Source: Candidatus Omnitrophota bacterium (GTDB lineage: Bacteria; Omnitrophota; Gorgyraeia; B26-G9). From it: 64,000 bases of DNA. Below, in pieces: positions 1-64,000 of this stretch. Position numbers and translations under genes: made by a program. Location: assembly GCA_043814605.1 (NCBI GenBank), contig JBDRJV010000037.1, positions 31,899 to 95,898 on the forward strand. The letters run 5' to 3'. How positions within the stretch are numbered: the stretch's first letter is position 1; each line of letters starts with the position of its first letter. The notes below the pieces were generated by a model. The model saw only the letters and a program-made list of their open reading frames with translations. It had not been told where the DNA came from and did no database searches.

Positions 1-53
1 AGTAAGTCTTGATTATTTAGCTATAGGAAATTTTTTGATTAAAGGAGAAAATA

Positions 54-833
54 ATGAAAAAAATAGATAATCGTAATTTATTTAAAAGATCACTTGATTG
101 GTTATTTAAAGAAGAAGATAATTCTTCTCAAAACTCGAGTGAAGAAGAAATCATTGAAATAAATATTTGGCAAATAGTAATAATTTTTATTCTGGTAGCC
201 GGGTTATTCTTGTTAAATATTTATCCTAAAATTGCAAAAAAATTTTTTCAAAGGCACAAAAATAGTAATTTTTCTTATGAATATATTGAAGAAAATATTG
301 AAAAAAATTATTTTGCTGGTAATCAAACAATTAAAAATGGTGATTTTAGCCAAGGGCTTATACACTGGAGCACATCTGATGGGGGAAAAGTTTTTAGAAA
401 TTCAAAGAGTAAAATGACTTTAGAAAAAAATGATTTTCATTCACCTCCCTACGCAATGAAAATCGAATCAATCGTACCGGCAAATCGATATTACTATACT
501 AAAACTGAGAATAGTGCGGTTATCAATAGTGCTTTTGATTTTTACGAAACTGAGCATTGGTTGGGTATTCTCCCTCAAGTTAATGCTAAATTGAGTTTGT
601 GGTATAAGGGGGATGTGCCGCGTGTATCATTGCACTGTCTGGATAAAAGGGGCAAATGGATAGGCTTAGGATCTGTTTCCGGGCCAGCTACAGATGAGTG
701 GACATATTTAGAAATTATGAAAAAAATACCGGAAAATGGCCGGGCGATAACATTTGATATTGTTTTAAATCAGGCTCAAGGCATGCCTCTTCCTGTAATT
801 ATCGTAGATGATGTTTTTTTATCAGTCGAGTAA
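54..833 (+). CDS. Membrane-anchored protein with a C-terminal CBM4_9/galactose-binding-like (jelly-roll) domain
   Basis: 259 aa ORF with the RBS-like aaaggagaa just upstream. It has one N-terminal TM helix (IWQIVIIFILVAGLFLLNIY). The C-terminal region opens with NGDFSQGLIHW, resembling the NG-x-FE-x-G-x3-W signature of CBM4_9-type domains. Motif-level call only. Confidence 0.4.
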   Translation: MKKIDNRNLFKRSLDWLFKEEDNSSQNSSEEEIIEINIWQIVIIFILVAGLFLLNIYPKIAKKFFQRHKNSNFSYEYIEENIEKNYFAGNQTIKNGDFSQGLIHWSTSDGGKVFRNSKSKMTLEKNDFHSPPYAMKIESIVPANRYYYTKTENSAVINSAFDFYETEHWLGILPQVNAKLSLWYKGDVPRVSLHCLDKRGKWIGLGSVSGPATDEWTYLEIMKKIPENGRAITFDIVLNQAQGMPLPVIIVDDVFLSVE

Positions 834-836
834 AAT

Positions 837-2510
837 ATGAGAGAAACTATAAATTTAAAACAAAACATAGATTCAAATAAAACATTTATAACTTTGCTTG
901 CTGTATTATTAGCATTCCACTTTTTTAGTAATGCTTATTTATTAACCAAAAATCCCTTACCAGAAGGTAAGGACAGTTATGCGCACATTATGGGTTATTT
1001 GAATTTTTCTGATATTTTACAACAACGAACCAAGAGTTTATTTTACCAACCAGAGAAAAGTTTATTTTATAACATATTTTTTTCTGTTTTTGACTATCCG
1101 GTATTTTTTTATTTAACTGTTTTTTTTATAAATATGATTTTCGGTAATTTTATATTTTATTGTATAATTTTTACTTCAACAGTATTTTTTTTACTGCTGT
1201 TAATCGCAGTTTATAAAATCGGATGTTTTCTCAACCCGCAAACAGGTATTTTAGCTGCGGTAATTTGTTCTTCTTTCCCGATTGTTTTTATTACAGCGCG
1301 ACATTTTAATTTAGAAATAGCTCTGAGTGCTTTAGTTTGTGTAAGTATCTGGATGCTATTAAGAACAAATTTTTTTACAGAACGCTTATTTTCTATTTTA
1401 CTGGGTATTATTTTAGGTTTAGGGATGTTAACGAAACAGTCTTTCCTGATATATGTTTTAGGACCGATCGCCATAATTTTATACAAATGTTTAGTAGTTC
1501 GCGATCGCGATATATTTTTTACAAGCATTAGGAATATTATTTTTTGCTTTGCAATTGCACTGCTTTTAAGCTTTTATTTTTATAGCCAAGGCGATATTTA
1601 TATGAATATTAACACAAGAATAAACTTTACTGGTGCAGTTAACGGCAATAATATTTTTCAAACACAACATTTGATGTATTATGTAAAATCATTAACATTA
1701 AGTTTAGGCTGGGGATTTACTTTGCTGTTAATATTTTCTTTATTTAGTATCAGGAAAATTACTCAACCGCTGCGGTTTTTACTAATTGCCTGGTTTATAT
1801 TTCCGTTATTAGTTTTTACTTTTATAAAAATTAAATATACTGAATATTCTATTGCCTATCTACCGGCAGCAGCGATAATTTCCGGATCAGCAATCAGTTT
1901 AATTAGAAATATTAAATTAAAAAAAATTTTAATAATTAGTATTTTAGTTATGGCTACAGTGAATTTTTTTATGTTATCTTATTTTAATTTTAAATCATTT
2001 TTTACCACATATTATTACCAAAATCTCAAAGGGGAACTTATTGAGAGTGATCAGATCACTGGGATAAGTCAGATCGAAAGGAAAACAGAATTTAAGGATT
2101 TGTTAAAAAAATTAGGCAATTCTGGCAAAGCAATAGGAATTTTTTATGATGATATAAACCTGCAATTCCCGGCTTATTTCACCAGGTTTATTAGTGTAGA
2201 AACAAAAAAACAAGTTCAAATATTGGATATGCTATTTCGCATCCCTTTATTTTTCAACAAGTTAGATCGGATTGACAGTTTAATTTTTGTTTCCTGCTCA
2301 GGGCAGGATTGGATCAGCGAGAAATCTTTTTTTAAGTTTGAGCAGGATTTAAATAAACAAACTTTTTACAGATACAAATTTAGACCGTATTTTTTGGAGA
2401 GAATCCTGGCGGCTAAAAAAAATTTTATATTAACGCACAAACTAGGTTTTGAAACCACAGGGAATAAATTGCAAAAGGAAAATATTTTTATTTATAAAAG
2501 GATGCCTTAA
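837..2510 (+). CDS. Polytopic GT-C-type glycosyltransferase (ArnT/PMT_2-like)
   Basis: 557 aa with many hydrophobic helices over the first ~380 aa, then a soluble C-terminal domain. The first loop contains an acidic residue (PLPEGKDSYAH). The architecture is typical of polyprenol-phosphate-sugar-dependent GT-C enzymes. It starts 4 bp after the previous gene. Confidence 0.5.
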   Translation: MRETINLKQNIDSNKTFITLLAVLLAFHFFSNAYLLTKNPLPEGKDSYAHIMGYLNFSDILQQRTKSLFYQPEKSLFYNIFFSVFDYPVFFYLTVFFINMIFGNFIFYCIIFTSTVFFLLLLIAVYKIGCFLNPQTGILAAVICSSFPIVFITARHFNLEIALSALVCVSIWMLLRTNFFTERLFSILLGIILGLGMLTKQSFLIYVLGPIAIILYKCLVVRDRDIFFTSIRNIIFCFAIALLLSFYFYSQGDIYMNINTRINFTGAVNGNNIFQTQHLMYYVKSLTLSLGWGFTLLLIFSLFSIRKITQPLRFLLIAWFIFPLLVFTFIKIKYTEYSIAYLPAAAIISGSAISLIRNIKLKKILIISILVMATVNFFMLSYFNFKSFFTTYYYQNLKGELIESDQITGISQIERKTEFKDLLKKLGNSGKAIGIFYDDINLQFPAYFTRFISVETKKQVQILDMLFRIPLFFNKLDRIDSLIFVSCSGQDWISEKSFFKFEQDLNKQTFYRYKFRPYFLERILAAKKNFILTHKLGFETTGNKLQKENIFIYKRMP

Positions 2511-3572
2511 ATGCTGCAAAGTATATATTTTCAATTAAATAATTTTATGGCTTTTTACAATCTTTTTTCAGTACGGCAAGCAGCCAGTTTTTTACAAAAT
2601 TTGCCGTTATCAATTAATTTATTGAGAACGGCAAAGTGTAATTTAAATTGCCGGATTTGCTCAGCTAAAGACATGCTTAATATAGGGAATGAATTAACCA
2701 CGGGTGAAATCATCAGCTTTATTGAAAAAAATGCAGAGTATAAACCGATTTTTTTTATCGGAGGAGGAGAACCTTTTATCCGTAAGGATATCCTGGAATT
2801 TGCCAGAGTGTTCAGCCGGAATAAATTAAAATACGGGATTGTTACTAATGGGACTTTGCTTAATCCCGAAATTATGGGTGAATTGTTCAATAATAAATTA
2901 AATGTGCTGATTTTTTCTTTACATGGCAATCAGCTGCAGCATGATAAGGTGACCGGTAAAAGTGGGGCATATAGTTTAATTAGTAATAATATAAAATTTG
3001 CTGCGAAAAATAAGAAAAGTACTAAAATAATTTTAAATTTTGTAATAAATGAGGAGAATTATTTACAGCTTGAGCAAATTATTAAATTTGGAAAAAATCA
3101 AGGAGTAAATCAAGTAAGAATTGAGCATTTAATTTTTTTAACAAAAAATGAATACAAGCAGCATTTAGAAGTTTGCCGGAAACTTTTTCCAAAGAACAAT
3201 ACAAATCTTGTAATTTTTAAAAAGGATATTAATAATTTGGAAATTGGTGATTTTTTAAAAAAAGAGATACCTCGCTTAAAAAAGAAATACAAAAATTTTG
3301 TTTTATTTAAACCGCATTTGAGTCAAGCTGAAATTGAATCATGGTATTGTGAGAATTTTCAATTAAATCGTAAGTGTTTTTTTGTGCAGCATTCAGTTTT
3401 TGTAAACCCAAACGGAGATATTGTTCCCTGTCAGTTTTTAGGAAATTATAAACTAGGGAATATCAAGGAGGTTGAGTTAGTTGATGCCTGGCGAAATAAA
3501 GCCAGTCAAAATATTAAAAAAACTTTAAAGCAAAAGATTTTACCCGGATGTAACCGATGCTGTAAATTATGA
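2511..3572 (+). CDS. Radical SAM enzyme with C-terminal SPASM/twitch-like Cys-rich domain
   Basis: CxxxCxxC motif in RTAKCNLNCRICSAK and a GGE motif in FIGGGEPFIRKD. C-terminal cysteines occur in NPNGDIVPCQFL and LPGCNRCCKL. Confidence 0.8.
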   Translation: MLQSIYFQLNNFMAFYNLFSVRQAASFLQNLPLSINLLRTAKCNLNCRICSAKDMLNIGNELTTGEIISFIEKNAEYKPIFFIGGGEPFIRKDILEFARVFSRNKLKYGIVTNGTLLNPEIMGELFNNKLNVLIFSLHGNQLQHDKVTGKSGAYSLISNNIKFAAKNKKSTKIILNFVINEENYLQLEQIIKFGKNQGVNQVRIEHLIFLTKNEYKQHLEVCRKLFPKNNTNLVIFKKDINNLEIGDFLKKEIPRLKKKYKNFVLFKPHLSQAEIESWYCENFQLNRKCFFVQHSVFVNPNGDIVPCQFLGNYKLGNIKEVELVDAWRNKASQNIKKTLKQKILPGCNRCCKL

Positions 3573-4117
3573 AAATTTTGTTAAATAAAAGTTATAACTT
3601 ATTAAGGGATATATATTTAGAAAGCATTAATTTTACGGATAAAACTAAGCTTTTAGATATCGGTTGCGGTTTGAGGGGTAATTTTCTAAAGCTGCCTAAA
3701 TTTGTGTATACAGGTGTTGATGCTAATAAACATATTATTGCTAAATTGAGAAAGAAATCAGATGGGCTATATGAGTGTATGGATGCGAATGATTTAAAAT
3801 TTGAAAATAACTTTTTTGATTACATAATATCAACGAGTTTTTTCCATCATTGCTCAAAGAATAATATTCGTGCGATAGTAGAGCAAATAAAAAAGATTTT
3901 AAAAGATTCGGGAAAAATAATTATTGCAGATGGGGTATATCCGGATTCTAAAATTAATATTTTAGGATATTTAATTAGATTTTTTGACCGGGGTAGATTC
4001 GTGAGAAGAAAAGATGAATTCAGAGAGTTATTTGAGAATTTTTTTATTGTTAAAAAAGAAGTTTATTTTGTGAATAAGTTTTTTGCATATTACGTATTAG
4101 TAATGGAAAAAAAATAA
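3569..4117 (+). CDS. Class I SAM-dependent methyltransferase (small, Methyltransf_11-like)
   Basis: Motif I is LLDIGCGLRGN. An acidic post-I residue and FDYIISTSFFHHC are present. ATGA overlap with the upstream gene. It resembles the second small methyltransferase at 53697-54290 (FDYIILNNVLHHM). Confidence 0.7.
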   Translation: MKILLNKSYNLLRDIYLESINFTDKTKLLDIGCGLRGNFLKLPKFVYTGVDANKHIIAKLRKKSDGLYECMDANDLKFENNFFDYIISTSFFHHCSKNNIRAIVEQIKKILKDSGKIIIADGVYPDSKINILGYLIRFFDRGRFVRRKDEFRELFENFFIVKKEVYFVNKFFAYYVLVMEKK

Positions 4118-4118
4118 G

Positions 4119-5555
4119 ATGATAAATCAGTTAAAACAAAAAAAAAATAATTCAGAACTTTTAGTGTTTACAGTAATTTTAGCCTGTGGATTTTTTATGC
4201 GGCTTTTTTCTTTAATAAATTCAGATAATTTCCATGGTATTGCGGCAGGTAAAATTTTTGAAGCTCGTTATTTGCTCAAACATCCAGAGGAGCTTTGGGC
4301 TTGGATTGTCCCGGCCCATGGGCCGGTGCATTTATACTTGATCGCAATTTTATTTAAAATATTTGGTGATTATATAATTATTGCAAGATTAATAAGTTTA
4401 TTTTCCGGAGTGGCCTTATTTTTTCCCTATTATAAACTGATCAAACTTTCCTTCAGCAGAGATATTGCGCTTTTTAGTTGTTTTATCGCAGCTTTTTTTT
4501 ACTTACATGTAATTTATAGTGTGATTTCGACTGCGGAATCAATTTTTATTTTATTTTTATTTTCGGGGTTGTATTTTTATTTTAAATATTTCCAAAGTCA
4601 AAGAGTTTTTGAGTTGATAATTTCTGCGCTTTGTGTAGGAGTTTCAAGTATGTGTCGATTTGAAGGAGGGTTATACATAGTTTTATTAAGTGCTTTTTTA
4701 ATAAAAAAACCAAAAATAATGTTGATTTTTTTAATAAGTTCCTGTATGTTGCCTTGGGTTTGGATAGTTTTTAATTTTATTTTGTACGGCGATTTTTTCT
4801 ATTTTTTAACATCAAGCGATAATATCGTAAAGTATGAATTTGATAACCTAAAAGTTTACGGAACTCAATATACAATAACCGAGAGAATTTTATATTGGCC
4901 AATGGTATTAAAAGGGTATTTTGGAAATATATTATTTATTTTCGGTATAATCGGGCTTTGGTCTAATTTTCGCAACGCTAAAACTAAACTGCTGTTAGTT
5001 CTATTCCTGAGTATTTTAGGTTTTTTTATTTTTAAAACTTTTTATAAAGAACTGGCAATGCAGCCGCGTTATGGATTAAGTCTCGGATGCTTATTCATCC
5101 CGTTTATTGCAGATGCCTTATTAACTGGCTATACAAGAGTAAAAAAAATTTCCAAAAATTTAATACTGGCTCGGGATCAATTTAAAATGCTATTTTTTTT
5201 AATTCTTTTTTATATAGTAATAAGAGGATCATATTTAAGTTTAGTGCAATTACCGCATACTCCTCTCTGGGTAGAGAAAACAGCTAAATTTCTTGCTGCT
5301 AATGTAGACGAAAATAAAAATGAATTAGTGTATATTGATTCTGATGATGATAATTTTATAGAGCCGATTAAAATTTTATCGGGACTGGATGTGGACAGTT
5401 TTGTGGATATGCAGGCAGAAGGAACACATAAAGAATTGATTGAATCAGCTTCTTTAAAAAATATTAAATATCGTATTTTAATTTCAAAAACCAGGAATCT
5501 TAATTTAAAACAAATTTTTCAAGCTTCTGATTGTAAAATTTATAAAATAAAGTAA
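4119..5555 (+). CDS. Polytopic GT-C-type glycosyltransferase (paralogue set with 5561 and 8297)
   Basis: 478 aa and multi-TM, with a soluble C-terminal domain. First-loop motif is SDNFHGIAAGK. It shares CRFEGG and QPRYGLSLG blocks with the next gene. Confidence 0.5.
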   Translation: MINQLKQKKNNSELLVFTVILACGFFMRLFSLINSDNFHGIAAGKIFEARYLLKHPEELWAWIVPAHGPVHLYLIAILFKIFGDYIIIARLISLFSGVALFFPYYKLIKLSFSRDIALFSCFIAAFFYLHVIYSVISTAESIFILFLFSGLYFYFKYFQSQRVFELIISALCVGVSSMCRFEGGLYIVLLSAFLIKKPKIMLIFLISSCMLPWVWIVFNFILYGDFFYFLTSSDNIVKYEFDNLKVYGTQYTITERILYWPMVLKGYFGNILFIFGIIGLWSNFRNAKTKLLLVLFLSILGFFIFKTFYKELAMQPRYGLSLGCLFIPFIADALLTGYTRVKKISKNLILARDQFKMLFFLILFYIVIRGSYLSLVQLPHTPLWVEKTAKFLAANVDENKNELVYIDSDDDNFIEPIKILSGLDVDSFVDMQAEGTHKELIESASLKNIKYRILISKTRNLNLKQIFQASDCKIYKIK

Positions 5556-5560
5556 ATTAT

Positions 5561-7057
5561 ATGTCAAATAAAATCACTAAAAGCAGCATCATTTTAATCC
5601 TGATAATAACCGCGATCTTTATAGGTTTAAGATTATTTTTATTACTGGACACGGATACTTTTCATGGTATTGCCGCAGGAAGAACTTTGCTTGCAGAATT
5701 AATATTAAGGAACGGTTTTTATTCAAAGTTATGCTTTGTTCCCGTACATCCGCCAATACATACAGTTATGCTAGTTGCGGGATTGTTTATCTGGAATAAT
5801 CCGATAATTTTACCTGGGTTAGTAAGTTTATTTTTCGGGACGCTTACTTGCCTTCCTTTTTATTACTATAACAAAAGTGTTTTTGATGAAAAAGTGGCTG
5901 TATTTTCGCTAGCAGCAATTAGTTTGTATTCTGATCATATTGCTTATAGTATTATTGGGACTTCAGAAACAATTTTTCATTTTTTTCTTTTCAGTAGTTT
6001 AGTTTTTGCTTTATTTTTTAAAAAAAACAAGAATATGCGGTATTTTTATCTGAGTGCAATAATGATTTCAATAGCTAGTTTATGCCGGTATGAAGGAATA
6101 ATATTTATCCCTTTTTTTTCTGTTTTTTTAACTAAGAAAATAAAAAATATTATTCTCTTTCTAATTGTTTCTTTAATTTTACCGGGTATATGGATGTGCG
6201 TAAATTTTTATTTTACCGGAAATTTTATATATTTTTTAAATACTAATGATATTACCGTACCTTTACAATTTAATTGGATGCGGTTGCAGGGGCTAGATAT
6301 AAACGTTACTTATAAAATTCTATTTTGGCCGCGAGTTTTAATCAATACAATAGGAGTATTTTTTCTTTTTTTTGGACTTGGGGGAGTTATCTTTTGTTTA
6401 AAGAGAGGAGAAAAATTATTTCCGGCAGGATTAGTCATATTTATATTATGTTTATTTGTATTAAGAACTTATCAAGAAAAACTCTATTTGCAGACTCGCT
6501 ACGGCATAACCATTGGTTTATTATTAATTCCTTTTGCAATTTACTTTTTTCAGGTTACTGTTAAAAAGATTAATCGTAACTTGCCGGACTGGTTAGTTTT
6601 ATTTTTACTTTTGACCCTGATTCCTGCCTGGGGAAAGACACTTTCCCAGGAAAGCTTATTTCTCCCGGATACAGTTAAAAATATAAGCAGTTTTTTAGGT
6701 AAAGAAGTTAAAGAAAATGAAAATATTTTTATAACTTCAGAACAAAATGAAAATTATCGTGAAGTGATAAAATTAAGAAGCCGTCTTAATCCTAAACAAT
6801 TTATACTAATTCCGTATCTTGAGCCGTATGAAAACAAATTTATTATAAAACTGGAAACATTTTTTCAATATTTAGAAAAAGAGAATATTAAGTTTTTTGT
6901 CTATTCTCCAGAGGGAGAGTTAGGAAATATTCTGAAATTTGAGGGAAAAGGGGAAAAGTTTAATATGAATGGGTTCTGGTTCAAGCTTATTTATAAAAAT
7001 AGATTATATCATATTTATAAGGTAGACCCTTTAAAAGAGGGGGTAGAAGATGTTTAA
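5561..7057 (+). CDS. Polytopic GT-C-type glycosyltransferase (tandem paralogue of 4119-5555)
   Basis: 498 aa. It carries TDTFHGIAAGR, CRYEGI and QTRYGITIG blocks collinear with the upstream gene. Multi-TM with a soluble C-terminus. Confidence 0.5.
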   Translation: MSNKITKSSIILILIITAIFIGLRLFLLLDTDTFHGIAAGRTLLAELILRNGFYSKLCFVPVHPPIHTVMLVAGLFIWNNPIILPGLVSLFFGTLTCLPFYYYNKSVFDEKVAVFSLAAISLYSDHIAYSIIGTSETIFHFFLFSSLVFALFFKKNKNMRYFYLSAIMISIASLCRYEGIIFIPFFSVFLTKKIKNIILFLIVSLILPGIWMCVNFYFTGNFIYFLNTNDITVPLQFNWMRLQGLDINVTYKILFWPRVLINTIGVFFLFFGLGGVIFCLKRGEKLFPAGLVIFILCLFVLRTYQEKLYLQTRYGITIGLLLIPFAIYFFQVTVKKINRNLPDWLVLFLLLTLIPAWGKTLSQESLFLPDTVKNISSFLGKEVKENENIFITSEQNENYREVIKLRSRLNPKQFILIPYLEPYENKFIIKLETFFQYLEKENIKFFVYSPEGELGNILKFEGKGEKFNMNGFWFKLIYKNRLYHIYKVDPLKEGVEDV

Positions 7058-8282
7058 ATTGTGCCGAGGCCGAATAATATTTTCAATGGATATATTCGGA
7101 GATTTAATTAAAAGTTTTTTTAGTAAAAAAAATAATGGAGAGTTAACTATTAAAAAATTTGAAGATGATTTTGCTCAATATATTGGCAGTAAACATGCAG
7201 TTGCGGTTGCTTCGGGTAAGATGGCATTGTATTTAACGTTGAAGGCATTAGGCGCAAAGGAGGGGGATCAGATTATTATTCCTGCCTATACAGTTAGCGA
7301 AGTTATTGATGTAATTATTCTTTGTAAATTAATACCGGTTTTTGTGGATATTAATCTTAAAGACGCGAATATTGATGTATCCTTGATTGAAAAAAGAATT
7401 ACTCCGAATACTAAATTTATCTTAATGGTACATATGTTTGGATGCCCCTGTGACATTGATGAAATAATTGCAATAAGCAAAAAATATAATCTTAAAGTTA
7501 TTGAAGATGGAGCTCAGAGCTGTGGGGCTGAATATAAAGGAAAAAAAATAGGAAGTTTTGGTGATATTGGGTATTTTAGCTTTGGCATCATGAAAAATTT
7601 AAATACATTAGGCGGGGGAATGATTGTAGCGCAAAATTCTGATCGAATAAATTTTATTAGAAAACAGATAAATAAGTTTTCTGAAAATTTGATGGGGCAA
7701 CTTTTTAAAAAAACGGTTTTAGTTTTTTTTGTATCTATACTAACTACGCCGGTTATATTCTCATTTGTAGTATATCCGTTACTATTTATTATCGAAGAGA
7801 ACAGAAGAGAAAAAATATTTAAGAGTTTATTTAAAGCTAGACCTGTAACAGCACAGTGTATGGAAAAGCTAAAAGTAAAATTTTCTCCTTATCAAGCGGC
7901 GATTGGCATAGCCGGCCTTAAAAAAATTGAACAGATAAATCAAAAGCGGATAAATAATGCTAAAGTTCTAAATCAGGCTCTTAATAATATCGATGGTGTT
8001 TCTTTGATTAAAGAATCAAGTGATTCAAAAAACATTTATTTAAACTATGTGATCCGCATTAATAACAGACAAAAACTAATTAATCGTATGTTTAATAAAG
8101 GAATTGATGTAAGTGCGGGGTTTATTGAATGCTGTCCGGATTTAGCCAGATTTGAGCTTTACCAGTGCGATTGTCCTAGAAGCAGGATTTGGGAAAAAGA
8201 AAATCTATATTTACCGGTTTATCATCCGCTGAAAAGAGAAGTAATGATAAAAATTTCGAAATTAATAAAGGAAGCATTGTGA
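7050..8282 (+). CDS. DegT/DnrJ/EryC1/StrS-family PLP-dependent sugar aminotransferase with an internal hydrophobic insertion
   Basis: AVASGKMALYLTLKALGAKEGDQIIIPAYT, VIEDGAQSCGAEYKGKKIGSFGDIGYFSFGIMKNL (candidate PLP lysine) and GGGMIV match the family. An alternative start is at 7086 (MDIFGDL). Confidence 0.8.
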   Translation: MFKLCRGRIIFSMDIFGDLIKSFFSKKNNGELTIKKFEDDFAQYIGSKHAVAVASGKMALYLTLKALGAKEGDQIIIPAYTVSEVIDVIILCKLIPVFVDINLKDANIDVSLIEKRITPNTKFILMVHMFGCPCDIDEIIAISKKYNLKVIEDGAQSCGAEYKGKKIGSFGDIGYFSFGIMKNLNTLGGGMIVAQNSDRINFIRKQINKFSENLMGQLFKKTVLVFFVSILTTPVIFSFVVYPLLFIIEENRREKIFKSLFKARPVTAQCMEKLKVKFSPYQAAIGIAGLKKIEQINQKRINNAKVLNQALNNIDGVSLIKESSDSKNIYLNYVIRINNRQKLINRMFNKGIDVSAGFIECCPDLARFELYQCDCPRSRIWEKENLYLPVYHPLKREVMIKISKLIKEAL

Positions 8283-8296
8283 AAAATAATCATAGC

Positions 8297-9676
8297 ATGG
8301 AGGGTGGTTTGAATATAATTAAGAATGCCTTACGAGGAGTCGGCGGGTTATTTTTATTAGCTTTTTTTGTGCGGCTTGGTTTTTTAATGAGTTCTGATAA
8401 TTTTTACGGATTTGGGCCGATGTTAAATATTATTACCGCATTAAAGGCTTTTAATTATTTTTCTTTTTTTGAAAATATTTATTTCTGCCCTTTACCCTTT
8501 TATTTATATTCACTGGTTTTTTCAGTATGGATGGGAACGGAACAAATTATTTGCGCACAGTTTTTAAGTTTATTATTCGGCAGTTTAAGCATACCAATTT
8601 TTTATTTATTTGTAAGAAAAAATTTCAATAAACTAATCGCTTTTTATGCCGCATTAATTTTGTGTTTTTATCCGGCCCATATCATAATGAGTATTATTAC
8701 AAGCGCGGATAGTATAGGTTTTTTTCTTTTACTTGTTTGTTTAAATCTAATTTTAAATAAAAATTATTTTTACGCATCAATAATATTAGCAATAAGTTGC
8801 GGATTTACCTATTTAGCATGGGTTTTTGTGCTGATTTTAAATTTATTTATGTTTATCCAATCGGATAAAAAAAATATAAAAAAAATAATAAAATTATTTT
8901 TTTTCAGTATAATTAGTTGTTCTGTTCCTGCAGCTATCATAGTTTTAATCAAGATTAAATATTGCTCGCAAGGGCTTTTTTACAGGAATTTTTATTTAGC
9001 AGACTCATTTATGCGCTACATAATAAATTATGGCAATACGGTTAAAATCGCAATCAGGGCTTTGTTAATGCAGCCGGTTTCGGGATTTTTCCTGGTTAGT
9101 TTAATCGGAGTTTTTTTCTTTTTAAAACAAAAAAGGATAAAGTGTTATGATTTAATTTTTTTATTTGGACTCACATTAATATTGATTTGTTTAGGGATAT
9201 TTAGAGATGAAATTTGCATTTTAGGTCAGGGTGTAAACTTTTTATCAATCATGTGCATACCTTTTTTTGTTTTTGCCGTTACATCCATATTGCAAAAATT
9301 TAAAATAAAAAAGATAATCTTTGTTTTAATTTGCATTTTTTGTTTGATTTTGTTTTTAGTCAGTACTTGTTTAAAACCGAAATTACCGGAAAAAGTAAAA
9401 GAATTGAGTGCCTGGCTAAAAGAAAATATTGATGAGAAAACCAAAATTTATATAAACAAGGATGAAACAGGGTATTATAGTTCAATTATCATGCTTAGCG
9501 GTCTGCCGCAGGGTAATTTTAAATATTATAATAGCTTTGATGATTTTTCTGGCCAGGTTGATGCTGAGGATAATTATCTTATTCTTAGTCTGGAGCAATA
9601 TAGTCAAGCTAAAAATGTTCCGGGTGAGAATTTAATAGTTTTAGAAGGTTATTCTGTATATAAATTAGATAACTAG
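8297..9676 (+). CDS. Polytopic GT-C-type glycosyltransferase (third member of the 4119/5561 family)
   Basis: The track ORF begins at 8189 inside the previous gene. Plausible real starts are GTG 8279 (GTGA overlap) or ATG 8297. SDNFYGFGPM and FLSLLFGSLSIPIFY blocks are collinear with 4119/5561. Multi-TM with a soluble C-terminus. Confidence 0.45.
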   Translation: MEGGLNIIKNALRGVGGLFLLAFFVRLGFLMSSDNFYGFGPMLNIITALKAFNYFSFFENIYFCPLPFYLYSLVFSVWMGTEQIICAQFLSLLFGSLSIPIFYLFVRKNFNKLIAFYAALILCFYPAHIIMSIITSADSIGFFLLLVCLNLILNKNYFYASIILAISCGFTYLAWVFVLILNLFMFIQSDKKNIKKIIKLFFFSIISCSVPAAIIVLIKIKYCSQGLFYRNFYLADSFMRYIINYGNTVKIAIRALLMQPVSGFFLVSLIGVFFFLKQKRIKCYDLIFLFGLTLILICLGIFRDEICILGQGVNFLSIMCIPFFVFAVTSILQKFKIKKIIFVLICIFCLILFLVSTCLKPKLPEKVKELSAWLKENIDEKTKIYINKDETGYYSSIIMLSGLPQGNFKYYNSFDDFSGQVDAEDNYLILSLEQYSQAKNVPGENLIVLEGYSVYKLDN

Positions 9677-9689
9677 ATTGTTAATAAAA

Positions 9690-10781
9690 ATGAAAATAAT
9701 TTTTATCACGCGAGAATCTAAAGAAATGCCAGCAGTGCGAGTCCGCAGCTATGGGTTTGCAAAATTTTTAGAAAAAGCAGGGTATGAAACTATAATTTTC
9801 TCTTATGCTGATAATTTAATGGCTGGAAGCGGAAAAAAAGAGGATAAGTTAAGTATTTTTGACAAAATTAAATATAATTTTAAAACTCTAAAATATCTTT
9901 CTTCTCAGAAAGCAATTTTAGTTTTACAAAGATGTAATTACCATTCTTTTGCGCCCTTACTGCTGGCATTATTGAACCGGAATAAGTTAATTTTCGACCT
10001 GGATGATTGGGAAGCGCGTGAAGATATTCATTATTATTTTAATAAAATCCCTAATTCAAAAGCAATAATTCTCTTATCGCTAATTGCGAGAAAGAGTAAA
10101 TTATGTATCGGCGCAAGCGATTTTTTATGTGAGTTTCTTTTGAATTATAATAAAAATATTTTAAAAATACCAACAGGTGTGGATGTGGAAAATTTTAAGC
10201 CGGATAAAAAGGATAATAATTTACAGCATATAGTATTGTCTTGGATTGGGACTATTTACCGCAAGGATAATCTGGAAAATTTAAAATTTCTTATAGATTG
10301 TTTTCAGGAGCTGTTTGCAGAATTTAATAATATCAGGCTTGAAATCGCCGGAGAGGGTATTTATGCAGATAAATTAATCGCGCTAATTAAAAATATTAAT
10401 AATCAAGATATCATTTTTAAAAACTGGATTAGTCCTGCGAAAATGCCGGATTATCTAAAGAATGTTGATATTGGCGTTATGCCTTTAACCCAAAATTCAA
10501 AATTTAATAAAGCGAAAAGCCCCACCCGCTTGTTTGAATATATGGCGATGGAAAAGGCAGTGGTGGCTAGTACTGTGGGAGAAGCACAAAAGATTATTAA
10601 AAACGGGGAAAATGGATTTTTAGCATCGACAAAAAGTGAGTTTGTTGCGTGCCTAAAAAAATTAATAGAAAATGAGCAGTTAAGGTTAACAATTGGCAGG
10701 TTCGCACGTAAAACAGTAATTGCAGATTATAATTTAAATAAAATTCCGGAAAAATTATTAGAATATATAGGGAAGATATAA
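9690..10781 (+). CDS. GT-B fold glycosyltransferase (GT4/GT1-like)
   Basis: The C-terminal block PTRLFEYMAMEKAVVASTVGEAQKIIKNGENGFL matches the E-x7-E nucleotide-sugar-binding region. ATG at 9690 is preferred over the TTG at 9678. Confidence 0.75.
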   Translation: MKIIFITRESKEMPAVRVRSYGFAKFLEKAGYETIIFSYADNLMAGSGKKEDKLSIFDKIKYNFKTLKYLSSQKAILVLQRCNYHSFAPLLLALLNRNKLIFDLDDWEAREDIHYYFNKIPNSKAIILLSLIARKSKLCIGASDFLCEFLLNYNKNILKIPTGVDVENFKPDKKDNNLQHIVLSWIGTIYRKDNLENLKFLIDCFQELFAEFNNIRLEIAGEGIYADKLIALIKNINNQDIIFKNWISPAKMPDYLKNVDIGVMPLTQNSKFNKAKSPTRLFEYMAMEKAVVASTVGEAQKIIKNGENGFLASTKSEFVACLKKLIENEQLRLTIGRFARKTVIADYNLNKIPEKLLEYIGKI

Positions 10782-10786
10782 AAAAA

Positions 10787-12253
10787 ATGAAAGTAGTTAT
10801 TGCAAACTCTATAGGTGTTGACAAAAATAACAATTTTATAATTCATTCTCCCAGTCGTTGGTCAGAAGGAGTTAAAAGTAAATCACATTGGTTTGCTTAT
10901 TATCCTTGGGAACTATCCTATTTATCCAGTTTATTAAAAAAAGAAACTGATTTTAATATTAAATTTTTAGATGGTTGTTTGATGCAATGGGATTCAGAAA
11001 CATATTTTTCTAAAATTACAACTATTAATCCAGATGTTTTGATTATGGAAAGTGCAACCAGAATGATTGATGAAAATGTTAATCTTGCTCGGCGCATTAA
11101 ACAAAAATGTCAGGCAACGATAATTTTTGTGGGCCAGCACGCCAGTGCTTTTCCACAAGAATTATTAACCCAGGGTATAGATTATGTTTGTATCGGAGAG
11201 TATGAATATACTGTGCTGGAATTGCTGCAGAATAAGGATAAGAGGCAGATTTTAGGGCTTTATCCTAATCCCAGAAGAGATTTATTAGATATTAACAGTT
11301 TACCCTGGCCTGAGGATTCTGACGTAAAACGTATTGATTATGCATCTCCGGGGGAACCGAGTTCAGAATATCGAGAAATTCAAATGTATGCATCCCGGGG
11401 TTGTCCGGGATCCTGCAGTTTTTGCGTTGCCAGGCACGTTTACTACAACCAGCCGAATTGGCGACCGAGAAAAATAGAAAACATTATTAGCGAAATTATT
11501 TATTTAAAAAATAAATATCCAAAGATGGAAGGAGTTTTTTTTGATGAAGAAGTTCATAATGGCAGAAAAGACTTTATCCTGGATTTAACGCAAGCCATAA
11601 TCGATGCAAAACTGAATAATTTAAAATATGAAGCGATGTGCGATGTAAGATTTTTAGATGAGCAGATCTTAGGAGCAATGAAAAGAGCTGGTTATTACAA
11701 GATCAGAATCGGCATTGAAACAGCAAGCCGGAAAATTATGCAGCAAATTAATAAAAAAATTGATTTAAAACAGGTTTTTAATCTGCTAAAGCTGGCCCAA
11801 AAAATTGGCATAAAAACCTACGGTACTTTTACTTTCGGAGCGCCGGGCTCTAATGAAACTGAGGATAAAAAAACAATTTTACTAATTCAAGATTTAATAA
11901 ATAATGATTATTTAGATAACTTACAGCTTTCAATTTGCACTCCTCAGCCAGGAACTCCTTTTTATGAAAAAGTAAAAGAAAATCATATGCTGCGAAATGA
12001 TTTAACTTTTAATATTTTTGACGGGGGGAATCATTGCATTATAAATTATCCAGATTATCATTATAAAATTATTGAAAAAACTAAACAAAATGCATTATTG
12101 ATGCGAGATCATTTTTTTTTAAAAAATAAAATTCAAAATAAGACTTTTTTCCAATGGATTGGGAATGTTTATAAAAAACATGGAGTTTTCAGAAGCGCGG
12201 CAAAGGCTTTTTTTAGAATATTAACAGAAATTAAATTTTATTTCGTAAAATGA
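10787..12253 (+). CDS. B12-binding-domain radical SAM enzyme (subfamily B)
   Basis: The N-terminal region is Rossmann-like (VLIMESATR..IIFVGQHASAFPQELL..YVCIGEYEYT). It carries the LPWPEDS motif and the radical SAM motif ASRGCPGSCSFCVAR. Confidence 0.8.
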   Translation: MKVVIANSIGVDKNNNFIIHSPSRWSEGVKSKSHWFAYYPWELSYLSSLLKKETDFNIKFLDGCLMQWDSETYFSKITTINPDVLIMESATRMIDENVNLARRIKQKCQATIIFVGQHASAFPQELLTQGIDYVCIGEYEYTVLELLQNKDKRQILGLYPNPRRDLLDINSLPWPEDSDVKRIDYASPGEPSSEYREIQMYASRGCPGSCSFCVARHVYYNQPNWRPRKIENIISEIIYLKNKYPKMEGVFFDEEVHNGRKDFILDLTQAIIDAKLNNLKYEAMCDVRFLDEQILGAMKRAGYYKIRIGIETASRKIMQQINKKIDLKQVFNLLKLAQKIGIKTYGTFTFGAPGSNETEDKKTILLIQDLINNDYLDNLQLSICTPQPGTPFYEKVKENHMLRNDLTFNIFDGGNHCIINYPDYHYKIIEKTKQNALLMRDHFFLKNKIQNKTFFQWIGNVYKKHGVFRSAAKAFFRILTEIKFYFVK

Positions 12254-13143
12254 TTGAAATCAGCATTGTTATTGTAACTTATTCTGCAGAGAAATTCATA
12301 AAAAATTGTTTAGATTCTGTTTTTGCGCAGGATTTAAATAATTTTGAAGTTATTATTATTGATAATAACTCTGGCGATAATACTATTAATATCTTAAAGA
12401 AATATTTGTCAAAAATAATTTTAATAGAAAATAAAAAAAATGAGGGTTTTTGTTTCGCAACTAATCAAGGCATATTACTTGCAAAAGGAAAATATATATT
12501 TACTTTAAATAGCGATGTTTACTTAAGTAAGGACTACGTTTTAAATTTAAAAAATTTTTTAGAAAGAAATTTAGAAGCAGGCATGGCAGGGGGTAAATTG
12601 TTAAGAATGGATAAAATAACTATCGATACTATCGGCCTAAAATTGGGGGTTTTTTATCGGTTCTTAAATATCGCAGAATCGGAGAAAGATACGGGTAAAT
12701 ATAAAGTTCCTTTAGAAATTATGGGTCCTTGTGCAGCCGCGGCCTTATATAAGCGGGAGCTTTTAGAGAGTATTAGATATAAGGATGAATTTTTTGATAA
12801 TCAGTTTTTTTTCTTGGCTGATGATTTTGATATTGCCTGGCGGGCACAGCGAATAGGTTGTAAGGGGTTTTATGTTCCAAATGCAGTTTGCTGGCATTAC
12901 CGGGATAGTTCAGGGCATAAATCCCAGTTCAAACAATACCTTTCATTCAGAAACAGGTATTATTTATTGATTAAAAATGCGGGTTTTAAAACTGTTTTTT
13001 TGTTTGCATTAGGTTTTTTATTTTATGATTTTCCCAGGCTGGTTTTTCTTTTAATAACTAATACTAAGTATACAGCGAAAGCAATAGCGGAAATTTTTAT
13101 GAATATGCCTGAAATTTTATCAAAGCGTGTAAAAAAAATATGA
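12250..13143 (+). CDS. GT2 glycosyltransferase (rhamnosyltransferase-like)
   Basis: ISIVIVTYSAEKFIKNCLDSV..VIIIDNNSGDNT, TLNSDV and DDFDIAWRAQRIGCKGFYVPNAVCWH match the family. Paralogue of 49120-50097. Confidence 0.8.
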   Translation: MIEISIVIVTYSAEKFIKNCLDSVFAQDLNNFEVIIIDNNSGDNTINILKKYLSKIILIENKKNEGFCFATNQGILLAKGKYIFTLNSDVYLSKDYVLNLKNFLERNLEAGMAGGKLLRMDKITIDTIGLKLGVFYRFLNIAESEKDTGKYKVPLEIMGPCAAAALYKRELLESIRYKDEFFDNQFFFLADDFDIAWRAQRIGCKGFYVPNAVCWHYRDSSGHKSQFKQYLSFRNRYYLLIKNAGFKTVFLFALGFLFYDFPRLVFLLITNTKYTAKAIAEIFMNMPEILSKRVKKI

Positions 13144-14252
13144 AAAAATTTACAAGAAGAGAATTTTTGCAAAAAGGAATAGGTTTAAGTACTGCAGTGG
13201 TCAGCGGACAGTTATTCAATGAAAATGTTTTTGCGCGTAATATTAATTTAACTAAACCAAGTCTTGTTTCAATAGCTAAAGGAAAGCATATTTCAAAAAT
13301 TACACAGGAAGCAATTCAAGAAATCGGAGGTATGGATAAAATAGTAAAACCGGGGCAAACTGTATTCATAAAACCTAATTATATTGCGGGAGGATTTATG
13401 GGGCATGATCCGGTGACTTCCGGAGAAATCCCGCATCCGGAAGTAGTGGCGGCAGTGGCCTGTGAATGTTTAGAAGCCGGGGCAAAAAATGTATTGATTG
13501 GAGAATGGTTTGAACGCCCGTTAGAAATAATGTGGCAGGGAAAAGAAGGTAAAGAAGGAGCTCAATTAAAGAAAAAAATTGATTTAATTAATAAAAAATA
13601 CGGAAATAAAGTATATTTAATTGATCTAAGAAAATATACAGAATCATTTTTTTATGTGCCTTCTTTGACAAAGATTAAATGGCTGGCGATTCCGAATTTA
13701 GTTAAAGAAGCAGATGTTATTATTTCAATTGCTGTTTTAAAAACACATCATTACCCAATTTCCGTAACTTTTGGCATGAAGAATTTTGTCGGTATTATGC
13801 CTTCCATTCTTTATGGTGAGCCCAGAATGAAATTACATCAGGCAGGGATTAATCAGATAATCGTAGATATCATACGGGGAATAACGCCAAGTTTAACAGT
13901 GATTAGCGGTGTTTTTGGCATGGAAGGAGAAGGAGTTGTTAAATCTTTTGGTGGAATTTCGGTTGATATCAGTCAAAGGATTGGCGGATACATTGTGATC
14001 GCAGGAGTTGATCCTGTAGCTACAGATGCTATAGCAACCCGGATTATAACTGAAAATTGGCATCCACAACCTAAAAATACTGATTTAGGAGTTCCTTGGT
14101 ATATTAAACATTTGAGACTGGCGTATCAACAGGGATTAGGCAATATAAAAAAATCAAATATTATAATTAAAGGTGCAGCTTTGAACGAGGTAAAAATGCC
14201 CTGGAAAATGCCGCAAGCCAATACATATCCGGAGTTACCTAATTATGTTTAG
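13140..14252 (+). CDS. DUF362-like protein with twin-arginine (Tat) signal peptide
   Basis: The N-terminus MKKFTRREFLQKGIGLSTAVVSGQLFNENVFA has an RR-x-FL motif, a hydrophobic region and a VFA cleavage-like site. VFIKPNYI and VLKTHH blocks are typical of DUF362. Confidence 0.6.
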   Translation: MKKFTRREFLQKGIGLSTAVVSGQLFNENVFARNINLTKPSLVSIAKGKHISKITQEAIQEIGGMDKIVKPGQTVFIKPNYIAGGFMGHDPVTSGEIPHPEVVAAVACECLEAGAKNVLIGEWFERPLEIMWQGKEGKEGAQLKKKIDLINKKYGNKVYLIDLRKYTESFFYVPSLTKIKWLAIPNLVKEADVIISIAVLKTHHYPISVTFGMKNFVGIMPSILYGEPRMKLHQAGINQIIVDIIRGITPSLTVISGVFGMEGEGVVKSFGGISVDISQRIGGYIVIAGVDPVATDAIATRIITENWHPQPKNTDLGVPWYIKHLRLAYQQGLGNIKKSNIIIKGAALNEVKMPWKMPQANTYPELPNYV

Positions 14253-14826
14253 AAAAATAATTCAGATTTTAACAATAAGCATAATTTTTATTAGTTTCAA
14301 TAGGTATCTTTATGCAGAAAATTTATTTTATCCATTTGATGCCCGAGATATTACCGGGAAATGGCAGGAATCAGTAATCGAACAAGATGAGGTAATTAAG
14401 ACGGCATCCTTAAAAACAAAAGGAAAAATACAGTTAAATATCCCGGAAGATGGATTTTACCAATTATGCATTGAATTATATCACAATTGGCACAAATTCT
14501 GTCCTTTTATCTATTTTAATACGAGAGACAGCCAAGGAAAAACTTTTTCGGATTTTTTATTTTCAGAAAAACGATGGTATTTACCAGAAAATAGCGGCCG
14601 CTGGGAAATGAGGGCGCTGAGTGCAAATCCTTTTTGGTTTTTACATAAAGGTGAACTTAATATTGAATTCTGGCTCGAATCAAAACAATCTTGCTGGGAC
14701 AAACAGGATAAAGAAATAGAAGGAGAGTTTTATATTAAAAGATTTATTTTAGTAAAAGTTGATATGCTCGAAAAAAGCGATAAAAACTTTCAAACTAAAA
14801 ATTTAGAAAAAACAGAAGATTTTTAA
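14245..14826 (+). CDS. Secreted hypothetical protein
   Basis: 193 aa with an N-terminal signal-like helix (ILTISIIFISFNRYLYAEN). No recognisable motif. It overlaps the upstream gene by 8 nt. Confidence 0.4.
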   Translation: MFRKIIQILTISIIFISFNRYLYAENLFYPFDARDITGKWQESVIEQDEVIKTASLKTKGKIQLNIPEDGFYQLCIELYHNWHKFCPFIYFNTRDSQGKTFSDFLFSEKRWYLPENSGRWEMRALSANPFWFLHKGELNIEFWLESKQSCWDKQDKEIEGEFYIKRFILVKVDMLEKSDKNFQTKNLEKTEDF

Positions 14827-14832
14827 TAAAAA

Positions 14833-15675
14833 ATGAAAAATAATAAAAAAATATTTTTAACATTTGACCTTGAAGAATGGCCGATAAGAGGACGTTATAA
14901 GATAGATCCTAATTTTGAAAAAAATACAAAGTTTTCAAAAAATGGAACTTTAAAATTAATGGATTTATTTAGTAAATACAATATTAAGTGTACTTTTTTT
15001 GTCACGGGTTTTTTTGCGCAAAATGAGCCAGAAGTTATAAAACTGCTTTCAAGTAAAGGGCATGAAATAGGTTCTCATTCTTTTGCGAACATTAATTTGT
15101 TGGATTTATCAATAGAGGATATTTATTCTGAATTAAGTGCAACAAAAAAATTACTAAAGGATTTAACCGGGCAAAATATAGTTAGTTTTCGTGCACCATT
15201 TTGTTGGTTAACACCCGATATTATTAAAATCTTAGAAAAGCTAGATTTTAAATATGATAGTTCAATTCATCCGGCAATTATTCCCGGCTATTATTATAAT
15301 TGGAAATATCCGCTGGATCCCTATTATCTTTGTTTAAAAAGTAAGTCATTTTTTAATAATAAGAGTAATGGGGTTTTAGAAATTCCTATATCCGTAATTC
15401 CCAGGGTAAGATTTCCTATTTCCTGGTGGTGGATGAGAAATTTAGGCGTAGGGATAACTAAATTAGGGATGAATATGAATTTAAACCAAAACCGGTCAGT
15501 AGTTTTATATTTTCATCCCTGGGAATTTGATAATATCCCTAGAATTAAGGGTATTCCTTATCATTTGATCAGAGGGTGCGGCAAAGCCAATTTAAAAAGA
15601 TTAGAAATTATAATAAAATTGTTTATAAAAAAATACCCCTTTGGTAAGATGAATGACTTTTTAGCTAAGGAATGA
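14833..15675 (+). CDS. Polysaccharide deacetylase family protein (CE4 / DUF3473-like)
   Basis: LTFDLEEW and FFVTGFFAQNEPEVIKLLSSKGHEIGSHSF are the typical N-terminal blocks of the NodB/CE4-type deacetylase fold. Confidence 0.75.
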   Translation: MKNNKKIFLTFDLEEWPIRGRYKIDPNFEKNTKFSKNGTLKLMDLFSKYNIKCTFFVTGFFAQNEPEVIKLLSSKGHEIGSHSFANINLLDLSIEDIYSELSATKKLLKDLTGQNIVSFRAPFCWLTPDIIKILEKLDFKYDSSIHPAIIPGYYYNWKYPLDPYYLCLKSKSFFNNKSNGVLEIPISVIPRVRFPISWWWMRNLGVGITKLGMNMNLNQNRSVVLYFHPWEFDNIPRIKGIPYHLIRGCGKANLKRLEIIIKLFIKKYPFGKMNDFLAKE

Positions 15676-15814
15676 GAGATAATTAATCCGGTGAAGAGGA
15701 TTATTGCTAAACCCAATATAATATTTATTAAAAAATTAGGGACGGTTAAGTTTTAATTAGTTAAGATTTTTATATTTGAGTACAGTATTCCATAAAAGTT
15801 TAGAAAGAAAAGTT

Positions 15815-17362
15815 ATGAGAAAAATGTTTATGATAGTTGTATTCATGTTTTGCACAGTTTTAATTTATCTGGTAAGTTTATATTTATTTTCAAGAACTAA
15901 CATAGAATTATTTCCTCCCGATGAAATGGCCAAACTGACTATTGCTTTAGGCTATTACCAATACTTATTTTCCCCAGAGTTGATGCCGCAATCAAGTTTA
16001 TTTAGTGTAAATTTAAATTATTTCCCGCCGGTTTATTTTGTGACTTCAGCAATGGTCTGCCACTTATTTAACGGGTTTTCCATAAAAACATGTTTACTCT
16101 CAAATCTCATATATTTAGTTACTCTAATTATCTCTATTTTTTTTCTGACAAAAAAAATTAGCAAAAATGAAATGTGTGCTTTATTTGCACTATTTGTACT
16201 ATTATTTTTTGACCCTTTATTTTCTAGATTTTCAAGGCATTATGCAATGGAGTTTGGGGTAGCAAGTTTCGTTTGTTTATTTTTATGTGTTTTGGTTCAT
16301 CTAAATGAATTTAAAAATAAATATTGGTATATAGCGCTTGGCTTAATCTGGGCGATAGGGATGCTTATAAAATGGACATTTATTGTTTATGCTACAGTTC
16401 CATTAGGGGGCTTCATTTATACTTTAATACTAAATAAACGCAAACAAGAATTAAATAGACTTAAAATAAGTTTTTATGTGGGGGCAATAATTTTCGGTAT
16501 TTGGTTTATGTTATTTTGCGACCTATCTTTACTTGTGAATAAGTATTTCCGTACAATAAATCAGGAATCCGTTATTTTTGATATCGTATCGTATTTACAT
16601 TGTACTAAAGAAACATTTTTATTTTATTTAATATGGGTTCTTATTTATTTACCATTTTTATTATTTTTCTGGAAAATAAAATTTTCCTACAAAAAATTTT
16701 TATTAACCTGGGTAGGAGTTCCTTTTATTTTTTATTCTTTTTTTACCGGGTCGCCTTACAATAAGTATCTTATTCCGATAATTCCGGGATTAGCCGTATT
16801 GACAAGCGTAACAGTTTTTCGATTTAGTAGAAAACTTAAAAAATTTTTAATAATCTTGATTATAATAATTGGGCTGTTTATTTACGTATCAAATTGCTTA
16901 AATTCAGGCGATCGAGAAAAATGGAACATAAATAATATTGAAAATTTTAAAAAAATTATACAGATAATTAAAACTAAAGAAGATCCAGAAAATTTTAAAG
17001 ATTTATTATTGATCATAAATCAAGATACAATAAAAAGTAATGCTTTAAATGCTAATTCAATTTATTTACATTACTTATTAATGTTAGAAAAATTAAATGT
17101 AAATTTTACCCAGATGAATATTTATCATTTTAATAGAATTGAATGGTATGATTCAAGGGTGTTTCTTTCGAAAAATATTGTAGGTTATGACTATATTATT
17201 ATCTGCGATAAAGAAGATATTGATTTGCAAAGTATTAATTTTGATTTCCAAAGTTTTGAAAAATTAAATGAATATAATTTAATTTTAAAACATAATCAAA
17301 ACGAATATATATCGACAATTACATTTTTCAAAAAATTAATCCAAAATAAGAGTTTATTATAA
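15815..17362 (+). CDS. Polytopic GT-C-type glycosyltransferase (ArnT/PMT-like, DE motif in first loop)
   Basis: The track ORF starts at TTG 15776, but ATG 15815 (MRKMFMIVV) is more plausible. The first loop FPPDEMAKLTIALGY carries the D-E pair typical of PMT/ArnT loop 1. More than 10 TM helices precede a soluble C-terminal domain. Confidence 0.5.
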   Translation: MRKMFMIVVFMFCTVLIYLVSLYLFSRTNIELFPPDEMAKLTIALGYYQYLFSPELMPQSSLFSVNLNYFPPVYFVTSAMVCHLFNGFSIKTCLLSNLIYLVTLIISIFFLTKKISKNEMCALFALFVLLFFDPLFSRFSRHYAMEFGVASFVCLFLCVLVHLNEFKNKYWYIALGLIWAIGMLIKWTFIVYATVPLGGFIYTLILNKRKQELNRLKISFYVGAIIFGIWFMLFCDLSLLVNKYFRTINQESVIFDIVSYLHCTKETFLFYLIWVLIYLPFLLFFWKIKFSYKKFLLTWVGVPFIFYSFFTGSPYNKYLIPIIPGLAVLTSVTVFRFSRKLKKFLIILIIIIGLFIYVSNCLNSGDREKWNINNIENFKKIIQIIKTKEDPENFKDLLLIINQDTIKSNALNANSIYLHYLLMLEKLNVNFTQMNIYHFNRIEWYDSRVFLSKNIVGYDYIIICDKEDIDLQSINFDFQSFEKLNEYNLILKHNQNEYISTITFFKKLIQNKSLL

Positions 17363-18063
17363 TGAAAAATAAGCGTATTGCAATAATGCAGCCTGGATAT
17401 ATCCCCTGGTTGGGATTTTTTGAATTAATGGATAAAGCGGATTTATTTGTGTATTTAGATGACGTGCAGTATACAATCAGAGATTGGAGAAATAGGAATA
17501 GAATCAGGACGGCTCAGGGGTGGCAGTGGTTAAGTATTCCTGTATTGCATAAATCTAGACGGGAACAACTATTAAAGGATGCCTTAATTAATAATCAAAT
17601 TGATTGGAGGGGTAGTCATTTGCGTGCACTTGAGATTAATTATTCAAAAGCTAGTTTTTTTAGTAACAATTTTAGTGTAATAACGCAAATATTATTAAAA
17701 CATTGGGAAAATTTAACAGATTTAAATATTACAATGATTGAAGTTATCAGAGAATTATTAGGAATCAAAACTCCAACTATACGAGCATCTATGCTTAATA
17801 ATATTAAGACTGGTAAAACTCAACGAATAATTAGTATTTGTAAACAATTACAAGCAAATTATCTTTATGATAGCGCAGCAGCGGCTAGTTTTATTGATAT
17901 TGATTTGTTTGCAAAAGAGGGAATAGTAGTAGAATTTCAAAATTATAAACATCCTGAATATAAACAAGTATATAAACCATTTATTCCGTATATGTCTGTG
18001 TTAGACTTATTGTTTAACTGTGGGAGAGAAAGTTTGCAAAATATTTCTAATCGCAAAAAATAA
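17362..18063 (+). CDS. WbqC-family protein
   Basis: The N-terminus IAIMQPGYIPWLGFFELMDKADLFVYLDDVQY matches the WbqC-like signature (MQP-x-(Y/F)-x-P-(W/Y)-x-G-(F/Y)F..(F/L)DDVQ(Y/F)). TAATG overlap with the upstream gene. Confidence 0.7.
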   Translation: MKNKRIAIMQPGYIPWLGFFELMDKADLFVYLDDVQYTIRDWRNRNRIRTAQGWQWLSIPVLHKSRREQLLKDALINNQIDWRGSHLRALEINYSKASFFSNNFSVITQILLKHWENLTDLNITMIEVIRELLGIKTPTIRASMLNNIKTGKTQRIISICKQLQANYLYDSAAAASFIDIDLFAKEGIVVEFQNYKHPEYKQVYKPFIPYMSVLDLLFNCGRESLQNISNRKK

Positions 18064-18131
18064 TAGATAAAATTAATTTTTAAAGCATAGATTTATGAAA
18101 AAGTATTTAAAAATTTGAAAGGATAAAACCA

Positions 18132-18968
18132 GTGAGGCTAATTAAAGTTTTCAATCTTTGCGTTGTTTTTTTTGCGGTTTTTAGCTTTTTGTCAAAATAC
18201 TGTTTAGAAGCTGCAGATAATCAATGTTTTAAAATAGTTCCTTTTAAAGTAGGTCAATGGGTCGAGTATCAGATCGTTAGTTTAGAGGAGCAAAGTAAAG
18301 ATAATAGATATAAAATTTCAGTTTTAAATGAAGAAATCATTGATGGAGAAATTTATTTTTGGATTGGTTTTGATGTTTTTAACCAAGGAAAAAGAGAAAT
18401 ATCATTTAAGGCCTTAATGAAAAATTTTAAAACAGATGACTTAAAGCTTAAAAAAGAGCAATTTATAGCAGAAGGGATAATAAGTTTTTTCAAAGCTTCG
18501 GATAAACTTTATATAAAAGCAGGTGGTAGCGAGTGGGTAGAGGTTAATCCTAAAACGTACTTTTTAAATTTGAAACTATTAGAAAATTCGTTCTATGAAC
18601 AGGTTCCGGATGAACTAGGGAAAGTTGATTATTCTAAACTTGTGATGATTGGGAGGGAAGAGATTAATGTTTCTTCTCAGGAATTTAACTGTTTGCATTA
18701 CCAAGTAAAAACTAATCCTTCGGATGAATTTTCTGATGAAGGGATAGATTTGTGGCGCTCAGATAAAGTGCCTTTTTTAGGAATTGTAAAATTAGAATTT
18801 TCAAAAACTGATTACGATCTTAAGTTGCGCTATCAAGAAAGCAAAATCCTTGCTTCAAAAAGTATTTTTTATAAAATTTTTTATTACTTATTTAACAAAT
18901 TACCTAAAGATACGCATACTCGTAAAGATATTTATAAAATAAATTTGATTGATTATAAAAATTATTAA
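18132..18968 (+). CDS. Secreted hypothetical protein (paralogue-like to 60954-61658)
   Basis: GTG start and a signal-like N-terminus (LCVVFFAVFSFLSKYCLEAA). Blocks VPFKVGQWVEYQ, QEFNCLHYQV and DLW..FLGIVKL are collinear with FPLAIGNEWHYEQ, GDFFNCYKLI and GWYGKGVGKVK in 60954-61658. Confidence 0.4.
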   Translation: MRLIKVFNLCVVFFAVFSFLSKYCLEAADNQCFKIVPFKVGQWVEYQIVSLEEQSKDNRYKISVLNEEIIDGEIYFWIGFDVFNQGKREISFKALMKNFKTDDLKLKKEQFIAEGIISFFKASDKLYIKAGGSEWVEVNPKTYFLNLKLLENSFYEQVPDELGKVDYSKLVMIGREEINVSSQEFNCLHYQVKTNPSDEFSDEGIDLWRSDKVPFLGIVKLEFSKTDYDLKLRYQESKILASKSIFYKIFYYLFNKLPKDTHTRKDIYKINLIDYKNY

Positions 18969-20805
18969 TTTTAACTGGGGTGGTCCATTGAAGAAAAACA
19001 TAAAAAATTTAACAGCAATTTTGATGATTTTGATTGCAGTCATAATATATTTACTTCCGTTATTATTAAATCTAGACAAAGCATTTGATTTTCCTAAAAA
19101 AAATTTTGTTAATGGATTCTATGATATTTATTATTGTGCAATGATGTATCGATATAGTTTGCTGGAGGAAGGTCAGTTATTGTTTTGGTGGCCATTTAGG
19201 GAAGGAGGTTTATATGTTTTAATGCACCCTGCATTTATAGGAGTCAGTCCTTTCTCAATATTTATTCTGTTATTAGGGGTAATTAAAGGAGTTAATTTTA
19301 TATATGCTATATCCTACTTGATTGCTGGAATATCTATGTTCTATTTAACCCGTATGGTTTTAAAATATGATATTTATGGAGCAGTTTATTCATCCTTAGT
19401 ATTTGCGATGTGTGGGTTTTTCCCCTTTATGCAGTTTAATGGATTTATTTATGCGCGTGAGACAGTATTTTTACCCTTAATTACAGCAATGTATTTAAAA
19501 GCAGAATATTCAAATAAGTATAGTTATTTAACTGCAGTAATTTTGAGTGTATTTATTTTTTCAACAGGAATTTATTTTTTAGTGATTTTACTTTTTTTAT
19601 TCATATTTTCGTGTGTAAATTCTCAATCAGAAAAAAATGATAAATTGTATTTTTCGCATAGATTTTTTATAATTTTTTTAACAATAATATTCTTTACTTT
19701 AATTTTTTCTTTACCAAAAATTTCTCCAGTACCGCAATTAATTGACGCAAACTATGAACCTTTAAATACCGTATATTATCCAGAAAGTATTTTAAGCGTT
19801 AATCATGCGGCGAATAATATAAACCTATTTTTTACTCATCTTCTGGTTCCAGGAATGACTGGATTAGGGACAATGTACACAGGGATTTTACCGGTTTTTT
19901 TATGCATAATATCTTTTGTAATTTTTTTTAAAAAAAATCTAAAGTGGCTGATAATTTTAATAATTTTCATCGTATTATCTTTTGGACCTAATTCGCTTTT
20001 AGATTTACATTACTGGGTACAAAAAATTCCGTTGTTTAAATATATGATTGAAATATCTAAATATTACGCATTGATTATTGTTTTTATTATAAGTATAATT
20101 AGCGGTGCTTTTTTTAAATTATTAAAATCAAATTTTTCAAAGAAGAATAGAAATATTATTGCCATAACTCTTTGTTTGCTCACCTATGGGAATTTATTAT
20201 GGGCTAATATCGGATATTTTAGCGTTTATAATAAAAAAATTATGTTAGAGAAAAAACTTTCTTCAGGCAATTTTAGCAGTGCTAGATGTATTAATATGCA
20301 TCGCAGAGATGAAGGTGGTTTTGTATTGCTATTTAATGCGCTATTTCTAAAAGGAATAGGGGCGCATAATTTTATGTATAGAAGTACCGGAACTTTTAGG
20401 TCCGATTATCTTGAATCTAAATATTTTGTAATTCCTCGTTTTGTTTTCCTTCAACCCAGTACAGAAATAATGATACTCAAGAATCCGGCATATAATGGGG
20501 AGGTAAATTTTCTTAGTAAAAGTAATTTAGTTAAGTATTTTTCTATAAAACCTAATAGTGTTCATTTAAAAATTGAGGTTATTGAACCGGACATATTGAT
20601 CATCAATCAGAATTACTCTAAATACTGGATGTCTCAAGAGGGTAACGTTATCAATTATAAGGGGTTATTAGCATTAGCAATAAATAAAAAAGGTGAGTAT
20701 GAGGTAACGATTAAGTATGTTCCAATAGAATTTTATTTAGGAAGTATTATTTCCCTAATTTTTTTGATGTTATTTGGAATATATTTTTTAAAAAGGAAAA
20801 AGTGA
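18949..20805 (+). CDS. Large polytopic membrane protein, probable GT-C-like (YfhO-type) glycosyltransferase
   Basis: 618 aa with ~12 hydrophobic helices, then a ~170 aa soluble domain and a terminal TM helix. The start is uncertain: TTG 18949, or TTG 18988 preceded by ggggtgg. Family call by architecture only. Confidence 0.35.
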   Translation: MIIKIINFNWGGPLKKNIKNLTAILMILIAVIIYLLPLLLNLDKAFDFPKKNFVNGFYDIYYCAMMYRYSLLEEGQLLFWWPFREGGLYVLMHPAFIGVSPFSIFILLLGVIKGVNFIYAISYLIAGISMFYLTRMVLKYDIYGAVYSSLVFAMCGFFPFMQFNGFIYARETVFLPLITAMYLKAEYSNKYSYLTAVILSVFIFSTGIYFLVILLFLFIFSCVNSQSEKNDKLYFSHRFFIIFLTIIFFTLIFSLPKISPVPQLIDANYEPLNTVYYPESILSVNHAANNINLFFTHLLVPGMTGLGTMYTGILPVFLCIISFVIFFKKNLKWLIILIIFIVLSFGPNSLLDLHYWVQKIPLFKYMIEISKYYALIIVFIISIISGAFFKLLKSNFSKKNRNIIAITLCLLTYGNLLWANIGYFSVYNKKIMLEKKLSSGNFSSARCINMHRRDEGGFVLLFNALFLKGIGAHNFMYRSTGTFRSDYLESKYFVIPRFVFLQPSTEIMILKNPAYNGEVNFLSKSNLVKYFSIKPNSVHLKIEVIEPDILIINQNYSKYWMSQEGNVINYKGLLALAINKKGEYEVTIKYVPIEFYLGSIISLIFLMLFGIYFLKRKK

Positions 20806-20817
20806 ACACTTTTCATT

Positions 20818-22284
20818 ATGAAAATTAAATTTGTGCATTCAGATTTACAGGCGTTGGGTATTGAATATCTTAGTGCAATACTTAAAAAAAATGGGCATAA
20901 TGTGGATTTAATAATTGACCCCATGTTTCCATTTTTGAAAGCAATTTTAAATCCTTTAAAAAAAATTCTTCAATTAAAAGAAAAATTATTAAGAAATATT
21001 TTAAGCAATACCCCAGATATAGTTGCTTTTTCAGTAACAATCCATAATTTTGAATGGGCATGTCAATTAGCAAATGAAATAAAAAAATATTCAAATGCTT
21101 TTATAGTTTTTGGCGGTATCCAAGCAACTTTATTGCCGGAAGTAATTTTTCAAAAAGTAAAAGCTGATTTTGTAATCAGGGGTGAAGCAGAATATGTATT
21201 TATGGAGTTGGTCCAAAGCTTAGAATCTGATAAAAAATGGCATAAAATTAAAAATTTATGTTTCCAGGATAAGGAGAAAATAATAATAAATCCTTTACGA
21301 GAGTTAATTAACAATTTAGATGAGTTGCCTTTTCCGGATAAGGATATTCTCCCCGGATGGTTTAATAAAAAGGCTTACAGGATTATTACAAGCCGTGGTT
21401 GTATAGGAGAATGCAGTTATTGTTGTGCGCCTATTTTAAAAGAATTTTATAAAGGGTTGGGAAGTAAGATTAGAAGGCGTTCGGTTGATAACGTAATTGA
21501 AGAATTGACGTTAGCTCCAGCAAAGTATAATATTAGGAAAGTATTTTTTGAAGATGATTTGTTCACTTTTGATAAAAAGTGGGTAAGAGAATTTACTAAA
21601 CAATATGCTAAAAAAGTCAATTTGCCCTGTCTTATTCATGCTACTCCCGAAACCTTAGATTTAGAGATGATTGAATTATTAAAGGAGATGAACTGTTCTT
21701 GTGTTGAAATAGGAGTGCAAAGTTTAAATCCAGAAATAAGACAAAATTTATTAAGTAGGTATTATTCTAATGGAAAAATAGTAGAAATTATTGAAACTTT
21801 GAAGCAAAAAGGGATAATTTGTATTTGTGATAATATTGTTGGATTGCCGCAGGAAAAATTATCGGATATAAAAGCTGCTATAAAATTTTATGCTAAACTA
21901 AAGCCAGGTAAGATAGAAGTTTTACGCCTTGAGTTCTATCCCCAGGCGTCAATTATCGAAATGAGTAATTTAGCTAAAAAGGATAAAGAAAGAATAAATA
22001 ATGGGGAATTATTTATTTCTAAAGGATCTAATTATAAAAAGGTCTCAAAAATGTTGCTGCTTATAGGCTTAAGTTATATATTACCAGCTAAATCAGTGAA
22101 TTTTTTATTAAGAAAACATTTATTTAATATTTTTCCTTTTTTTGATGATTTTAATCACGTGAATGAATTTATATATTACTTTTCTGCTTTTTTTAAAAAA
22201 AATAAAAAAATAATATTTATTTCCTATCGGAATGATTTACTTGATAAAATTAAGTATGTATTTAAAAATATATTAGAAAATTAA
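20818..22284 (+). CDS. B12-binding-domain radical SAM enzyme (subfamily A)
   Basis: The N-terminus is MKIKFVHSDLQALGIEYLSAILKKNGHNVDLIIDP. It carries FGGIQATLLPE, LPFPDKDIL and the radical SAM motif TSRGCIGECSYCCAP. The hydrophobic C-terminal block is ILPAKSVNFLLRKHLF. Confidence 0.8.
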   Translation: MKIKFVHSDLQALGIEYLSAILKKNGHNVDLIIDPMFPFLKAILNPLKKILQLKEKLLRNILSNTPDIVAFSVTIHNFEWACQLANEIKKYSNAFIVFGGIQATLLPEVIFQKVKADFVIRGEAEYVFMELVQSLESDKKWHKIKNLCFQDKEKIIINPLRELINNLDELPFPDKDILPGWFNKKAYRIITSRGCIGECSYCCAPILKEFYKGLGSKIRRRSVDNVIEELTLAPAKYNIRKVFFEDDLFTFDKKWVREFTKQYAKKVNLPCLIHATPETLDLEMIELLKEMNCSCVEIGVQSLNPEIRQNLLSRYYSNGKIVEIIETLKQKGIICICDNIVGLPQEKLSDIKAAIKFYAKLKPGKIEVLRLEFYPQASIIEMSNLAKKDKERINNGELFISKGSNYKKVSKMLLLIGLSYILPAKSVNFLLRKHLFNIFPFFDDFNHVNEFIYYFSAFFKKNKKIIFISYRNDLLDKIKYVFKNILEN

Positions 22285-22286
22285 TT

Positions 22287-23339
22287 ATGAAATTAAAAAA
22301 AATTATAAGCCCTTTAAATGTAATTGCTAAAATTACTGAAGTTAGATTGTTTAACAAAATTAGATTATTAAATGTTAATTTTTCTGTAACGTCACGCTGT
22401 AATTTAAATTGCAAATATTGTTGGAGAGGAGAGATCAGCAAAAATAATAATCATAATTTTCCGGACGAAATGAAACTTGTACAAATAAAGAAGGCTTTCC
22501 ATAATTTAAGGGAGCTGTATGCAGAAGTGATTAATATTACGGGAGGTGAACCTTTAGTCCGGGAAGATATCTCAGAGATAATCAGGGCTGGACTCAAAGA
22601 TAACTTATGGGTTTCTTTGACGACAAATGGGGTTCTTTTGACACAAAGATTAAAAGAGATTGATGAAGTCAAGCTTCTAATTGTAAGTTTAGACGGGAAA
22701 AAGGAATCTAATGATAGTTTAAGGGGTGAAGGGACTTTTTTAAAAGTAATAAAAGGTATAGAGTTAAGTAAAAACCTAGGCGTACCGCTTATGCTTTCTT
22801 GTGTAATTTCAGCAAAAACTCAAAATGAAGATATTGATTTTCTTTTAAATCTAGCTAAATTTTACGAAATTTATTGTATATTCCATCCTGTAAACGATAG
22901 GGGCATTGTAAATGATAAATGGGAAGTTAATTCGAATATAAAAAAAGTTAAAACAGAGAAAAACGAATTAATTAATAAACTAAATTATTTAAAAAATCAT
23001 CAACTGATTAATAAATCTTGTGGGGGTAAATATTGGTGTGAATTGATGAAAGAATTTCAGGAAAAACAAGAAATACTTAAAAATAAACTGTGTTTTGGCG
23101 GGAGGCTATTTGTAAATATTGAATCAAATGGGGTTGTGACATCTTGCGGGTTAAGCCAAGATCCTTTATTAAGAGACAGGATATTTGATCAGGGGTTTTT
23201 AGAAAACTATCAGTTAGCAGTAAGGAGAATTAGCTGTAAGGGGTGTTTTTGTTATTCATATAAAATGATAAATGATATTTCTAAATTTAATTTGCGAACA
23301 ATTAAGAATTTTTTAATACAAGATAAATTCAAGTATTAG
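22287..23339 (+). CDS. Radical SAM enzyme with SPASM/twitch-like C-terminus
   Basis: SVTSRCNLNCKYCW and ITGGEPLVRED are present. C-terminal cysteines occur in CFGGRLFVNIESNGVVTSCG and ISCKGCFCYSY. Similar to 46178-47167. Confidence 0.75.
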   Translation: MKLKKIISPLNVIAKITEVRLFNKIRLLNVNFSVTSRCNLNCKYCWRGEISKNNNHNFPDEMKLVQIKKAFHNLRELYAEVINITGGEPLVREDISEIIRAGLKDNLWVSLTTNGVLLTQRLKEIDEVKLLIVSLDGKKESNDSLRGEGTFLKVIKGIELSKNLGVPLMLSCVISAKTQNEDIDFLLNLAKFYEIYCIFHPVNDRGIVNDKWEVNSNIKKVKTEKNELINKLNYLKNHQLINKSCGGKYWCELMKEFQEKQEILKNKLCFGGRLFVNIESNGVVTSCGLSQDPLLRDRIFDQGFLENYQLAVRRISCKGCFCYSYKMINDISKFNLRTIKNFLIQDKFKY

Positions 23340-23387
23340 CTTTTATTTGCAAAAGTAATAAAATTTATTTTTAAGGAGATTTTAGCT

Positions 23388-24746
23388 GTGGTAAATAACG
23401 TGAATATCAAAAGAAAAACGCAGAGCCTATGTATTGTTTGTAAACAAAGAGTCCCGGCTGAAGTTTACAAGAAAGACGAAAAAATATTTTTAAAAAAAAT
23501 ATGTCCTGAACATGGAGATATGGAGGTTTTTTTAGGACGAGCGGATTATTATGAATCATTAGATGAGTTCTTTTGTCTTATCCGTACGAATAAAAATAAA
23601 CACATGCCGACTCTTGAGCTTATTGTTAATTTCGATTGTAATATGAATTGTCCGATTTGTTATTTAGGCCCTCAGCGGAAAGAACTAAGCAAATTCTCAC
23701 CGACTCTTAATGAATTAGAAGATTTTATAAAACAAACAAAGTATTATTCTTTTGTCATTTCCGGAGCAGAGGCAACATGCCGGGATGATTTACTGGAAAT
23801 AATTAAATTACTTAAAAAATATGGTAAGACAGTAAGTATTAATACAAATGCTTTAAAATTAGCAGATTATAAATATGCGAAAAAAATGAAAAAAGCTGGG
23901 ATTGACCGTGTTAATATACAGTTTTCCGGTTTTAATGAAAAAGCTGAGAAGATTTTTAGAGGAGAAAATTATATAGAGATTAGGATTCAAGCTATGGAAA
24001 ATCTAAATAAGCTAGGCATCTCTATGGGACTAAATACTCTAATTGCCGGAAGCTTAAATGAGAATGATATAATTAGGGTACTAGAATTTGGCTTAAAATA
24101 TAAATCACTGCGTATGATAAATTTTTCAACATTAATTTTTGTGGGTGAGACAATGGATTATCCTTTAAATTATTACCTAATGCCCGATGATTTAATGATG
24201 CTTGTTGAAAAACAAACAAAAGGGAAAATTAAAAGAGAAAATCTTTATATTTTTAAAAAACTTGAAATTGTTATTTCATCATTTTTAAATAAAGATACTT
24301 GTTTTTATCGTCATGCTTATTTGCTGATCAAAAAAGGAAAAAATTATTTCCCAATAGATAATTTTATAAATCTAAAAAAACTGGAACCATATTTAGAATG
24401 TTATAAAAATCTTTTTAAAAAAAATAAGTTTCTGGGTAAAACCTTTCTGATTGTAATGACTCCATATTTATTGATTATAAATTATAAAATTTTAAAAATT
24501 TTAAGTGAAGTTACAAGAATGATCATATCCTATTTTTTTAAAAGATGGCTTTTCTTGCAGTCTAGCGATATAGTTTATTTACAATTTTCAGCGGTATGTG
24601 ATTTGTACAAAATTGATTATGATTTATTTAAAAGCTGTCAGTGTAAAACTATTTTCTTTTTTGATCGAGAAAATAATAAATTCTTTAAAAAAAGTAAGCC
24701 CATAGAAGATCATTATTGGTTGTTATGGAGAGATCGTGATAATTAA
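23388..24746 (+). CDS. Zinc-ribbon radical SAM enzyme, paralogue 1 of 6 (possibly Tes/GDGT-MAS-like)
   Basis: GTG start after aaggag. The N-terminal motif is CIVC-x20-CPEH. The radical SAM motif is DCNMNCPICY, with ISGAEATCRDD in the GGE position. Conserved extra cysteines occur in DTCFY, AVCD and KSC. Confidence 0.8.
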   Translation: MVNNVNIKRKTQSLCIVCKQRVPAEVYKKDEKIFLKKICPEHGDMEVFLGRADYYESLDEFFCLIRTNKNKHMPTLELIVNFDCNMNCPICYLGPQRKELSKFSPTLNELEDFIKQTKYYSFVISGAEATCRDDLLEIIKLLKKYGKTVSINTNALKLADYKYAKKMKKAGIDRVNIQFSGFNEKAEKIFRGENYIEIRIQAMENLNKLGISMGLNTLIAGSLNENDIIRVLEFGLKYKSLRMINFSTLIFVGETMDYPLNYYLMPDDLMMLVEKQTKGKIKRENLYIFKKLEIVISSFLNKDTCFYRHAYLLIKKGKNYFPIDNFINLKKLEPYLECYKNLFKKNKFLGKTFLIVMTPYLLIINYKILKILSEVTRMIISYFFKRWLFLQSSDIVYLQFSAVCDLYKIDYDLFKSCQCKTIFFFDRENNKFFKKSKPIEDHYWLLWRDRDN

Positions 24747-24779
24747 AGTTATTTGCGTAAAAAATATCAGGATAATATA

Positions 24780-26135
24780 ATGAACGGACAAGAAGTAATA
24801 AGAAAAACAACAAGCTTTTGCCCAGAATGTAAAACCACAATACCGGCAGAAGTTATAAAAAAAGATGGAAAAATTTTCCTGTGCAAGTTATGTCCTGAGC
24901 ATAAGGCGCAGGATTATTTTTTGGGTGAAGCTAAATACCATGAATCTTTAGAAGATTTTTATTTTAAGATACGTAAGAATATTAATAAACCTATAGTAAG
25001 TGTAGAGTTAGTGGTTAATTTTAGCTGTAATATGAATTGTCCGGTATGTTTTTTAGGAGATAATTTTGATACCTTAAAAAATTTTGACCCAACGGTTAAT
25101 GAAATAGAATCTTTTATTAAAAAAACAAAGTATAAATCATTTGTAATTTCCGGGGCGGAAGCAACTTGCCGGGACGATTTATTCGAAATAATTAAAATTC
25201 TAAAAAAATACAGCAAGACAGTGGGGATAAATACAAACGGGTTAAAATTAGCTGAATTTTCATATGTGAAAAAACTTAAAGCTGCAGGTGTGGACCGTGT
25301 AAATCTTCAATTTTCCGGTTTTAATTCAGATGCAGAAAAATATCTCAGAGGAGAAGATTACATCAATCAAAAACTTAAAGCCTTGGAAAATCTCAACAAA
25401 TTAAATATTGCTGTGGGATTAAATGCCCTTATTGCCGGAAATTGTAATGAAGATCAAATCGGTAATATTATCGAAATGGTTTCTGCTTATAGGGTAATAA
25501 AAATGGTTAATTTTGGATCTATGGTTTTTACGGGACTAGCAAAAGATTATCCCAGAAAAAATTATATAATGCCAGATGATTTGTTGAGGTTTGCTCAAGA
25601 ACAAACAAAAAATAAAATTAAACGCCAAAGTGTATATATATTCAAAAAACTTGAAATTGTAATTGCATCTTTTTTTAATAAAGATACTTGTTTTTACCAT
25701 CATTTATATTTAATTGTAAAAAAGAAAAATAGTTATAAACCGATAGATAAATTTCTCAATCTAGAAAAAATTGAATCTGTTTTAGAGCAATATAAAAATA
25801 TATATGGAAGAAGTAGTTTTATGGCTAAAATATATTTAATTATGATTCTTCCTTACCTATTAATTATAAATTACAAAATAATTTTAATTCTGGGTGAGAT
25901 TTTTCAAATGTTTTTTTCTTACTTTTTTAAGAAAGCCAATTTTCTTAAACAGCGCAATATTATTTATTTACTATTTTTTGTTGAATGTGATGTGTTACGG
26001 ATTGATTATGACATATTTAATAAATGTCCGTTTAAATCAATTTTCTTTTTTGACAAAAGTAATAATGGGTTTCAGAAAAAAAGGGATCCCATAGAAAATC
26101 ATTATTGGTTTTTATGGAAAGATAAAAAGAATTAG
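24780..26135 (+). CDS. Zinc-ribbon radical SAM enzyme, paralogue 2 of 6
   Basis: CPEC..CPEH, SCNMNCPVCF, ISGAEATCRDD, DTCFY, VECD and NKC. The track ORF starts at TTG 24753, but ATG 24780 (MNGQEV) aligns with the other paralogues. Confidence 0.8.
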   Translation: MNGQEVIRKTTSFCPECKTTIPAEVIKKDGKIFLCKLCPEHKAQDYFLGEAKYHESLEDFYFKIRKNINKPIVSVELVVNFSCNMNCPVCFLGDNFDTLKNFDPTVNEIESFIKKTKYKSFVISGAEATCRDDLFEIIKILKKYSKTVGINTNGLKLAEFSYVKKLKAAGVDRVNLQFSGFNSDAEKYLRGEDYINQKLKALENLNKLNIAVGLNALIAGNCNEDQIGNIIEMVSAYRVIKMVNFGSMVFTGLAKDYPRKNYIMPDDLLRFAQEQTKNKIKRQSVYIFKKLEIVIASFFNKDTCFYHHLYLIVKKKNSYKPIDKFLNLEKIESVLEQYKNIYGRSSFMAKIYLIMILPYLLIINYKIILILGEIFQMFFSYFFKKANFLKQRNIIYLLFFVECDVLRIDYDIFNKCPFKSIFFFDKSNNGFQKKRDPIENHYWFLWKDKKN

Positions 26136-26144
26136 GAATAGAAT

Positions 26145-27512
26145 ATGGAATTAAGAGTCATAAAAAGAAAAACAACAAGCTTGTGTCATGTCTGTAAACA
26201 AAAAGTCCCGGCGGAGGTTTTTAAGGAAAACAATAAGATTTTTTTACGTAAAATATGCCCGGAGCATGGGAATTTTGACGTTTTTTTAGGCCGGGCTCAA
26301 TTTTATGAGTCTTTAGACGATTATTTATTTTTGATTTATCCCGCTAAAAAAATACATAGTGAAGCCGCAGAATTAATGATCAGTTTTGATTGTAATATGC
26401 ATTGTCCGATTTGTTACTTGAAAGACGAGCGTAAATTTTTAAAAAAGTTTGATCCTTCGCTGTGTGAATTAGAAGAATTTATTAAGAATACCCAGCATCA
26501 TTATTTTGTTATTTCTGGGGCTGAGCCGACTTGTCGTGATGATTTATGTAAAATAATTAAAATACTCAAAAAATACAAAAAAACTGTCAGTTTGAATACA
26601 AATGCTCTAAAATTAGCAGATTATAGATATGTGACTAGTCTTAAGAAAGCGGGGGTTGATAAAGTTAATGTGCAGTTTTCTGGGTTAGATCCAAAAGCGG
26701 AATATTTTTTAAGAGGCAGTAATTATATAGATCTGAAATTAAAAGCGTTAGAGAATTTAGAAAAACTTAATATTTCTATAGGATTAAATACACTTATTGC
26801 GCGCACTCATAATGAAGATCAGGTGGGCAAAGTTATAACTCAAGCATTACAATATAATTCTTTGAGGATGATATGTTTTTCAACCATGGTTTTTATTGGT
26901 CATACAGAAAATTATGTTCTGGATACATATTTAGCTCCAGATGATTTACTAAGATTAGCAGAGGAACAGACACAAGGAAAAATTAAGAGCGAAAGCGTAT
27001 ATATTTTTAAAAAACTTATAATCGTTATATTATCTTTTTTTAATAAAAATACTTGTTTTTATGATTTTGTTTTTTTAATTATTAGGAAAAAAAAATCTTA
27101 TATTCCTATAGACAAATTGATGAATCTTAAAAAAACTGAGCGATGTTTAGATAAATATAAAAATATATATAAAAATAATCAAATTTTAGCCAAGGTTTAT
27201 TTAATATTTATTAGTCCGTATTTATTTTTAATCAATTATAAGATTTTGAAAATAGCAGGAAAACTTATTCGCATGATTTTTTCAAAATTTTTTAAAAAAT
27301 TAGGGATTTTTTATCCTAGTGATTTAATCCTGATCCAATTCTTTACAGATTGTGATCTGTACCGTATTGATTATGATATATTTAGAAAATGTCCGTTTAA
27401 AGCAGTTTTCTTTTTTGATAAAAATAAAGAAGGGTTTAAAAAAAGTGATCACCCGATAGAAGATAATTACTGGTTTTTATGGAATAATAAAAATGATTTA
27501 GGATTAATTTGA
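26145..27512 (+). CDS. Zinc-ribbon radical SAM enzyme, paralogue 3 of 6
   Basis: CHVC..CPEH, DCNMHCPICY, ISGAEPTCRDD, NTCFY, TDCD and RKC. Confidence 0.8.
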   Translation: MELRVIKRKTTSLCHVCKQKVPAEVFKENNKIFLRKICPEHGNFDVFLGRAQFYESLDDYLFLIYPAKKIHSEAAELMISFDCNMHCPICYLKDERKFLKKFDPSLCELEEFIKNTQHHYFVISGAEPTCRDDLCKIIKILKKYKKTVSLNTNALKLADYRYVTSLKKAGVDKVNVQFSGLDPKAEYFLRGSNYIDLKLKALENLEKLNISIGLNTLIARTHNEDQVGKVITQALQYNSLRMICFSTMVFIGHTENYVLDTYLAPDDLLRLAEEQTQGKIKSESVYIFKKLIIVILSFFNKNTCFYDFVFLIIRKKKSYIPIDKLMNLKKTERCLDKYKNIYKNNQILAKVYLIFISPYLFLINYKILKIAGKLIRMIFSKFFKKLGIFYPSDLILIQFFTDCDLYRIDYDIFRKCPFKAVFFFDKNKEGFKKSDHPIEDNYWFLWNNKNDLGLI

Positions 27513-28855
27513 TGGACGTAAGGCAAGTAAAAAGAAAAACTACAAGTTTGTGTAGTGTTTGTAAACAAATAATTCCGGCGGAGGTTTTTACAAAAAACAG
27601 AAAGGTATTTTTACGAAAAATATGCCAGGATCATGGAGAAATAGATGTTTTTTTAGGAGATGCTGATCTTTATGAACAGCTTGATGATTTTTATTTTAAA
27701 ATACGGTCTAATAAAAACAGCACGATAGCAAGTCCAGAGCTTATCGTTAATTTTAATTGTAATATGAATTGTCCGGTATGTTATTTAGGACACAATCGAA
27801 AATATTTGGAAAAATTTAATCCTTCGCTTGATGAAATTGATGTTTTTACTAAAAATACTAGTTATAAATCATTGGTTATTTCCGGAGCAGAGGCAACTTG
27901 CCGAAATGATTTATTTGAGATAATAAAAATTCTAAAAAAATACAGAAAAACTGTCAGCCTGAATACAAATGCCCTAAAGTTAGCAGATTATAAATATGTG
28001 GCTGGTCTTAAGAAGGCGGGGATTGACAGAGTTAATGTGCAATTTTCCGGATTTGATGCACAAGCGGAAAAATTTTTAAGAGGTGACAATTACATCGGCC
28101 AAAAAATAAAGGCCCTGAGGAATTTAAATAATTTAAATATTTCTATAGGGCTAAATTTATTGATTGCCGGGGGTTGCAATGAAAAACAGATGATTGAAGT
28201 TCTAAAAATGGTACCTCAATATGGATCCTTGCGGATGATTAATTTTAGTACGATGGTTTTTGCTGGAGGCGCTGAGAATTTCCCTCAAAAAAATTATTTA
28301 GTTGTTGACGATTTATTGAAAATAATTCAGGTTCAGACAAAGGGAATTATTAATCGGGAAGATATTTATATTTTTAAAAAACTAGAACTTGTAATTTCTT
28401 CATTTTTAAATAAATTTACATGTTTTTATCATCATGCTTTTTTAATCATTAGAAAAAAGAATGGTTATATGCCGATCAGTAATTTTTTAAATTTAAAAAA
28501 AACAGAGCTAATTTTAGAAAAATATAATAAAATATATCAAAATAGTAAATTTTTGGCTAAAATTTTTTTAATAATGAGCATGCCTTATTTATTATTTATA
28601 AATTGGAAAATATTAAAAATATTTAGCCAGATTTGGTTAATCTTATTTTCCTATTTTTTAAAACGTGGGCATTTTTTAAGACAAAGTAATTTAGTTTATT
28701 TACAATTTTGTGTTGAATGTGATAAATATCGCATTGATCATGATATATTTAAAAGTTGTACGTGTAAATCATTATTCTTTTTTGATAAAAGCGAAGATGG
28801 ATTTAGAAAAGTAAGTAAACCTGTTTTAAAGGATTACTGGATGTTATGGAAGTAA
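27512..28855 (+). CDS. Zinc-ribbon radical SAM enzyme, paralogue 4 of 6
   Basis: CSVC..CQDH, NCNMNCPVCY, ISGAEATCRND, FTCFY, VECD and KSC. The ATG at 27512 shares a base with the upstream stop (TGATG). Confidence 0.8.
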   Translation: MDVRQVKRKTTSLCSVCKQIIPAEVFTKNRKVFLRKICQDHGEIDVFLGDADLYEQLDDFYFKIRSNKNSTIASPELIVNFNCNMNCPVCYLGHNRKYLEKFNPSLDEIDVFTKNTSYKSLVISGAEATCRNDLFEIIKILKKYRKTVSLNTNALKLADYKYVAGLKKAGIDRVNVQFSGFDAQAEKFLRGDNYIGQKIKALRNLNNLNISIGLNLLIAGGCNEKQMIEVLKMVPQYGSLRMINFSTMVFAGGAENFPQKNYLVVDDLLKIIQVQTKGIINREDIYIFKKLELVISSFLNKFTCFYHHAFLIIRKKNGYMPISNFLNLKKTELILEKYNKIYQNSKFLAKIFLIMSMPYLLFINWKILKIFSQIWLILFSYFLKRGHFLRQSNLVYLQFCVECDKYRIDHDIFKSCTCKSLFFFDKSEDGFRKVSKPVLKDYWMLWK

Positions 28856-28859
28856 GAAT

Positions 28860-30458
28860 ATGCAACTAAAAAATGATATTAAGAAAATAGTATTAGTCCG
28901 TGCTCCGAAACATATGTGGCCATGGGTTAATGAATCAGACAATTTTCTATTACCATTAGGTTTACCGATTCTTGCTGCTGCAATAAGAAATCAATTTAAA
29001 AATAAAATTGAAGTAAAAATTATTGATTGTCCTCCGTTAAAGATTGGATGGGAAAGTTTAGAACAGATATTAAAGGAAGAGAAAGCGGATGTTATCGGAG
29101 CGGGAGAGGAAGCATTATATCATCATGAGGCCATAAGACTTTTTGAAATATCTAAAAGAATTAACCCTAATGTGATCAATATCGCCGGCGGACATTATTT
29201 TTCCTGGATGGTTAAAGATAGCTTGAAAAATCATCCCATTGATATTATTGTTAAATTTGAAGGAGAGCAGACAATTGTAGATTTGATTGATGCGCTAAAA
29301 CAAAGGCGGGATTTAAACTCTGTCCCGGGAATAGCTTTTAAGAAAAACAGCCAAATTATTGAAACTCAAGCTCGGCCAATTATTCAAAATCTTGATGAGC
29401 TGCCTATCCCTGCCTATGATTTAATGCCCATGCGTAAATATGGTGATAGAGCCATTTTTTGGCCGGAAAGTGCCACGATTGAAGGCAGCCGGGGGTGTAT
29501 AGATACTTGCAGTTATTGCTCATTATGGACATTTTGGGGGAAACACAATAACTCGGGATGCCGAGAAGATAAAATTAAGGCAACGCCTTTTTTTCGGCAA
29601 AAAAGTATTGATCATGTAATGCAGGAAATAGAGATTCTTTATGAAAAATATAATCGCCGATTGCTTTTATGGGCAGATCCGACTTTTAATGTTAATCCGG
29701 AGTGGACAGATAAACTTTGTGATGAAATATTAAGGAGAAATTACAAGTTAGAACATTGGGTATTTTTGCGTACTGATTATGCTTTAAGAGATGAAAAAAC
29801 CGGACTCTTAGCAAAAATGGTGCGTGCTGGTATTGTACATCCACTTTTTGGTGTAGAAAGATCTCATGCTGATGAGTGGAATAAGTTAGGAAAACATGGA
29901 TATAAAAGAGATGAGATTAAAGAGTTATTTCATATAATGAGAGATAAATATCCGCAAATTTTCCGGCAGGCAACTTTTATTACATGTTTACCTTTTGATG
30001 ATGAAAAATCAATGATGAATTTAGCTAAATATGCGGTTGAAATTGATTGTGATTTTCCGGTTTTGCATCCAGCGACGCCTGTACCGGGAACATACCTTTA
30101 TGAAGAGGTGATCAAAAATAATTTTCTTGAAGAAAAAGATCTTAAAGAAGCTTATTGGGAGTATCCATTACTAAAGAATATTCATGGATTATCCAGAACA
30201 GAGCAGGCTCGTTTAAATAGAAAAGCACAATTATATTGCATCCTAATGAATTTTAAAACTATGTTCAAAGGTATTTTCTCAAAATATCCGAGTAAAAGAT
30301 TTCGTTACCGTGAAGTATTAAGAGTTTTAATTTTAAAATCGTTTCAAATGTTTTCTTTGAAGGTTAAAGAATTATTTAATAAACCAACCGATTTAGAAAA
30401 GAAAATTCCTCAGTCGCTATTTTTTATTATGGAAAAGCCTAAGTGGTATGATAAATAG
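28860..30458 (+). CDS. B12-binding-domain radical SAM enzyme (subfamily B)
   Basis: N-terminal Rossmann-like domain (VIGAGEEALYHHE..NIAGGHYFS..IIVKFEGEQT), the LPIPAYDLMP motif and the radical SAM motif EGSRGCIDTCSYCSLW. Confidence 0.8.
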   Translation: MQLKNDIKKIVLVRAPKHMWPWVNESDNFLLPLGLPILAAAIRNQFKNKIEVKIIDCPPLKIGWESLEQILKEEKADVIGAGEEALYHHEAIRLFEISKRINPNVINIAGGHYFSWMVKDSLKNHPIDIIVKFEGEQTIVDLIDALKQRRDLNSVPGIAFKKNSQIIETQARPIIQNLDELPIPAYDLMPMRKYGDRAIFWPESATIEGSRGCIDTCSYCSLWTFWGKHNNSGCREDKIKATPFFRQKSIDHVMQEIEILYEKYNRRLLLWADPTFNVNPEWTDKLCDEILRRNYKLEHWVFLRTDYALRDEKTGLLAKMVRAGIVHPLFGVERSHADEWNKLGKHGYKRDEIKELFHIMRDKYPQIFRQATFITCLPFDDEKSMMNLAKYAVEIDCDFPVLHPATPVPGTYLYEEVIKNNFLEEKDLKEAYWEYPLLKNIHGLSRTEQARLNRKAQLYCILMNFKTMFKGIFSKYPSKRFRYREVLRVLILKSFQMFSLKVKELFNKPTDLEKKIPQSLFFIMEKPKWYDK

Positions 30459-31851
30459 AAATTATTGCAAAAACGGGAACAATAAAAATAATATTATTCG
30501 CAAGACTACAAGCAGATGTGTTGTTTGTTCACAACCAGTTGATGCATCGCTTATTAAAGTTTTGGATAAAGTATTTTTAGAAAAATTTTGTCCGGTACAT
30601 GGAAGTTTTTGTCTGCTGATTTCTGAACATGCAGATGAATATATGGATTTAGAAAAATTTTATTTTAATGTTAGCGAAAATAATCTTAATTTTTGGGCCT
30701 TAGAAGTAGATTTAACATTTGAATGTAATATGGAATGTCCAATTTGTGCTTGGGGTGAGGATGTGGGAATAGGCAAGACTAATAATCAGCCTGTAATGGA
30801 TGAAATAAAGCGGCTGTTAATTAAAACTAAAGCAAAAGTTATTAGATTCTCAGGAGGAGAGCCTACTTGTAGGAATGATTTGTTTGATATTATTAAAATG
30901 GCAAAAAAGTTAAATAAAAAAATTATTTTAAATACAAATGGTTTGAAATTAGCTAATTTTGAATATGTAAAAAAGTTAAAACAGAGCGGAGTTGATTGTG
31001 TTAATTTAACTTTTGATGGTTTTAATATAGAATTTGAAAGAAACATGAGAGGAAATAATTATTTAGAACCGAAACTTAAGGCGCTAGAAAATTTAAATAG
31101 TCTTTGTTTACCAACAGGATTAAATATTAGGGTTGTCCCAGAGGGGAATGAAGCTGAAATACCTAAAATTATTGATTTGGCTAAAAACAATAAAAATATT
31201 AAACTGCTTAGTTTCGGAACAGTTGGCTATTTGGGACATGCACAGAAGCGGAACATTAAAAAATACTTAATGCCAGATCAATTAGTAGATATTGTTGTTG
31301 AGAATGCCTGTGGTTTAATTTCTCGAGAAAGTATTCGATTATTTCAAAAGTTTTTTATTACGGTTAATTCTTTTTTTACGCAGCGTTGGTGTTTCTATGA
31401 TTCTGCAGCAATTATTTTAGTGCGGGATAAAGATAGTTTGGTTACATTGGATAAATATATTGATCTGCATGATTTAGAAAAGATTTTAGATAATTACGCG
31501 GATAAGTATAAACATAATAAAATATTAGCTAAAATATGTTTATTATTGGGTGGGATTAAAGTTTTTTTTAAGATAAAAAATTTAAGAGTAATAAAAGAAA
31601 TTGTTTTCAGAGGAATTAGTTTTTTTATGCAGAAAAAAAAATACTTAAACTCACAATTATTAATTTATGTAAGTATTAATACTAGTTGTGATCGGTATAA
31701 AATGGATGATATGATTGCTAAAAATTGTATTTTTTCAATGGCCTTTAAAGATGAAAACAATAAACTAAGCATTAAAGGCAGCGGTGCTTTTATTTGTGAT
31801 AAAATTTCTAGTTCAAGTAATAAGAATCAGTTAAAATTTATGGGCATTTAA
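30448..31851 (+). CDS. Zinc-ribbon radical SAM enzyme, paralogue 5 of 6 (divergent)
   Basis: CVVC..CPVH, ECNMECPICA, FSGGEPTCRND, RWCFY, TSCD and KNC. It overlaps the upstream gene by 11 nt. Confidence 0.75.
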   Translation: MINRNYCKNGNNKNNIIRKTTSRCVVCSQPVDASLIKVLDKVFLEKFCPVHGSFCLLISEHADEYMDLEKFYFNVSENNLNFWALEVDLTFECNMECPICAWGEDVGIGKTNNQPVMDEIKRLLIKTKAKVIRFSGGEPTCRNDLFDIIKMAKKLNKKIILNTNGLKLANFEYVKKLKQSGVDCVNLTFDGFNIEFERNMRGNNYLEPKLKALENLNSLCLPTGLNIRVVPEGNEAEIPKIIDLAKNNKNIKLLSFGTVGYLGHAQKRNIKKYLMPDQLVDIVVENACGLISRESIRLFQKFFITVNSFFTQRWCFYDSAAIILVRDKDSLVTLDKYIDLHDLEKILDNYADKYKHNKILAKICLLLGGIKVFFKIKNLRVIKEIVFRGISFFMQKKKYLNSQLLIYVSINTSCDRYKMDDMIAKNCIFSMAFKDENNKLSIKGSGAFICDKISSSSNKNQLKFMGI

Positions 31852-31865
31852 AAAGAGGAAAACTA

Positions 31866-32933
31866 ATGTTAAAAACGATTCAACATTCATTTCCGCTAAT
31901 CGGTAATGCTGAGAAAAATGCTCTCAATAAGGTGTTAAATACGAGCTTTCTGGCTCAAGGCAGAGAAGTTGAGAAGTTTGAAAAAGGTGTATCCGAATAT
32001 GTTGGATGTTTTCATGCCCAAGCTGTTAATTCGGGTACAGCAGCTTTGCATTTGGCGCTATTAGCTTTAGACATTAAAGCTGGGGATGAGGTAATTATAC
32101 CTAACTATGTGTGTCGGTCAGTATTAAACGCTGTGCAATATGCTAGAGCACGGCCGGTCTTATGTGATGTGGATAAACGCACATTTAACATATTACCAGC
32201 AGCTCTTAAGTCAAAAATTAATAAAAGAGCAAAAGCTGTAATTGTAGCGCATATGTTTGGCTTTCCGGCTCAGATGGATGAATTAAAAAAAATAAGAATC
32301 CCGATTATTGAAGATTGCGCACAAAGTATCGGAGCTGATTTTAAAGGAAAACTTGTGGGTAGTTTTGGAGATTTATCTATTTTTTCATTTGAAGGGACAA
32401 AAACAATTACTACCGGAGAAGGAGGTATGATTTTAACTAATTCCCAGAAATTATCAAATAAAATTACTAGATTTAAAGAGCCTTATGAGAAAGATCAAAT
32501 GCCTAAATATACATTTCGAATGAGTGATTTACAGGCAGCCATTGGCAGAGTTCAGTTAAAAAAATTACCCGGTTTTATTTTTAGAAGAAGAAAAATTGCA
32601 CAAATTTATAGAAAAGCATTTAAAAATTTAAAGGTTGATTTACCATTTGAAAATGATAATATGATTCATTCTTATCATCGATTTATAATTAGTCTAAAAA
32701 AGAAAAATCAAATAAATAAAGTCATTAATTATTGTCAAAAAAAAAGGGTAATGGTGAAAAGGCCGATTAAACATTATGCGCTTAACCAATATTTAGGCAT
32801 ATCAAATAAATTATTTCCGAATACGGATTTTATAATGAAACATTGTATTTCGATCCCCATATATCCAGCTTTAAGCGAAGCAGAAATTATGAGAATAATT
32901 AAAGTAGTTAAAGACGGGGTAAGTCAGTTGTGA
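31866..32933 (+). CDS. DegT/DnrJ/EryC1-family PLP-dependent sugar aminotransferase
   Basis: AVNSGTAALHLALLALDIKAGDEVIIPNY, IIEDCAQSIGADFKGKLVGSFGDLSIFSFEGTKTIT and GEGGMILTN are present, along with FRMSDLQAAIGRVQLKKL. Confidence 0.85.
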   Translation: MLKTIQHSFPLIGNAEKNALNKVLNTSFLAQGREVEKFEKGVSEYVGCFHAQAVNSGTAALHLALLALDIKAGDEVIIPNYVCRSVLNAVQYARARPVLCDVDKRTFNILPAALKSKINKRAKAVIVAHMFGFPAQMDELKKIRIPIIEDCAQSIGADFKGKLVGSFGDLSIFSFEGTKTITTGEGGMILTNSQKLSNKITRFKEPYEKDQMPKYTFRMSDLQAAIGRVQLKKLPGFIFRRRKIAQIYRKAFKNLKVDLPFENDNMIHSYHRFIISLKKKNQINKVINYCQKKRVMVKRPIKHYALNQYLGISNKLFPNTDFIMKHCISIPIYPALSEAEIMRIIKVVKDGVSQL

Positions 32934-33895
32934 ATATAAAATATGATTTTAGAAATGAACGGGAAAAGAATTTTCCTTTGATGCTTAATTTGGAAATAAC
33001 TAATATCTGTAATTATCAATGTATACATTGTCCTTATCCAAGTATTTCTCAAAGAAAAGATTATACCCCTAAGTTTATGTCCTGGGAAATTTTTAAGAAA
33101 ATAGCTGATCAAACTGCTAATTATCCTGAGACAATTTTTAGATTTGTTTGTGATGGGGAACCAATGATGCACCCAGATTTTTTAAGAATGGTTGAATATG
33201 TTAAAAACTTAAAAATCAGTCCGGTTTGTTTTACTACTAACGGATATTTTTTAACCCCGGAGGTTTCTCGTAAAATAGTTGAATTTGGTTGTGACCTTAT
33301 CGAAATAAGTTTAGATGCTTTTTCAGAGTATAGTTATAATAAAATCCGCCGGGGTGGAAATTATCATAAAGTTATTGATAACCTTAATTATCTTATCCAG
33401 TCAAAAAATGAACTATCTGCAAAGAGTTCAAAGATTATGGTTAGTATTATAGATCAGCCTTTAGTTAAAAATGAGATAACTACATTTAAGAATTTTTGGC
33501 AGGATAAGGTAGATTATGTGATTACAAGAGTATTAACGAGTGCGGGCGGGTTTATTAAGGAATCTATTCGAGATAATAAAACTGATGTGGAAATACGATG
33601 GCCTTGTCCTTTATTATGGCGGAGATTGTTTATTAATGTAGATGGTTGGGCTGAATATTGTGTGGATGATTGGTTAGATCAATCGATTTTAGGTGATGTA
33701 AATAAAGAGAGTATTGCCTCTATCTGGGGAGGCCAAAAATATCGAGATTTAAGAAAAAATCACATAAATAATAATTTTAGTTACAATGAAAAGTGTGCAC
33801 AATGTCAGGATTGGAGAGCCAGAACCTGGGAAAATGATTATTTTCATGCAATAGAGAGGATTTTTAATTTAAATTTTAAAAATGAGAATTATTGA
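32930..33895 (+). CDS. Radical SAM enzyme with SPASM-like C-terminus
   Basis: GTG start overlapping the upstream stop. LEITNICNYQCIHCPYP and CDGEPMMHPD are present. C-terminal cysteines occur in WPCPLLW..INVDGWAEYCVDDW and CAQCQDW. Confidence 0.8.
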   Translation: MNIKYDFRNEREKNFPLMLNLEITNICNYQCIHCPYPSISQRKDYTPKFMSWEIFKKIADQTANYPETIFRFVCDGEPMMHPDFLRMVEYVKNLKISPVCFTTNGYFLTPEVSRKIVEFGCDLIEISLDAFSEYSYNKIRRGGNYHKVIDNLNYLIQSKNELSAKSSKIMVSIIDQPLVKNEITTFKNFWQDKVDYVITRVLTSAGGFIKESIRDNKTDVEIRWPCPLLWRRLFINVDGWAEYCVDDWLDQSILGDVNKESIASIWGGQKYRDLRKNHINNNFSYNEKCAQCQDWRARTWENDYFHAIERIFNLNFKNENY

Positions 33896-35222
33896 TAGTA
33901 CAAAAAGCTTATGTCCGGTTTGTTTACAATGGATTGATTCTGCGGTAGTTACAAAAGATGACCATAAAGTATATTTAGAAAAAAAATGTCCGGAACATAA
34001 AGGAAGTTTGGTGTTTCTTTCTCCGGATGCAGAAGGATTTATTGTTTTAAGAGATTTCTACTTTCAAACTCATCAAAAAATATTTCCCCAAACTCGCTAC
34101 CTTTGTTTTTTAACCCCTAAGTGCAACCTTTCTTGTCCAATTTGTTTTTTGGATTCAGGAATGCAGGATAAAGAAGATATTAATAGGAAAGACTTAGTTA
34201 GGTTTTTGAATAATGGCAAAAAAGAAATAATTATTTTTGGAGCAGAGCCAACTTGCCGTAAAGATATTTTTGAAATAATCAGTTTTCTTAAAAAAAAGCA
34301 GCATTCGGTGAGTCTATACACTAATGGGATAAAATTAGTTGATTATAAATATGCGGAGAAGATTAAGCAAACAAAAGTAAACAAAATATATTTTCAATTT
34401 GATGGTTTTGATGATTCTATTTATGAGGTTTTACGTAAAGTAAAGCTCAAAGATCTCAAGATTAAGGCATTAGATAATTTAAAAAAAATTAATATGCCTG
34501 TGGTTTTAGATGTTGCCTTAGCCAGAGATGTTAATATTAACCAAATGGGATCTATTTTTGAATACGCTCTGAATAACAATTTTATTAAAACAATAAACTA
34601 TATCGCTTATGTGCGTTCTGGTGGAGGAGGAAAATATCTAGCGAATCAAGCAATTATGCCGGATGAATTAATAGACGAAATAAGTAAAGCTACAAAAATG
34701 AGAATAAACAGAGTTAATATGAGAATTTTTCAGAAGTTATTATATGTGTATATGTCAACTTTAAAGAAAAGAACATGTTTTTATATTAAATATTTTTGGG
34801 TTTTCCGCACAGAAAATAACCAGTATTTAACATTTGATCAAATAATTAATTTTGATATGCTAGAAAAAATATTAAATAAGTATGTATTATTAGTAAAAAA
34901 ACAAAATCAGATAATTGCTAGTATGTATTTAGTACTGAAACTTCCTTTTTTACTTTTTTCTATAAAAAACAATAAAGCTTTTTTTCAAATGCTGAAAATG
35001 ATTTTTTCGCATGTTTTTAATCGGGGAGATTATTCTTGCGTTAGGGGTGAGTTTTTACAACTAATATTTACTACTGCCTGTGATGTGGATAAGGCAGATT
35101 TGAAGATTTCGCAGCGTTGTCATGTGGGCATGATGTATAAAAATAAACAAGAAAAATTAGAAGTTTTTAATGAAAATGGTATGTATTTATTAAATCAGGA
35201 AATTCAGAAGAAAGGTGTTTAG
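33882..35222 (+). CDS. Zinc-ribbon radical SAM enzyme, paralogue 6 of 6 (divergent)
   Basis: CPVC..CPEH, PKCNLSCPICF, FGAEPTCRKD, RTCFY, TACD and QRC. It overlaps the upstream gene by 14 nt. Confidence 0.75.
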   Translation: MRIIDSTKSLCPVCLQWIDSAVVTKDDHKVYLEKKCPEHKGSLVFLSPDAEGFIVLRDFYFQTHQKIFPQTRYLCFLTPKCNLSCPICFLDSGMQDKEDINRKDLVRFLNNGKKEIIIFGAEPTCRKDIFEIISFLKKKQHSVSLYTNGIKLVDYKYAEKIKQTKVNKIYFQFDGFDDSIYEVLRKVKLKDLKIKALDNLKKINMPVVLDVALARDVNINQMGSIFEYALNNNFIKTINYIAYVRSGGGGKYLANQAIMPDELIDEISKATKMRINRVNMRIFQKLLYVYMSTLKKRTCFYIKYFWVFRTENNQYLTFDQIINFDMLEKILNKYVLLVKKQNQIIASMYLVLKLPFLLFSIKNNKAFFQMLKMIFSHVFNRGDYSCVRGEFLQLIFTTACDVDKADLKISQRCHVGMMYKNKQEKLEVFNENGMYLLNQEIQKKGV

Positions 35223-35227
35223 CTAAA

Positions 35228-36715
35228 ATGCGGATTGGATTTATTTATTCTGAAATGGAAACACTGGGTATCCAATATTTATCTAGTTTTTTAAAACAAA
35301 ATGGATATACAACCAAGCTTTTTTTTGATCCGCAATTATTTGCAGATACAATTTCTCAGAGCAAGTCTTTAAACAAGGTCTTTGACTATAAAAAACAATT
35401 ATTCAAGCAGATAGAAGCATTTAAGCCGGATTTTTTAGCATTTTCTGTTTTAAGTACTAACTACCATTGGGCATTTAAATTTACAAAAGAAATAAAAGCA
35501 AGGTTGAACATTCCTATTGTTTGGGGGGGGGTTCATCCTACTTTAGACCCGGAATCTGTTTTAAAACTTGATTGTGTGGATTATATAATAGCGGGAGAAG
35601 CAGAAGAAGCATTGCTTGAGTTTGTTAATAAATTTAAGAATAAGAATTCTCTGAGTAAATTGAGAAATGTATATACAAAGGTTAATGGAAAAATTATAAA
35701 AAATTTATTAAGGCCATTAATAAATAATTTAGATCAATTACCTTTTCCGGATAAAGATATATTTTATGACATTATGCCATATTTAAAAGATCATTATACA
35801 ATTGTAACGGGAAGAGGATGTCCGCATGCGTGTACTTTTTGTTGCAATCACAGTTTAAGGAAAATAAATGAGCAAAATAGTGGGAAAAATAATTTTTTAA
35901 GACGTAGATCAGCAGACAATGTGGTTACTGAATTAAAGCAAGCTAAAGAAAAATATCATATCAAAGATGTTTTTTTTGAGGATAGTACTTTTACTTACGA
36001 TAAAAAGTGGTTGAAGGAATTTGCAATCTTGTACCATGATTCAATTAATTTGAATTGCTTTTGCTGGGTTCATCCGGCTGAAATTGATGAGGAAGTAGTA
36101 GGATACTTAAGATTAATGAATTGCCGTGCTGTTGAAATGGGAGTAGAAAGTATAAACTCAGAGATTAGGGCCAAATGGTTAGGGCGTAACTATCCCAATG
36201 AGAAGATTGAAAACGCATTAAAATTATTAAAGAAAAATAAGATTTTTTGCATCACAGATAATATTATCGGATTACCCGAAGAAGAAATAAAAGATTTAGA
36301 AAATTTAGTAGATTTTTATAATAAATTACGGCCTGAAAAAATTTATATATTTGAACTAAGAATGTTTCCAAATACTCAGATGCATGAATTGTATCATGAT
36401 TATCAAGACAGCTTTAAAGAAAACAATGATGGATTGTCCCCGTTTACGTTATCTTCTTCACAGAACAAAATGGCGAAAAAAATTATTGTTTTAATTTTAG
36501 CGATACAATTTTTGCCTAAAAAAGTAATCAATTTTTTATTAAAAAATAAGTTATACAAGTTTTTCCCCGCTATAAATTTATATAATCTTTTAGAAATTAC
36601 GCCTTTTTTCTTGAATTTATTCAAAAGAGAAAAACTTTGGTTTCCCATTCGCGGAACAAGAAAAAGGTATTTATTTTTTGCTAAAAAGATGATTATAAAT
36701 TTTATTAAACGTTAA
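35228..36715 (+). CDS. B12-binding-domain radical SAM enzyme (subfamily A), contains a G9 tract
   Basis: MRIGFIYSEMETLGIQYLSSFLKQNGYTTKLFFDPQLF, VWGGVHPT, LPFPDKDIF, VTGRGCPHACTFCCNH and FLPKKVINFLLKNKLY. WGG is encoded by tgg ggg ggg g. Confidence 0.8.
   Translation: MRIGFIYSEMETLGIQYLSSFLKQNGYTTKLFFDPQLFADTISQSKSLNKVFDYKKQLFKQIEAFKPDFLAFSVLSTNYHWAFKFTKEIKARLNIPIVWGGVHPTLDPESVLKLDCVDYIIAGEAEEALLEFVNKFKNKNSLSKLRNVYTKVNGKIIKNLLRPLINNLDQLPFPDKDIFYDIMPYLKDHYTIVTGRGCPHACTFCCNHSLRKINEQNSGKNNFLRRRSADNVVTELKQAKEKYHIKDVFFEDSTFTYDKKWLKEFAILYHDSINLNCFCWVHPAEIDEEVVGYLRLMNCRAVEMGVESINSEIRAKWLGRNYPNEKIENALKLLKKNKIFCITDNIIGLPEEEIKDLENLVDFYNKLRPEKIYIFELRMFPNTQMHELYHDYQDSFKENNDGLSPFTLSSSQNKMAKKIIVLILAIQFLPKKVINFLLKNKLYKFFPAINLYNLLEITPFFLNLFKREKLWFPIRGTRKRYLFFAKKMIINFIKR
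35523..35531 (+). repeat. G9 homopolymeric tract inside a coding sequence
   Basis: Nine consecutive G at 35523-35531 (tt ggggggggg tt) encode W-G-G-V of the B12-radical SAM gene. It is the longest G/C run I found in the window. Confidence 0.9.
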
Positions 36716-36738
36716 GTAGTGATCAGTAAGGATAAATA

Positions 36739-38199
36739 ATGAAAGTTGCTTTTATTAGCTGCTCTAATGAAAGTTTAGGGATCGAATATTTATCAGCGTA
36801 TTTAAAACAGCAGGGACATAAAACTAGAGTTTTTATTGATCCCCAATTATTTAATGATGAACATTTAGATGTTCCTTTGGCTGCAAAAATTTTTAGTTAC
36901 CAAAAAAACCTAGTGAAAAAGGTCATTGATTATAATCCGGATTTAATCGGATTTTCTGTAGTTAGCGATTTTTATCATTGGGCTTGTGATTTAGCCCGAG
37001 AATTTAAAAAACATCTAAATGTACCGATAATTTTTGGCGGTATCCATGCGAGTTCTGTCCCGGAAGAAGTGATTAAAAATAAATTTGTAGATATGGTTTG
37101 CATTGGTGAAGGGGAAGAAGCTTTAGCTGAGGTTGTTAATCGATTAGAAAATAGACAAAATCCGGTTGATGTTTTGAATGTTTGGGCAAAAAAAGATGGC
37201 AATATTATTAAAAATAAATTACGACCATTGATAAATGATTTAGATCATATCCCTTATCCAGATAAGAAAATATATTATGATACAAGCTTTCATTTTCAAA
37301 TAGGTTATTATACAATAGCCAGCCGAGGTTGTCTTTATACTTGTACATATTGTCATCACTCATTTTTGAGAACAATTTATCCTCATTCTGATTATTATCG
37401 TGTTCGTAGTGTAGGCAATATCATAGAAGAATTATCCATTAATTTTGATAAAAAAAAACATAAAGTTATCCGTTTTTCCGATGATATTTTCCCTTTTAAA
37501 GAAGAGTGGTTAAAGGAATTTGCAGATAAATTTAAGGCGCGTATAAATGCTCCGTTTATTTGTTATATTCATCCGGACACTATTAATCCAGAAAATATTG
37601 ATTTATTAAAAAAAAGCGGATGCGTGGAAGTACAATTAGGAATCCAGACTCTCTATGAGCAGACTCAGAAAAAAATACTAAACAGAAATATTTCTCAAAA
37701 AAGATGGCAGGAAGTATTTTTATTGCTTTATAATGCAAACATTAAAATTACAGCAGAAAATATATTAGGTATTCCCAATCAGGAAATTTGTGAAATTGAA
37801 GATTTAATTAGGTTTTACTGTTATAATAAAGCTGATCGAATTCAGGTTTTTTGGCTTAAATTTTATCCTAAAACAAAAATTAAAGAGTTTATTAACCAAA
37901 TTGACAAAAATACGCAAGTGGATAACTCAAATAAAGAGAAAACTTTTACACAAGGCGGTGATATTTTTACAAAGGAACTTGCCAAATTAAGAATTATTTT
38001 TTGTTTATTGCATTTTCTGCCCCCTAAAGTAATTGAATGGCTGCTTGCTAATAAAAGATATCAATCTTGTTTTTTAATCCCTTTATGGATTTTAAATTTA
38101 ATATCGAATTTTACGAGTAAAGTTGCTTCTGATAAAATCACACGCAAAAGGGAGTGGATGAAATACTTAATCTTTGTCCAGAGAAGGTTTATTCGGTAA
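36739..38199 (+). CDS. B12-binding-domain radical SAM enzyme (subfamily A), tandem paralogue
   Basis: MKVAFISCSNESLGIEYLSAYLKQQGHKTRVFIDPQLF, IFGGIHAS, IPYPDKKIY, ASRGCLYTCTYCHHS and FLPPKVIEWLLANKRY. Confidence 0.8.
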   Translation: MKVAFISCSNESLGIEYLSAYLKQQGHKTRVFIDPQLFNDEHLDVPLAAKIFSYQKNLVKKVIDYNPDLIGFSVVSDFYHWACDLAREFKKHLNVPIIFGGIHASSVPEEVIKNKFVDMVCIGEGEEALAEVVNRLENRQNPVDVLNVWAKKDGNIIKNKLRPLINDLDHIPYPDKKIYYDTSFHFQIGYYTIASRGCLYTCTYCHHSFLRTIYPHSDYYRVRSVGNIIEELSINFDKKKHKVIRFSDDIFPFKEEWLKEFADKFKARINAPFICYIHPDTINPENIDLLKKSGCVEVQLGIQTLYEQTQKKILNRNISQKRWQEVFLLLYNANIKITAENILGIPNQEICEIEDLIRFYCYNKADRIQVFWLKFYPKTKIKEFINQIDKNTQVDNSNKEKTFTQGGDIFTKELAKLRIIFCLLHFLPPKVIEWLLANKRYQSCFLIPLWILNLISNFTSKVASDKITRKREWMKYLIFVQRRFIR

Positions 38200-38918
38200 T
38201 GGTAGTTGATGAAATATCTTTAATTGTCCCTGTTTATAATGAGCAGGAATTAATTCAAGAAACAGTAGAAATATTTTTAACAGATTTATCAAATATCTGT
38301 AAAAATTATGAATTGATTATAGTTGATGATGCGAGCACAGATGAGACAGCAGAGATTTTAAAGAATCTGAAATCTAAATATCAACACCGGTTAATAGTTA
38401 TTACAAATGAGAAAAATATAGGTGGTGGCCGGAGTTTAATTAAGGGCTTTCACGCGGCTAGATATTCGCTTGTGGCAACAAACTTTGCGGATAGGCCATT
38501 TAATTTATTAGAACTTAAAAATATATTACCAAAATTTTTAAAGAATATTGATTTTATCGTTGTGGTCCGTAAAAATAGGTCCGCTAACAGTGTTTACCGT
38601 AAAATTACTTCTCTGATTAATTATTATTTAATTCGGCTGCTTTTTAATATAAAAGTTAAGGATTTCCAATTTGTCCAGATTTATAAAAGAGAAATATTAC
38701 AATCGATAAGCGTAGATTCCCACAGAACTTTTGTGCCCCCGGAAATTATTATTAGGCTGCTTTTGAATAATTACATTATGGATGAATATGAAGCCGATTT
38801 TTATCCGAGGACAAAAGGGATGGCTAAGTGCGGAAATCCGCGGATAATTTTAAGGGCAATTTATGATATGTTTTCTTTCTGGGTAAATTTAAATTTATTG
38901 AAAAAATATAGGGATTAA
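38199..38918 (+). CDS. GT2 polyprenol-phosphate glycosyltransferase-like (DPM1/ArnC/GtrB-like)
   Basis: ISLIVPVYNEQELIQETVE..LIIVDDASTDETAEIL and YYLIRLLFNIKVKDFQFVQIYKREIL. The track ORF starts at 38154, but ATG 38199 (TAATG junction) is preferred. Confidence 0.7.
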   Translation: MVVDEISLIVPVYNEQELIQETVEIFLTDLSNICKNYELIIVDDASTDETAEILKNLKSKYQHRLIVITNEKNIGGGRSLIKGFHAARYSLVATNFADRPFNLLELKNILPKFLKNIDFIVVVRKNRSANSVYRKITSLINYYLIRLLFNIKVKDFQFVQIYKREILQSISVDSHRTFVPPEIIIRLLLNNYIMDEYEADFYPRTKGMAKCGNPRIILRAIYDMFSFWVNLNLLKKYRD

Positions 38919-38924
38919 AGAATC

Positions 38925-40139
38925 ATGCAGGCTAATCATAAATTAAAACCAGCTATTGCAGGGGGGAAACCCGTAAGGAAAAAAATGCTGCCTTTGCATC
39001 AATCTGATTTTTCTCAAGCAGAAGAAAAAGCGGTAATAAAAGTTTTGCGCTCGGGATGGCTGACTAAGGGGCCGCAAACAAAAACACTCGAAGAAAAATT
39101 TACTAAATTTGTTAAAGCCAAATATGCTATTGGGACAAATTCTGGGACAAGTGCATTACATCTTGCTTTGAGTTGTTTAGATTTAAAAAAAGGTGATGAG
39201 ATTATAGTTTCTCCGCTGACTTTTGTCTCTGCGATTAATTCAATTATTCATTGTAATTGCAAACCTGTATTTGTTGATGTTGATCCCCTAACTTTAAATA
39301 TTGATCCCGAGCAGATTGAATCTAAAATCAATATGAGAACTAAATGTATAATGCCCGTACATTTATATGGACAAGCATGTGTGATGAATAAAATTTTAAG
39401 AATAGCTAAAAAAAATAAAATATTTGTAATCAGTGATGCGGCGCATGCTTTAGAAACAGTATATAACCGGAAAAAAATCGGCTCGATCGGGGATATCACT
39501 TGTTTTAGTTTTCATCCGGCTAAAAATATTACTTCTGGGGAAGGAGGAATGCTGGTAACAAATAATAAAAAGTTTGCACAAAAAGCTCAAATGTTAAGTT
39601 TGCATGGTATAGATAAAAGTACTTGGACCAGATACACTCAAGATAGATTTCAGCATTGGACAACAATCGCGCCGGGGTTTAAATATCACATGACTGATCT
39701 GCAAGCTGCAATTGGTTTAGCCCAATTAGAAAAAATCAAAAAATTTTGGCAAAAAAGAAAAAAATACACAAAAATGTATTTATCTGCTTTTAAAGATATT
39801 CCTCAAATAAGAGTGATTACAAAAATGTCATCACTAAAAAATAAAAATGCATATCATTTATTCATAATACAAATAGATACAAAAATGTTAAAAATTAATA
39901 GAGACTATATTTTAAATGCACTACTAGCTGAAAATATTGGGGTAGGGGTTCATTATCGTGCAATTCATTTACACAGTTTTTATAAGAACCATTTTAGTTT
40001 TAAAAAAGGAATGCTGCCTCAGGCTGAGTATGCAGCAGAGAGAATAATTACTTTACCCTTATATCCAAAAATGAAACAAAGTGATATTAGTGATGTTATT
40101 GATGCAGTGAGCAAGGTTATAACCTATTATAAAAAGTAG
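38925..40139 (+). CDS. DegT/DnrJ/EryC1-family PLP-dependent sugar aminotransferase (ArnB/PglE-like)
   Basis: VLRSGWLTKGPQTKTLEEKF, GTNSGTSALHLALSCLDLKKGDEIIVSPLTF, SDAAHALE..GDITCFSFHPAKNITSGEGGMLVTN and YHMTDLQAAIGLAQLEKI. Confidence 0.85.
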   Translation: MQANHKLKPAIAGGKPVRKKMLPLHQSDFSQAEEKAVIKVLRSGWLTKGPQTKTLEEKFTKFVKAKYAIGTNSGTSALHLALSCLDLKKGDEIIVSPLTFVSAINSIIHCNCKPVFVDVDPLTLNIDPEQIESKINMRTKCIMPVHLYGQACVMNKILRIAKKNKIFVISDAAHALETVYNRKKIGSIGDITCFSFHPAKNITSGEGGMLVTNNKKFAQKAQMLSLHGIDKSTWTRYTQDRFQHWTTIAPGFKYHMTDLQAAIGLAQLEKIKKFWQKRKKYTKMYLSAFKDIPQIRVITKMSSLKNKNAYHLFIIQIDTKMLKINRDYILNALLAENIGVGVHYRAIHLHSFYKNHFSFKKGMLPQAEYAAERIITLPLYPKMKQSDISDVIDAVSKVITYYKK

Positions 40140-40166
40140 TTATTAAATTGTTGCATATTTATAAGT

Positions 40167-41591
40167 ATGATGAAAAAAAGAATATTATTGATAAATCCAA
40201 ATTATACTTACTTTCCCGGTTGGTTATCAACGGCGGTTAATTATAAAGGCCTGTCTTTAGGACTAGCTTATATTGCGGGATTTTTAAGAAAACAGAATAA
40301 TGTCAAGGTGCGGATTTTTGATGCAGTTATTTTAAATGCTACAATTAAAGATATCATTTTAGATATAAAAAAATTCAATCCGGATATTATAGGGATTACG
40401 ACAACGACAATTACAATAAATGGTGCCAGACAAATTGCTCAAGCAGCAAAAAAAATATTAAAAGATATTATTATTGTTTTGGGAGGGCCACATGTTAGTG
40501 CGTTACCTTTTGAGAATTTAGATGTTGCAAATTTTTGTGTAATAGGTGAAGGAGAAGTTACCTTTTCAGAATTAGTTACTGAGATTAATAATCAGAAAGC
40601 TTGGGATAATATAAAAGGGATTTCATTTAAAAAAAATGGAGAATTTGTAAAAACTCCATCACGTAATTTAATCGAAAATCTAGATTGTTTACCATTTCCG
40701 GCTAGAGATTTGTTACCTGAACATAAATTTATGCATATTTATCCTTATAGGTTAAATAATCCATATTATGAAAATTTAGTAACTTCTCGAGGATGTAACT
40801 TTAATTGTAATTTTTGCTTAAATGATTTAATGTGGCAAAAAAGAACGAGATATCGTAGTTTGAATAGTGTTTTTGAAGAAATAGATATCTTGGTAAAAAA
40901 TAAAAATACTTCGGTTTTGTTTTTTCAGGATGATAACTTTACATCGAACTTTGACAGGATTTATGAATTTTGCACAAAAAAAAGAATATATTTTCCAGAT
41001 TTAAAATGGATTTGTCATGCTCGGGTTGATTTTTTAACTTTGCCATTATTAAAAGAAATGGAGTCGGCCGGTTGTGTTGAGATTCAATTAGGCGTTGAAA
41101 GCGGTGAAAATAGCATACTGTCTGATTCTAATAAATCGTTTAAGAAAGAAAGCATCATAAAAGCGTTTAATTTTATAAGAAAAACTAAAATTAACAGCTG
41201 GGCAACAGTTATTATTGGGCATGAAAATGATACTAAGGCAACAGTTGAAGAAACAATTAAGTTTGTTAAAGCTATTGATCCAACTTATTGTACTTTTTTA
41301 TTTCTATCCCCTTTACCAGGGACAAAAACGTTTGCTGATTTTTCAAAAAAAAGATTTATTAAAACTTATGATTGGGATAAATATGGCTGGCATGGAGAGC
41401 CGGTTTTTGAAACTCATTTATTAAATAGAAAAATGTTGTTGAAATTAAGAAGGAAAGCTTACTGTGATTTCTATATTCGACCGAAAAATTTTTTAAAGTA
41501 TTTTCACATTCTATTTTATCGTAAGCAATTTAGTACAATTATAAATAATCTTCTAATCATGATCAAATTTATATTTAGCCCAGTAAAATAA
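40167..41591 (+). CDS. B12-binding-domain radical SAM enzyme (subfamily B)
   Basis: LLINPNY..LSLGLAYIAGFLRK, IIGITTTT, VLGGPHVSALP, LPFPARDLLPEHKF and VTSRGCNFNCNFCLND. Confidence 0.8.
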   Translation: MMKKRILLINPNYTYFPGWLSTAVNYKGLSLGLAYIAGFLRKQNNVKVRIFDAVILNATIKDIILDIKKFNPDIIGITTTTITINGARQIAQAAKKILKDIIIVLGGPHVSALPFENLDVANFCVIGEGEVTFSELVTEINNQKAWDNIKGISFKKNGEFVKTPSRNLIENLDCLPFPARDLLPEHKFMHIYPYRLNNPYYENLVTSRGCNFNCNFCLNDLMWQKRTRYRSLNSVFEEIDILVKNKNTSVLFFQDDNFTSNFDRIYEFCTKKRIYFPDLKWICHARVDFLTLPLLKEMESAGCVEIQLGVESGENSILSDSNKSFKKESIIKAFNFIRKTKINSWATVIIGHENDTKATVEETIKFVKAIDPTYCTFLFLSPLPGTKTFADFSKKRFIKTYDWDKYGWHGEPVFETHLLNRKMLLKLRRKAYCDFYIRPKNFLKYFHILFYRKQFSTIINNLLIMIKFIFSPVK

Positions 41592-41972
41592 TAAAAAAAT
41601 AATATCGTATAAAGCGATACTTATTAATTTTACCGCTAAAATTTTTCTACTATTGGTTAGAGGACTAATTATATTACTGTTGTTTCCAAAGAGAAAGATA
41701 GTATTGTAGATATTACTGGTTTATAAAATGATTCGAAAAAAATAACTAATCGATTAAGCTTAATAAAATGTAATTTTAATTATTTTAAAGGACTAACTAT
41801 TAGTTGATTGATAAGGTTGTTACGAATACCGAGACTAATATAATAAGCGATTTAAATTAATCGCCATGTCCTGTAGAAGGTATAATTAGTTTACGTAATT
41901 ATAATAATGTTGTGGTGAATTTTCAAGAAAATATTTTTCAATTAATATATACAATTCGGCGAGAGGATCTAG

Positions 41973-43166
41973 ATGTCTATTTCGAGAAGAAATTTTTTAA
42001 AAAATAGTTTAAAATTTTGTGCAGGAGTTGGATTATGCATCTTAACAAAAAGTTTCTGGGATAATTTTGAAAATACAGAAAGGATAGACAATTTTTTATT
42101 AAAAGAAGCAAAATATTATCGTAAAGGAAGTAACAATACTGTGCAATGCTTATTATGTGCCAGAAATTGTGTAATTAAGGATAAAAAAAGAGGGTTTTGC
42201 CAAGCCAGGATAAATAGTAAAGGTAAATTATTTAGTATGGTATACGGAAGTGTGATTATAACCCATTCAAAGGATAGACCGTTTAGGTCTTTGATTTATT
42301 TTGCTAATGATATTGAAGGGCTATGTATTGGTACAGCTGGATGTAATATGAGATGCAAGTTTTGTCTTGCCTCAGGAATTAGTCAGGTAAAACCTGAAGA
42401 TATTAAGATTAATAATAGATTTCCTTTTACTATGAATAAGAAACAAAATAAGACTCAGATTCTTCCAGATCAATTGATAAGCATGGCCAAAAAAAACAAT
42501 GTAAAATTAATTCATTTTAATCTTAATGAACCTACAATATATTATGAGTATATGCTAGATGTGGCAAAAATAGCGGTAAAAAATGGAATTTTTACAATGC
42601 TATGGAGCAATGCATATATAAATAGGGACCCTTTGCTTGAGTTAGCTCCTTATTTAGGCGGAGCGAGCATTGGATTGAAAGCTTTTAACAATGATATCTA
42701 TAAAAAGTTTTGCAGCGGAGAATTAAGTCCGGTTTTAGATACTTTAAAGTTGCTGAAAAAACAAAAAATTCCTTTTGAGATAATTTATCCAGTCATTCCG
42801 ACTGTTAATGATGATACTCAACAAATTAAAGATATGTGTTTTTGGATTAAAGATAAATTGGGTACGGAAGTGCCATTGCATTTTTATCGTTTCCTGCCTA
42901 GGTATAAATTAGTTAATTATCCTCCAACCCCTATCTCAACCTTGGAATCCATACAGAGTTTGGCTAAAAATACTGGTCTAAAATATGTATATGTTTTCTA
43001 TATGGGAGATTATCCTATCCCGGGCATGGAAGAAAAAATTTATTGTCCAAATTGTAAGAAATTAGTTTTATTACGTAAAAATTTAAATAATCTTGTAATA
43101 AATAATACGAAAAATTCCTGTTGTAAATTTTGCGGTGAAAAATTACTTTTTTTTATTTTTAAATAA
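41973..43166 (+). CDS. PflA/AmmeMemoRadiSam-like radical SAM enzyme with N-terminal twin-arginine signal and C-terminal zinc ribbon
   Basis: The N-terminus MSISRRNFLKNSLKFCAGVGLCIL carries the canonical S-R-R-x-F-L-K. AKYYRKGSNNTVQCLLCARNCVIKDKKRGFCQARINSKGKLF is the family-typical CxxCxxxC..G-x-C-x-x-R block. The radical SAM motif is GTAGCNMRCKFCLA. The C-terminus has CPNCKK..CCKFCGEKL. Confidence 0.7.
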   Translation: MSISRRNFLKNSLKFCAGVGLCILTKSFWDNFENTERIDNFLLKEAKYYRKGSNNTVQCLLCARNCVIKDKKRGFCQARINSKGKLFSMVYGSVIITHSKDRPFRSLIYFANDIEGLCIGTAGCNMRCKFCLASGISQVKPEDIKINNRFPFTMNKKQNKTQILPDQLISMAKKNNVKLIHFNLNEPTIYYEYMLDVAKIAVKNGIFTMLWSNAYINRDPLLELAPYLGGASIGLKAFNNDIYKKFCSGELSPVLDTLKLLKKQKIPFEIIYPVIPTVNDDTQQIKDMCFWIKDKLGTEVPLHFYRFLPRYKLVNYPPTPISTLESIQSLAKNTGLKYVYVFYMGDYPIPGMEEKIYCPNCKKLVLLRKNLNNLVINNTKNSCCKFCGEKLLFFIFK

Positions 43167-43234
43167 TCTAAATTATGGGAAAAATTTATTACTTAATACG
43201 ATTAAATAAAAAATTGAAAATTTATTAAAAATAT

Positions 43235-44644
43235 ATGAGAGTTCAATTTATTTTTCCGCCTTATACGCATAAAAAATTTGAAGAGGACATTTCAATTGTC
43301 AGCCGTAGATTTGGTATTTTCCCGCCGTTAGGGCTTGCATTTGCGGCGGCTATTTTAGAGGCACAGGGACATTGTGTGGATATTATTGATGCGCGGGCTT
43401 CGAATCTATCAAAAGAGCAGACACTGCAAAGAATAAAATATTTTCAGCCTAAATTACTGGGATTTATGCTCACGTTTTATATGTTTCATGATACTTTAGT
43501 CTGGATTAAATTTTTTAAAGAAAAAACTAATATCCCGATTATTGTCGGTAATGTATTAATGGAGTTTTTCCCGCAGGACGTGATGGCGTATCCTGAGATT
43601 GATTATGGAATTATTGGCTCCGCGCAAAAAAATTTACCGCTACTCATAGAATTTTTGGAAAATAATAAAAATATCGAAAACATTAGTGGGCTTTGTTATC
43701 GTAAAGATGGACAAGTAATTATTAATAAACCCAAAGAATTATTTGAGGATTTTCAGACTTTGCCTTTTCCGGCAAGGCATTTATTGCCTAATCATAAGTA
43801 CCATGCGGTAATGTCAAAACGTAAAAATCTTACGATAATGGTTACAACCCGTGGATGTGCCGCTAGCTGTAATTTCTGTCATATTAAAGATATTAAATAT
43901 TCAGCTAGGTCAGCCCAGATGGTTGTGGATGAAATGCAAGAGTGTTATGAAAAATTTAATGTGCGTGAAATTGAAATATTTGATCCTACTTTCAATATGG
44001 ATAAACGCAGAGTGATGGATATTTGCCAAGGCATAGTTGATAGAAAACTGGATATTGATTGGGCTTGCCGTGCGAGAATTGATTGCATGAACCCAGAAAT
44101 GTTGAAAATTATGTGTCAGGCTGGGTGCAAAAGAATATTATACGGGATTGAATCAGGCGATGAAAATATTCTTAAAAAAATTAAGAAAGGAATAAATTTA
44201 TCACAAATTAGAGATACGATTAAAGCTACCCAAGATTTAGGAATAAAGGCATTAGGATTTTTTCTTTTAGGGAGTCCCGGAGATAGTTTAAAAACTATTA
44301 ATAAAACAGTTAAATTTGCTAAAGAATTAAAGCTTGATTATGCGCAATTTCATAAAACAATAGCAAAACCTGGAACCGAATTGTACGACCAAGTTAAGAA
44401 TTATACAGGACGCGATTTATGGAGAGAATATATTCTAGGTAAATATCCAGAATCAAGATTACCTACGCCTTGGACAGATTTATCAGCTCAAACCATAGAG
44501 CAGTGCACTTATCAAGCGTATCGAAAATTCTATTTTAGAATTGGTTACCTCTGGCAAACTCTTAGAGGAATAAAATCATTTCATGAATTTAAGAGATACC
44601 TAGCTTCTTTTTTTGGTTTAATTTTTGAAAAACGGGATTATTAA
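43235..44644 (+). CDS. B12-binding-domain radical SAM enzyme (subfamily B)
   Basis: FPPLGLAFAAAILEAQGHCVDIIDA, LLGFML, LPFPARHLLPNHKY, VTTRGCAASCNFCHIKD and ILYGIESGDENIL. Confidence 0.8.
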   Translation: MRVQFIFPPYTHKKFEEDISIVSRRFGIFPPLGLAFAAAILEAQGHCVDIIDARASNLSKEQTLQRIKYFQPKLLGFMLTFYMFHDTLVWIKFFKEKTNIPIIVGNVLMEFFPQDVMAYPEIDYGIIGSAQKNLPLLIEFLENNKNIENISGLCYRKDGQVIINKPKELFEDFQTLPFPARHLLPNHKYHAVMSKRKNLTIMVTTRGCAASCNFCHIKDIKYSARSAQMVVDEMQECYEKFNVREIEIFDPTFNMDKRRVMDICQGIVDRKLDIDWACRARIDCMNPEMLKIMCQAGCKRILYGIESGDENILKKIKKGINLSQIRDTIKATQDLGIKALGFFLLGSPGDSLKTINKTVKFAKELKLDYAQFHKTIAKPGTELYDQVKNYTGRDLWREYILGKYPESRLPTPWTDLSAQTIEQCTYQAYRKFYFRIGYLWQTLRGIKSFHEFKRYLASFFGLIFEKRDY

Positions 44645-44659
44645 AAGGAATTAATTTAA

Positions 44660-46144
44660 ATGAAAATAATGTTTTATTATTCTGCCTTTGAAAATTTAGG
44701 CATTGAATATCTTTCTGCAGTTTTAAAACAATCCGGACATAAAACCCGCCTTCTCTTTGATCCGGGTTTATTTAACGACCCTTTTTTGAGTATTAAACCA
44801 TTGGCTAAAATTTTCAACTGGGAGAAAAAATTATTACGTGAATTTACCCAATACAATCCGGGTTTAGTAGCCTTTTCTGTGACGAGTTCAACTTATTTAG
44901 CCGCATTGGATTTTTCAAAAAAACTTAAAAAAATAACGAAAATTAAAATAGTTTTTGGCGGGATCCATGCCAGTGCAGTGCCAGAGGTTGTTATAAAGGA
45001 TGATGCAGTTGATTACTTAATTGTGGGTGAAGCAGAAGAAGCTTTATTGGAACTAGTCGAGGCATTAGAAAACAATAAACCGATTAATAGCATTAAAAAT
45101 CTGTGGTATAAAGATAGGTATAAAATCTTTAATAATTCTTTAAGAGACTATATTACTGATCTTGATAAACTTCCATTTCCAGATAAGGATCTTTATTATG
45201 ATCAAATTCCTGAATATAGAAGCGGGTATACAATAATTACCCGCCGGGGTTGTCCGAATCATTGTGCTTATTGCCATAATAGTTTATGGCATAAATTATA
45301 TAAAGATTATGACAGTGAAATTGTCCGGTACCGAGGGGTAGATAATGTAATTACAGAGTTAAAACAGGCAAAAAAAAAGTATAATTTTAAAAGGGTTCGC
45401 ATAAACGATGAAATTTTTACTCTTAATGAAGGCTGGTTAAAGGAATTCTCTGCAATGTATAAGAAATATATTAATCGGCCAATGTTCTGTTTTGTTAGTC
45501 CTCATACTGTAAACGAAAAAACTGTAGAATGTTTAAAAGCTATGAATTGTTATCAGGTTTGTATGGGTGTGCAAACTCTAAATGAAGAAAAGAATAGAAT
45601 CTTGTTAAACCGCAATCAAACTAATAATCAGGTAAAACAGGCAATTAAATTATTTCGTGAATATAAAATTCGTTGTGTTGTGGATAATATAATTGGTTTA
45701 CCTGGTGAAAAGGAAGAAGATTTATTGCAGATGGCAAGGTTTTATAATAATAACCGTCCCGATAGGATTTGTATTTTTTGGCTGATTTATTTCCCTGGGA
45801 CAAAAATTATAGATGCAGGATTAGAAAAAGAGGTGCTTAACCAAAAAATGCTAGAAGAAATTAAAACAAATCCGCAAGCTACAGCGAATACTATCTATAG
45901 TCTGTTACATGAAAGGGGCAAGAATAAGTATTATATTTTGCTTCTGCTGATACATTTTTTACCTAAAAATATTATTGATTTTATCATAAAGAAAAGATTA
46001 TTTGAATTATTTTCATTATTAAACCCCTCGTTGATTGAAATCCCTTTTACGATGATTGCTCGGGACAGATTAGATATAGTCAGACGCAGATATTATTCAC
46101 GTTATATCAAATATGGAATTAAAAAATTATTTTTAGTTGGATAA
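44660..46144 (+). CDS. B12-binding-domain radical SAM enzyme (subfamily A)
   Basis: MKIMFYYSAFENLGIEYLSAVLKQSGHKTRLLFDPGLF, VFGGIHASAVPE, LPFPDKDLY, ITRRGCPNHCAYCHNS and FLPKNIIDFIIKKRLF. Confidence 0.8.
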   Translation: MKIMFYYSAFENLGIEYLSAVLKQSGHKTRLLFDPGLFNDPFLSIKPLAKIFNWEKKLLREFTQYNPGLVAFSVTSSTYLAALDFSKKLKKITKIKIVFGGIHASAVPEVVIKDDAVDYLIVGEAEEALLELVEALENNKPINSIKNLWYKDRYKIFNNSLRDYITDLDKLPFPDKDLYYDQIPEYRSGYTIITRRGCPNHCAYCHNSLWHKLYKDYDSEIVRYRGVDNVITELKQAKKKYNFKRVRINDEIFTLNEGWLKEFSAMYKKYINRPMFCFVSPHTVNEKTVECLKAMNCYQVCMGVQTLNEEKNRILLNRNQTNNQVKQAIKLFREYKIRCVVDNIIGLPGEKEEDLLQMARFYNNNRPDRICIFWLIYFPGTKIIDAGLEKEVLNQKMLEEIKTNPQATANTIYSLLHERGKNKYYILLLLIHFLPKNIIDFIIKKRLFELFSLLNPSLIEIPFTMIARDRLDIVRRRYYSRYIKYGIKKLFLVG

Positions 46145-46177
46145 ATATTAAATTGATCAAAGTATCAGGATAAAATT

Positions 46178-47167
46178 ATGAATTCAGGATTATTGAATAT
46201 ATTAAAAATTGTTAGAATTTTTTTTAAAGTAAAATTTTTTAGAAATAAAATTCCTATTTTTGTGGGCTGGGATTTAACTTACAGGTGTAACTTTAATTGT
46301 CAATATTGTAAAATTCCGAAACTTGATACCGATCGAGAATTGTCAACGGATAAGGTGTTAAAAATGATAGATCAGTTTAGTAAACTTGGTGTTTGCCGTA
46401 TACATTTTGGTGGGGGAGAGGTTCTATTACGAGATGATCTTGATCAAATTTTAAAATTTTGTAAAAAAAGAAATATTTATACTGTTATTCTCACAAATGG
46501 AGCTTTATTTGAAGCTAAGATACCTGTTATAAAGAAAGCAAATCTAATAAAAGTAAGTTTTGATGGTCCTGCTAAAATTCATGATAATTTGCGTCATAAG
46601 GGGTCTTATAGTCAGATTGTTAAAGTATTAGTTTTAGCAAAAAAACTTAAAATAAAAGTAACGTTAAGTGCAACTTTAACTAGAAAAAATTATGAATATA
46701 TTGATTATATTTTAGATTTTGCTAAAGAAAATAGGACCCCAGTAAAATTTCAGTTAGTTAATGAGTTCTTGTCAGGATCTAAAGACATTGCTAATCTTAA
46801 GCTTTCCCGAGAGCAGCAGCAGAAGGCAATGGGAAAATTATTAAAGGAAAAAAAGAGGAGCGGGTATATAATAAATTCTAAAAATGCACTGGAGTATATG
46901 CGTGATTACCCAAATGTAAAAAATTTATGTTGTACGGCAGGAAAGCTTTATGTGCGTGTTTCTGTTGATGGAAGGCTATATCCGTGCGAAATACTAAAAG
47001 ATGAGTTTTTAAAAAATACATCTTTTGAAAAAGATATCGGTAAATCATTCAAAGTATTAAAAAATGTTAATTGTAAATATTGTTTATGTACTACAACATT
47101 AGAATTAAATCAATTATTTTCTTTAAATTTAAATGCAATTTTTAATGGGCTAAAGTATTTTAGTTAA
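46178..47167 (+). CDS. Radical SAM enzyme with SPASM/twitch-like C-terminus
   Basis: WDLTYRCNFNCQYCKIP and FGGGEVLLRDD are present. C-terminal cysteines occur in CCTAGKLYVRVSVDGRLYPCE and VNCKYCLCTT. Similar to 22287-23339. Confidence 0.75.
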   Translation: MNSGLLNILKIVRIFFKVKFFRNKIPIFVGWDLTYRCNFNCQYCKIPKLDTDRELSTDKVLKMIDQFSKLGVCRIHFGGGEVLLRDDLDQILKFCKKRNIYTVILTNGALFEAKIPVIKKANLIKVSFDGPAKIHDNLRHKGSYSQIVKVLVLAKKLKIKVTLSATLTRKNYEYIDYILDFAKENRTPVKFQLVNEFLSGSKDIANLKLSREQQQKAMGKLLKEKKRSGYIINSKNALEYMRDYPNVKNLCCTAGKLYVRVSVDGRLYPCEILKDEFLKNTSFEKDIGKSFKVLKNVNCKYCLCTTTLELNQLFSLNLNAIFNGLKYFS

Positions 47168-47387
47168 AATTTAATATGGCTAAGAACTAATTCTATATTA
47201 AGAATTATAGAAGAACTTTTCCGTGTTATTAATAAAAAAATGGTTCGATTGTGGAAACAAAGTTTAACGTTTTTTTTCGACAATATTGCTTTTGTATTTT
47301 TAGAATTGATAAACGAATCTTCAATTAGAAATAAGAACTGTAGTTTAAAAGTAATTTTTTTATTACCAACACTATGGAGGATGAAGT

Positions 47388-48833
47388 TTGAAAATATTAC
47401 TTATAGTTGAGGAAACTTTTTATATGGATAGACTGGGCATTTTATATTTAAGTTATCCTCTAAAGCGTTTCAACTATGATGTCAAACTTGCTGTTTTTGC
47501 TAAAGAGGGGTTTCCAGGAATAGAACAAATAATGCAAGAATATTCTCCGGATATTGTTGGTTATAGTATGATGACTGGTGAGTATAATACGCTTAATAGA
47601 GTAAATAAGTATTTAAAAAATAAATTTAATTTTTTATCAGTTTTTGGAGGTCCTCACCCGACATTTTATCCGGATTTAATTAAAGAATCCCATATTGACG
47701 CAATTTGTGTAGGAGAGGGAGATATTGCTTTTGCGGAGTTTTGTCGGAGAGTTAAAGAGAGCGATAAATATTGGCAAACTCCAGGGTTTTATGTAAAGCA
47801 TAATGGTAATATTTTTAGTAATCCACTATTATCTTTAGTTAAAGATTTAGACCAATTATCTTTTCCAGATAGAAAATTAATGTATGAGGCCCAACCTGAT
47901 GTCTATGAAGATGGAACCAAAGTTTTTATATCTTCTCGTGGATGCCCTTATAGTTGTTCATATTGTTTTAATAAAAAATATAATGATATTTATAAAAATA
48001 AGTCAATTGTAGTTCGTCATCGTTCGCCTAATAATGTAATTCAGGAAATTGATGCTACTAAGCAGGAATACGGATTAAGACATGTATTTTTTTTAGATGA
48101 TATTTTTACGATAAAACCTAAGGGATGGGTAGAAGAGTTTTCAACACTATATAAGCAAAAGATTGATCTGCCGTTTTCTTGTCACGTACGTGCAAATCTG
48201 GTAAGCGATAGTGAGATAAAACTATTAAAAAATGCCGGCTTAAATTCAGTTTTAATCGGAATAGAATGTGGGGATGAGAGAGTATCAAATGAAGTGTTAA
48301 ATAGAAATTTATCGAATAAAATAATTTTTCAAGCAATACAAATTTTAAAAAAACATGATATTAAAATATGGACACATAATTTATTGGGGATCCCAGTTAA
48401 GGATAGTTTCGAAGTAGGAATTAAAACGCTTGATATGAATTTAAAAATAAGACCAGTTTATGCCCATTCAGGCTTACTTTTTCCTTATCCTGGGACTGAA
48501 ATTCGGAAGCAATCATTACGAAATAATTTTTTGAATGAAAATAGTGTTTTTTTTGAAACTCATCAAAAATATTCAGTTTTTAATTTTAATAAAAAAGAAA
48601 AATCTCAGATTGAAAGATTGCATTATTTATTTGGATTAACAGTTCGTTTTCCTTTTTTACGTAAAATAATTAGATTGCTTGTAAAAATTCCTTTATCAGG
48701 ATTTTATTTTATGATTTTTTATGTTTGGTATGGATACAATCTTAAATTTAAATTTTTTCCCATGCAGTCTTGGACAAAAGAAATAAAAAAATATGTCAAA
48801 TTAGGGGAAAAGATACTAAAAAAACATAATTAA
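47388..48833 (+). CDS. B12-binding-domain radical SAM enzyme (distant member of subfamily A)
   Basis: TTG start, with the RBS-like ggagga ending 6 nt upstream of it. MDRLGILYLSYPLKRFNYDVKLAVF, VFGGPHPTFYP, LSFPDRKLMY, ISSRGCPYSCSYCFNK and LIGIECGDERVSNEVL. Confidence 0.75.
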   Translation: MKILLIVEETFYMDRLGILYLSYPLKRFNYDVKLAVFAKEGFPGIEQIMQEYSPDIVGYSMMTGEYNTLNRVNKYLKNKFNFLSVFGGPHPTFYPDLIKESHIDAICVGEGDIAFAEFCRRVKESDKYWQTPGFYVKHNGNIFSNPLLSLVKDLDQLSFPDRKLMYEAQPDVYEDGTKVFISSRGCPYSCSYCFNKKYNDIYKNKSIVVRHRSPNNVIQEIDATKQEYGLRHVFFLDDIFTIKPKGWVEEFSTLYKQKIDLPFSCHVRANLVSDSEIKLLKNAGLNSVLIGIECGDERVSNEVLNRNLSNKIIFQAIQILKKHDIKIWTHNLLGIPVKDSFEVGIKTLDMNLKIRPVYAHSGLLFPYPGTEIRKQSLRNNFLNENSVFFETHQKYSVFNFNKKEKSQIERLHYLFGLTVRFPFLRKIIRLLVKIPLSGFYFMIFYVWYGYNLKFKFFPMQSWTKEIKKYVKLGEKILKKHN

Positions 48834-49119
48834 TCAGGTATAAATAAATTTTTATTTGATTTCTATGAGTACCACAGTAAAGATTATGAAATTATTTATA
48901 AAAATATGCCTAAAATAAATTTAAATATAAACCATGTTTTATAAAAGAACTTAAAATTTTAAATAAGAAGAATCTAAATATTAAGTTAAAATATGTTACT
49001 GAGTATATTTAGACAAGAAAATTTGTTGTGATGCAACACGTTAGAAAATTAAAAAAATAGGTTTAATTTAAAATACAAAAAAGTTTTAAAATATTTTAAA
49101 AATAAAATAATTATATTTT

Positions 49120-50097
49120 ATGAATAAAACTGTAAGCGTTCTGATTACCTCTAAGGAAAATAAATCTGAACAACTGAAGCATTTGCTGCATAGCTTGGTG
49201 GTTCAGGATATTCGATACCTAAGAATTTACTTAATTTTAGATCGCAAAAATGATCTATTAATTAATGATATCCAAAAAATATTAAAACCAGTGGAATTTT
49301 TTTTTAATGATAACCATTGTATTACTTATATTCAAAATAAAATTATGAAAAATTTAAATAGTGAATTAATTTTGTTATTAAATGATGATATTATATTAGA
49401 AAATTATTTTATTTCTAGTTTAACTGATTCAATTGATAAGAATGAAAAAATAGGTATTTGCTGTGGGAAAATAAAGCGTATGGATAAAATAACTATTGAT
49501 AGCGCAGGGCAATTTTTAGCCCGGAGTCGAAAACCACTAGATAGGGGTTATGGTCAAAAAGATAAAGGGCAGTTTGATAGTGCAGAATATATTTTTGGAG
49601 CTTGTGGGGCAGCAGTTTTGTATCGTAAAAAAATGCTAGAAAGTATTCAAATAACTCCGGGTGAATATTTTGATAATGATTACCATCTATTTTACGAGGA
49701 TTTAGATATTGCCTGGCGGGCGCAAAACTTAGGCTGGAAGGTATTTTATGATCCAAAAGCTGTTTGCTATCATGTTCGCGGAGCTACAGTAAAACAAAAT
49801 AAACCAAAATTTAGTTTTTTAAACAATTTTAATTTTGCTTGGCTTCCGAATAGTTTGAAGGTAGATGTAATAAAAAACCGTTATATGACTATAATAAAAA
49901 ATGATAAATTAAGTAATTTTTTAATTAATTTACCTTTCATTTTATTTTATGATCTTAAAGTTTTTATTTACTGCTTATTTTTTTGCCCGATTGTCATTAA
50001 AAATTGCTTAAATAAAGTGCCTTTGATTATGAACGCTTGGAAAAAAAGAAAATATTACTACTTAAAATATGAAAAAATAAGACAGAAGGAATGCTAA
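49120..50097 (+). CDS. GT2 glycosyltransferase (paralogue of 12250-13143)
   Basis: VSVLITSKEN, LLNDDIIL, MDKITIDSAGQFL and EDLDIAWRAQNLGWKVFYDPKAVCYH, collinear with MDKITIDTIGLKL and DDFDIAWRAQRIGCKGFYVPNAVCWH in the other copy. Confidence 0.75.
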   Translation: MNKTVSVLITSKENKSEQLKHLLHSLVVQDIRYLRIYLILDRKNDLLINDIQKILKPVEFFFNDNHCITYIQNKIMKNLNSELILLLNDDIILENYFISSLTDSIDKNEKIGICCGKIKRMDKITIDSAGQFLARSRKPLDRGYGQKDKGQFDSAEYIFGACGAAVLYRKKMLESIQITPGEYFDNDYHLFYEDLDIAWRAQNLGWKVFYDPKAVCYHVRGATVKQNKPKFSFLNNFNFAWLPNSLKVDVIKNRYMTIIKNDKLSNFLINLPFILFYDLKVFIYCLFFCPIVIKNCLNKVPLIMNAWKKRKYYYLKYEKIRQKEC

Positions 50098-51755
50098 AAA
50101 TAATAAATTATTTAGGATTAATTCTTTTAATTTTTAGGCCGTTTATTTGCGAACAAGTTTTTCCCGTTTGTGGAATTATGTTTAATCTAGTCTTTACGGT
50201 AGTTTTTTTCTCGAAGTTAATTGTTGATAAAAATATTAAAACTAGTAAAACTATTGTAATCATTATTTTTTTTATTTTTGTGTTTTTTATATGCCAAATT
50301 ATTTTTTCTATAAATATTTATAACACCTGTAATGTTTTATGCTATTTATTTACTTTAGTTATAATTTATATGTTCGTTGATTCTTTAGAAAGTGAAAAAC
50401 AAGAATTCTTAATTAAAGCAATGGTTGCGATAAGTTTTATAATTGCTTTACGGGGAGCATATCAATATTTATTTGGTTTAAACTTGATCAATAAAATTTT
50501 TTCAGAAGAACAAATTGCAAAAGAAAGTTTGTATGCTTTTGAATTACTTAAGCGAAGAAGAATCGTTTCCTGGTTTACTACCCCAAATTTATTAGCCAGT
50601 TATTTACTTATGTTTATCCCGCTTGCTTTAGCTCAAATAGATTTCGATAAAAATAATATTTTAAAAGTCAAGAATATATTTTATTTTTTAGGTTTTATTT
50701 GTATATTTTTTGCGGTTTTGTTTGCTAAAGTTATTGCTGTTTATCTGGTAATTATTTTCTTAATTTCATGTTTTTTTATAAAAAAATTTACAATTAAATC
50801 TCAGATTGCCCATAAAAATAGTTTTTTGTTTATAGCCGCTTTTTTTGTGATTTCAGGCGGAGTTTTTTTTGCGGAACGAGCCAGTGCATTTTTACTCAAT
50901 GATATTAATAATTCAATAATTCAAAGATTATACTATTGGCAGGCAACTTTAAGGATAATAAAAAATAATTTATTCTTTGGGTTAGGGCTGGGAAATTTTG
51001 GGATTGTATATCCTTTTTACAAAAATAGTTACGCAAATGAAACCATATATGTACATAATAGTTATTTGCAATTGTTTGCTGAAACCGGAATTATATTTTT
51101 TCTAACTGCAGTTAGTTTACTAGGTTGCAGTTTGAGAAATTTATTTAAAAATGAAGATCAAAAGTTGACAATAGCTTTAAGTTTTAGTTGTGCGGCATTT
51201 TTAATCCATAATCTTGTCAGTTATTCTTTTTTTATTATGCAGGTTTGCTTTGTTTGGGTTGTGTTGTTTGCCTGTCTATTTTCAAAAGTTACTAACCGTG
51301 AGGAAAATTATAAAAAGCTTAAAAAACTATTCAATTTTTTAGTTAAGGCAGCTATTTCCTTCATAATAATTAGTAATGGTTTATTTTTAATTAGTGAAAT
51401 TAATCTTAAAAAAGGAATAGAATTATTAAAAAAAGCTCAATATGATCAGGCAAGGCAGAGTATAAAATATGCTTTAAATTTTATTCCTTTTAATGATGTT
51501 GCGTATTATTGTTTAGCAATTAATGCAAAGCGTGAAGCAAATAATAATTTTTCAAATGAAGTAGTTAAAAATTTTAAAAAAGCAATTATTCATAATCCGT
51601 ATTATGTATATTATTACTTTTATTTAGGCGAGTACTACAAGCAGCATGATTTTTTAGCATGGGCAAAAGATTATTTAGCTATGGCTTCTAGGCTATATCC
51701 GACAAATAAAAAATTTAGGATTGAATTGGATGCGGTTATCAAGAAGGGGCAGTAA
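50091..51755 (+). CDS. O-antigen ligase/polymerase-like (Wzy_C) membrane protein fused to a C-terminal TPR-like domain
   Basis: ~10 TM helices. The loop block GLGLGNFGIVYPFYKNSYANETIYVHNSYLQLFAETGIIFF matches the H-N-x-(Y/F)-L-x3-E-x-G signature of the family. The C-terminal ~150 aa is helical repeat-like (AQYDQARQSIKYALNFIP..AIIHNPYYVYYYFYLGEYYKQ). Confidence 0.65.
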   Translation: MLKIINYLGLILLIFRPFICEQVFPVCGIMFNLVFTVVFFSKLIVDKNIKTSKTIVIIIFFIFVFFICQIIFSINIYNTCNVLCYLFTLVIIYMFVDSLESEKQEFLIKAMVAISFIIALRGAYQYLFGLNLINKIFSEEQIAKESLYAFELLKRRRIVSWFTTPNLLASYLLMFIPLALAQIDFDKNNILKVKNIFYFLGFICIFFAVLFAKVIAVYLVIIFLISCFFIKKFTIKSQIAHKNSFLFIAAFFVISGGVFFAERASAFLLNDINNSIIQRLYYWQATLRIIKNNLFFGLGLGNFGIVYPFYKNSYANETIYVHNSYLQLFAETGIIFFLTAVSLLGCSLRNLFKNEDQKLTIALSFSCAAFLIHNLVSYSFFIMQVCFVWVVLFACLFSKVTNREENYKKLKKLFNFLVKAAISFIIISNGLFLISEINLKKGIELLKKAQYDQARQSIKYALNFIPFNDVAYYCLAINAKREANNNFSNEVVKNFKKAIIHNPYYVYYYFYLGEYYKQHDFLAWAKDYLAMASRLYPTNKKFRIELDAVIKKGQ

Positions 51756-51757
51756 AG

Positions 51758-53491
51758 ATGAATTATGCTAAGTATAAGGCTTTTTGCAGAGTAATATATT
51801 GTTATCAAGAATATTGGATTTGGATTGTTTTAGGTATAATAATAAATATTCTAATATTGTTTGTTGTTAATAAGCTTTTAGAAAAGAGTAAGAATTTAAG
51901 CATTAAAAAGTATATAAAAAAAATAAATTTAAATAGAATTGATTATTTATTACTTTTTATGCTAACATTTATTTTTTTTATTTGGAAAATTACTAATATT
52001 AGTAAAGAAAATGTTGATAGTATGGAATCTTTCAACATGCAATTTAATTCTTTATTGAGTACAAATATTATAAAGTTTTTAGATACTTCAATAGTAATTG
52101 CACATAAGTTGATTTATGCAGTTATGCTTAATCTTGTACAAATATTTTGTGCTCCTGAAAATTTAGTTTTTTTGTATAGATTTATTTCTTTTGGTTTTGG
52201 AGTATTATGTTCTTTACTGCTGTTTAAATTTTCAATCAGAGTATTTCAGAATAAATTGATTGCATACCTAGGGTTCATTTTATTCAACTTAAATGCGCTT
52301 TTTTTGTTTTATTGCCGAAGAATTGAAGTTTATTCTATATTTTGTTTTTTTGTATTATTAAGTTTTTATGATTTCTGGAGAATATTTATTGATCGGGATA
52401 AAAATAAGACCTTACGATATGGCATATGGATAATTATTGTATTTTGCTTACATGATACAGGCGTTGTAGTTATTTTTTCGCAGGCTCTTGCTTTATTTTT
52501 TTTAAACAGGAAGCAGCCACTTGAAACTAGAAATTATTTATATTTAAAGTTTATGCAATCGGTACTTGTTTTTGCTTGTTTATTTTTTTTGTTGGGACCT
52601 ATTTTTTGTGCATCAATTATTAGTAATCATTTAATTCTTTACAAAGGTGCTTGGGAAAATAATTTTTATTTAGGTATGGAAAAATTACCGGAACAAATAA
52701 ATACTATGCTGAATTTAATTTTTGGGATGCCCATATTTACGATAGGGCTATTTAGTTTTCCCTTATTTTTTGCAGTTTTTTCGTTAATTAAAAAAAATAA
52801 TAATTTTTTTTGGCTTTTATTAAGCATATTGATATCAAGTATTCTATTTCAGGCAACTTTCATTTATATGTTTTATATTAAAGTTAATGCTTGTTATTTT
52901 AATATTAGGCATTTATTATGGATAGTTCCCTTTATTATCATGATGTATAGTTTTGGTTTTTGTGATTTATGTTTTTTGAGTAATAAAAATTATAAGAAAA
53001 TTTTAGGGTACAGTTTTTTAATTATTATTTTAAGCTCAGGAATTGTGAAATCAAATACTGTTATTTATAGCAATAAAACTCCTGATTACGAGAAAGCATT
53101 TTATTATATTAAAGATAAATTCAAAGATGGAGATTTTTTAGGTTGGCTGTGTTCTTTTACCAGTGATGTATTTTTTATTCACACTAAAAAAAATGATATT
53201 TTTTATGATCATGATAATACCATTTTAGATGAAAGAAGTGCCGGGGTTATATTTAATAATATCGCTTTAAAGCAAAAAAAATTTAAAAGATTTTGGGTGA
53301 TTGTTGCAAAAGAAGATTATTTTGGAGTTGATCATATGAATTTGGAATTTATTGATAAATGCGTTAATTTTTTAAAAAAAGAATTTAAAGAAATTTCTTG
53401 CGTGAAGATGAATAAAATTGATATCTACTTATTTGAATCAACTAGGGAAAGACTGGGGGGTATAATTGAAATTAACAGAAGAATTTTTTAA
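51758..53491 (+). CDS. Polytopic GT-C-type glycosyltransferase (ArnT/PMT_2-like)
   Basis: 577 aa with more than 10 hydrophobic helices, followed by a ~150 aa soluble C-terminal domain. Same overall architecture as the other six GT-C candidates. Architecture-only call. Confidence 0.4.
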   Translation: MNYAKYKAFCRVIYCYQEYWIWIVLGIIINILILFVVNKLLEKSKNLSIKKYIKKINLNRIDYLLLFMLTFIFFIWKITNISKENVDSMESFNMQFNSLLSTNIIKFLDTSIVIAHKLIYAVMLNLVQIFCAPENLVFLYRFISFGFGVLCSLLLFKFSIRVFQNKLIAYLGFILFNLNALFLFYCRRIEVYSIFCFFVLLSFYDFWRIFIDRDKNKTLRYGIWIIIVFCLHDTGVVVIFSQALALFFLNRKQPLETRNYLYLKFMQSVLVFACLFFLLGPIFCASIISNHLILYKGAWENNFYLGMEKLPEQINTMLNLIFGMPIFTIGLFSFPLFFAVFSLIKKNNNFFWLLLSILISSILFQATFIYMFYIKVNACYFNIRHLLWIVPFIIMMYSFGFCDLCFLSNKNYKKILGYSFLIIILSSGIVKSNTVIYSNKTPDYEKAFYYIKDKFKDGDFLGWLCSFTSDVFFIHTKKNDIFYDHDNTILDERSAGVIFNNIALKQKKFKRFWVIVAKEDYFGVDHMNLEFIDKCVNFLKKEFKEISCVKMNKIDIYLFESTRERLGGIIEINRRIF

Positions 53492-53696
53492 AAAAGGAAA
53501 ACTTAACGTGTTTTATAAGGGAAATTAAGTTTCCATTGCAAGTTTTTTTGAAATTAATAGTATTTCAAAAGAGAAATTGATCCGAACCATTATTAGAAGT
53601 GCTAAAGGTTCCAGAAATATCAGGGCTAAGAACTGATTTAAATTTTATACGATTGGAATTTAATATTTATTTTTTAAATATAAAACGCAAGAAATT

Positions 53697-54290
53697 ATGA
53701 AAAAAATTTATATAATTCTAAATTATTTACTCCAGTTTCTATCCTGTCCGATATCAGCTCATAAAAAATTTATTAGGAAGGAAATTGTTAAAGAAATAAA
53801 TATAAATTTAAAAAAAAATATTTTAGATTTTGGATGTGGTCACGGAATATTTTCTGGTCTTTTTAAAAATACAAATATCAATTATATTGAACTTGATTGT
53901 GATTTAAATTCACTGCTGTTTGCAAAATATATACATCAAAATAACTTATATTTGTGTGCAGGAGAATTGCTGTGTTTTAAGCAGAATATCTTTGATTATA
54001 TTATACTAAATAATGTTCTGCATCATATGGATAAAAAATCAATTATTAAATTATTTGACGAAATCATACGGGTGCTTAAAAATAAGAGAAAAGTTATAAT
54101 AATTGAATTGCTGCCTTTTGAAAAACAAAGAGGATTTTTTTTAAAAATTGTTACCTCTTTAGAAAAAAAAATAAAAAAAATTTCTTATGTTTCTGATGAT
54201 TTTTTAACAGAAATTGCAAAAAAATATTTTAGAAATATTAAAAAATTAGAAGTAAGCCGCAATTTTATTTCTTATATTTTAGAAAACTAG
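53697..54290 (+). CDS. Class I SAM-dependent methyltransferase (small)
   Basis: Motif I is ILDFGCGHGIFS, with ELDCD as the acidic loop and FDYIILNNVLHHM also present. Resembles 3569-4117. Confidence 0.65.
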   Translation: MKKIYIILNYLLQFLSCPISAHKKFIRKEIVKEININLKKNILDFGCGHGIFSGLFKNTNINYIELDCDLNSLLFAKYIHQNNLYLCAGELLCFKQNIFDYIILNNVLHHMDKKSIIKLFDEIIRVLKNKRKVIIIELLPFEKQRGFFLKIVTSLEKKIKKISYVSDDFLTEIAKKYFRNIKKLEVSRNFISYILEN

Positions 54291-54466
54291 CCATTTAAAA
54301 TTAGCTTGAAAATTATCGTGGAAGCTGCTTTTTTAAATCAACTCCCAATTTAAAAAAAAGTAAATAAAGTAAAAAATATCTTTTCTACAATATATTGTGT
54401 CTATTCTTTCTGTAACCTACTATAAATAGTGTTGTTAAATATTTTTAAAAAAACGATATTTTTTTA

Positions 54467-54494
54467 TTGACGTCCCTAAAAAATAGCGTATATT
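54467..54494 (+). promoter_or_regulatory. Sigma-70-like promoter of the dcw cluster (TTGACG - 16 nt - TATATT)
   Basis: TTGACG at 54467-54472 and TATATT at 54489-54494 with a 16-nt spacer. It sits 37 bp upstream of the mraZ ATG and just 5' of the MraZ boxes. AT-rich DNA produces many -10 look-alikes, so confidence is moderate. Confidence 0.45.
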
Positions 54495-54501
54495 TAATAA
54501 T

Positions 54502-54527
54502 GTGGTTAAAAGTGGAGGAAAGTGGAG
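54502..54527 (+). promoter_or_regulatory. MraZ operator: three direct GTGG repeats with exact 10-bp phasing
   Basis: GTGG occurs at 54502, 54512 and 54522. The last two are exact 9-mers, AAAGTGGAG at 54509-54517 and 54519-54527. The position (between promoter and mraZ) and the 10-bp periodic GTG(G/T) repeats match the described MraZ binding-site organisation. Confidence 0.6.
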
Positions 54528-54530
54528 TAG

Positions 54531-54971
54531 ATGTTTTATGGCGAATTTGAACATTCATTAGATAAAAAAAGCCGTGTGATTATTCCGGCTAAATTTCGGG
54601 AAGCATTTAAAGAAAATTTTGTCGAAAAATTTTTCGTTACCCGAGGGTTAGATAGCTGTTTGTTTTTATTCACGGAAGAAGAATGGAAAAAACAGGAACA
54701 AAAATTTAAAGCACTTTCTTTTACCAAGCCGGAAGCAAGGAAATTTAATCGTTTGTTTTTTTCTGGTGCCAGTGAAATTATCTGCGACTCACAAGGAAGA
54801 GTTTTGATTCCTCAATACCTTAAGGATTTCGCGCAAATACAAAAGGATGTTGTAATTATTGGAGTTTCTAATCGAATAGAAATCTGGAGTAAAAATCGCT
54901 GGAAGGAATTTTATGAAAATACTAGAGGAACCTTTGAGGATACTGCCGAAAAACTCATGGGTTTGGAATGA
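54531..54971 (+). CDS. mraZ: Transcriptional regulator MraZ
   Basis: MFYGEFEHSLDKKSRVIIPAKFRE. Two DxxxR motifs (DKKSR and DSQGR) lie in duplicated SpoVT/AbrB-like halves. It is the first gene of the dcw order. Confidence 0.95.
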   Translation: MFYGEFEHSLDKKSRVIIPAKFREAFKENFVEKFFVTRGLDSCLFLFTEEEWKKQEQKFKALSFTKPEARKFNRLFFSGASEIICDSQGRVLIPQYLKDFAQIQKDVVIIGVSNRIEIWSKNRWKEFYENTRGTFEDTAEKLMGLE

Positions 54972-54978
54972 AGAGGAA

Positions 54979-55866
54979 ATGGGCCGACACACCCCGGTAA
55001 TGTATGATGAAGTAGTAGCGTACCTGAAGCTTTCACCAGGGAAGGTGATTGTTGATTGTACTTTGGGGGAAGGGGGGCATAGTGAAGGCATACTGAGAAA
55101 GATAACGCCAGGCGGACAGCTCATTGGCATAGATCAGGATGATGATGCTTTGAGTATAACCCGCCTGCGTCTTTCTCGCTTTGAAGATTCTGTGAGGCTA
55201 GTTCATGATAATTTTCAAAATATTAGGGTTATTTTGAAACGTTTGGGATTAGATAAAGTGGATGGTTTTGTTATGGATCTAGGAATATCTTCTTTGCAAT
55301 TATCTGCTCCGGAACGCGGGTTTAGTTTTCAAATCGATGGCCCTCTCAATATGCGTATGGATAAAAAAGCTCAAATTACTGCTTTTGATTTAGTCAATAA
55401 TTTAAGTGAAGAAGAAATTGCGAATGTTATATATATTTTTGGTCAAGAGAGATTTAGCCGTAGAATTGCACGTAACATTGTACAACAGCGCAACAAACAT
55501 GTAATTACAACCACTCAAGAACTGGCTAATTTAATAATCGAATCTGTTCCCAAACATCAAAGATTTAGAAAAATTCATCCGGCAACCAGAACATTTATGG
55601 CGTTACGGATTGCAGTTAACAGAGAATTGGAAGTCTTACAAAGCACACTTAAAGATGCGGTTGATTTACTGAATCCCGGAGGGAGGATTTGTGTGATTTC
55701 TTTTCATTCTTTAGAAGACAGGATTGTAAAGAATGAATTTAAGTCCCAAGCCAGAAATTCCGTAATAAAAATAATTACAAAAAAACCGCTTGTGCCAACA
55801 CAAAACGAAATCCAGGAAAATCATCGTAGTCGTAGTGCAAAACTCCGGGTGGCTGAGAAAATATAA
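54979..55866 (+). CDS. rsmH: 16S rRNA (cytosine1402-N4)-methyltransferase RsmH
   Basis: HTPVMYDEV, DCTLGEGGHSE, DLGISSLQL, FGQERFSRRIA and SFHSLEDRIVK. The track ORF starts at 54913 inside mraZ. ATG 54979 follows the mraZ stop and a gaagagg RBS. Confidence 0.95.
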   Translation: MGRHTPVMYDEVVAYLKLSPGKVIVDCTLGEGGHSEGILRKITPGGQLIGIDQDDDALSITRLRLSRFEDSVRLVHDNFQNIRVILKRLGLDKVDGFVMDLGISSLQLSAPERGFSFQIDGPLNMRMDKKAQITAFDLVNNLSEEEIANVIYIFGQERFSRRIARNIVQQRNKHVITTTQELANLIIESVPKHQRFRKIHPATRTFMALRIAVNRELEVLQSTLKDAVDLLNPGGRICVISFHSLEDRIVKNEFKSQARNSVIKIITKKPLVPTQNEIQENHRSRSAKLRVAEKI

Positions 55867-55898
55867 ATATCTAGTTTATTTTAAATAGGGGGCTTAAG

Positions 55899-56273
55899 GT
55901 GAGCTTAAAAAAGACACTCATATTTGCTGTAATAACCACTTGTTTATCTATAAGTTATGTTAATCAACAAATTTCTGTGGTTAAACTAAGTTATCAACTT
56001 CGGAGTAAAGAAAAAAACCTGTCTGAACTAATTGACCAAAATAGAATTTTATTATATAATAATGCCAGCCTAAAATCACCACAGTATTTAGCCGGAATGC
56101 TCAAAGAAAATGATCAAGAATTAACATTTCCGGATACTACTGTTGTGGCAAAAGTAAAAATGGTGAGAAAAGATCACAGGCAGCAGGTGAAAACAACGAA
56201 AAGTAACTGGAGAACTAAATTGCTTGATTTGTTTATTCCTAAAGCACAAGCAGCGTTAGATAAAAGACAATAG
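55899..56273 (+). CDS. ftsL: Cell division protein FtsL-like
   Basis: 124 aa with a GTG start after aggggg. It has a single N-terminal TM helix (LIFAVITTCLSISYV) followed by a coiled-coil-like segment. It sits in the canonical position between rsmH and ftsI. Confidence 0.7.
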   Translation: MSLKKTLIFAVITTCLSISYVNQQISVVKLSYQLRSKEKNLSELIDQNRILLYNNASLKSPQYLAGMLKENDQELTFPDTTVVAKVKMVRKDHRQQVKTTKSNWRTKLLDLFIPKAQAALDKRQ

Positions 56274-56335
56274 TTTTTCTCTTCTGCTTCACCAAAAATT
56301 AATTACTTCCTAAATATAAGGATATATTAAAAAAA

Positions 56336-58021
56336 GTGTATAAAAAGGCGCAAAAAATTCGCCTGAGTATAGTTTTTTTCTTTTTTCTTTTAATTCTCCT
56401 AATTATTCTAGTTCGTCTGCTGAATATTCAGGTTCTGAATAATCAGCATTATTTAGAGCTAGCTGATTCGCAACATCATCTAACCTTAACTCTTTATCCG
56501 CAAAGAGGATTAATCTATGACCGAAATCTGAAGGTTTTGGCGTTGAGTTTAAAAGTTTTTTCTGTGTATGCCGAGCCAAGATTAATTGATAATAAATTAG
56601 AAGTAGCGCAAAAATTGGCGGATCTATTAGATTTAGATTATGATAAAACTTTAACCCAGCTTCAAAAGGATAAATCATTTGTTTGGATAAAAAGAAGGAT
56701 TGAGCAAAATCAGGCACAAGCAGTTAATGATTTAAAATTGTATGGAGTGGGATTATTAAAGGAAAATAAACGCTATTATCCGAATAATGAATTAGCAGCG
56801 CATGTATTAGGATTTACGGGAATTGATGATTCCGGGCTGGAAGGACTGGAACTAGAGTATGATTCATATTTAAAAGGAGAATCAGGTTATCGGTCGTTAC
56901 TGCGTGATGCTAAGCAAAGGATGTTGCCTGCTTTTGAGTATGAGTATGTTCCGGCAATGGATGGATATAATTTAGTCTTAACAATTGATCAGATAATTCA
57001 ACATATTGTTGAGGAAGAGTTAAATAAAGCATTTGATAAAAATCAGGCAAAGGGAGCTTCCGTACTTGTTATGAATCCTGAAAACGGAGAGATTTTTGCT
57101 TTAGCTAATCGCCCGGGGTATGATTTAAATTTATTTGAAACTGCAACTTCAGACCAAAGACGCAATCGGGCAGTGTGTGATTATTTTGAACCTGGTTCTA
57201 CCTTTAAAATTATTACAGCCACCGCAGCTTTGTCCGAAAAAGCTGTTGAACTTGATGAGGTATTTTTTTGCGAAAATGGAACTTATCAAATTTCCCGGCA
57301 TACATTGCATGATCATCGGCCACACGGGGATTTAACATTTGTTGAGGTTATTGAAAAATCAAGTAATATTGGTACAGTAAAAGTCGCGCAAAAACTGGGA
57401 GCAGAAGTATTATATAAATATATTAAAAATTTTGAATTTGCGGAAAAAACTAGTATTGATTTATCCGGGGAAACTGCCGGGTTTTTAAGGCCGGTAGCTG
57501 GTTGGTCAAAATTATCAATTGCAGCTATTCCCATTGGACATGAAATTGGAGTTTCAGTTTTACAAATGGCCAAAGCTATGGCGGTAATTGCCAATGGCGG
57601 ATATTTAGTTAAACCGCATCTAGTAAATAAAATAATTGATAATAACCAGCAAATCATAAAGGAATTTGATTATTCACAAAAAAAATCCATTATTTCACCG
57701 GATATTGCTAAAAAAATGCAGGAAATTTTAAAAGGAGTTGTTGAACGCGGTACGGCTAAAAAAGCAAAAATTGATGGATATACAGCTGCAGGAAAAACAG
57801 GTACAGCCCAAAAATTAAATCCTCAAGGCGGGTACTCACATGATCTGTTTATCGCATCTTTTATCGGATTTGCTCCGGTCAAAAATCCAAAGGTTGTAAT
57901 TGCGGTTGTTTTTGATGAACCCAAGCCGGTTTATTATGGCGGGGTTGTGTGTGCTCCAATTTTTAAAAATATAGCCGAAAAAGTGTTAAGATATATGAAT
58001 ACAGAAAAAGAAAGTAAATAA
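56336..58021 (+). CDS. ftsI: Penicillin-binding protein (class B transpeptidase, FtsI/PBP3-like)
   Basis: N-terminal TM anchor. SxxK (GSTFK), SxN (SSN) and KTG (KTGTA) motifs appear in the correct order. Canonical dcw position. Confidence 0.9.
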   Translation: MYKKAQKIRLSIVFFFFLLILLIILVRLLNIQVLNNQHYLELADSQHHLTLTLYPQRGLIYDRNLKVLALSLKVFSVYAEPRLIDNKLEVAQKLADLLDLDYDKTLTQLQKDKSFVWIKRRIEQNQAQAVNDLKLYGVGLLKENKRYYPNNELAAHVLGFTGIDDSGLEGLELEYDSYLKGESGYRSLLRDAKQRMLPAFEYEYVPAMDGYNLVLTIDQIIQHIVEEELNKAFDKNQAKGASVLVMNPENGEIFALANRPGYDLNLFETATSDQRRNRAVCDYFEPGSTFKIITATAALSEKAVELDEVFFCENGTYQISRHTLHDHRPHGDLTFVEVIEKSSNIGTVKVAQKLGAEVLYKYIKNFEFAEKTSIDLSGETAGFLRPVAGWSKLSIAAIPIGHEIGVSVLQMAKAMAVIANGGYLVKPHLVNKIIDNNQQIIKEFDYSQKKSIISPDIAKKMQEILKGVVERGTAKKAKIDGYTAAGKTGTAQKLNPQGGYSHDLFIASFIGFAPVKNPKVVIAVVFDEPKPVYYGGVVCAPIFKNIAEKVLRYMNTEKESK

Positions 58022-59527
58022 ATGTTAGCTTCAGAAATAATAAAACTTCTAAAAATTAAGCCCCAGGCTAAAAATTTTGTAGATTTTGAAGTCAAAGGCA
58101 TTAGTATTGATTCTCGTAATGTCGCAAATGATTTTTGTTTTATCGCTCAAGACGGAACTAAAACAAACGGATATGAATTTATTCAAGCGGCGATAGAAAA
58201 AGGGGCACGTTTGATTATTTATCCTGAATTTTATCCTGAACCTAAAATTAATTCCTTAGAATTAGCAAAGAAGACAATTTTCCTAAAAACTGATAATCTG
58301 CGCAAAGTTACCGGGCTAATTGCGGCGGAATTTTTCCAGAGGCCTTCCCGTAATTTACAAATGATTGGGGTAACAGGCACTAACGGAAAAACAACAGTTA
58401 CTTTTTTTATTGAACATTTACTCAAAAAAAATCAAATTAAAACGGGCATGATTTCTACTGTCTATTACAAAATTGATGATCATATTATTGATGCGACCCA
58501 TACTACCCCGGATGCGATAAAACTACAGCAGTTATTTTTTAATATGATTAATCATAATATTTCCCATTGTGTTATGGAAGTTTCCTCCCATGCTTTAGAC
58601 CAGAAAAGGGTTTCAGAAATTGATTTCCAATGTGCAGTGTTTACGAATTTGAGTCAAGATCATTTAGATTACCATGTGGATATGGAAAATTATTTTAAGA
58701 CAAAAGCACAATTGTTTAAACGTCTTAGTAAAAATAGTTTTGCCGTAATAAATACGGATGATCCTTGCGGTATCCGGCTTAAAAAAATTACTCAAGCAAA
58801 AATTATTGGTTATGCGGTTATGGATAAAAATGCAACTGTCCGGGCACAAAATATAGTTTTTGATTTAAATTCAACAACTTTTGATATAATCACACCCGCA
58901 GGTATACTGCCGGTTAAGACTAAATTTATCGGCCGCTATAATATTTATAATATTTTAGCTTGTATTTGTGTAGGGCTTGCCCAAAATATTGAATTAAATT
59001 CTATTGTTAAAGCAATCCAAACCATGGATTCTGTTCCGGGAAGATTAGAAAGATTATCAAATAATAACATTTTTGAGATTTTTGTTGATTATGCTCATAC
59101 GGATGATGCATTAACTAAAGTTTTGACAACTTTAAAAGAACTAAAACCGCATAAGATTATTACAGTTTTTGGCTGCGGGGGAAATCGAGATACAAAAAAA
59201 AGGCCGCTTATGGGTAAAGCCGCAAGTTTGTTGTCAGATTTTTTGATTTTAACTAATGATAATCCGCGTAATGAAAACCCGGAAAAAATCATTGCAGATA
59301 TTCAGTCAGGGTTTGAGGTTAGTTTTAAAAATTTTGAAGTAATTTTAGACAGAAAAAAAGCAATCGAAAAAGCAATCACAAGAGCGCAACAGGATGACTT
59401 TATTTTAGTTGCCGGTAAAGGACATGAAAATTACCAAATTTTTGGTGATAAGAAAATTGATTTTGATGATCGAAAAATAATAAAGGATCTCCTGCTGACT
59501 AGCCCCAAGCTTACCTTAGGAGAATGA
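58022..59527 (+). CDS. murE: UDP-N-acetylmuramoyl-L-alanyl-D-glutamate--2,6-diaminopimelate ligase
   Basis: GVTGTNGKTT P-loop and DYAHTDDAL. The DNPR motif (TNDNPRNE) is characteristic of meso-DAP-adding MurE. Position is after ftsI. Confidence 0.9.
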   Translation: MLASEIIKLLKIKPQAKNFVDFEVKGISIDSRNVANDFCFIAQDGTKTNGYEFIQAAIEKGARLIIYPEFYPEPKINSLELAKKTIFLKTDNLRKVTGLIAAEFFQRPSRNLQMIGVTGTNGKTTVTFFIEHLLKKNQIKTGMISTVYYKIDDHIIDATHTTPDAIKLQQLFFNMINHNISHCVMEVSSHALDQKRVSEIDFQCAVFTNLSQDHLDYHVDMENYFKTKAQLFKRLSKNSFAVINTDDPCGIRLKKITQAKIIGYAVMDKNATVRAQNIVFDLNSTTFDIITPAGILPVKTKFIGRYNIYNILACICVGLAQNIELNSIVKAIQTMDSVPGRLERLSNNNIFEIFVDYAHTDDALTKVLTTLKELKPHKIITVFGCGGNRDTKKRPLMGKAASLLSDFLILTNDNPRNENPEKIIADIQSGFEVSFKNFEVILDRKKAIEKAITRAQQDDFILVAGKGHENYQIFGDKKIDFDDRKIIKDLLLTSPKLTLGE

Positions 59528-60939
59528 TGGTTACACCGGTTGTAAGCCGGGAACGGAAAGATATGTTTAGACTTAATGAAATAGTTAAATGGACAAACGC
59601 ACAATCAGTTAATATGAGTTCAGATAGGCCTATCTGCGGAATTTCGATTGATTCGCGTACAATAAAGAAGGCAGAATTATTTGTGGCGATTTGTGGTGAT
59701 AAATTTAATGGGCATGATTATTTATTTGAGGCAGAAGAAAAAAGAGCAAGTGCTGTTTTAATCAATAAAAAATGGGCAGATTTCCACCCGGATCAGATTA
59801 ACGGGCTTTCCTGTCCGGTAATTTTAGTGGAAAATACAAATAACGCATTGATGGATATGGCAAAAGGACACCGGAAAAAATTTAATATTCCAGTAATTGC
59901 TGTAACTGGATCAAACGGGAAAACCACAACCAAAGAAATGCTCGCAGAAGTTCTCAGTGCCCGATTTAAGGTATTAAAGAGCAAGGCTTCTTTTAATAAT
60001 AATATTGGTGTTCCGCTGAGTATCCTCGAACTTAATGCTGGACATGATGCTGCTGTATTAGAATTAGGCATGAATCATCCCGGTGAAATTCGCATTTTGA
60101 GTTCAATTGTTAGGCCAAATATTGCAATTATCACTAATGTTGCGGCAGCTCATCTCGGATTTTTCAACAGCGTTGATGAGATTATCAGTGCTAAATGTGA
60201 ATTAATTGAAAAAGCAAATGAACTTGATTTAGTGATTTCTAATGCTGATTGCCTAGATTTGTTTCATAAAATTAAAGAACATATTTTATCTGCTGTAGGG
60301 ATAGGAATTAAAAATAAGTGCTCTTACCAGGCATCCAATGTTATCAGCCGTCAAGAAGGGGTAGCTTTTACCTTGAACTTAAAGGACACATTTAGGTTGA
60401 ATTTATTGGGTGAGCATAATGTTTACAATGCGTTGTGCGCGATTGCGGTTGCGGATCATTTTAAAATTGATATGAGTATAGTACGGGAAAGACTAAAAGA
60501 AATAAAACCGGCTAAAATGAGAATGGAAAGAATTAATTTTCAAGGTATAGAAATAATTGCCGATTGCTATAATGCTAACCCCCAGTCTGTAACCGCAGCG
60601 ATTGAAACGCTTGCGGCGATGAGTTATAAGAAAAGACGGATATTTATTTTAGGCGATATGCTTGAATTAGGAACACATAGTGATAAATTCCATGCACAAA
60701 TCGGAGAACTTTTTACGGATATAAGAATAGATAAGCTGGTTACAATCGGTGAAAAAGCAGCGTTAAGCGCAGAGGTTGCGCTTAAATTAGGAAATAAAAA
60801 AAATAATGTGTTTATGTATGATTCCGTAGAATTAGCTCAGACAGAAATATTTCAAATGCTAAAAGAGGGGGATGTGGTTTTAATCAAAGGATCACGCCTA
60901 ATGCAATTAGAAAAACTTATTCCTGGTTATAAATTATAG
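59524..60939 (+). CDS. murF: UDP-N-acetylmuramoyl-tripeptide--D-alanyl-D-alanine ligase
   Basis: AVTGSNGKTTTKEM, LELGMNHPGEI, DCYNANP and GDMLELG. ATGA overlap with murE. An alternative start is at 59563 (MFRLNEI). Confidence 0.9.
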   Translation: MMVTPVVSRERKDMFRLNEIVKWTNAQSVNMSSDRPICGISIDSRTIKKAELFVAICGDKFNGHDYLFEAEEKRASAVLINKKWADFHPDQINGLSCPVILVENTNNALMDMAKGHRKKFNIPVIAVTGSNGKTTTKEMLAEVLSARFKVLKSKASFNNNIGVPLSILELNAGHDAAVLELGMNHPGEIRILSSIVRPNIAIITNVAAAHLGFFNSVDEIISAKCELIEKANELDLVISNADCLDLFHKIKEHILSAVGIGIKNKCSYQASNVISRQEGVAFTLNLKDTFRLNLLGEHNVYNALCAIAVADHFKIDMSIVRERLKEIKPAKMRMERINFQGIEIIADCYNANPQSVTAAIETLAAMSYKKRRIFILGDMLELGTHSDKFHAQIGELFTDIRIDKLVTIGEKAALSAEVALKLGNKKNNVFMYDSVELAQTEIFQMLKEGDVVLIKGSRLMQLEKLIPGYKL

Positions 60940-60953
60940 ATAGGGATAGGAAA

Positions 60954-61658
60954 ATGTTTCTTATGCGATATTTCATAAAAAAAATTCTGACATTAATTTT
61001 AGTTTTTTTATTTTTAGGAGTGTTTGATAAAAGTTTTGCTGAAGATTTATCAGAATATTTTCCTCTAGCTATAGGCAATGAATGGCATTATGAGCAAAAT
61101 TCAACTGATGATTTGTTTATTGTAAAAGCAGAAAAAGCTGCTTCTAATCATTTCTTTAATAATCAAGATATAATAAAGCTTGTTAATAGCGAATTAAGCT
61201 CAATTTATTTACAAAAAACGATAAATGGGATTATATTCTTAGGAAACTCTTCTGTAAAAAGTGATTTTAATTTTTATAATAAGAAACCGTTAATGTTTCT
61301 ACCTTTTAACAAAAAATATTATAAATATGGAATTATGGAAGAAGAAACAGAAATTTATATGCCGGAAAATAATTCTGACAATGTAGCTGAAATTAAGTTG
61401 AATGTCAAAGTGTGTGGAAAGGAAAACGTGTTCGTAAAAGCAGGAGATTTTTTTAATTGCTATAAATTAATTTCTACTATTACCATCTATAACAAAATTA
61501 ATAATTTTATTTATATTTTTACTGAATATGGCTGGTATGGAAAAGGGGTGGGAAAGGTAAAATATGTTTTAAAATTATCTTTTTTAAACCAGGGGCAAAT
61601 TGATACTCAAACCCAACTTTTTGAACTTAAGGAATGTTTTATTACCAGTAATCATTAA
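60954..61658 (+). CDS. Secreted hypothetical protein inserted between murF and mraY
   Basis: Signal peptide-like N-terminus (ILTLILVFLFLGVFDKSFAED). Collinear blocks are shared with 18132-18968. No known dcw function. Confidence 0.45.
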   Translation: MFLMRYFIKKILTLILVFLFLGVFDKSFAEDLSEYFPLAIGNEWHYEQNSTDDLFIVKAEKAASNHFFNNQDIIKLVNSELSSIYLQKTINGIIFLGNSSVKSDFNFYNKKPLMFLPFNKKYYKYGIMEEETEIYMPENNSDNVAEIKLNVKVCGKENVFVKAGDFFNCYKLISTITIYNKINNFIYIFTEYGWYGKGVGKVKYVLKLSFLNQGQIDTQTQLFELKECFITSNH

Positions 61659-61681
61659 AATATTAGCAAAGGTTACTTGTT

Positions 61682-63130
61682 ATGAATAAAAGAAAAAAAA
61701 TTTTAATTGTACTAGGTCTGCTAGGAAGCGTTATTTGTTTTATTTGCTCAGATTTGTTTTTTATGAATTTATCTTTTTTTCTGATTGATAATTTTCAGAA
61801 AAAATTAGATAGTTATGTGAATGCAGTGAATTTTGAATTAGCAAGTAATAAATATCAATTTTTAGGAGGGAACAGAGAAAAATACTTATTAAAAGACCAG
61901 AATAATAACTTATGGCTTTTTAAGGTCACAGATGATTCTACAGTTGATAGAGTAGTTTTTTTTAATAAAATTATTATTTTTTTGGGAGTGGAAACTCCGC
62001 TGCTTTGCCGATATGAAATGTATATAAATAATATTAAGAAAAGAGGGTATCTTCAGAGTTTTTTAAAAAAATATAAAGATCCTGTAAATAAGCTTATGGA
62101 AAAAGATGATTTTAGTAAAAGAATCTATCCGAAAATTGTAAGAAATGAGCTTCTCGCCTGGATTTTTTTTATGAAAATTTCTCAGAATATAATTGATGAT
62201 AAAACTCAAATTTATTTTATTGATTTAGATAATGCATTTGCTTTAAAAAATAAAGTTAAAAACAATGAGCCTAGTGATAAAGATTTAAAATACCTAGAAT
62301 CTTTCTTCAGCATATTAGAAGGAGACAATAAAAAGTTTATTTATTCATTCGTAGATTGTTTATCCATGTTGAATAAAGACTATTTATTAAATCAGATGAA
62401 AAAAGAAGTAAAAACAGCTAAGGGGCATTTTTTTGTGGACATCAAACATTTTATAAATCGAAAAAATAAGCTAGGTACTTTTTGTAAGACATTGGAAGAT
62501 AATGATATTTTTTTTTATAACAGATTTTTTTATAAGATGAATGTTTTGAAATGTTTATTTAGAAAATTTGGAAGTCATTCGATGCGAATTGGTGATAAAA
62601 AAAACAAGGGGAATCATTCGATTGCTGTAATTGGATCTTCTGATTGTTGGAATTATTTTAATAAAAATTGTAATTATAAAATAATTAATGGGGTATCGCA
62701 AAAAGAACTTTCTATTATTCGCAAACAGATAATTAGCCAACTTTTAGTGATAAGAATGAGTAAGGCTTTAGTTGAGGAAAAACTGGCGGCAACAATTTAT
62801 ATCATGCAGTTTAATGCTTTTTTAAATTATTTTAAAAACTCAAATATTCCTGATAATGATGGCGTTTACCCGCCATTTTTTTTTAGTGAATCGATTATTC
62901 AAGTAGTTCAAAGTGTAGATTCATTTGTAAATTTGAAAAATATTGAAGAGCATTATTTCTTTAAAAAATTTAAATATACTAATTATTTAAGCTATGAGCC
63001 AGGAGAAAAGGCTTATATTTATGGATTAATTAATAGGCTGCAGGGAAATAACCGCGAAGCTTTAAATTTTTTTAACCAGGCTTTAAATAATCAATATGCT
63101 ACGGAAGAAATACAGTATATAATAAATTAA
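61682..63130 (+). CDS. Membrane-anchored hypothetical protein (possible kinase-like core, TPR-like C-terminus) inserted between murF and mraY
   Basis: 482 aa with an N-terminal TM helix (ILIVLGLLGSVICFICSDLFF). GGNREKYLLKD..LWLFKV and IYFIDLDNAF loosely resemble the glycine-loop/lysine and DFG-like elements of PI3/4K- or HipA-like kinases. The C-terminus YIYGLINRLQGNNREALNFFNQALN is TPR-like. Confidence 0.35.
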   Translation: MNKRKKILIVLGLLGSVICFICSDLFFMNLSFFLIDNFQKKLDSYVNAVNFELASNKYQFLGGNREKYLLKDQNNNLWLFKVTDDSTVDRVVFFNKIIIFLGVETPLLCRYEMYINNIKKRGYLQSFLKKYKDPVNKLMEKDDFSKRIYPKIVRNELLAWIFFMKISQNIIDDKTQIYFIDLDNAFALKNKVKNNEPSDKDLKYLESFFSILEGDNKKFIYSFVDCLSMLNKDYLLNQMKKEVKTAKGHFFVDIKHFINRKNKLGTFCKTLEDNDIFFYNRFFYKMNVLKCLFRKFGSHSMRIGDKKNKGNHSIAVIGSSDCWNYFNKNCNYKIINGVSQKELSIIRKQIISQLLVIRMSKALVEEKLAATIYIMQFNAFLNYFKNSNIPDNDGVYPPFFFSESIIQVVQSVDSFVNLKNIEEHYFFKKFKYTNYLSYEPGEKAYIYGLINRLQGNNREALNFFNQALNNQYATEEIQYIIN

Positions 63131-63176
63131 GAAATTAAATTTAATTGTGAATGAAGTTATAAGTTAGGAGATACAT

Positions 63177-64000
63177 CATGTTTTATCATTGGCTTTATCC
63201 TTTGCGCGAATATTTTTTCGGGTTCAATGTTTTTAAATATATTACTTTTCGTGCTGCGGGAAGTGCTGTAACTGCGTTTATTCTTAGTATAATGATGGGA
63301 AAATTTGTTATTCAACTGCTTAAAAAATTTAATATCGGTGAATCAGTACGAAAGGATAAATACTGCGCTACGCTTTATGAGCATCATAAAGAAAAGGAAG
63401 GTACCCCCACAATGGGCGGGGTTCTGATTTTGCTGGTTGTTCTGATTGCAGTATTATTATGGGCTAATCTTTCTAATAAGTATATTTGGATTGTTTTATT
63501 TGCAACGTTGTGGCTGGGAGCAGTGGGGTTTATTGATGATTATATTAAATTAACTCAGAAAAATTCCCGCGGTCTTACCGCAACCGTAAAATTAACCGGC
63601 CAATTAATACTAGGTATTGTTGTGGGATTTATTATTTATTATGATCCTTATTTGGGGGATCAATTGAATATTCCTTTTTTTAAAAACTTTGTTGTGCATC
63701 TGGGATTTATCTATATATTTTTTTCTGCACTTGTAATTATCGGAACTTCTAATGCCGTAAATCTTACAGATGGCTTGGATGGTTTAGCGATTGGGTGTGT
63801 TTTAATTGTGGCGATAACCTACAGCGGGATGAGTTATTTGACTGGCCATTTTAAATTTTCTCAATATTTACAAATGAATTATATCCCCGGAGTGGGAGAA
63901 TTAACAATTTTCTGTACCGCTGTTTTTGGCGCGGGATTAGGGTTTCTCTGGTACAATTGCCATCCGGCGGATGTGTTTATGGGAGATACAGGGGCTTTAG
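63177..64000 (+). CDS. mraY: Phospho-N-acetylmuramoyl-pentapeptide transferase MraY (3' end beyond window)
   Basis: Not in the ORF track because no stop lies within the window. ATG 63177 sits 6 nt after the aggaga RBS. My translation is MFYHWLYPLREYFFGFNVFKYITFRAAGSAVTAFILS...HKEKEGTPTMGG...NAVNLTDGLDGLA, which contains hallmark MraY motifs. Confidence 0.9.

Follow-up and report, generated by a model that had tools for sequence, protein, structure and literature searches.

A conserved Omnitrophota operon that sets twenty radical SAM genes among genes for sugar transfer

Gene layout and radical SAM content

The window, by which we mean the whole 64,000-nucleotide stretch analysed here, comes from the metagenome-assembled genome of an uncultured Candidatus Omnitrophota bacterium. 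All 49 listed ORFs of at least 150 aa, and hence every feature described below, lie on the + strand; 43 of them fall between 54 and 54290, an operon span of ~54 kb in one direction with 20 radical SAM genes amid sugar-transfer genes. The first ORF (54–833) encodes 259 aa with a single hydrophobic segment towards the N-terminus, near residue 36; it has no Pfam match, and its place in the unit is uncertain. At the other end, a class I SAM methyltransferase gene (53697–54290; PF13489, PF08241) closes the block, and the dcw cluster, marked by Pfam matches, follows (54531–64000). In order, that cluster holds mraZ, rsmH, an ftsL-like gene, ftsI, murE and murF, then two genes of unknown function, then mraY. 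The mraZ-like and ftsL-like ORFs were named by position and length against related loci L003–L005, and mraY, with MraY motifs in frame +3, runs past the window end.

The 20 radical SAM ORFs proposed in an earlier, sequence-only reading proved correct. In a regex scan of the 49 ORFs, every one of the 20 had a single CxxxCxxC and the remaining 29 lacked the motif, and HMM searches for the radical SAM fold found it in all 20, with PF04055 above its gathering score (E 2e-10 to 4e-24). Two starts given in that reading, 24780 and 27512, lie inside the ORFs called here from 24753 and 27509, and they agree with the lengths of the NCBI proteins, 451 and 447 aa. To our knowledge, 20 radical steps would be far above the need of any characterised sugar pathway, a point against the glycoconjugate reading given below.

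The four architectures assigned earlier stood for the most part. Six enzymes join PF23545 (Zn_ribbon_HMPTM) to the radical SAM domain (23388, 24753, 26145, 27509, 30448 and 33882), nine carry a PF02310 B12-binding domain (10787, 20818, 28860, 35228, 36739, 40167, 43235, 44660 and 47388) and two match SPASM (PF13186; 2511 and 32930). Two others counted with the SPASM set, 22287 and 46178, had no SPASM match in Pfam but show a C-terminal C-x17-C...CxxCxC pattern, and the label 'twitch-like' is plausible for them, not shown. The remaining enzyme does have the claimed twin-arginine motif, and its former label, PflA-like, is refined to AmmeMemoRadiSam-type. Because scores against every named radical SAM model except TIGR04337 were far below the curated cut-offs, functional analogies hold only at the family level.

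B12-domain enzymes

HpnJ was the best NCBIfam model for two of the nine B12 enzymes (all PF02310 and PF04055), namely 10787–12253 (TIGR03471, 152 bits; cut-off 578) and the HpnJ/AprD4-like group III enzyme at 43235–44644 (193 bits; AprD4 in the PDB at 9.5e-24). It came a close second for the group II enzyme at 40167–41591 (BchE 183, HpnJ 177 bits), which matched AprD4 (8e-14), CysS and TokK in the PDB. BchE was the best named model for 28860–30458 (TIGR02026, 165 bits; cut-off 481), an enzyme with orthologues at 66–69% in L001, L092 and L094. Group I comprises copy 1 (20818–22284), with reciprocal-best orthologues in L001 (49%) and L087 (45%); copies 2 (35228–36715) and 3 (36739–38199), with reciprocal-best orthologues at 46–58% in the same two loci; copy 4 (44660–46144), 39–41% identical to copies 1–3; and a divergent member (47388–48833) at 29–32% identity to the group. 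In metagenome loci, group III is one of the radical SAM types seen most frequently next to YfhO-like genes.

Zinc-ribbon enzymes

Four zinc-ribbon genes (PF23545 and PF04055) stand in tandem (23388–24746, 24753–26135, 26145–27512 and 27509–28855). They are mutual best matches with 56–60% protein identity and only 62–79% DNA identity, which rules out an assembly repeat and marks them as real diverged paralogues. A fifth enzyme (30448–31851; PF23545, PF04055) has a reciprocal-best orthologue in L001 (48%), and a sixth (33882–35222; PF23545, PF04055) has orthologues in L001 (52%) and L087 (42%). The whole fold is common to them and the archaeal tetraether synthase GDGT-MAS: the tandem paralogues matched PDB 7tol at E 3.5e-40, and a model reached TM 0.76 to 7tom. 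One auxiliary Fe-S motif of GDGT-MAS is missing and scores are far below its family cut-off, so we consider the six a new Tes/GDGT-MAS-like subfamily.

Group I B12 and zinc-ribbon types co-occur in nearly every close locus, and a natural 950-aa fusion, P0050, unites a B12 radical SAM with a zinc-ribbon radical SAM enzyme; group I copy 2 is 40% identical to its N-terminal half and zinc-ribbon enzyme 6 is 41% identical to its C-terminal half. Two other genomes hold reciprocal-best orthologues of group I copies 1–3 and of zinc-ribbon enzymes 5 and 6, so each of these functions is old and has been maintained separately.

SPASM, twitch-like and AmmeMemoRadiSam-type enzymes

The SPASM enzyme at 2511–3572 (PF04055 6.5e-18, PF13186 3.4e-12) has a domain-matched homologue that opens the colinear locus L161. 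The second (32930–33895; PF04055, PF13186) overlaps a DegT aminotransferase gene (31866–32933; PF01041 1.2e-91), and the pair is kept at 45–60% in L001, L086–L091 and L093; the best PDB match of this radical SAM enzyme is BtrN (3e-10). The putative twitch-like enzyme at 22287–23339 (PF04055; Fer4_12, PF13353; C-terminal CxxCxC) has orthologues at 33–40% in L001, L004 and L089, and the other, type b (46178–47167; PF04055 4.5e-24; C-terminal CxxCxC; PTO1314 family, 119 bits; PDB matches PqqE and SkfB), is of a kind met repeatedly next to YfhO-like genes in loci from metagenomes. The AmmeMemoRadiSam-type enzyme (41973–43166; TIGR04337, 231 bits, above the cut-off of 220) lies after a 381-bp gap and starts MSISRRNFLK, with the twin-arginine motif SRRNFLK at residues 4–10.

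Glycosyltransferases and other interleaved genes

The sugar-transfer genes named earlier (GT-C, GT2, GT4, DegT, deacetylase and O-antigen-ligase homologue) were all confirmed: four PMT_2 GT-Cs, one Pfam-silent paralogue and one YfhO-like GT-C, together with three GT2s, one GT4, three DegTs, one polysaccharide deacetylase and one Wzy_C protein. The PMT_2 proteins lie at 837–2510 (ArnT-like, ~13 hydrophobic segments; PF13231 33 bits, above cut-off), 4119–5555 and 5561–7057 (paralogous at 35% identity, both PF13231, the pair kept in L161) and 15776–17362 (PF13231). The silent paralogue (8189–9676; ~10 segments) is distantly related to the pair at 4119 and 5561 (23–27% identity, E ~1e-13 to 1e-15). 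Encoded at 18949–20805 is the YfhO-like membrane glycosyltransferase (NCBI locus tag ABIG64_08675), which has homologues with PF09586 named 'YfhO family' and orthologues at 36–43% in every related locus. A 278-aa secreted or anchored protein without a family match (18132–18968) is always encoded immediately 5' of the YfhO-like gene, with orthologues there at 32–42% in L001, L086–L091 and L093–L094.

The remaining transferases are a GT4 (9678–10781; PF13692, PF00534), a GT2 at 12250–13143 (PF00535 3.4e-29), a GT2 at 49120–50097 (PF13641; 49% orthologue ahead of Wzy_C in L004) and an ArnC-like GT2, a putative polyprenyl-phosphate sugar synthase (38154–38918; PF00535; best NCBIfam model ArnC; orthologues at 49–57%). 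Its top PDB matches, ArnC three times at ~5e-17 followed by DPM synthase and GtrB, are without exception polyprenyl-phosphate glycosyltransferases, and it adjoins a PseC/ArnB-like DegT (38925–40139; PF01041 2.8e-125; orthologues 56%; PseC 369 and ArnB 360 bits, both under cut-offs). Another DegT (7050–8282; PF01041 1.2e-73) has orthologues in L003–L005, L086–L088 and L161. The deacetylase (14833–15675; NodB fold with DUF3473; PF01522, PF11959) is nearest to the XrtA-system model TIGR03006 (118 bits), and the Wzy_C protein of the O-antigen ligase/polymerase family (50091–51755; PF04932 1.1e-10) has a 33% orthologue immediately ahead of mraZ in L003–L005. A ~12-segment membrane protein at 51758–53491 matched nothing in Pfam or NCBIfam, does not resemble the YfhO-like profile and has no counterpart between Wzy_C and mraZ in L003–L005.

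Smaller genes include a class I SAM methyltransferase (3569–4117; PF08241, PF13649; matching gene at the same position in L161), a 193-aa protein with a signal-peptide-like N-terminus and no family match (14245–14826; orthologues at 40–42% after DUF362 in L086 and L088) and a WbqC-family protein of unknown function (17362–18063; PF08889 1.7e-75; orthologues at 53–59% in L086 and L088). The Pfam family name WbqC derives from an O-antigen cluster gene.

Conservation across genomes

Comparison of neighbourhoods found the radical SAM and GT-C block conserved as a unit. It is colinear in six or more further Omnitrophota/PVC assemblies, each of which has between 7 and 15 radical SAM genes. GCA_022013205.1 is colinear with 18132–40139 at 36–66% identity and GCA_024231215.1 with 2511–22284 by domain content and order; GCA_030627865.1 keeps this order with 15 radical SAM genes, and its block finishes with GT2-DegT-GT2-Wzy_C-mraZ-rsmH-ftsL-ftsI. 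L003–L005, the loci whose downstream end was recovered, show the same junction to mraZ-rsmH-ftsL-ftsI. Further matches come from GCA_026387355.1 and several metagenome contigs, the former with a 1,048-aa fusion of radical SAM and two GT2 domains that links radical SAM with glycosyl transfer. As judged from these proteins, the two natural fusions, B12 with zinc-ribbon and radical SAM with GT2, tie the chemistry together. In ~15 metagenome contigs with YfhO-like genes at only 27–30% identity, the flanks hold group II/III B12 and twitch-like radical SAM enzymes, an ArnC-like GT2 and DegT.

Interpretation

Because the same block is kept in related genomes, we infer that the operon probably makes a heavily modified, uncharacterised cell-surface glycolipid or glycan; no published description of such a locus was found. 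The enzyme families, the conserved unit, the fusions and the lack of a peptide precursor are observed directly, and substrates, order of steps and product are inferred without biochemical data. We give an even chance to the fuller reading, in which this conserved operon of Omnitrophota serves to make an envelope glycoconjugate assembled on lipid carriers and tailored mainly by radical chemistry. Its glycan genes follow an Arn/YfhO logic: aminotransferase, ArnC-like polyprenyl-phosphate GT2, ArnD-family deacetylase and six GT-Cs (four of the PMT_2/ArnT family, the paralogue at 8189 and the YfhO-like protein). The pathway is incomplete as read, since the window shows no recognisable flippase (GtrA, ArnE/F or Wzx type), initiating phosphoglycosyl transferase or nucleotidyltransferase; some of these functions may be concealed in the three membrane or secreted proteins left without assignment. 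The failure to find any nucleotide-sugar 4,6-dehydratase or SDR among the 43 ORFs fits keto sugars coming from radical or NPN-type oxidation.

Whether the radical tailoring acts on the sugar or on a lipid tail is not resolved by the evidence. The sole characterised relative of the six zinc-ribbon enzymes acts on lipid tails, not sugars, whereas AprD4, HpnJ and BtrN, the nearest characterised relatives of other members, act on sugars or lipid-linked sugars and at the family level would support a glycan. A conventional RiPP cluster finds no support, with no precursor peptide in the window (the ORFs between genes are short and of low complexity, and relatives do not conserve them) and, by HMM search, no PqqD/RRE domain on any of the 20 enzymes. 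There is also no room for an N-terminal RRE in the SPASM-type enzymes because their CxxxCxxC begins at residues 27–43, and searches turned up neither a RiPP recognition domain nor a PKS or NRPS. The earlier proposal, radical tailoring of a polyprenol-linked glycan or a membrane lipid, thus survived the fold, conservation and precursor-peptide tests; its hedge marks the limit of the evidence, sharpened here and not resolved.

For the envelope glycoconjugate, the three DegTs would make amino sugars in the cytoplasm, at least one of them partnered by a BtrN-like radical SAM dehydrogenase that would take over from the usual NAD-dependent dehydratase in providing the keto group. The ArnC-like GT2, two more GT2s and the GT4 may then load the sugars onto a lipid acceptor, either polyprenyl phosphate or some other, and the radical SAM enzymes would modify these lipid-linked intermediates at the inner membrane face. 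The HpnJ/AprD4-related set would most likely work on the sugar (rearrangement, deoxygenation, C-methylation); the repeated pairs of group I B12 and Tes-like zinc-ribbon enzymes may act jointly on one substrate, for which a hydrocarbon chain seems a likelier candidate than a hexose. After flipping, the six GT-Cs and the Wzy_C protein would work on the periplasmic side and join the products to an acceptor in the envelope; a Tat-exported DUF362 enzyme is also predicted to act on that side.

The DUF362 protein (13140–14252; PF04015; Tat motif TRREFL) has relatives at 54–75% identity in >100 clusters, mostly from Omnitrophota. The top 19 PDB fold matches of its model (pLDDT 89) are all LarA-type enzymes, and it is a distant relative of the LarA clan. 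Its gene is among the best conserved of the unit.

Radical SAM content and conservation of the locus

All 49 open reading frames (ORFs) of at least 150 amino acids in the window lie on the plus strand, and 43 of them fall between positions 54 and 54290. The sequence-only reading had listed 20 of the 43 as radical SAM genes of four architectures, and this description held up. A motif scan found one CxxxCxxC motif in each listed ORF and none in the other 29, and all 20 proteins exceeded the Pfam gathering score for the radical SAM fold (PF04055, 41–86 bits against a cut-off of 29.5). Six join the radical SAM domain to a zinc ribbon (Zn_ribbon_HMPTM; ORF starts 23388, 24753, 26145, 27509, 30448 and 33882), nine to a B12-binding domain (10787, 20818, 28860, 35228, 36739, 40167, 43235, 44660 and 47388), four are SPASM/twitch-like and one (41973) carries a twin-arginine (Tat) motif. 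The SPASM/twitch-like enzymes divide into two with a SPASM domain (2511 and 32930; PF13186, 46–47 bits, cut-off 21.5) and two without a PF13186 match (22287 and 46178), which have only a C-x17-C...CxxCxC pattern near the C-terminus. Apart from TIGR04337, no curated NCBIfam equivalog cut-off was met by the radical SAM proteins of the window.

We interpret these genes and their neighbors as a conserved operon that builds an envelope glycoconjugate on lipid carriers, with radical SAM enzymes doing most of the tailoring; the product is inferred, and our confidence in this reading is about even. A full-text literature search on Omnitrophota or Omnitrophica with radical SAM, and on radical SAM-rich glycan loci, returned no description of the locus; if the reading is right, we know of no envelope pathway denser in these enzymes. 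What would be new here is the unprecedented number of radical SAM enzymes in a lipid-linked envelope glycan pathway, together with a new Tes-like subfamily. The nearest literature item is a cluster from groundwater Elusimicrobia, a sister PVC-group phylum, in which up to 13 radical SAM genes lie together; their copy number varies, and some encode B12 domains (bioRxiv 10.1101/765248). Its content is unrelated to that of the window: it is built on group VI nitrogenase (NifH/D/K) paralogues with a proposed tetrapyrrole-type cofactor, and glycosyltransferases and Tes-like enzymes are not described there (bioRxiv 10.1101/765248).

Gene order is retained in several related genomes. The closest database proteins were the window's own paralogues (Candidatus Omnitrophota MAG, locus tags ABIG64_); an exact-sequence look-up of two window proteins gave no match, and a single-protein scan of genome contigs confirmed no relative. 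A locus of GCA_022013205.1 is colinear with positions 18132–40139 at 36–66% identity and holds 11 radical SAM genes in 21 kb. GCA_030627865.1 (two loci, 15 radical SAM genes in total) has at its left end DUF362, an unknown gene, WbqC, a GT-C glycosyltransferase and, further on, an unknown gene and the YfhO-like gene; these are followed by SPASM, DegT, SPASM, zinc-ribbon and five B12 genes, and the right end runs through ArnC-like GT2, DegT, GT2, Wzy_C, mraZ, rsmH, ftsL and ftsI. The left half of the locus (2511–22284) is colinear by domain content and order with a 708-kb contig of GCA_024231215.1, and the same core occurs in GCA_026387355.1, one ENA contig and metagenome contigs L089–L094. Between the window and the locus of GCA_030627865.1 that includes the Wzy_C–mraZ junction, housekeeping neighbors are 66–74% identical and most cluster genes only 33–57%, so the locus is evolving more rapidly than the genes around it, in the manner of surface-structure loci.

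Old paralogues and lineage-specific expansions were told apart by reciprocal best hits. The fifth and sixth zinc-ribbon enzymes (30448 and 33882) and copies 1–3 of the group-I B12 enzymes (20818, 35228 and 36739) represent old orthologous groups that have been maintained separately, whereas the four tandem zinc-ribbon genes are a lineage-specific expansion in the window genome, as are the five B12 copies in GCA_030627865.1. A profile search with the YfhO-like protein returned 71 metagenome loci. Where the YfhO-like gene shares 32% identity or more with the query, zinc-ribbon and group-I B12 genes are usually present; around 15 loci at 27–30% identity are without the zinc-ribbon type but still have group II/III B12 and twitch-like radical SAM genes, ArnC-like GT2 and DegT; and those radical SAM, GT2 and DegT types are absent from most of the more distant loci and from every high-GC locus among them.

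Glycan and membrane machinery

The sugar genes outside the radical SAM set comprise four PMT_2 GT-C glycosyltransferases, all above the PMT_2 cut-off, and a Pfam-silent paralogue, a YfhO-like GT-C, three GT2 and one GT4. Further genes encode three DegT aminotransferases, a NodB-type deacetylase (14833), WbqC, DUF362, two SAM methyltransferases and a Wzy_C protein (50091; PF04932, 41.9 bits, cut-off 31.7). Sequence searches found no solved relative of WbqC or the YfhO-like protein. GT2 38154 is nearest to ArnC (three PDB entries, ~5e-17) and also resembles dolichol-phosphate-mannose synthase and GtrB; it scores 75 bits against an ArnC cut-off of 529, has no C-terminal membrane helices and adjoins an ArnB/PseC-like DegT gene (360–369 bits). 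By analogy, the set of DegT, ArnC-like GT2, deacetylase and PMT_2/YfhO GT-C enzymes would reproduce the logic of Arn and CsbB/YfhO-type extracytoplasmic glycosylation.

The likeness to the Arn pathway (ArnB/C/D/T) and to CsbB–GtcA–YfhO covers a DegT enzyme beside an ArnC-like GT2 that would load a sugar onto polyprenyl phosphate, a NodB-family deacetylase/deformylase, and PMT_2/ArnT- and YfhO-family GT-C proteins for transfer outside the cytoplasm. Unlike those systems, the window has no recognized ArnA-type enzyme, contains six GT-C proteins instead of one and interleaves them with 20 radical SAM genes, and all of its matches are under the equivalog cut-offs. No ORF or domain for a small flippase (GtrA/GtcA or ArnE/F) and no nucleotide-sugar dehydratase were recognized within the window. 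To our knowledge, the known Arn and CsbB–GtcA–YfhO systems include no radical SAM genes.

Two familiar lipid-linked pathways were considered and rejected. A canonical Wzy-dependent O-antigen locus should include Wzx, a chain-length regulator (Wzz) and an initiating phosphoglycosyl transferase, and these are missing from the 43 ORFs (no PF01943, PF02706, PF02397 or PF00953). The hopanoid HpnH–HpnI–HpnJ–HpnK pathway offers a closer parallel: GlcNAc is attached to a lipid by a GT2, a deacetylase exposes the amine and the B12 radical SAM enzyme HpnJ rearranges the lipid-linked sugar, and in the window 10787 (best model HpnJ), 12250 (GT2) and 14833 (deacetylase) all lie less than 5 kb apart. However, there is no squalene-hopene cyclase or other hpn gene in the window, matches to HpnJ, HpnR and HpnH are only sub-threshold (HpnJ 152–193 bits against a cut-off of 578), and HpnK belongs to a different deacetylase family.

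If the envelope-glycoconjugate reading is true, the locus would represent a feature conserved in a nanobacterial phylum that is widespread and uncultured, and bacterial surface glycan and glycolipid chemistry would widen to many anaerobic C–H functionalizations. In GCA_026387355.1 we also observed a 1,048-aa protein with radical SAM, Fer4_12 and two GT2 domains (locus L087, 1–2003; the fetched locus holds only its C-terminal part). Judged by its domains, this predicted fusion is a tie between radical chemistry and glycosyl transfer.

Tes-like enzymes and a possible role in lipid tailoring

The main alternative, which we hold only tentatively, is that hydrocarbon chains are the chief substrates of the radical SAM enzymes, in a bacterial counterpart of the archaeal GDGT toolkit. 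The product would then be a cross-linked, cyclized or methyl-branched, possibly membrane-spanning glycolipid for which the glycosyltransferases only build the head group, so that this explanation overlaps with the envelope-glycoconjugate reading. In archaea, Tes joins the tails, B12-type Grs forms rings, SPASM/twitch Gms forms bridges and B12-type Gmm methylates (PMC11214058). The three radical SAM classes of the window are those of archaeal tetraether tailoring, a correspondence at class level that involves no direct comparison with Grs, Gms, Gmm or Mss (PMC11214058).

The zinc-ribbon enzymes carry evidence on both sides. All six match PF23545 (46–59 bits) and keep, in alignment, the CxxC...CPxH ribbon motif of Tes/GDGT-MAS; the sequence match to GDGT-MAS is full length (PDB 7tol, E 3.5e-40); and a predicted model of 26145–27512 (pLDDT 89) aligned with 7tom at E 1.7e-31 and TM 0.76/0.70, compared with TM ≤0.40 for the next-best folds. 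Zinc ribbon, radical SAM core and C-terminal domain are common to the six window proteins and GDGT-MAS, which favors hydrocarbon substrates. Against them, all six lack the GCPxDCGLCPxH motif between ribbon and core, where the alignment has a gap of ~20 residues; in GDGT-MAS this motif presumably binds an auxiliary [4Fe–4S] cluster. It is also missing from the nearest bacterial relatives, whereas the three archaeal Tes homologues in the alignment and those from Acidobacteria and Sporomusa all have it. Scores for the NCBIfam Tes equivalog NF045702 were 123–159 bits against a cut-off of 450, about equal to those for TrsS, a model of unrelated function. With the defining cysteine motif absent and scores at one third of the cut-off, we rejected a classification of these enzymes as Tes. 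They further differ from Tes/GDGT-MAS (7TOL, 7TOM) in an extra hydrophobic helix, in numbering two to six copies per genome instead of one and in being surrounded by glycan genes, not archaeal lipid genes.

Other features also bear on a hydrocarbon substrate. Paralogues that act at different sites along a long chain are a known pattern (GrsA and GrsB) and would account for the five to six old paralogues per family better than a hexose would; the 'lipid biosynthesis B12/rSAM' model TIGR04072 also ranks in the top three for each of the five group-I B12 proteins (20818, 35228, 36739, 44660 and the divergent 47388). Hydrophobic or amphipathic helices occur in the zinc-ribbon and group-I enzymes (KD19 1.6–2.35, against 0.3–0.6 in the aligned region of archaeal Tes). 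These helices are borderline and contain lysines, so they are weak evidence only, and we rejected their interpretation as transmembrane helices. The window, moreover, contains no acyltransferase, ether-lipid, isoprenoid or fatty-acid synthesis gene. A natural 950-aa fusion (P0050) consists of an N-terminal group-I B12 enzyme, 40% identical to 20818 and 35228, and a C-terminal orthologue of the sixth zinc-ribbon enzyme (41%), and the window counterparts of the two halves, 33882 and 35228, are adjacent. Because such a fusion exists, sequence evidence alone suggests that a group-I B12 enzyme and a Tes-like enzyme would work as one unit, which again counts toward lipid tailoring.

The most novel proposal, which we regard as doubtful, is that Omnitrophota make an envelope lipid or glycolipid in which repeated pairs of B12 radical SAM and Tes-like enzymes, encoded next to cell-division genes, cross-link, cyclize and methylate the hydrocarbon part. 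The Tes-like partner would be a new type without one auxiliary cluster, and the system a bacterial, glycan-coupled analogue of archaeal tetraether tailoring. If true, the product would represent a new bacterial glycolipid class, membrane-spanning or ring-bearing, and the 'short' Tes-like family would gain a first function. The envelope-glycoconjugate reading, if right, would give a large, unstudied tetraether-synthase branch its first functional context, with bearing on the role of bacterial Tes homologues and on the producers of branched or bridged tetraether biomarkers.

The extent of that family was estimated with a profile search of 1.8 billion representatives, which recovered 998 proteins at E ≤1e-30. 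Among the best 150 of these, 133 have a single CxxxCxxC, so the 'short' type makes up most of them; as far as sequence can tell, the putative single-motif subfamily is sizeable and uncharacterized. Within the window, the tandem quartet (23388, 24753, 26145 and 27509) has a period of 1,365–1,389 nt, 56–60% protein identity and only 62–79% DNA identity, and its members are therefore diverged paralogues and not an assembly or repeat artifact.

Among the matches listed, Tes-like genes outside Omnitrophota are nearly always solitary. An alignment-based contig scan listed mostly solitary archaeal Tes genes, with Omnitrophota represented by one short contig. The exceptions are two contigs of 'uncultured Rickettsiales' MAGs (L013 and L016), which each carry eight radical SAM genes, namely four B12-type, two twitch-like, one further gene and a single short Tes-like gene around which the others lie; in neither did BLAST against the window proteins detect homologues of the glycan genes. 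Separately, a solitary branch of short Tes-like proteins (P0012, P0052, P0057 and P0112; locus L006) has an N-terminal hemerythrin domain, and one such protein is additionally fused to a P-type ATPase. This architecture hints at a possible part in O2 or metal sensing or protection.

B12, SPASM and twitch-like enzymes

All nine B12 proteins match PF02310 (38–80 bits, cut-off 32.1) as well as PF04055, and fall short of every characterized B12 radical SAM equivalog searched (HpnJ, BchE, HpnR, AprD4, PhpK, ladderane-type and others; best scores 99–193 bits against cut-offs of 251–775). The group-I enzymes 20818, 35228, 36739 and 44660 share 34–41% mutual identity and the other B12 enzymes only 22–28%. 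The nearest characterized proteins are AprD4 (PDB, 9.5e-24) and HpnJ (193 bits) for the group III enzyme 43235; AprD4, CysS and TokK for the group II enzyme 40167; and HpnJ for 10787, with weak matches to OxsB and CysS for 36739. AprD4 has a B12-binding domain and is not known to use cobalamin, so the domain alone is no proof of methylase activity, and cobalamin use and methyl transfer by the window enzymes can only be inferred. Among the SPASM/twitch-like enzymes, 32930 is nearest to BtrN (PDB, 3e-10), 22287 to MoaA, GDGT-MAS and BlsE, and 46178 to PqqE and SkfB. The 32930 gene overlaps the DegT gene at 31866, and the pair is kept in many related loci.

These matches raise the question whether the locus is a biosynthetic gene cluster with a diffusible product, a secondary metabolite resembling aminoglycosides or aminocyclitols; we consider this improbable. 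BtrN oxidizes an aminocyclitol hydroxyl that is then aminated by a DegT-family enzyme, AprD4 dehydrates an aminoglycoside diol and HpnJ rearranges a lipid-linked glucosamine. Aminoglycoside chemistry likewise joins DegT, a BtrN-type dehydrogenase, an AprD4-type dehydratase, B12 radical SAM C-methylases (compare GenK/GenD1), glycosyltransferases and a deacetylase, and the window offers BtrN as best PDB match of the DegT-paired 32930, AprD4 as best PDB match of both 43235 and 40167, and a GT4 and a deacetylase. The similarity to the aminoglycoside enzymes is, however, confined to the radical SAM core, and no cyclitol synthase, exporter or resistance gene was recognized in the window. Aminoglycoside clusters known to us make soluble antibiotics with one to three radical SAM enzymes and have no GT-C or Wzy_C membrane machinery. 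The locus instead encodes at least eight large polytopic membrane proteins (GT-C, Wzy_C and unknown), pointing to periplasmic transfer to an envelope acceptor, and its dcw-adjacent position and gene order are conserved across deeply diverged genomes, a pattern that core envelope functions typically show and sporadic biosynthetic gene clusters do not. Omnitrophota MAGs are reported to express many predicted biosynthetic gene clusters, which counts in favor of such a metabolite, and antiSMASH-type 'ladderane' calls have been reported among them (PMC9902471). Those calls may have picked up the B12 enzymes of this locus, an inference only; if our reading of it is right, the locus may lie behind 'ladderane' or RiPP calls that automated tools make in Omnitrophota MAGs.

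Least probable of all is that the enzymes modify a protein or peptide, by RiPP-like or surface-protein maturation, before glycosylation by PMT-family GT-C proteins: SPASM/twitch and B12 enzymes often serve as RiPP maturases, the weak NCBIfam matches include several RiPP models, protein O-mannosyltransferases belong to PMT_2 and the locus holds conserved secreted unknowns (14245 and 18132), but the RiPP models are all far below cut-off, searches turned up no PqqD/RRE domain (no PF05402 match in the window), no protease and no ABC exporter, the SPASM-type enzymes have their CxxxCxxC starting at residues 27–43, with no N-terminal RRE ahead of it, and cytoplasmic radical SAM enzymes would need to act on the signal peptide-bearing candidates before export. 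The absence of a precursor peptide noted in the sequence-only reading was borne out, since the gaps contain only low-complexity ORFs of 20–56 aa, none conserved or plausible as a precursor, and no small gene is shared among the related loci compared. With neither precursor nor RRE, a RiPP cluster was rejected. With its membrane transferases and conserved dcw-adjacent position, and without a precursor peptide, an RRE, an exporter or a resistance gene, the locus is unlikely to fit either the diffusible-metabolite or the peptide reading.

The remaining enzyme, 41973, exceeds the AmmeMemoRadiSam cut-off (TIGR04337, 231.3 against 220 bits); the AMMECR1 and Memo partner domains were found in none of the 49 window ORFs. 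Its N-terminus has an SRRNFLK twin-arginine motif followed by a hydrophobic stretch. Such a signal for Tat export is unexpected on a radical SAM enzyme, given that both SAM and the reductant are found in the cytoplasm.

DUF362, unassigned proteins and flanking genes

DUF362 (13140–14252) is among the best-conserved genes of the locus (54–75% identity, >100 clusters), and its product carries the Tat motif TRREFL. Genes for a larE-like protein, larB (AIRC) and larC (Ni_insertion) immediately precede it in GCA_021735655.1 (L162, 7215–11215), and the top 19 PDB fold matches of its predicted model are all LarA-type nickel-pincer enzymes, weakly (TM 0.35–0.38). On this model, DUF362 may be an enzyme that Tat exports and that works with the nickel-pincer cofactor, known to us so far only from LarA racemases/epimerases. 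Together with the B12 and Tes-like pair and the DegT and BtrN-like pair, the DUF362–larBCE neighborhood belongs to a set of natural fusions and conserved pairs that are directly testable in vitro. In GCA_021735655.1 the DUF362–GT-C–radical SAM block lies beside a Dlt-like set of an MBOAT protein, a carrier protein, an adenylating enzyme and a GDSL lipase, suggesting decoration or acylation of an envelope polymer. In the Omnitrophota loci outside the window genome where the DUF362 block adjoins such a set (L162, 1–7203; L160, 4263–5690), its genes encode MBOAT, a small carrier protein, an AMP-binding enzyme, an acyl-CoA dehydrogenase and a GDSL lipase.

Four proteins matched no Pfam or NCBIfam family: a membrane protein with ~12 hydrophobic segments (51758–53491) and three that are secreted or anchored (54–833, 14245–14826 and 18132–18968). 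Conserved orthologues of 14245 and 18132 stand at fixed sites in relatives. The 51758 protein showed no similarity to the YfhO-like profile in hhalign, and it has no counterpart between Wzy_C and mraZ in the three related loci with that junction (L003–L005).

Directly 3' of the locus lie mraZ, rsmH, ftsL, ftsI, murE, murF, two unknown genes and mraY. The two unknown genes (60954–63130), one with a weak DUF3108-like match and the other encoding 482 aa without a match, separate murF and mraY, which are normally adjacent in dcw clusters. Rfam detected no riboswitch or other RNA in the window, and no tRNA was found; promoter and terminator scans of the window performed no better than on shuffled sequence, so transcription units could not be defined. 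The GC content is ~25–35% and GC skew is positive throughout. At 48000–54000, which spans a GT2, Wzy_C and the unknown membrane protein, GC content is 0.25–0.26 compared with ~0.29–0.33 elsewhere; this dip could reflect membrane-protein composition or a segment exchanged more recently.

Follow-up and report, generated by a model that had tools for sequence, protein, structure and literature searches.

The window, a stretch of 64,000 nucleotides from a MAG of an uncultivated Omnitrophota bacterium, contains a putative envelope glycan locus of 43 genes, all on the + strand, at about 54–54290 (roughly 54 kb, at least 53.7 kb) directly upstream of the mraZ/dcw region. Genes are designated here by their start positions, and all features described below are on the + strand. 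The locus encodes 20 radical SAM proteins (nine B12-type and eleven others), three DegT aminotransferases, three GT2, one GT4-type and four GT-C (PMT_2) glycosyltransferases, a deacetylase, WbqC, Wzy_C and three additional polytopic membrane proteins. The preliminary description placed all nine B12-type ORFs correctly, but its count of nine radical SAM proteins fell eleven short, and it overlooked the glyco-gene context, the six Tes-like proteins and the division into core and accessory genes.

Three GT-C (PMT_2/ArnT-type) membrane glycosyltransferases (837–2510, 4119–5555 and 5561–7057; PF13231; 6–10 TM-like segments each) flank a SPASM radical SAM protein (2511–3572) and a SAM methyltransferase (3569–4117; PF08241). 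They are followed by a DegT aminotransferase (7050–8282), an unannotated membrane protein (8189–9676; 10 TM-like segments) and a GT4-type glycosyltransferase (9678–10781). The B12-type gene 10787 (10787–12253) lies directly upstream of genes for a GT2 (12250–13143), a DUF362 protein (13140–14252), a polysaccharide deacetylase (14833–15675; TIGR03006 118 bits, cut-off 276) and a GT-C PMT_2 protein (15776–17362), with an unknown protein encoded at 14245–14826 and WbqC at 17362–18063. Two unannotated proteins (278 aa, and 618 aa with 8 TM-like segments; 18132–20805), with zero Pfam or NCBIfam matches, co-occur with WbqC in related MAGs and have orthologs in five related loci. The distal end comprises a GT2 (49120–50097), a Wzy_C/O-antigen-ligase-like protein (50091–51755), an unannotated protein (51758–53491; 10 TM-like segments) and a SAM methyltransferase (53697–54290). 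The boundary is set by the dcw cluster (mraZ, rsmH, an ftsL-like gene, ftsI, murE and murF; 54531–60939). This junction recurs in three related loci, in two of which the GT2 and Wzy_C genes are syntenic. Other Omnitrophota MAGs have syntenic loci that terminate at Wzy_C and mraZ/rsmH/ftsI.

All nine B12-type proteins matched PF02310 (38–80 bits; cut-off 32.1) and PF04055 (41–78 bits; cut-off 29.5), and each contains exactly one CxxxCxxC motif. The family A profile aligned with TokK, CysS, TsrM, OxsB and MgmA in their cobalamin-bound forms across the N-terminal domain, where the GG-H-P and GEGE motifs lie. AlphaFold (AF2) models of one member per group, 35228 (pLDDT 92.7) and 43235 (pLDDT 94.0), showed a Rossmann-type domain and a radical SAM barrel, with C-terminal helices in 35228. 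In Foldseek searches, their best matches were solved B12-dependent radical SAM enzymes: TsrM, MgmA, CysS, OxsB, TokK and AprD4 for 35228 (E values of 1e-17 to 1e-21), and MgmA (7.5e-25) for 43235. HemN ranked only 34–40 (TMq 0.31–0.33), and HemN-type NCBIfam models scored 30–45 bits against cut-offs of 205–325. Because the Pfam cut-offs were passed and the models matched TsrM, MgmA, CysS, OxsB, TokK and AprD4 and not HemN, the nine proteins have a genuine class B architecture, in which a CxxxCxxC barrel lies between a cobalamin-type Rossmann domain at the N-terminus and a helical domain at the C-terminus. This bears out the original class B call and its expectation of a Rossmann-type N-terminus. 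None of the nine reached the cut-off of a named NCBIfam family, including HpnJ, HpnR, BchE and PhpK. Chance similarity or recent amplification was rejected, the paralogues being only 19–40% identical.

Five of the nine make up one real but unnamed family (A), and the other four each represent a separate deep lineage. Family A, already recognized as a subfamily, consists of four core members sharing 32–40% identity, 20818 (20818–22284; 488 aa), 35228 (35228–36715; 495 aa), 36739 (36739–38199; 486 aa) and the accessory protein 44660 (44660–46144; 494 aa), and of the distant 47388 (47388–48833; 481 aa, TTG start), which is 26–28% identical to them; all five were assigned by Pfam (63.9 bits for PF02310 and 77 bits for PF04055 in 20818). 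The motifs previously listed for the nine largely held in a regular-expression check, failing at several positions in 20818, 36739, 47388 and 10787. (L/T)LGI(E/Q)YLS fits 35228 only, the other family A members having A, S, N or R before LGI. The protein 36739 has the variant IPYPDKKI, 20818 carries FGGIQ in place of the family's GG-H and thus lacks the conserved His, and 47388 has LSFPDRKL but neither DP.LF nor the C-terminal (F/I)LP(K/P/A)(K/N).

The conserved hydrophobic C-terminal helix described earlier is confined to family A. Its hydrophobic segment (about residues 410–440; KD19 1.6–1.95) is interrupted by the LP-K motif, as in ILPAKSVNFLL of 20818 and FLPKNIIDFII of 44660; 47388 lacks this motif, yet its tail is hydrophobic. 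P430 and P447 were at least 90% conserved in a 71-member family A alignment. The median maximum KD19 over the last 110 residues was 1.54 with a net charge of +13 in family A, compared with 0.47 and +6 in the tails of the 43235 family, which lacks the element and of which no member reached 1.5. The family A element is a very basic helix–Pro–helix exclusive to this family; its shortness and charge do not fit a clean transmembrane helix, and that reading was rejected.

The remaining four proteins, formerly grouped as subfamily B, do not form a clade, being 20–27% identical to one another and 19–25% to family A. Their supposed common motif, LP(F/I/W)P(A/E)(R/Y)(D/H)L(L/M)P, is shared by 28860, 40167 and 43235 and missing from 10787. 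All four were assigned by Pfam, and their best named matches fell under the family cut-offs: 10787 (20–25% identical to the others) aligned with HpnJ over its full length at 152.5 bits (cut-off 577.6), 28860 (28860–30458) scored 164.8 bits against BchE (cut-off 481), 40167 (40167–41591; PF02310 80.5 bits), from a BchE/HpnJ-like lineage, scored 182.7 bits against BchE and 176.7 bits against HpnJ, and 43235 (43235–44644) scored 193 bits against HpnJ (cut-off 577). The extreme C-terminus of 40167 is also hydrophobic (KD19 1.57, residues 455–473).

Among the eleven other radical SAM proteins, six are Tes/GDGT-MAS-like, two contain SPASM domains and three are of other types. The Tes-like proteins matched PF23545 and PF04055. 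Four are encoded in tandem (23388–24746, 24753–26135, 26145–27512 and 27509–28855), have an N-terminal zinc ribbon, are 58–60% identical to each other and scored 148–159 bits against the Tes model NF045702 (cut-off 450; 7tol, E 6e-36). The fifth, 30448 (30448–31851; 467 aa), scored below the cut-offs of TrsS (139 bits) and Tes (129 bits), and the sixth, 33882 (33882–35222), matched 7tol over residues 6–389 (2.5e-30). Both SPASM proteins matched PF04055 and PF13186. The protein 2511 resembles NirJ1 at the superfamily level (111 bits; cut-off 650), and the best PDB match of 32930 (32930–33895) was BtrN (3.2e-10), far under the family cut-off. The other three are an unnamed protein with a MoaA-like core (22287–23339; PF04055 75 bits; MoaA 94 bits, cut-off 284), an AmmeMemoRadiSam-type protein with a twin-arginine-like N-terminus (SRRNFLK) (41973–43166; TIGR04337 231 bits, above the cut-off of 220) and an unnamed PTO1314-like protein (46178–47167; PF04055 85.9 bits; TIGR03961 119 bits, cut-off 306).

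A core cassette in the order DegT–SPASM–Tes-like–B12A–B12A–GT2 is conserved among related MAGs, its orthologs being mostly 47–65% identical compared with at most 41% for in-genome paralogues. It comprises the DegT/PseC-like sugar aminotransferase 31866 (31866–32933; PF01041 308 bits; PseC 249.5 bits, cut-off 423.5; orthologs 47–61% identical), 32930 (45–58%, adjoining DegT in two related loci), 33882 (52–54% in JBDRPX and JAKLQT, with best matches of 36–42% in other MAGs), 35228 (51–65% on five MAG contigs), 36739 (40–59% on five MAG contigs, invariably directly downstream of the 35228 ortholog) and the GT2 38154 (38154–38918; PF00535; 47–63%), whose best named match was the polyprenyl-phosphate sugar transferase ArnC (75 bits; cut-off 529). 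Next to the cassette lies another DegT aminotransferase, the PseC/ArnB-like 38925 (38925–40139; PF01041 418.7 bits; PseC 369 bits, cut-off 423.5; ArnB 360 bits, cut-off 631). Outside the cassette, 20818 and 28860 have orthologs in JBDRPX (54% and 82%, respectively), and for 44660 no ortholog in the related MAG stretches compared exceeds 43% identity. Family A genes are also present in Patescibacteria, DPANN archaea, Planctomycetota and other groups, beside genes for GT2, GT28, DegT, deacetylase, YdjC, GT-C and more radical SAM proteins. Some family A proteins are fused to GT4 (verified on a 32.8-kb contig), class I methyltransferase, SPASM and Tes-like radical SAM domains, and the 43235 family often carries a C-terminal GT2 fusion (at least seven cluster representatives).

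Considering these results, we favour, with modest confidence, radical tailoring of lipid-linked amino sugars as the best reading of the locus, and propose the following scenario. By the logic of BtrN/BtrS, sugars may be converted to amino sugars by radical SAM dehydrogenases, each paired with a DegT aminotransferase; 32930 is a candidate sugar dehydrogenase that would supply the keto group to the aminotransferase, and no NAD-dependent sugar dehydratase was found in the locus. ArnC-like GT2s would load the amino sugars onto polyprenyl-phosphate or another lipid, and the deacetylase would de-N-acylate them. The B12-type and Tes-like proteins may then tailor the sugars at unactivated carbons at the cytoplasmic membrane face, by C-methylation and/or C–C rearrangement or ring contraction, and family A proteins may be anchored there through the basic, hydrophobic helices at their C-termini. 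The GT-C (ArnT/PMT_2-type) proteins and a Wzy_C-type ligase or polymerase would deliver the product to an envelope acceptor. The conserved cassette may make a common part of the product that genome-specific accessory radical SAM proteins diversify; the combinatorial products suggested previously are compatible with this split between conserved core and variable accessory genes.

The BtrN match of 32930, the ArnC match of 38154 and the PseC/ArnB likeness of 38925 argue for these steps. Against them stand the ArnC, BtrN, HpnJ and BchE scores, all far under the family cut-offs, the missing His of 20818, and the window's lack of any recognizable flippase, initiating phosphoglycosyltransferase or nucleotide-sugar synthase. 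The radical SAM substrate could be a nucleotide sugar, a lipid-linked sugar, a finished glycan or a lipid moiety. To our knowledge, the only characterized members of the Tes-like superfamily act on lipid tails, which counts against sugar tailoring by the six Tes-like proteins. Many Bdellovibrionota loci showed no glyco-gene beside their single family A gene with BLAST probes, an insensitive method; this also counts against a glycan role.

The use of cobalamin by the nine proteins is inferred, and so is their chemistry. Cobalamin binding is putative and may be absent: AprD4 has the class B architecture without binding cobalamin (PMC12931638), and no full-length structure matches 43235 more closely (TM 0.74). 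Neither cobalamin genes nor a cobalamin riboswitch were found in the 64-kb window, and cobalamin biosynthesis in Omnitrophota is described as "present but not universal" (PMC10066038). The locus points to an undescribed oxygen-free, radical-based tailoring of surface sugars or glycolipids. Precedents are HpnI/HpnK/HpnJ and calditol synthase, in which the sugar head groups of lipids are acted on by B12-type or radical SAM enzymes (PMC13459092).

All nine open reading frames (ORFs, named by their start coordinates) that had been described as radical SAM enzymes with a B12-binding domain (10787, 20818, 28860, 35228, 36739, 40167, 43235, 44660, and 47388) were found exactly where they had been reported, among 49 ORFs of at least 150 amino acids, all on the + strand, in a window with a G+C content of ~29%. 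In the Pfam search, 9/9 exceeded the cut-offs of both PF02310 (B12-binding; 38–80.5 bits, cut-off 32.1) and PF04055 (Radical_SAM; 41–78 bits, cut-off 29.5), and each protein contained one CxxxCxxC motif, the three cysteines of which were invariant, as RGCxxxCxxC, in the nine-way alignment. Most of the motifs quoted in the preliminary description were confirmed by regular-expression searches, with minor deviations: 20818 has FGGIQ in place of GG(I/V)H, 36739 carries the variant IPYPDKKI, 47388 has neither DP.LF nor the LP-K motif at its C-terminus, the motif attributed to subfamily B is missing from 10787, and, among the members of family A, (L/T)LGI fits 35228 only. In 20818, residue 102 is the Gln that replaces the His of GG-H, a residue at least 90% conserved in the alignment of 71 family sequences, and this replacement may alter cofactor binding.

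The nine had been divided into two subfamilies, and the pairwise identity matrix upheld one of them. The four core members of family A (20818, 35228, 36739, and 44660) share 32–40% identity with each other, and the distant member 47388 shares 26–28% with this core. The members of the supposed subfamily B (10787, 28860, 40167, and 43235) share 20–27% identity with each other and 19–25% with family A, indicating that they are four separate deep lineages. Mutual identities of 19–40%, with orthologues closer than paralogues, ruled out that the B12-type genes had recently been amplified in tandem.

None of the nine reached any curated cut-off in NCBIfam. The HpnJ model (TIGR03471, cut-off 577.6) gave its best score, 193.4 bits, with 43235, followed by ~152 bits with 10787 and 81–177 bits with the rest, and the BchE model (TIGR02026, cut-off 481) gave 182.7 bits with 40167 as the best score and 165 with 28860. 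The MJ_1487 model gave 104 bits with 44660 (cut-off 251), while family A matched the HpnJ, ladderane-type, PhpK, ApyD, and BchE models near-equally, at roughly 90–115 bits. The models of HpnR (TIGR04367), PhpK-type (TIGR04479), KedN5, TsrM-type (TIGR04428), ladderane-type (TIGR04072), MJ_0865/MgmA (TIGR04014), and BzaD (TIGR04385) enzymes gave 26–135 bits, below cut-offs of 360–700 bits, and the AprD4 diol dehydratase model (NF033070) gave 32–100 bits, with a cut-off of 500. For the hopanoid genes shc, hpnH, hpnG, hpnI, and hpnK, 0/49 ORFs of the window scored above cut-off, with a weak superfamily match for HpnH only. With every score under its cut-off and the pathway genes absent, a hopanoid or bacteriochlorophyll pathway was rejected. 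No model named after GenK/GenD1, Fom3, HpnP, or GrsA/GrsB was among the NCBIfam matches listed for the nine, and the PDB set searched contained no structure of these enzymes. Judged by sequence against NCBIfam, the nine appear to be new, unnamed families of a known superfamily, and a literature search found no description of the locus or of these families.

The class B architecture of the nine was borne out by three independent tests, namely Pfam scores, profile alignment, and structure models. The N-terminal domain in the profile of 71 family A sequences aligned with those of cobalamin-bound structures, with GG-H-P and GEGE motifs in common; the aligned profile positions were 61–415 for CysS, 66–381 for TokK, 53–339 for OxsB, 77–153 and 191–382 for TsrM, and 98–235 for MgmA, whereas the cobalamin-free AprD4 aligned only from the radical SAM core onward (165–405). 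The AF2 models of 35228 (pLDDT 92.7, pTM 0.91) and 43235 (pLDDT 94.0, pTM 0.92) both consist of a β-α-β N-terminal domain, a radical SAM barrel, and C-terminal helices, and their top Foldseek matches in the PDB were TsrM, MgmA (9ccb), CysS, OxsB, TokK, and AprD4 (E 1e-17 to 1e-25). The preliminary description had made the class B assignment depend, besides a corrinoid supply in the host, on an N-terminal Rossmann fold, which both models do show, and on a lack of clustering with HemN, which both NCBIfam and Foldseek bear out. The HemN-type NCBIfam models gave 30–45 bits with the nine (cut-offs 205–325), and HemN (1olt) ranked 40th for 35228 and 34th for 43235 in Foldseek (TMq 0.31 and 0.33, respectively), with the barrel alone covered. 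Pfam scores, profile, and models together thus leave the class B assignment standing on both points, and a HemN-like housekeeping role was rejected, with NCBIfam scores far under cut-off and a fold match limited to the barrel.

Although AprD4 and ArsL homologues fall within the sequence network of B12-radical SAM enzymes, they do not bind cobalamin (PMC12931638). Because these proteins share the architecture of the nine, and AprD4 gave the top TM-score of 43235 in the Foldseek search against the PDB (0.74/0.76), cobalamin use by the nine is what we infer from their sequences rather than a direct observation. The TM-score of 0.74 also suggests that a mechanistic resemblance of 43235 to AprD4 is possible despite its sub-cut-off NF033070 score. 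Some or all of the nine may thus be cobalamin-independent, with the Rossmann domain as a structural relic and a cofactor-independent radical dehydration, epimerisation, or C–C formation as the chemistry, an alternative that we consider somewhat unlikely and that is compatible with the scenario proposed below. Besides the AprD4/ArsL precedent and the TM-score of 43235, the Gln of 20818 points this way, as does the window itself, in which neither cob or btu genes, including those for transport, nor a cobalamin riboswitch were found by annotation of the 64 kb and by Rfam at gathering thresholds, the latter returning no RNA of any kind. Against it stand the alignment of the family A profile across the N-terminal domains of five cobalamin-bound structures, PF02310 scores well above the gathering cut-off in most members, and S73-x-L75 and G100-G101 of 35228, with a spacing much like that of the SxL...GG part of the classical cobalamin-binding motif. 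Cobalamin biosynthesis in Omnitrophota is described as "present but not universal", in <75% of genomes (PMC10066038), which is consistent with cobalamin-independent members.

The conserved hydrophobic C-terminal helix attributed to these enzymes holds for family A as a hydrophobic segment at residues ~410–440 (KD19 1.6–1.95), but one broken by LP(K/P)K; in the model of 35228, two short helices (414–425 and 431–439) lie there, followed by three more. Over the last 110 residues, the 71 family A members had a median maximum KD19 of 1.54 and a median net charge of +13, compared with just 0.47 and +6, respectively, in the 43235 family. The tail of family A is probably an interfacial cationic membrane- or substrate-binding element, not a transmembrane helix. 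It is reminiscent of the helix described for GrsA/B, the AlphaFold models of which combine a Rossmann domain and a TIM barrel with a helix at the C-terminus for which substrate binding is predicted (PMC13459092).

The count of nine radical SAM enzymes in the locus proved too low, as annotation of the 49 ORFs added 11 more, for a total of 20. Six of these (23388, 24753, 26145, 27509, 30448, and 33882, all on the + strand) are of the Tes/GDGT-MAS type with an N-terminal zinc ribbon, scoring 46–59 bits with PF23545 (cut-off 27). Matches to 7tol, the structure of GDGT-MAS, had E-values of 6e-36 and 2.5e-30, and the Tes model NF045702, among the top NCBIfam matches of the six, gave 123–159 bits, about a third of its cut-off of 450. 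CxxC...CPEH and CNxxCPxC are invariant in these paralogues, which are 60–80 residues shorter than GDGT-MAS and have only four invariant Cys beyond the ribbon and the radical SAM motif. Four of the Tes-like genes lie in tandem (23388–28855, +) and share 58–60% identity with each other compared with 45–50% with orthologues in related MAGs; being closer to each other than to any orthologue, they point to a more recent, lineage-specific tandem expansion. In these four, the invariant Cys in question are C131, C305, C404, and C417, which could be fewer ligands than a three-cluster GDGT-MAS would need. The other five radical SAM enzymes, also on the + strand, comprise two SPASM enzymes (2511 and 32930), a MoaA-like core enzyme (22287), a PTO1314-like enzyme (46178), and an AmmeMemoRadiSam-type enzyme (41973–43166) that scored 231.3 bits with TIGR04337 (cut-off 220). 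The N-terminus of the last carries a twin-arginine-like signal (MSISRRNFLKNSLKFCAGVGLC), which would mean that an Fe-S enzyme is exported in folded form, and no AMMECR1 or Memo partner for it was found in the window.

The remaining annotated genes of the locus, on the same strand, encode three DegT aminotransferases (7050, 31866, and 38925), three GT2 glycosyltransferases (12250, 38154, and 49120), a GT4-type transferase (9678), four PMT_2/ArnT-type GT-C enzymes (837, 4119, 5561, and 15776), a polysaccharide deacetylase (14833), and a Wzy_C protein (50091), together with WbqC, DUF362, and two SAM methyltransferases. Another three large ORFs (8189–9676, 18949–20805, and 51758–53491, +) encode unannotated proteins with 8–10 transmembrane-like segments, for which neither Pfam at E ≤5 nor NCBIfam gave a match, as was also the case for 54–833, 14245–14826, and 18132–18968. 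The three may represent novel flippases, polymerases, or transferases of a GT-C-like type. ORF 18949 is found together with WbqC and ORF 18132 in several related MAGs. Within 1–54290, no NAD-dependent sugar 4,6-dehydratase, dehydrogenase, or epimerase is recognisable despite the three DegT genes, and a nucleotidyltransferase, an initiating phosphoglycosyltransferase, and a Wzx-type flippase were not recognised either. The G+C content falls to ~25% in 48000–54000, which contains GT2, Wzy_C, and an unannotated membrane protein, compared with 29–33% elsewhere; such a drop is common for polymerase and ligase genes in variable polysaccharide loci. A promoter and terminator scan of the window gave 75 promoter-like sites compared with 89 ± 10 in shuffled sequences. 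The locus ends at 54290, where mraZ, rsmH, ftsL, ftsI, murE, and murF follow, and it may extend upstream past the start of the window. The region after murF (60954–63130, +) contains no mraY and has instead a gene for a protein of 234 aa that resembles DUF3108 at a score under the Pfam cut-off; it also includes 61682–63130 (+), which encodes an unannotated 482-aa protein with two transmembrane-like segments, a weak TPR match, and otherwise no Pfam or NCBIfam match.

Syntenic loci in other Omnitrophota MAGs end at the same Wzy_C and mraZ/rsmH/ftsI junction. A six-gene core, consisting of DegT 31866, SPASM 32930, Tes-like 33882, the family A genes 35228 and 36739, and GT2 38154, has clear orthologues in five other contigs, mostly with 47–65% identity. 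The weakest were those of 36739 in the MAG CAZPCF (40%) and of 33882 in three contigs (36–42%), and no match to 32930 was found in the stretch from the MAG JAPLLW. The best in-genome paralogues of the core genes share ≤41% identity, indicating that the duplications are old and the copies distinct. ORF 28860 has an 82% orthologue in one MAG, and 44660, 47388, 10787, and 43235 have no clear orthologue within ±10 kb of the related loci compared. A layout of this kind, with a core and variable genes around it, is reminiscent of polysaccharide loci and suits a product that is diversified.

Among species-representative genomes, a pattern scan identified 283 relatives of family A, the best 80 of which were all in MAGs and belonged to Omnitrophota, DPANN archaea, Thermodesulfobacteriota, Bdellovibrionota, Planctomycetota, Elusimicrobiota, Auribacterota, and Acidobacteriota. 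The family A profile matched 24,374 cluster representatives at E ≤1e-30, and at least 150 representatives, each standing for a 50%-identity cluster and almost all full length, at E ≤1e-151. Arrays comparable to the present one were found in the related loci L015 (seven family A-like and four Tes-like genes), L039 (nine B12-type and two Tes-like genes), and L042 of Planctomycetales (six family A-like and four Tes-like genes with SPASM and DegT); B12-type and Tes-like arrays with SPASM and DegT occur in two planctomycetotal loci, L035 and L042. Neighbourhoods in a Patescibacteria bacterium, an archaeon, and a 2.6-Mb genome contained GT2/GT28-type genes, a deacetylase or YdjC, DegT, and further radical SAM genes. 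In the Patescibacteria locus L004 (12496–18597), GT2, deacetylase, DUF2079, and two Peptidase_U32 genes lie interspersed among seven B12-type genes; some members of the Peptidase_U32 family are O2-independent hydroxylases, and their presence would fit anaerobic sugar or lipid tailoring.

Family A domains are fused to Tes-like radical SAM (P0163 and P0252), SPASM radical SAM (P0145 and P0155), class I methyltransferase (P0125, P0191, and P0253), and GT4 glycosyltransferase domains (P0250, verified on a 32.8-kb contig). Furthermore, at least seven cluster representatives of the 43235 family carry a C-terminal GT2 domain, one of them adjoining genes for DUF2079, PMT_2, a SPASM radical SAM enzyme, and GT2. 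The fusion partners are of the gene types that flank the nine, and no other computational result speaks as strongly for a role of these enzymes in sugar-transfer pathways. Downstream of a family A–GT4 fusion, the locus L084 (60–10855) encodes a CDP-alcohol phosphatidyltransferase, another B12-type radical SAM enzyme, DegT, a split TPP enzyme, an Fe-alcohol dehydrogenase, and a nucleotidyltransferase, a gene set reminiscent of phosphonate (2-hydroxyethylphosphonate) head-group pathways with Fom3-type B12 radical SAM enzymes.

Considering the architecture, gene context, synteny, and fusions, which are the solid results of the present analysis, we propose the following scenario for the locus. SPASM 32930, the best solved relative of which is BtrN (E 3e-10, N-terminal core only), may oxidise a sugar hydroxyl for the adjoining DegT to form an amino sugar, no NAD-dependent sugar dehydratase being present in the locus. 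GT2 38154, with ArnC as its best named match (75 bits, cut-off 529), may make a lipid-phosphate-linked sugar. The B12-type and Tes-like enzymes would then tailor this lipid-linked sugar at the membrane, by methylation, ring contraction, dehydration, or C–C coupling as candidate chemistries, before the GT-C enzymes and Wzy_C deliver it. The aminoglycoside enzymes GenK, AprD4, and BtrN are among the precedents for such steps. Others are HpnI/HpnK/HpnJ and calditol synthase (PMC13459092). In a bolder form of this scenario, which we consider unlikely, the locus would encode a hitherto unrecognised pathway, anaerobic throughout, to an envelope glycolipid or glycan with heavy carbon modification, with multiple C-methylations or sugar-ring contraction by the B12-type enzymes and C–C cross-links by the Tes-like enzymes, within or between lipid-linked sugars or from sugar to lipid. 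To our knowledge, Tes-like enzymes have so far been known only for joining lipid tails. If true, this bolder form would give the Tes superfamily a new role and define a new class of bacterial surface molecule, common in variable form to Omnitrophota, Planctomycetota, Patescibacteria, Elusimicrobiota, and DPANN archaea.

It is comparably doubtful that the targets are lipid tails, with the Tes-like and B12-type enzymes coupling, cyclising, and methylating the chains of membrane lipids (brGDGT- or GDGT-like lipids, lipid A, or polyprenyl chains), after the model of Tes, GrsA/B, and the GDGT methylases, and the glyco-genes just adding head groups. The six zinc-ribbon proteins match 7tol at E 2.5e-30 to 6e-36 with the Tes model near the top, but their Tes scores of 123–159 bits are far from 450, and they are 60–80 residues shorter than GDGT-MAS, with only four invariant Cys outside the ribbon and the radical SAM motif. 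Mss and Hbs homologues have been reported from Omnitrophota, and family A has both fusions to Tes-like domains and hydrophobic C-terminal helices as in the GrsA/B models (PMC13459092). However, the window contains no genes for fatty-acid, ether-lipid, or isoprenoid synthesis or for glycerol-phosphate acyltransferases, the locus is dominated by three DegT genes, eight glycosyltransferase genes, and Wzy_C, and the GT2 and GT4 fusions give the B12-type enzymes a link with sugar transfer.

A diffusible aminoglycoside- or aminocyclitol-like product, a pseudo-oligosaccharide C-methylated as by GenK/GenD1, deoxygenated as by AprD4, and dehydrogenated as by BtrN, seems quite improbable. AprD4 is the best PDB sequence match of 35228 and 43235 and gave the top TM-score for the latter, SPASM 32930 has BtrN as its best PDB match and a DegT neighbour as in BtrN/BtrS, and the locus contains several DegT and glycosyltransferase genes. 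No 2-deoxy-scyllo-inosose or inositol-phosphate synthase, resistance gene, or exporter was recognised in the window, however, and the AprD4 model of NCBIfam gave 32–100 bits against 500. Moreover, the four GT-C enzymes, Wzy_C, and polytopic membrane proteins argue for periplasmic assembly on a lipid carrier, and the place upstream of mraZ is fixed in several MAGs, unlike that of a mobile secondary-metabolite cluster. Maturation of a RiPP or proteusin precursor peptide by PoyB/C-type B12 C-methyltransferases and SPASM enzymes is hardly credible: although the locus does contain SPASM enzymes and sub-cut-off NCBIfam matches to rSAM_ocin_1 (54–94 bits) and ApyD (61–139 bits), this reading was rejected because the small-ORF listing of the intergenic gaps at 41.5–56.4 kb gave no plausible + strand precursor. 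In addition, genes for a leader peptidase, RiPP recognition, YcaO, lanthionine formation, or an ABC exporter are absent from the window, and it is glycosyltransferases that the enzymes have as neighbours and fusion partners.

Cobalamin-type radical SAM enzymes are among the largest uncharacterised enzyme groups, and the context and fusions of family A give a testable substrate class, lipid-linked amino sugars. The presence of 20 radical SAM enzymes in an envelope locus beside the cell-division cluster suggests that, in these lineages, sugars are tailored by radical chemistry in place of NAD- or O2-dependent reactions. The locus is conserved across a phylum of ultra-small anaerobes, the surface molecules of which may be chemically unusual, and this matters for host attachment, phage resistance, and the chemistry of biomarkers. 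Environmental lipid studies take Tes and GrsA homologues in bacterial MAGs as brGDGT potential, and Planctomycetota is the phylum with the most bacterial Tes/GrsA homologue matches reported as brGDGT markers (PMC11868695). Distant Tes-like and B12-type arrays in glyco-loci of Omnitrophota and Planctomycetota might inflate such counts, and some of the planctomycetotal Tes/GrsA matches may be genes of this kind.

Among known systems, the solved class I B12 radical SAM enzymes (TsrM, TokK, CysS, OxsB, and MgmA/QCMT) are built of the same three parts, with the cobalamin-type domain at the N-terminus (Foldseek E 1e-17 to 1e-25, TMq 0.61–0.70), and share the GG-H-P and GEGE motifs. Their identity is 14–18%, however, their C-terminal domains differ, and their substrates are amino acids, carbapenams, polyketide methyl ethers, nucleotides, and a protein, not glycoconjugates. 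The archaeal GDGT enzymes (Tes/GDGT-MAS, GrsA/GrsB, methylases, and calditol synthase) likewise bring B12-type and Tes-type enzymes together; the zinc ribbon (CxxC...CPEH) and radical SAM core align to 7tol, and calditol synthase is a radical SAM enzyme remodelling a sugar head group. In contrast, the present genome is bacterial and its locus without lipid-core genes. Aminoglycoside tailoring by GenK/GenD1, AprD4, and BtrN with BtrS resembles the locus in radical SAM chemistry on amino sugars, in the best solved relatives (AprD4 for 43235 and 35228, BtrN for 32930), and in the DegT gene adjoining SPASM, but these relatives are distant (E 1e-9 to 1e-24, 14–18% identity in structural alignments), aminocyclitol core genes are absent, and the GT-C enzymes, Wzy_C, and fixed position speak for an envelope polymer or lipid and not for a secreted antibiotic. 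The Arn pathway (ArnB, ArnC, ArnD, and ArnT) and three-component GT2/GT-C systems have counterparts in DegT, the polyprenyl-phosphate-type GT2, Polysacc_deac_1, and the PMT_2/ArnT-type GT-C enzymes, although every match is below its equivalog cut-off, the locus has no ArnA-type dehydrogenase/formyltransferase, and the Arn pathway uses no radical SAM enzymes. In the hopanoid side-chain pathway of HpnI, HpnK, and HpnJ, a GT2, a de-N-acetylase, and a B12-type radical SAM enzyme act on a lipid-linked amino sugar, with HpnJ contracting the ring of the glucosamine head group. Among the named NCBIfam families, 10787 and 43235 match HpnJ best, with full-length alignment, 10787 lies directly upstream of GT2 and deacetylase genes, and in the related locus L006 a family A gene is paired with genes for a glycosyltransferase and a YdjC-type protein. 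The differences are scores of 152–193 bits against 577.6, a window without squalene-hopene cyclase, HpnH, or HpnG, a deacetylase of the Polysacc_deac_1 rather than the YdjC type, and the presence of nine such enzymes with 11 other radical SAM enzymes. As a system, a radical-SAM-dominated envelope glycoconjugate locus that joins B12-type and Tes-like enzymes varies a known type in what seems to be a new way.

Follow-up and report, generated by a model that had tools for sequence, protein, structure and literature searches.

The six zinc-ribbon radical SAM proteins encoded at positions 23388-35222 of the window (the whole 64-kb stretch of Omnitrophota DNA analysed here) constitute a distinct, previously undescribed short-form clade, expanded in Omnitrophota, of the Tes/GDGT-MAS superfamily, to which the enzymes that join archaeal membrane lipids belong. 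Sequence and model comparisons establish the homology, fold, ligand mapping and synteny, as well as purifying selection, whereas the occupancy of the clusters, the substrate and the reaction are inferred. The genomic context points to the tailoring of envelope glycoconjugates rather than to membrane-lipid synthesis. All six genes are intact (446-467 aa), their ORF coordinates, all on the + strand, confirm the starts given in an earlier note on this DNA, and their products are homologous, with pairwise identities of 31-60%:

23388..24746, +: Tes-like radical SAM paralog 1, 452 aa, type 1-4 lineage (Pfam Zn_ribbon_HMPTM and Radical_SAM)
24753..26135, +: Tes-like paralog 2, 460 aa from a TTG start or 451 aa from the ATG at 24780; tandem duplicate, type 1-4
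26145..27512, +: Tes-like paralog 3, 455 aa
27509 (27512)..28855, +: Tes-like paralog 4, 448 aa; knuckle reads CQDH
30448..31851, +: Tes-like paralog 5, 467 aa; separate old lineage with orthologs in loci L001 and L004
33882..35222, +: Tes-like paralog 6, 446 aa; old lineage, in most Omnitrophota loci located after the DegT-SPASM genes

Superfamily membership and metal sites

Each of the six proteins matches the Pfam HMPTM zinc ribbon (Zn_ribbon_HMPTM) and Radical_SAM domains, and the top NCBIfam matches are Tes and TrsS. The resemblance to Tes/GDGT-MAS suggested in the earlier note holds at the superfamily level: GDGT-MAS (7TOL) is matched over chain residues 20-477 with E=3.5e-40 for one protein and 1.2e-68 for the profile. 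The note had also proposed a Foldseek comparison, in which the AF2 model of paralog 1 (pLDDT 92.6) aligns with 7TOL/7TOM over its full length (~470 columns) at TM 0.74-0.77 (0.77 with 7TOM), against TM <=0.39 for all other radical SAM structures. GDGT-MAS has the same residue at 33 of the 34 family positions conserved at >=80%, and the positions compared reveal no polar residue conserved specifically in the clade. Here, the helical subdomain corresponding to lipid pocket 2 of GDGT-MAS is kept and is more hydrophobic; the conserved hydrophobic stretch noted previously is likewise real, the best 19-residue hydropathy windows scoring 1.6-2.35 at about residues 345-370. Judged by sequence and model comparison, the similarity of the six proteins to the MJ0619/Tes/GDGT-MAS superfamily extends well past the generic radical SAM core and makes them members of it, and the N-terminal motif given for MJ0619 in the note is correct (KTLSLCPIC...CPEHG).

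Membership of the Tes equivalog itself, the stricter form of the earlier suggestion, is rejected: with 123-159 bits, the proteins fall short of the cutoff of 450 (NF045702), and the [Fe4S4]N cluster, Met439, Tyr459 and Cys470 are all missing. The TrsS scores (NF045646) are level with these, at 135-153 bits against a cutoff of 490, and several NCBIfam RiPP maturase models match weakly, covering the radical SAM core only.

Ligands were mapped by HMM alignment to GDGT-MAS, with residue numbering checked against the published ligands. The CX2CX20CX2H knuckle and the CX3CX2C radical SAM site are present in all six paralogs; the knuckle had been described as ending in CP(E/V/D)H, which is right as CxxC...CxxH throughout but not for copy 4. 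The CN(M/L)xCP(I/V)C and G(A/G)E(A/P)TCR motifs were read correctly in every copy, alongside C305 (CFY), C404 (CD) and C417. The earlier claim of four extra invariant cysteines is true of the six copies but narrows in the wider family: across 123 sequences C305 and C417 are conserved at 95%, C404 at 72% and C131 (the TCR cysteine) at only 15%, position 131 being mostly L, V, M or I, and Val in GDGT-MAS. Of the auxiliary cluster envisaged on these four residues, C305 and C417 survive as ancestral ligands, aligned with C338 and C455 of the Tes [Fe4S4]C cluster, whereas C131 drops out. C404 is a candidate for a clade-specific, relocated ligand; because 28% of the family do not have it, an auxiliary site with three Cys is perhaps not a general feature. 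The alignment recovered no equivalents of the [Fe4S4]N ligands, Met439, Tyr459 or Cys470 in the six proteins. Since the double CX3CX2C motif of the GDGT-MAS type is missing in 149 of the best 150 representatives (the exception being P0202), the short form without [Fe4S4]N is a large clade.

We predict three occupied metal sites per protein, as against four in Tes: an N-terminal rubredoxin-like site (the CX2CX20CX2H knuckle), the SAM-cleaving [4Fe-4S] cluster, and a C-terminal auxiliary [4Fe-4S] cluster on C305, C417 and C404, the last of which would take over from C470 and Met439, both lost. The short-form clade has dispensed with [Fe4S4]N, the electron-relay cluster at the surface.

Lineages and gene neighborhood

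In a tree with Tes, TrsS-like and other bacterial homologues as outgroups, the Omnitrophota copies form a single clade separate from all of these, comprising three old lineages and a tandem amplification. The four copies in tandem probably arose by recent amplification, and with dN/dS of 0.20-0.32 among the four closest copies (0.22-0.27 for paralog 2 versus its siblings) the tandem copies are under purifying selection. Paralog 1 is 100% identical to P0001 of an Omnitrophota MAG. Six copies in one locus had been regarded as an oddity, but multi-copy arrays (2-5 copies within ~20 kb) recur in at least 12 Omnitrophota loci. The recurring module there has the order DegT > SPASM > Tes-like > DegT > Tes-like > B12-rSAM x n, and the partners of the arrays are DegT aminotransferases, BtrN-like SPASM enzymes, B12-radical SAM paralogs, ArnC-like GT2 and YfhO/PMT_2 transferases; more distant homologues are found without this context. 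In the window, the neighboring genes, three of which (28860, 31866 and 32930) interrupt the array itself, are:

17362-18063, +: WbqC-like protein, head of the block
18132-18968, +: conserved unknown protein, head of the block
18949-20805, +: YfhO-family membrane glycosyltransferase (homologues carry PF09586 YfhO)
20818-22284, +: B12-radical SAM enzyme, first of two radical SAM genes directly upstream of the array
22287-23339, +: MoaA/SPASM-like radical SAM enzyme, directly upstream of the array
28860..30458, +: B12-binding radical SAM enzyme (Pfam B12-binding and Radical_SAM), between paralogs 4 and 5
31866..32933, +: DegT-family PLP aminotransferase (Pfam DegT, E=1e-91), first gene of the DegT-SPASM-Tes-like triad
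32930..33895, +: BtrN-like SPASM radical SAM enzyme (Pfam Radical_SAM and SPASM; synteny)
35228..38199, +: two B12-radical SAM paralogs, directly downstream of paralog 6
38154-38918, +: ArnC/DPMS-like GT2 (closest PDB entry ArnC, E=5e-17)
38925-40139, +: second DegT aminotransferase, beside the GT2

The triad is conserved in L001, L003, L004, L006, L007 and L009-L011. The closest PDB entry of its DegT enzyme is the Gln:scyllo-inositol transaminase 7B0D (E=9e-56; Schiff-base Lys kept), and that of the SPASM protein is BtrN (4M7S/4M7T, E=3e-10), which makes the latter a candidate anaerobic alcohol dehydrogenase. The B12-radical SAM enzyme at 28860 has BchE as its best NCBIfam match, below cutoff, and orthologs, 65-81% identical, at the same position in L001 and L004. 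Related loci carry runs of 3-4 copies of the 36739-type B12-radical SAM gene, and a natural B12-radical SAM/Tes-like fusion exists (P0061), whose C-terminal half is closest, within the window, to paralog 6. Synteny extends to the GT2 and second DegT pair (38154..40139; L001, L012 and L016) and to the 17362..20805 group (L001, L004 and L016). The window holds 20 radical SAM genes in total, together with five PMT_2 genes, Wzy_C and one CE4 deacetylase. Omnitrophota envelope-glycan loci are mosaic and hypervariable, and the context of the six genes is circumstantial evidence.

Predicted function and alternative readings

As the six genes lie in a radical-enzyme-rich envelope sugar-modification locus, their products probably act on a sugar compound anchored to a lipid rather than on an ordinary membrane lipid. 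We tentatively propose, with slightly less than even confidence, that the short-form clade applies Tes-type radical chemistry to a lipid-anchored envelope glycoconjugate. The six enzymes would act in one tightly packed operon-like block, in which the BtrN-like SPASM dehydrogenase and the DegT aminotransferases might convert C-OH via C=O to C-NH2, the B12-radical SAM enzymes could perform C-methylation or rearrangement, and the ArnC-like polyprenyl-phosphate glycosyltransferase and GT-C transferases (YfhO, PMT_2) would be further partners. By homology, the Tes-like fold might thread the hydrophobic part of a membrane-anchored intermediate, such as a polyprenyl-phosphate-linked sugar or a glycolipid; a 5'-deoxyadenosyl radical would then take H from an unactivated sp3 carbon, and the auxiliary cluster would park or oxidise the substrate radical before a C-C (or C-S) bond is made. 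The three old paralog lineages could serve different steps or positions. In Tes, the reaction occurs on the lipid tail while the head group stays outside the protein, so sugar tailoring would need another binding mode. For a tail role of the six proteins, the window offers no supporting lipid-synthesis genes.

The retained fold and catalytic scaffold, the conserved equivalents of C338 and C455 and the hydrophobic C-terminal helices would suit true synthases of the kind proposed in the earlier note, coupling the termini of two alkyl or isoprenoid tails into membrane-spanning lipids (e.g., brGDGT-like ones), with the B12-radical SAM paralogs adding methyl branches and the GT and DegT enzymes building glycosidic head groups. 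The B12-radical SAM enzymes here best match the 'lipid biosynthesis B12/rSAM' and HpnJ models (below cutoff, and far below it for HpnJ), the two families known to tailor lipid tails are the Tes-like and the B12-domain radical SAM enzymes (Tes, Gms, GrsA/B and ladderane candidates), and homologues of Tes in bacteria have been put forward in the literature as makers of brGDGTs. We nevertheless consider such synthases unlikely: the scores are one third of the Tes cutoff, the [Fe4S4]N cluster and the three residues listed with it above are absent, the 64 kb are devoid of fatty-acid, isoprenoid, glycerol-ether and acyltransferase genes, and the genes are consistently accompanied by those for an aminotransferase, a BtrN-like dehydrogenase and polyprenyl-phosphate-sugar enzymes. 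Moreover, one Tes enzyme suffices for GDGT in archaea, which leaves three or four conserved paralog lineages unexplained, and a Black Sea survey lists Tes homologues from several other bacterial phyla, naming Omnitrophota only for Mss and ElbD.

A soluble polar substrate, i.e., a nucleotide sugar or an aminocyclitol/aminoglycoside-like metabolite of a sugar or secondary-metabolite pathway, with Tes lipid binding lost, is about as unlikely. Aminoglycoside pathways typically feature B12-radical SAM methylases and GTs, the adjacent DegT and BtrN-like genes resemble BtrS/BtrN from the biosynthesis of 2-deoxystreptamine, and keto sugars may come from radical SAM oxidation, given that no NAD-dependent 4,6-dehydratase is encoded in the window. 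However, the lipid-pocket helices are kept with increased hydrophobicity, the clade has no specific conserved polar residues, 2-deoxy-scyllo-inosose/inositol-phosphate synthase genes are absent, and the PMT_2, YfhO, Wzy_C and ArnC-like GT2 genes indicate lipid-carrier-based envelope assembly. Arrays of SPASM and B12-radical SAM paralogs are also known from RiPP clusters (e.g., proteusins), and the weak maturase matches might suggest peptide or protein maturation in concert with those enzymes. This is very improbable given the sugar-enzyme partners, the restriction of those matches to the core and the lack of any trace of, or room for, a precursor gene, with gaps of -46 to +68 nt throughout the block (15776 to 41591) and no small ORFs in the larger ones. 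Least credible are the pterin methyltransferase function originally annotated for MJ0619, which survives as the HMPTM label of the Pfam domain and some database names (e.g., P0015), and membership of TrsS, despite its Tes-level scores. The GDGT-MAS structure paper calls the pterin annotation incorrect; the TrsS cutoff is missed, selenocysteine is lacking, and TrsS-like genes fall outside the Omnitrophota clade in an unrelated context, which effectively refutes membership.

Comparison with known systems

With Tes/GDGT-MAS (MJ0619; 7TOL, 7TOM), the six proteins share the zinc-ribbon and SAM-cluster motifs, D443 and D448, two of the three [Fe4S4]C cysteines and the four-layer fold with its helical lipid-pocket subdomain at the C-terminus. 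They differ in the loss of [Fe4S4]N (C73, C77, C80 and a His) and of the three residues named above, in a new Cys at the M442 position, in being ~40-60 residues shorter at 22-23% identity, and in their multi-copy occurrence in a glycan-type locus rather than a lipid context. TrsS, of unknown function, is of similar length (model of 441 positions) and also combines a Zn ribbon with radical SAM, but the TrsS-like genes examined are single-copy and have a molybdopterin oxidoreductase gene as their neighbor in Eggerthellaceae. Further bacterial proteins of the Zn_ribbon_HMPTM radical SAM type (e.g., P0018, P0032) have the same Pfam architecture at 22-26% identity; their genes are single-copy and accompanied by a UbiE/CMAS-type SAM methyltransferase, unlike the DegT, SPASM and B12 partners seen here. 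MoaA (GTP 3',8-cyclase) belongs to the same radical SAM core subgroup and has a C-terminal three-Cys auxiliary cluster with an open iron site, but only the core aligns (TM 0.38; E ~1e-6 to 1e-19), and it has neither the Zn ribbon nor the helical C-terminal domain.

The surrounding genes recall, at the family rather than the ortholog level, the BtrS/BtrN pair of 2-deoxystreptamine biosynthesis, in a DegT aminotransferase adjoining a BtrN-like radical SAM enzyme, and the ArnB/ArnC/ArnD/ArnT pathway, in an ArnB-like DegT, an ArnC-like GT2, a CE4 deacetylase and ArnT-family PMT_2 proteins; neither pathway features Tes-like or B12-radical SAM enzymes. Although they belong to other radical SAM subfamilies, HpnJ and the calditol synthase Cds provide precedents for radical SAM chemistry on the sugar of a membrane lipid.

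Family assignment and fold of the six proteins

The family of six radical SAM proteins that the earlier note had recognized as possibly Tes-like is encoded on the + strand of the window, with the starts given previously at 24780 and 27512 being internal ATGs of the second and fourth open reading frames (ORFs):

23388-24746, +, Tes-like ORF 1
24753-26135, +, Tes-like ORF 2 (internal ATG at 24780 gives 451 aa, the length of the deposited protein)
26145-27512, +, Tes-like ORF 3
27509-28855, +, Tes-like ORF 4 (internal ATG at 27512 gives 447 aa, the length of the deposited protein)
30448-31851, +, Tes-like ORF 5
33882-35222, +, Tes-like ORF 6

These proteins, publicly annotated only as 'radical SAM protein', show pairwise identities of 31-60%, and their likeness is due to homology, not chance. 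Protein 1 has an identical counterpart in a Candidatus Omnitrophota metagenome-assembled genome (MAG). Invariant in all six copies (residue numbers of protein 1) are C15, C18, C39 and H42; C84, C88 and C91; the G126-x-E128-x-T130-C131-R132 stretch; and C305, C404-D405, D410 and C417. The shared motifs listed previously hold in the six copies except for the proposed CP(E/V/D)H knuckle, which reads CQDH in copy 4. None of the six ORFs contains an in-frame UGA. The dN/dS values of 0.20-0.32 among the four tandem copies indicate that all four are maintained by purifying selection.

All six proteins display the Pfam Zn_ribbon_HMPTM domain (PF23545; 46-59 bits, cutoff 27), which is the N-terminal domain of the M. 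jannaschii tetraether lipid synthase (Tes or GDGT-MAS, MJ0619), and, C-terminal to this ribbon, the Radical_SAM domain (PF04055; 57-80 bits, cutoff 29.5). Their top NCBIfam models are Tes (NF045702; 123-159 bits, short of its equivalog cutoff of 450 in all six) and TrsS (NF045646; 135-153 bits), with MoaA and all other families scoring much weaker; Mss is, according to the literature, only remotely related to Tes. Among solved structures, the GDGT-MAS structure 7TOL was matched over chain residues 20-477 with E=3.5e-40 by one protein and 1.2e-68 by a 13-sequence profile, and MoaA over the core only (1e-6 to 1e-19). An AlphaFold2 model of protein 1 (pLDDT 92.6, pTM 0.92) was aligned by Foldseek to the GDGT-MAS structures 7TOM (TMq 0.77) and 7TOL (TMq 0.74) over 471-473 columns (E ~1e-30), with all other radical SAM structures at a TMq of at most 0.39. 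This full-length superposition carries the resemblance to Tes, which had been correctly pointed out in the earlier note, through the C-terminal domain. The predicted fold matches that of GDGT-MAS down to the C-terminal domain that houses a cluster and the lipid pocket, and the C-terminal helices appear in the model to be kept and hydrophobic, which serves as a proxy for the long hydrophobic tunnel that in GDGT-MAS leads to the 5'-dA carbon and goes with bound lipids. The hydrophobic stretch pointed out previously is real, with a best 19-residue hydropathy window of 1.6-2.35 at residues ~345-370 in the six proteins as against 1.17 in GDGT-MAS.

Predicted metal sites compared with GDGT-MAS

The published ligands of GDGT-MAS comprise C9, C12, C33 and H36 for a rubredoxin-like iron (spacing C9-X2-C12-X20-C33-X2-H36), C73, C77, C80 and a His for the [Fe4S4]N cluster, and three Cys with a labile Met439 for the [Fe4S4]C cluster, in addition to the radical SAM cluster and a conserved active-site Tyr459. 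The three Cys of [Fe4S4]C are probably C338, C455 and C470. We reconstructed the GDGT-MAS sequence from printed alignments and placed it on an HMM built from 123 family members; as a check on numbering, the published residues 9, 12, 33, 36, 73, 77, 80, 439 and 459 land on the right amino acids.

Residues of protein 1, their GDGT-MAS counterparts and their state in the window copies

C15, C18, C39, H42; GDGT-MAS C9, C12, C33, H36; exact alignment, retained
No counterpart; GDGT-MAS C73, C77, C80; entire CPYDCGLCPNH insert deleted
C84, C88, C91; GDGT-MAS C98, C102, C105; retained (radical SAM CX3CX2C)
C305; GDGT-MAS C338 (HQHC); retained
S401; GDGT-MAS M439; S/F/N/T in the four aligned copies, no Met
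C404; GDGT-MAS M442; clade-specific Cys, one helical turn from Met439
D405, D410; GDGT-MAS D443, D448; retained
C417; GDGT-MAS C455; retained
T421; GDGT-MAS Y459; T/S/M in the four window copies aligned, no Tyr
No counterpart; GDGT-MAS C470 (PFC motif); absent

The residues aligned with the rubredoxin-like site are 88-98% conserved in the 123 relatives, and in the GGE SAM-binding motif G126, E128 and T130 correspond to G144, E146 and T148 of GDGT-MAS. Overall, of 34 positions with >=80% conservation in the family, 33 are identical in GDGT-MAS, indicating that the Tes catalytic scaffold is kept and that the clade has gained no conserved polar residues of its own. Among the best 150 representatives, P0202 alone has a second CX3CX2C of the GDGT-MAS type shortly before the radical SAM motif, and the long-form homologues P0054, P0016 and P0202 retain the equivalents of C338, C455, Y459 and C470.

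The earlier note had pointed to four extra invariant cysteines as available for an auxiliary cluster, a claim that the alignment of 123 sequences does not bear out as stated. Two of these, C305 and C417, are 95% conserved and are the C338 and C455 of Tes itself; C404 is 72% conserved; and the 'TCR' cysteine, C131, is present in only 15%, with L, V, M or I elsewhere in the family. Given this low conservation at an otherwise aliphatic position, C131 is unlikely to be a ligand, and we rejected it as a family feature. We infer from the aligned positions that the C-terminal auxiliary cluster is probably kept, with C404 in place of C470 as its third Cys and without the methionine cap. With such a putative move and no [Fe4S4]N, these would be three-centre rather than four-centre enzymes.

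The short-form clade and its conserved neighborhood

An exhaustive profile search of 1.84 billion representatives recovered 920 proteins at E<=1e-30. E-values below 1e-58 were reached by each of the top 150, most of which are ~430-460 aa long. This search, with at least 150 clusters at 50% identity, overturned the picture of a tiny family of ~10 proteins from a word-indexed search. The abundance of short forms, in which the double CX3CX2C is nearly absent, marks them as a substantial uncharacterized clade. We define it by a length of ~430-470 aa, one CX3CX2C only, the presence of C305, C417 and mostly also C404, and arrays with DegT, SPASM-radical SAM and B12-radical SAM genes, all of which the six window proteins share.

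In species-representative genomes, full-length relatives at 28-50% identity come almost entirely from Omnitrophota MAGs, and in a neighbor-joining tree all Omnitrophota copies form one clade, outside which fall an archaeal Tes homologue, other long forms, a Brocadiaceae homologue and an Ellagibacter TrsS-like protein. Three old lineages (type 1-4, type 5 and type 6) account for the six window copies; each of them has orthologs in two other MAGs, and the four-fold tandem amplification of the type 1-4 lineage is window-specific. A fourth old Tes-like lineage without a window ortholog occurs in two syntenic MAGs (L001 8621-9967; L004 8581-9915). One or two N-terminal hemerythrin domains occur in one short-form subclade (P0105, P0114, P0157, P0160), and P0160 has a P-type ATPase in addition; these domains suggest that the branch is linked to the sensing of O2, NO or iron.

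By labelling the ORFs of related loci against the window proteins, we uncovered a recurring module (types named by the start of the corresponding window gene) with the order DegT (31866 type), SPASM radical SAM (32930 type), one or two Tes-like genes, DegT (7050 type), Tes-like, and three to four B12-radical SAM genes (36739 type). It is often accompanied by a small GT2 (38154 type), WbqC, and a pair comprising an unknown protein (18132) and a membrane protein (18949). At least 12 independent Omnitrophota loci carry the module, with 2-5 Tes-like copies per 20 kb, and the window is syntenic with the two MAG loci L001 and L004. P0061 (950 aa) combines a B12-radical SAM part (40% identical to the 20818 and 35228 types) with a type-6 Tes-like part (41%); this single polypeptide is either a genuine fusion or the product of reading through a frameshift, and as a fusion it argues that the two enzymes act together. 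We found no description of the clade or its arrays in Omnitrophota in the searchable literature. It is probably new, with its short Tes-like form, its three predicted centres and relocated auxiliary ligand, its expansion in Omnitrophota and its ties to B12-radical SAM and aminosugar-type enzymes.

The distant homologues P0018 and P0032 are single-copy, lie beside a UbiE/CMAS-type methyltransferase and have none of the module partners. The loci L083 8001-10551 and L084 7394-9651 feature a distant bacterial single-copy Zn_ribbon_HMPTM radical SAM gene directly followed by a UbiE/CMAS-type SAM methyltransferase, a separate conserved pairing that is possibly lipid-related. In Ellagibacter isourolithinifaciens DSM 104140 (L032 4202-13520), a TrsS-like gene (342 bits to TrsS, probably cut at its selenocysteine) neighbors genes for a molybdopterin oxidoreductase, an NrfD-like membrane subunit, an arsenosugar-type glycosyltransferase-like protein and an acetyltransferase. 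A trio of GT2, DUF362 and a small unknown gene (14245-14826) at window 12250-14826 is kept in L003 1-2635, a JGI metagenome contig that also bears the DegT-SPASM-Tes-like triad.

The window has a G+C content of 25-35% and a positive GC skew in each 2-kb bin, and all its ORFs of >=150 aa (1-64000) lie on the + strand. A single, very large locus of envelope-glycan type takes up positions 1-53,500 and is directly followed at its 3' end by the dcw cluster (MraW 54913, PBP transpeptidase 56336, Mur ligase 58022). The glycan locus codes for five PMT_2 (ArnT-family GT-C), three GT2 and one GT1 glycosyltransferases, three DegT aminotransferases, WbqC (on which we found nothing informative in the literature), a CE4 deacetylase, Wzy_C, DUF362 and two SAM methyltransferases. 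Its ~53 kb (1-53500) hold 20 radical SAM genes, namely the 6 Tes-like, 9 B12-binding and 5 others, which are interleaved with glycosyltransferases and aminotransferases:

Starts 10787, 20818, 28860, 35228, 36739, 40167, 43235, 44660, 47388, +, B12-binding radical SAM genes
Starts 2511, 22287, 32930, 41973, 46178, +, other radical SAM genes
7050-8282, 31866-32933, 38925-40139, +, DegT aminotransferases

Intergenic gaps of -46 to +68 nt make 15776-41591 look like one operon; Rfam searches for an upstream riboswitch or regulatory RNA gave no matches. The largest intergenic gap (41592-41972) precedes the radical SAM gene 41973-43166, which passes the NCBIfam cutoff of the AmmeMemoRadiSam system (231 bits against 220), with no AMMECR1 or Memo partner among its annotated neighbors. 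PMT_2 (five copies), YfhO-family and Wzy_C genes co-occur in the one locus (837-7057, 15776-17362, 18949-20805, 50091-51755), which implies many periplasmic glycosyl-transfer steps using lipid-linked donors.

Possible chemistry of the Tes-like arrays

The partners provide clues to the pathway. The closest solved relative of the SPASM enzyme is BtrN, a radical SAM 2-deoxy-scyllo-inosamine dehydrogenase, and the adjacent DegT, with its Schiff-base lysine kept, is closest to glutamine:scyllo-inositol transaminase and sugar aminotransferases (QdtB, perosamine synthase, ArnB). Since neither an NAD-dependent sugar 4,6-dehydratase nor a nucleotidyltransferase was detected in the window, we propose that the keto substrates of the DegTs may come from the BtrN-like dehydrogenase. 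The conserved GT2 is closest to polyprenyl-phosphate glycosyltransferases (ArnC, DPMS, GtrB), homologues of the conserved membrane protein have a YfhO domain, and the best models for the B12-radical SAM enzymes, all far below cutoff, are HpnJ, 'lipid biosynthesis B12/radical SAM', BchE and PhpK. Together with the PMT_2, CE4 deacetylase and Wzy_C proteins, these partners would make sense as an envelope-glycosylation pathway that uses a lipid carrier (polyprenyl-phosphate sugar), in which oxidation, amination, methylation and further tailoring would be performed anaerobically by radical SAM enzymes. Lipid-attached sugars are tailored by ArnD and DprE1/E2. HpnJ and calditol synthase are also precedents for such tailoring (as reviewed).

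Accounting for the six proteins by Tes-type radical chemistry on a lipid-anchored envelope glycoconjugate is the explanation we tentatively favor, at slightly below an even chance. Each enzyme would bind a mononuclear iron, a radical SAM cluster and one auxiliary cluster, and its hydrophobic Tes-like C-terminal subdomain would take up the lipid part of a membrane-anchored intermediate. The 5'-dA radical would abstract H from an unactivated sp3 carbon, and the auxiliary cluster would capture or oxidize the resulting radical, much as in the C-S intermediate of Tes, to give a C-C or C-S bond. Homology suggests that the reactive carbon might lie in the hydrocarbon tail, and the partner genes suggest one near the sugar. 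Separate paralog lineages may serve separate positions or steps.

A true Tes function, i.e., synthesis of membrane-spanning lipids, is in line with the fold and scaffold, yet we consider it unlikely: no fatty-acid, isoprenoid or glycerolipid genes were detected in the window, and four defining Tes features are missed, so that the tetraether function raised in the earlier note is not supported as stated. A soluble sugar or aminocyclitol substrate, as the BtrN and transaminase relationships might indicate, is quite unlikely, since it sits uneasily with the retention of the hydrophobic domain and with the lipid-carrier enzymes. A RiPP role is very improbable, with neither a precursor ORF nor space for one in the block. 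We practically dismiss a pterin methylase or TrsS: despite the ranking of the TrsS model, the scores lie far below its cutoff of 490, the TrsS-like protein falls outside the clade, the genomic context differs, and the structural argument in the GDGT-MAS paper speaks against it.

A bolder and quite doubtful proposal is that the Omnitrophota Tes-like arrays and B12-radical SAM methylases, physically and genetically coupled, serve to build, in the absence of oxygen, cross-linked, branched or cyclized hydrocarbon portions of polyprenyl-linked glycans or of envelope glycolipids (e.g., bolaform or membrane-spanning glycolipids). If true, orphan lipid biomarkers of the branched or tetraether type would have an unrecognized source in these ultra-small anaerobes, and the short form would show that Tes chemistry needs neither the [Fe4S4]N relay nor the Tes position of one auxiliary-cluster ligand. 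A question for which the 20 radical SAM genes in 64 kb offer a testable gene set is how tiny strict anaerobes make unusual envelope molecules by almost entirely radical chemistry.

What the bacterial Tes relatives do is a question of lipid-biomarker research for which this clade, diversified into several conserved paralog lineages, offers a testable gene set. It is tied to B12-radical SAM enzymes by synteny and a putative gene fusion, and to a BtrN-like dehydrogenase and aminotransferases within a polyprenyl-phosphate-sugar envelope locus. To our knowledge, no enzyme other than Tes/GDGT-MAS has been shown to couple two unactivated sp3 carbons via a carbon-sulfur intermediate on an iron-sulfur cluster; the bacterial clade keeps the Tes catalytic scaffold with a predicted altered cofactor set of three metal sites, one with a relocated ligand.
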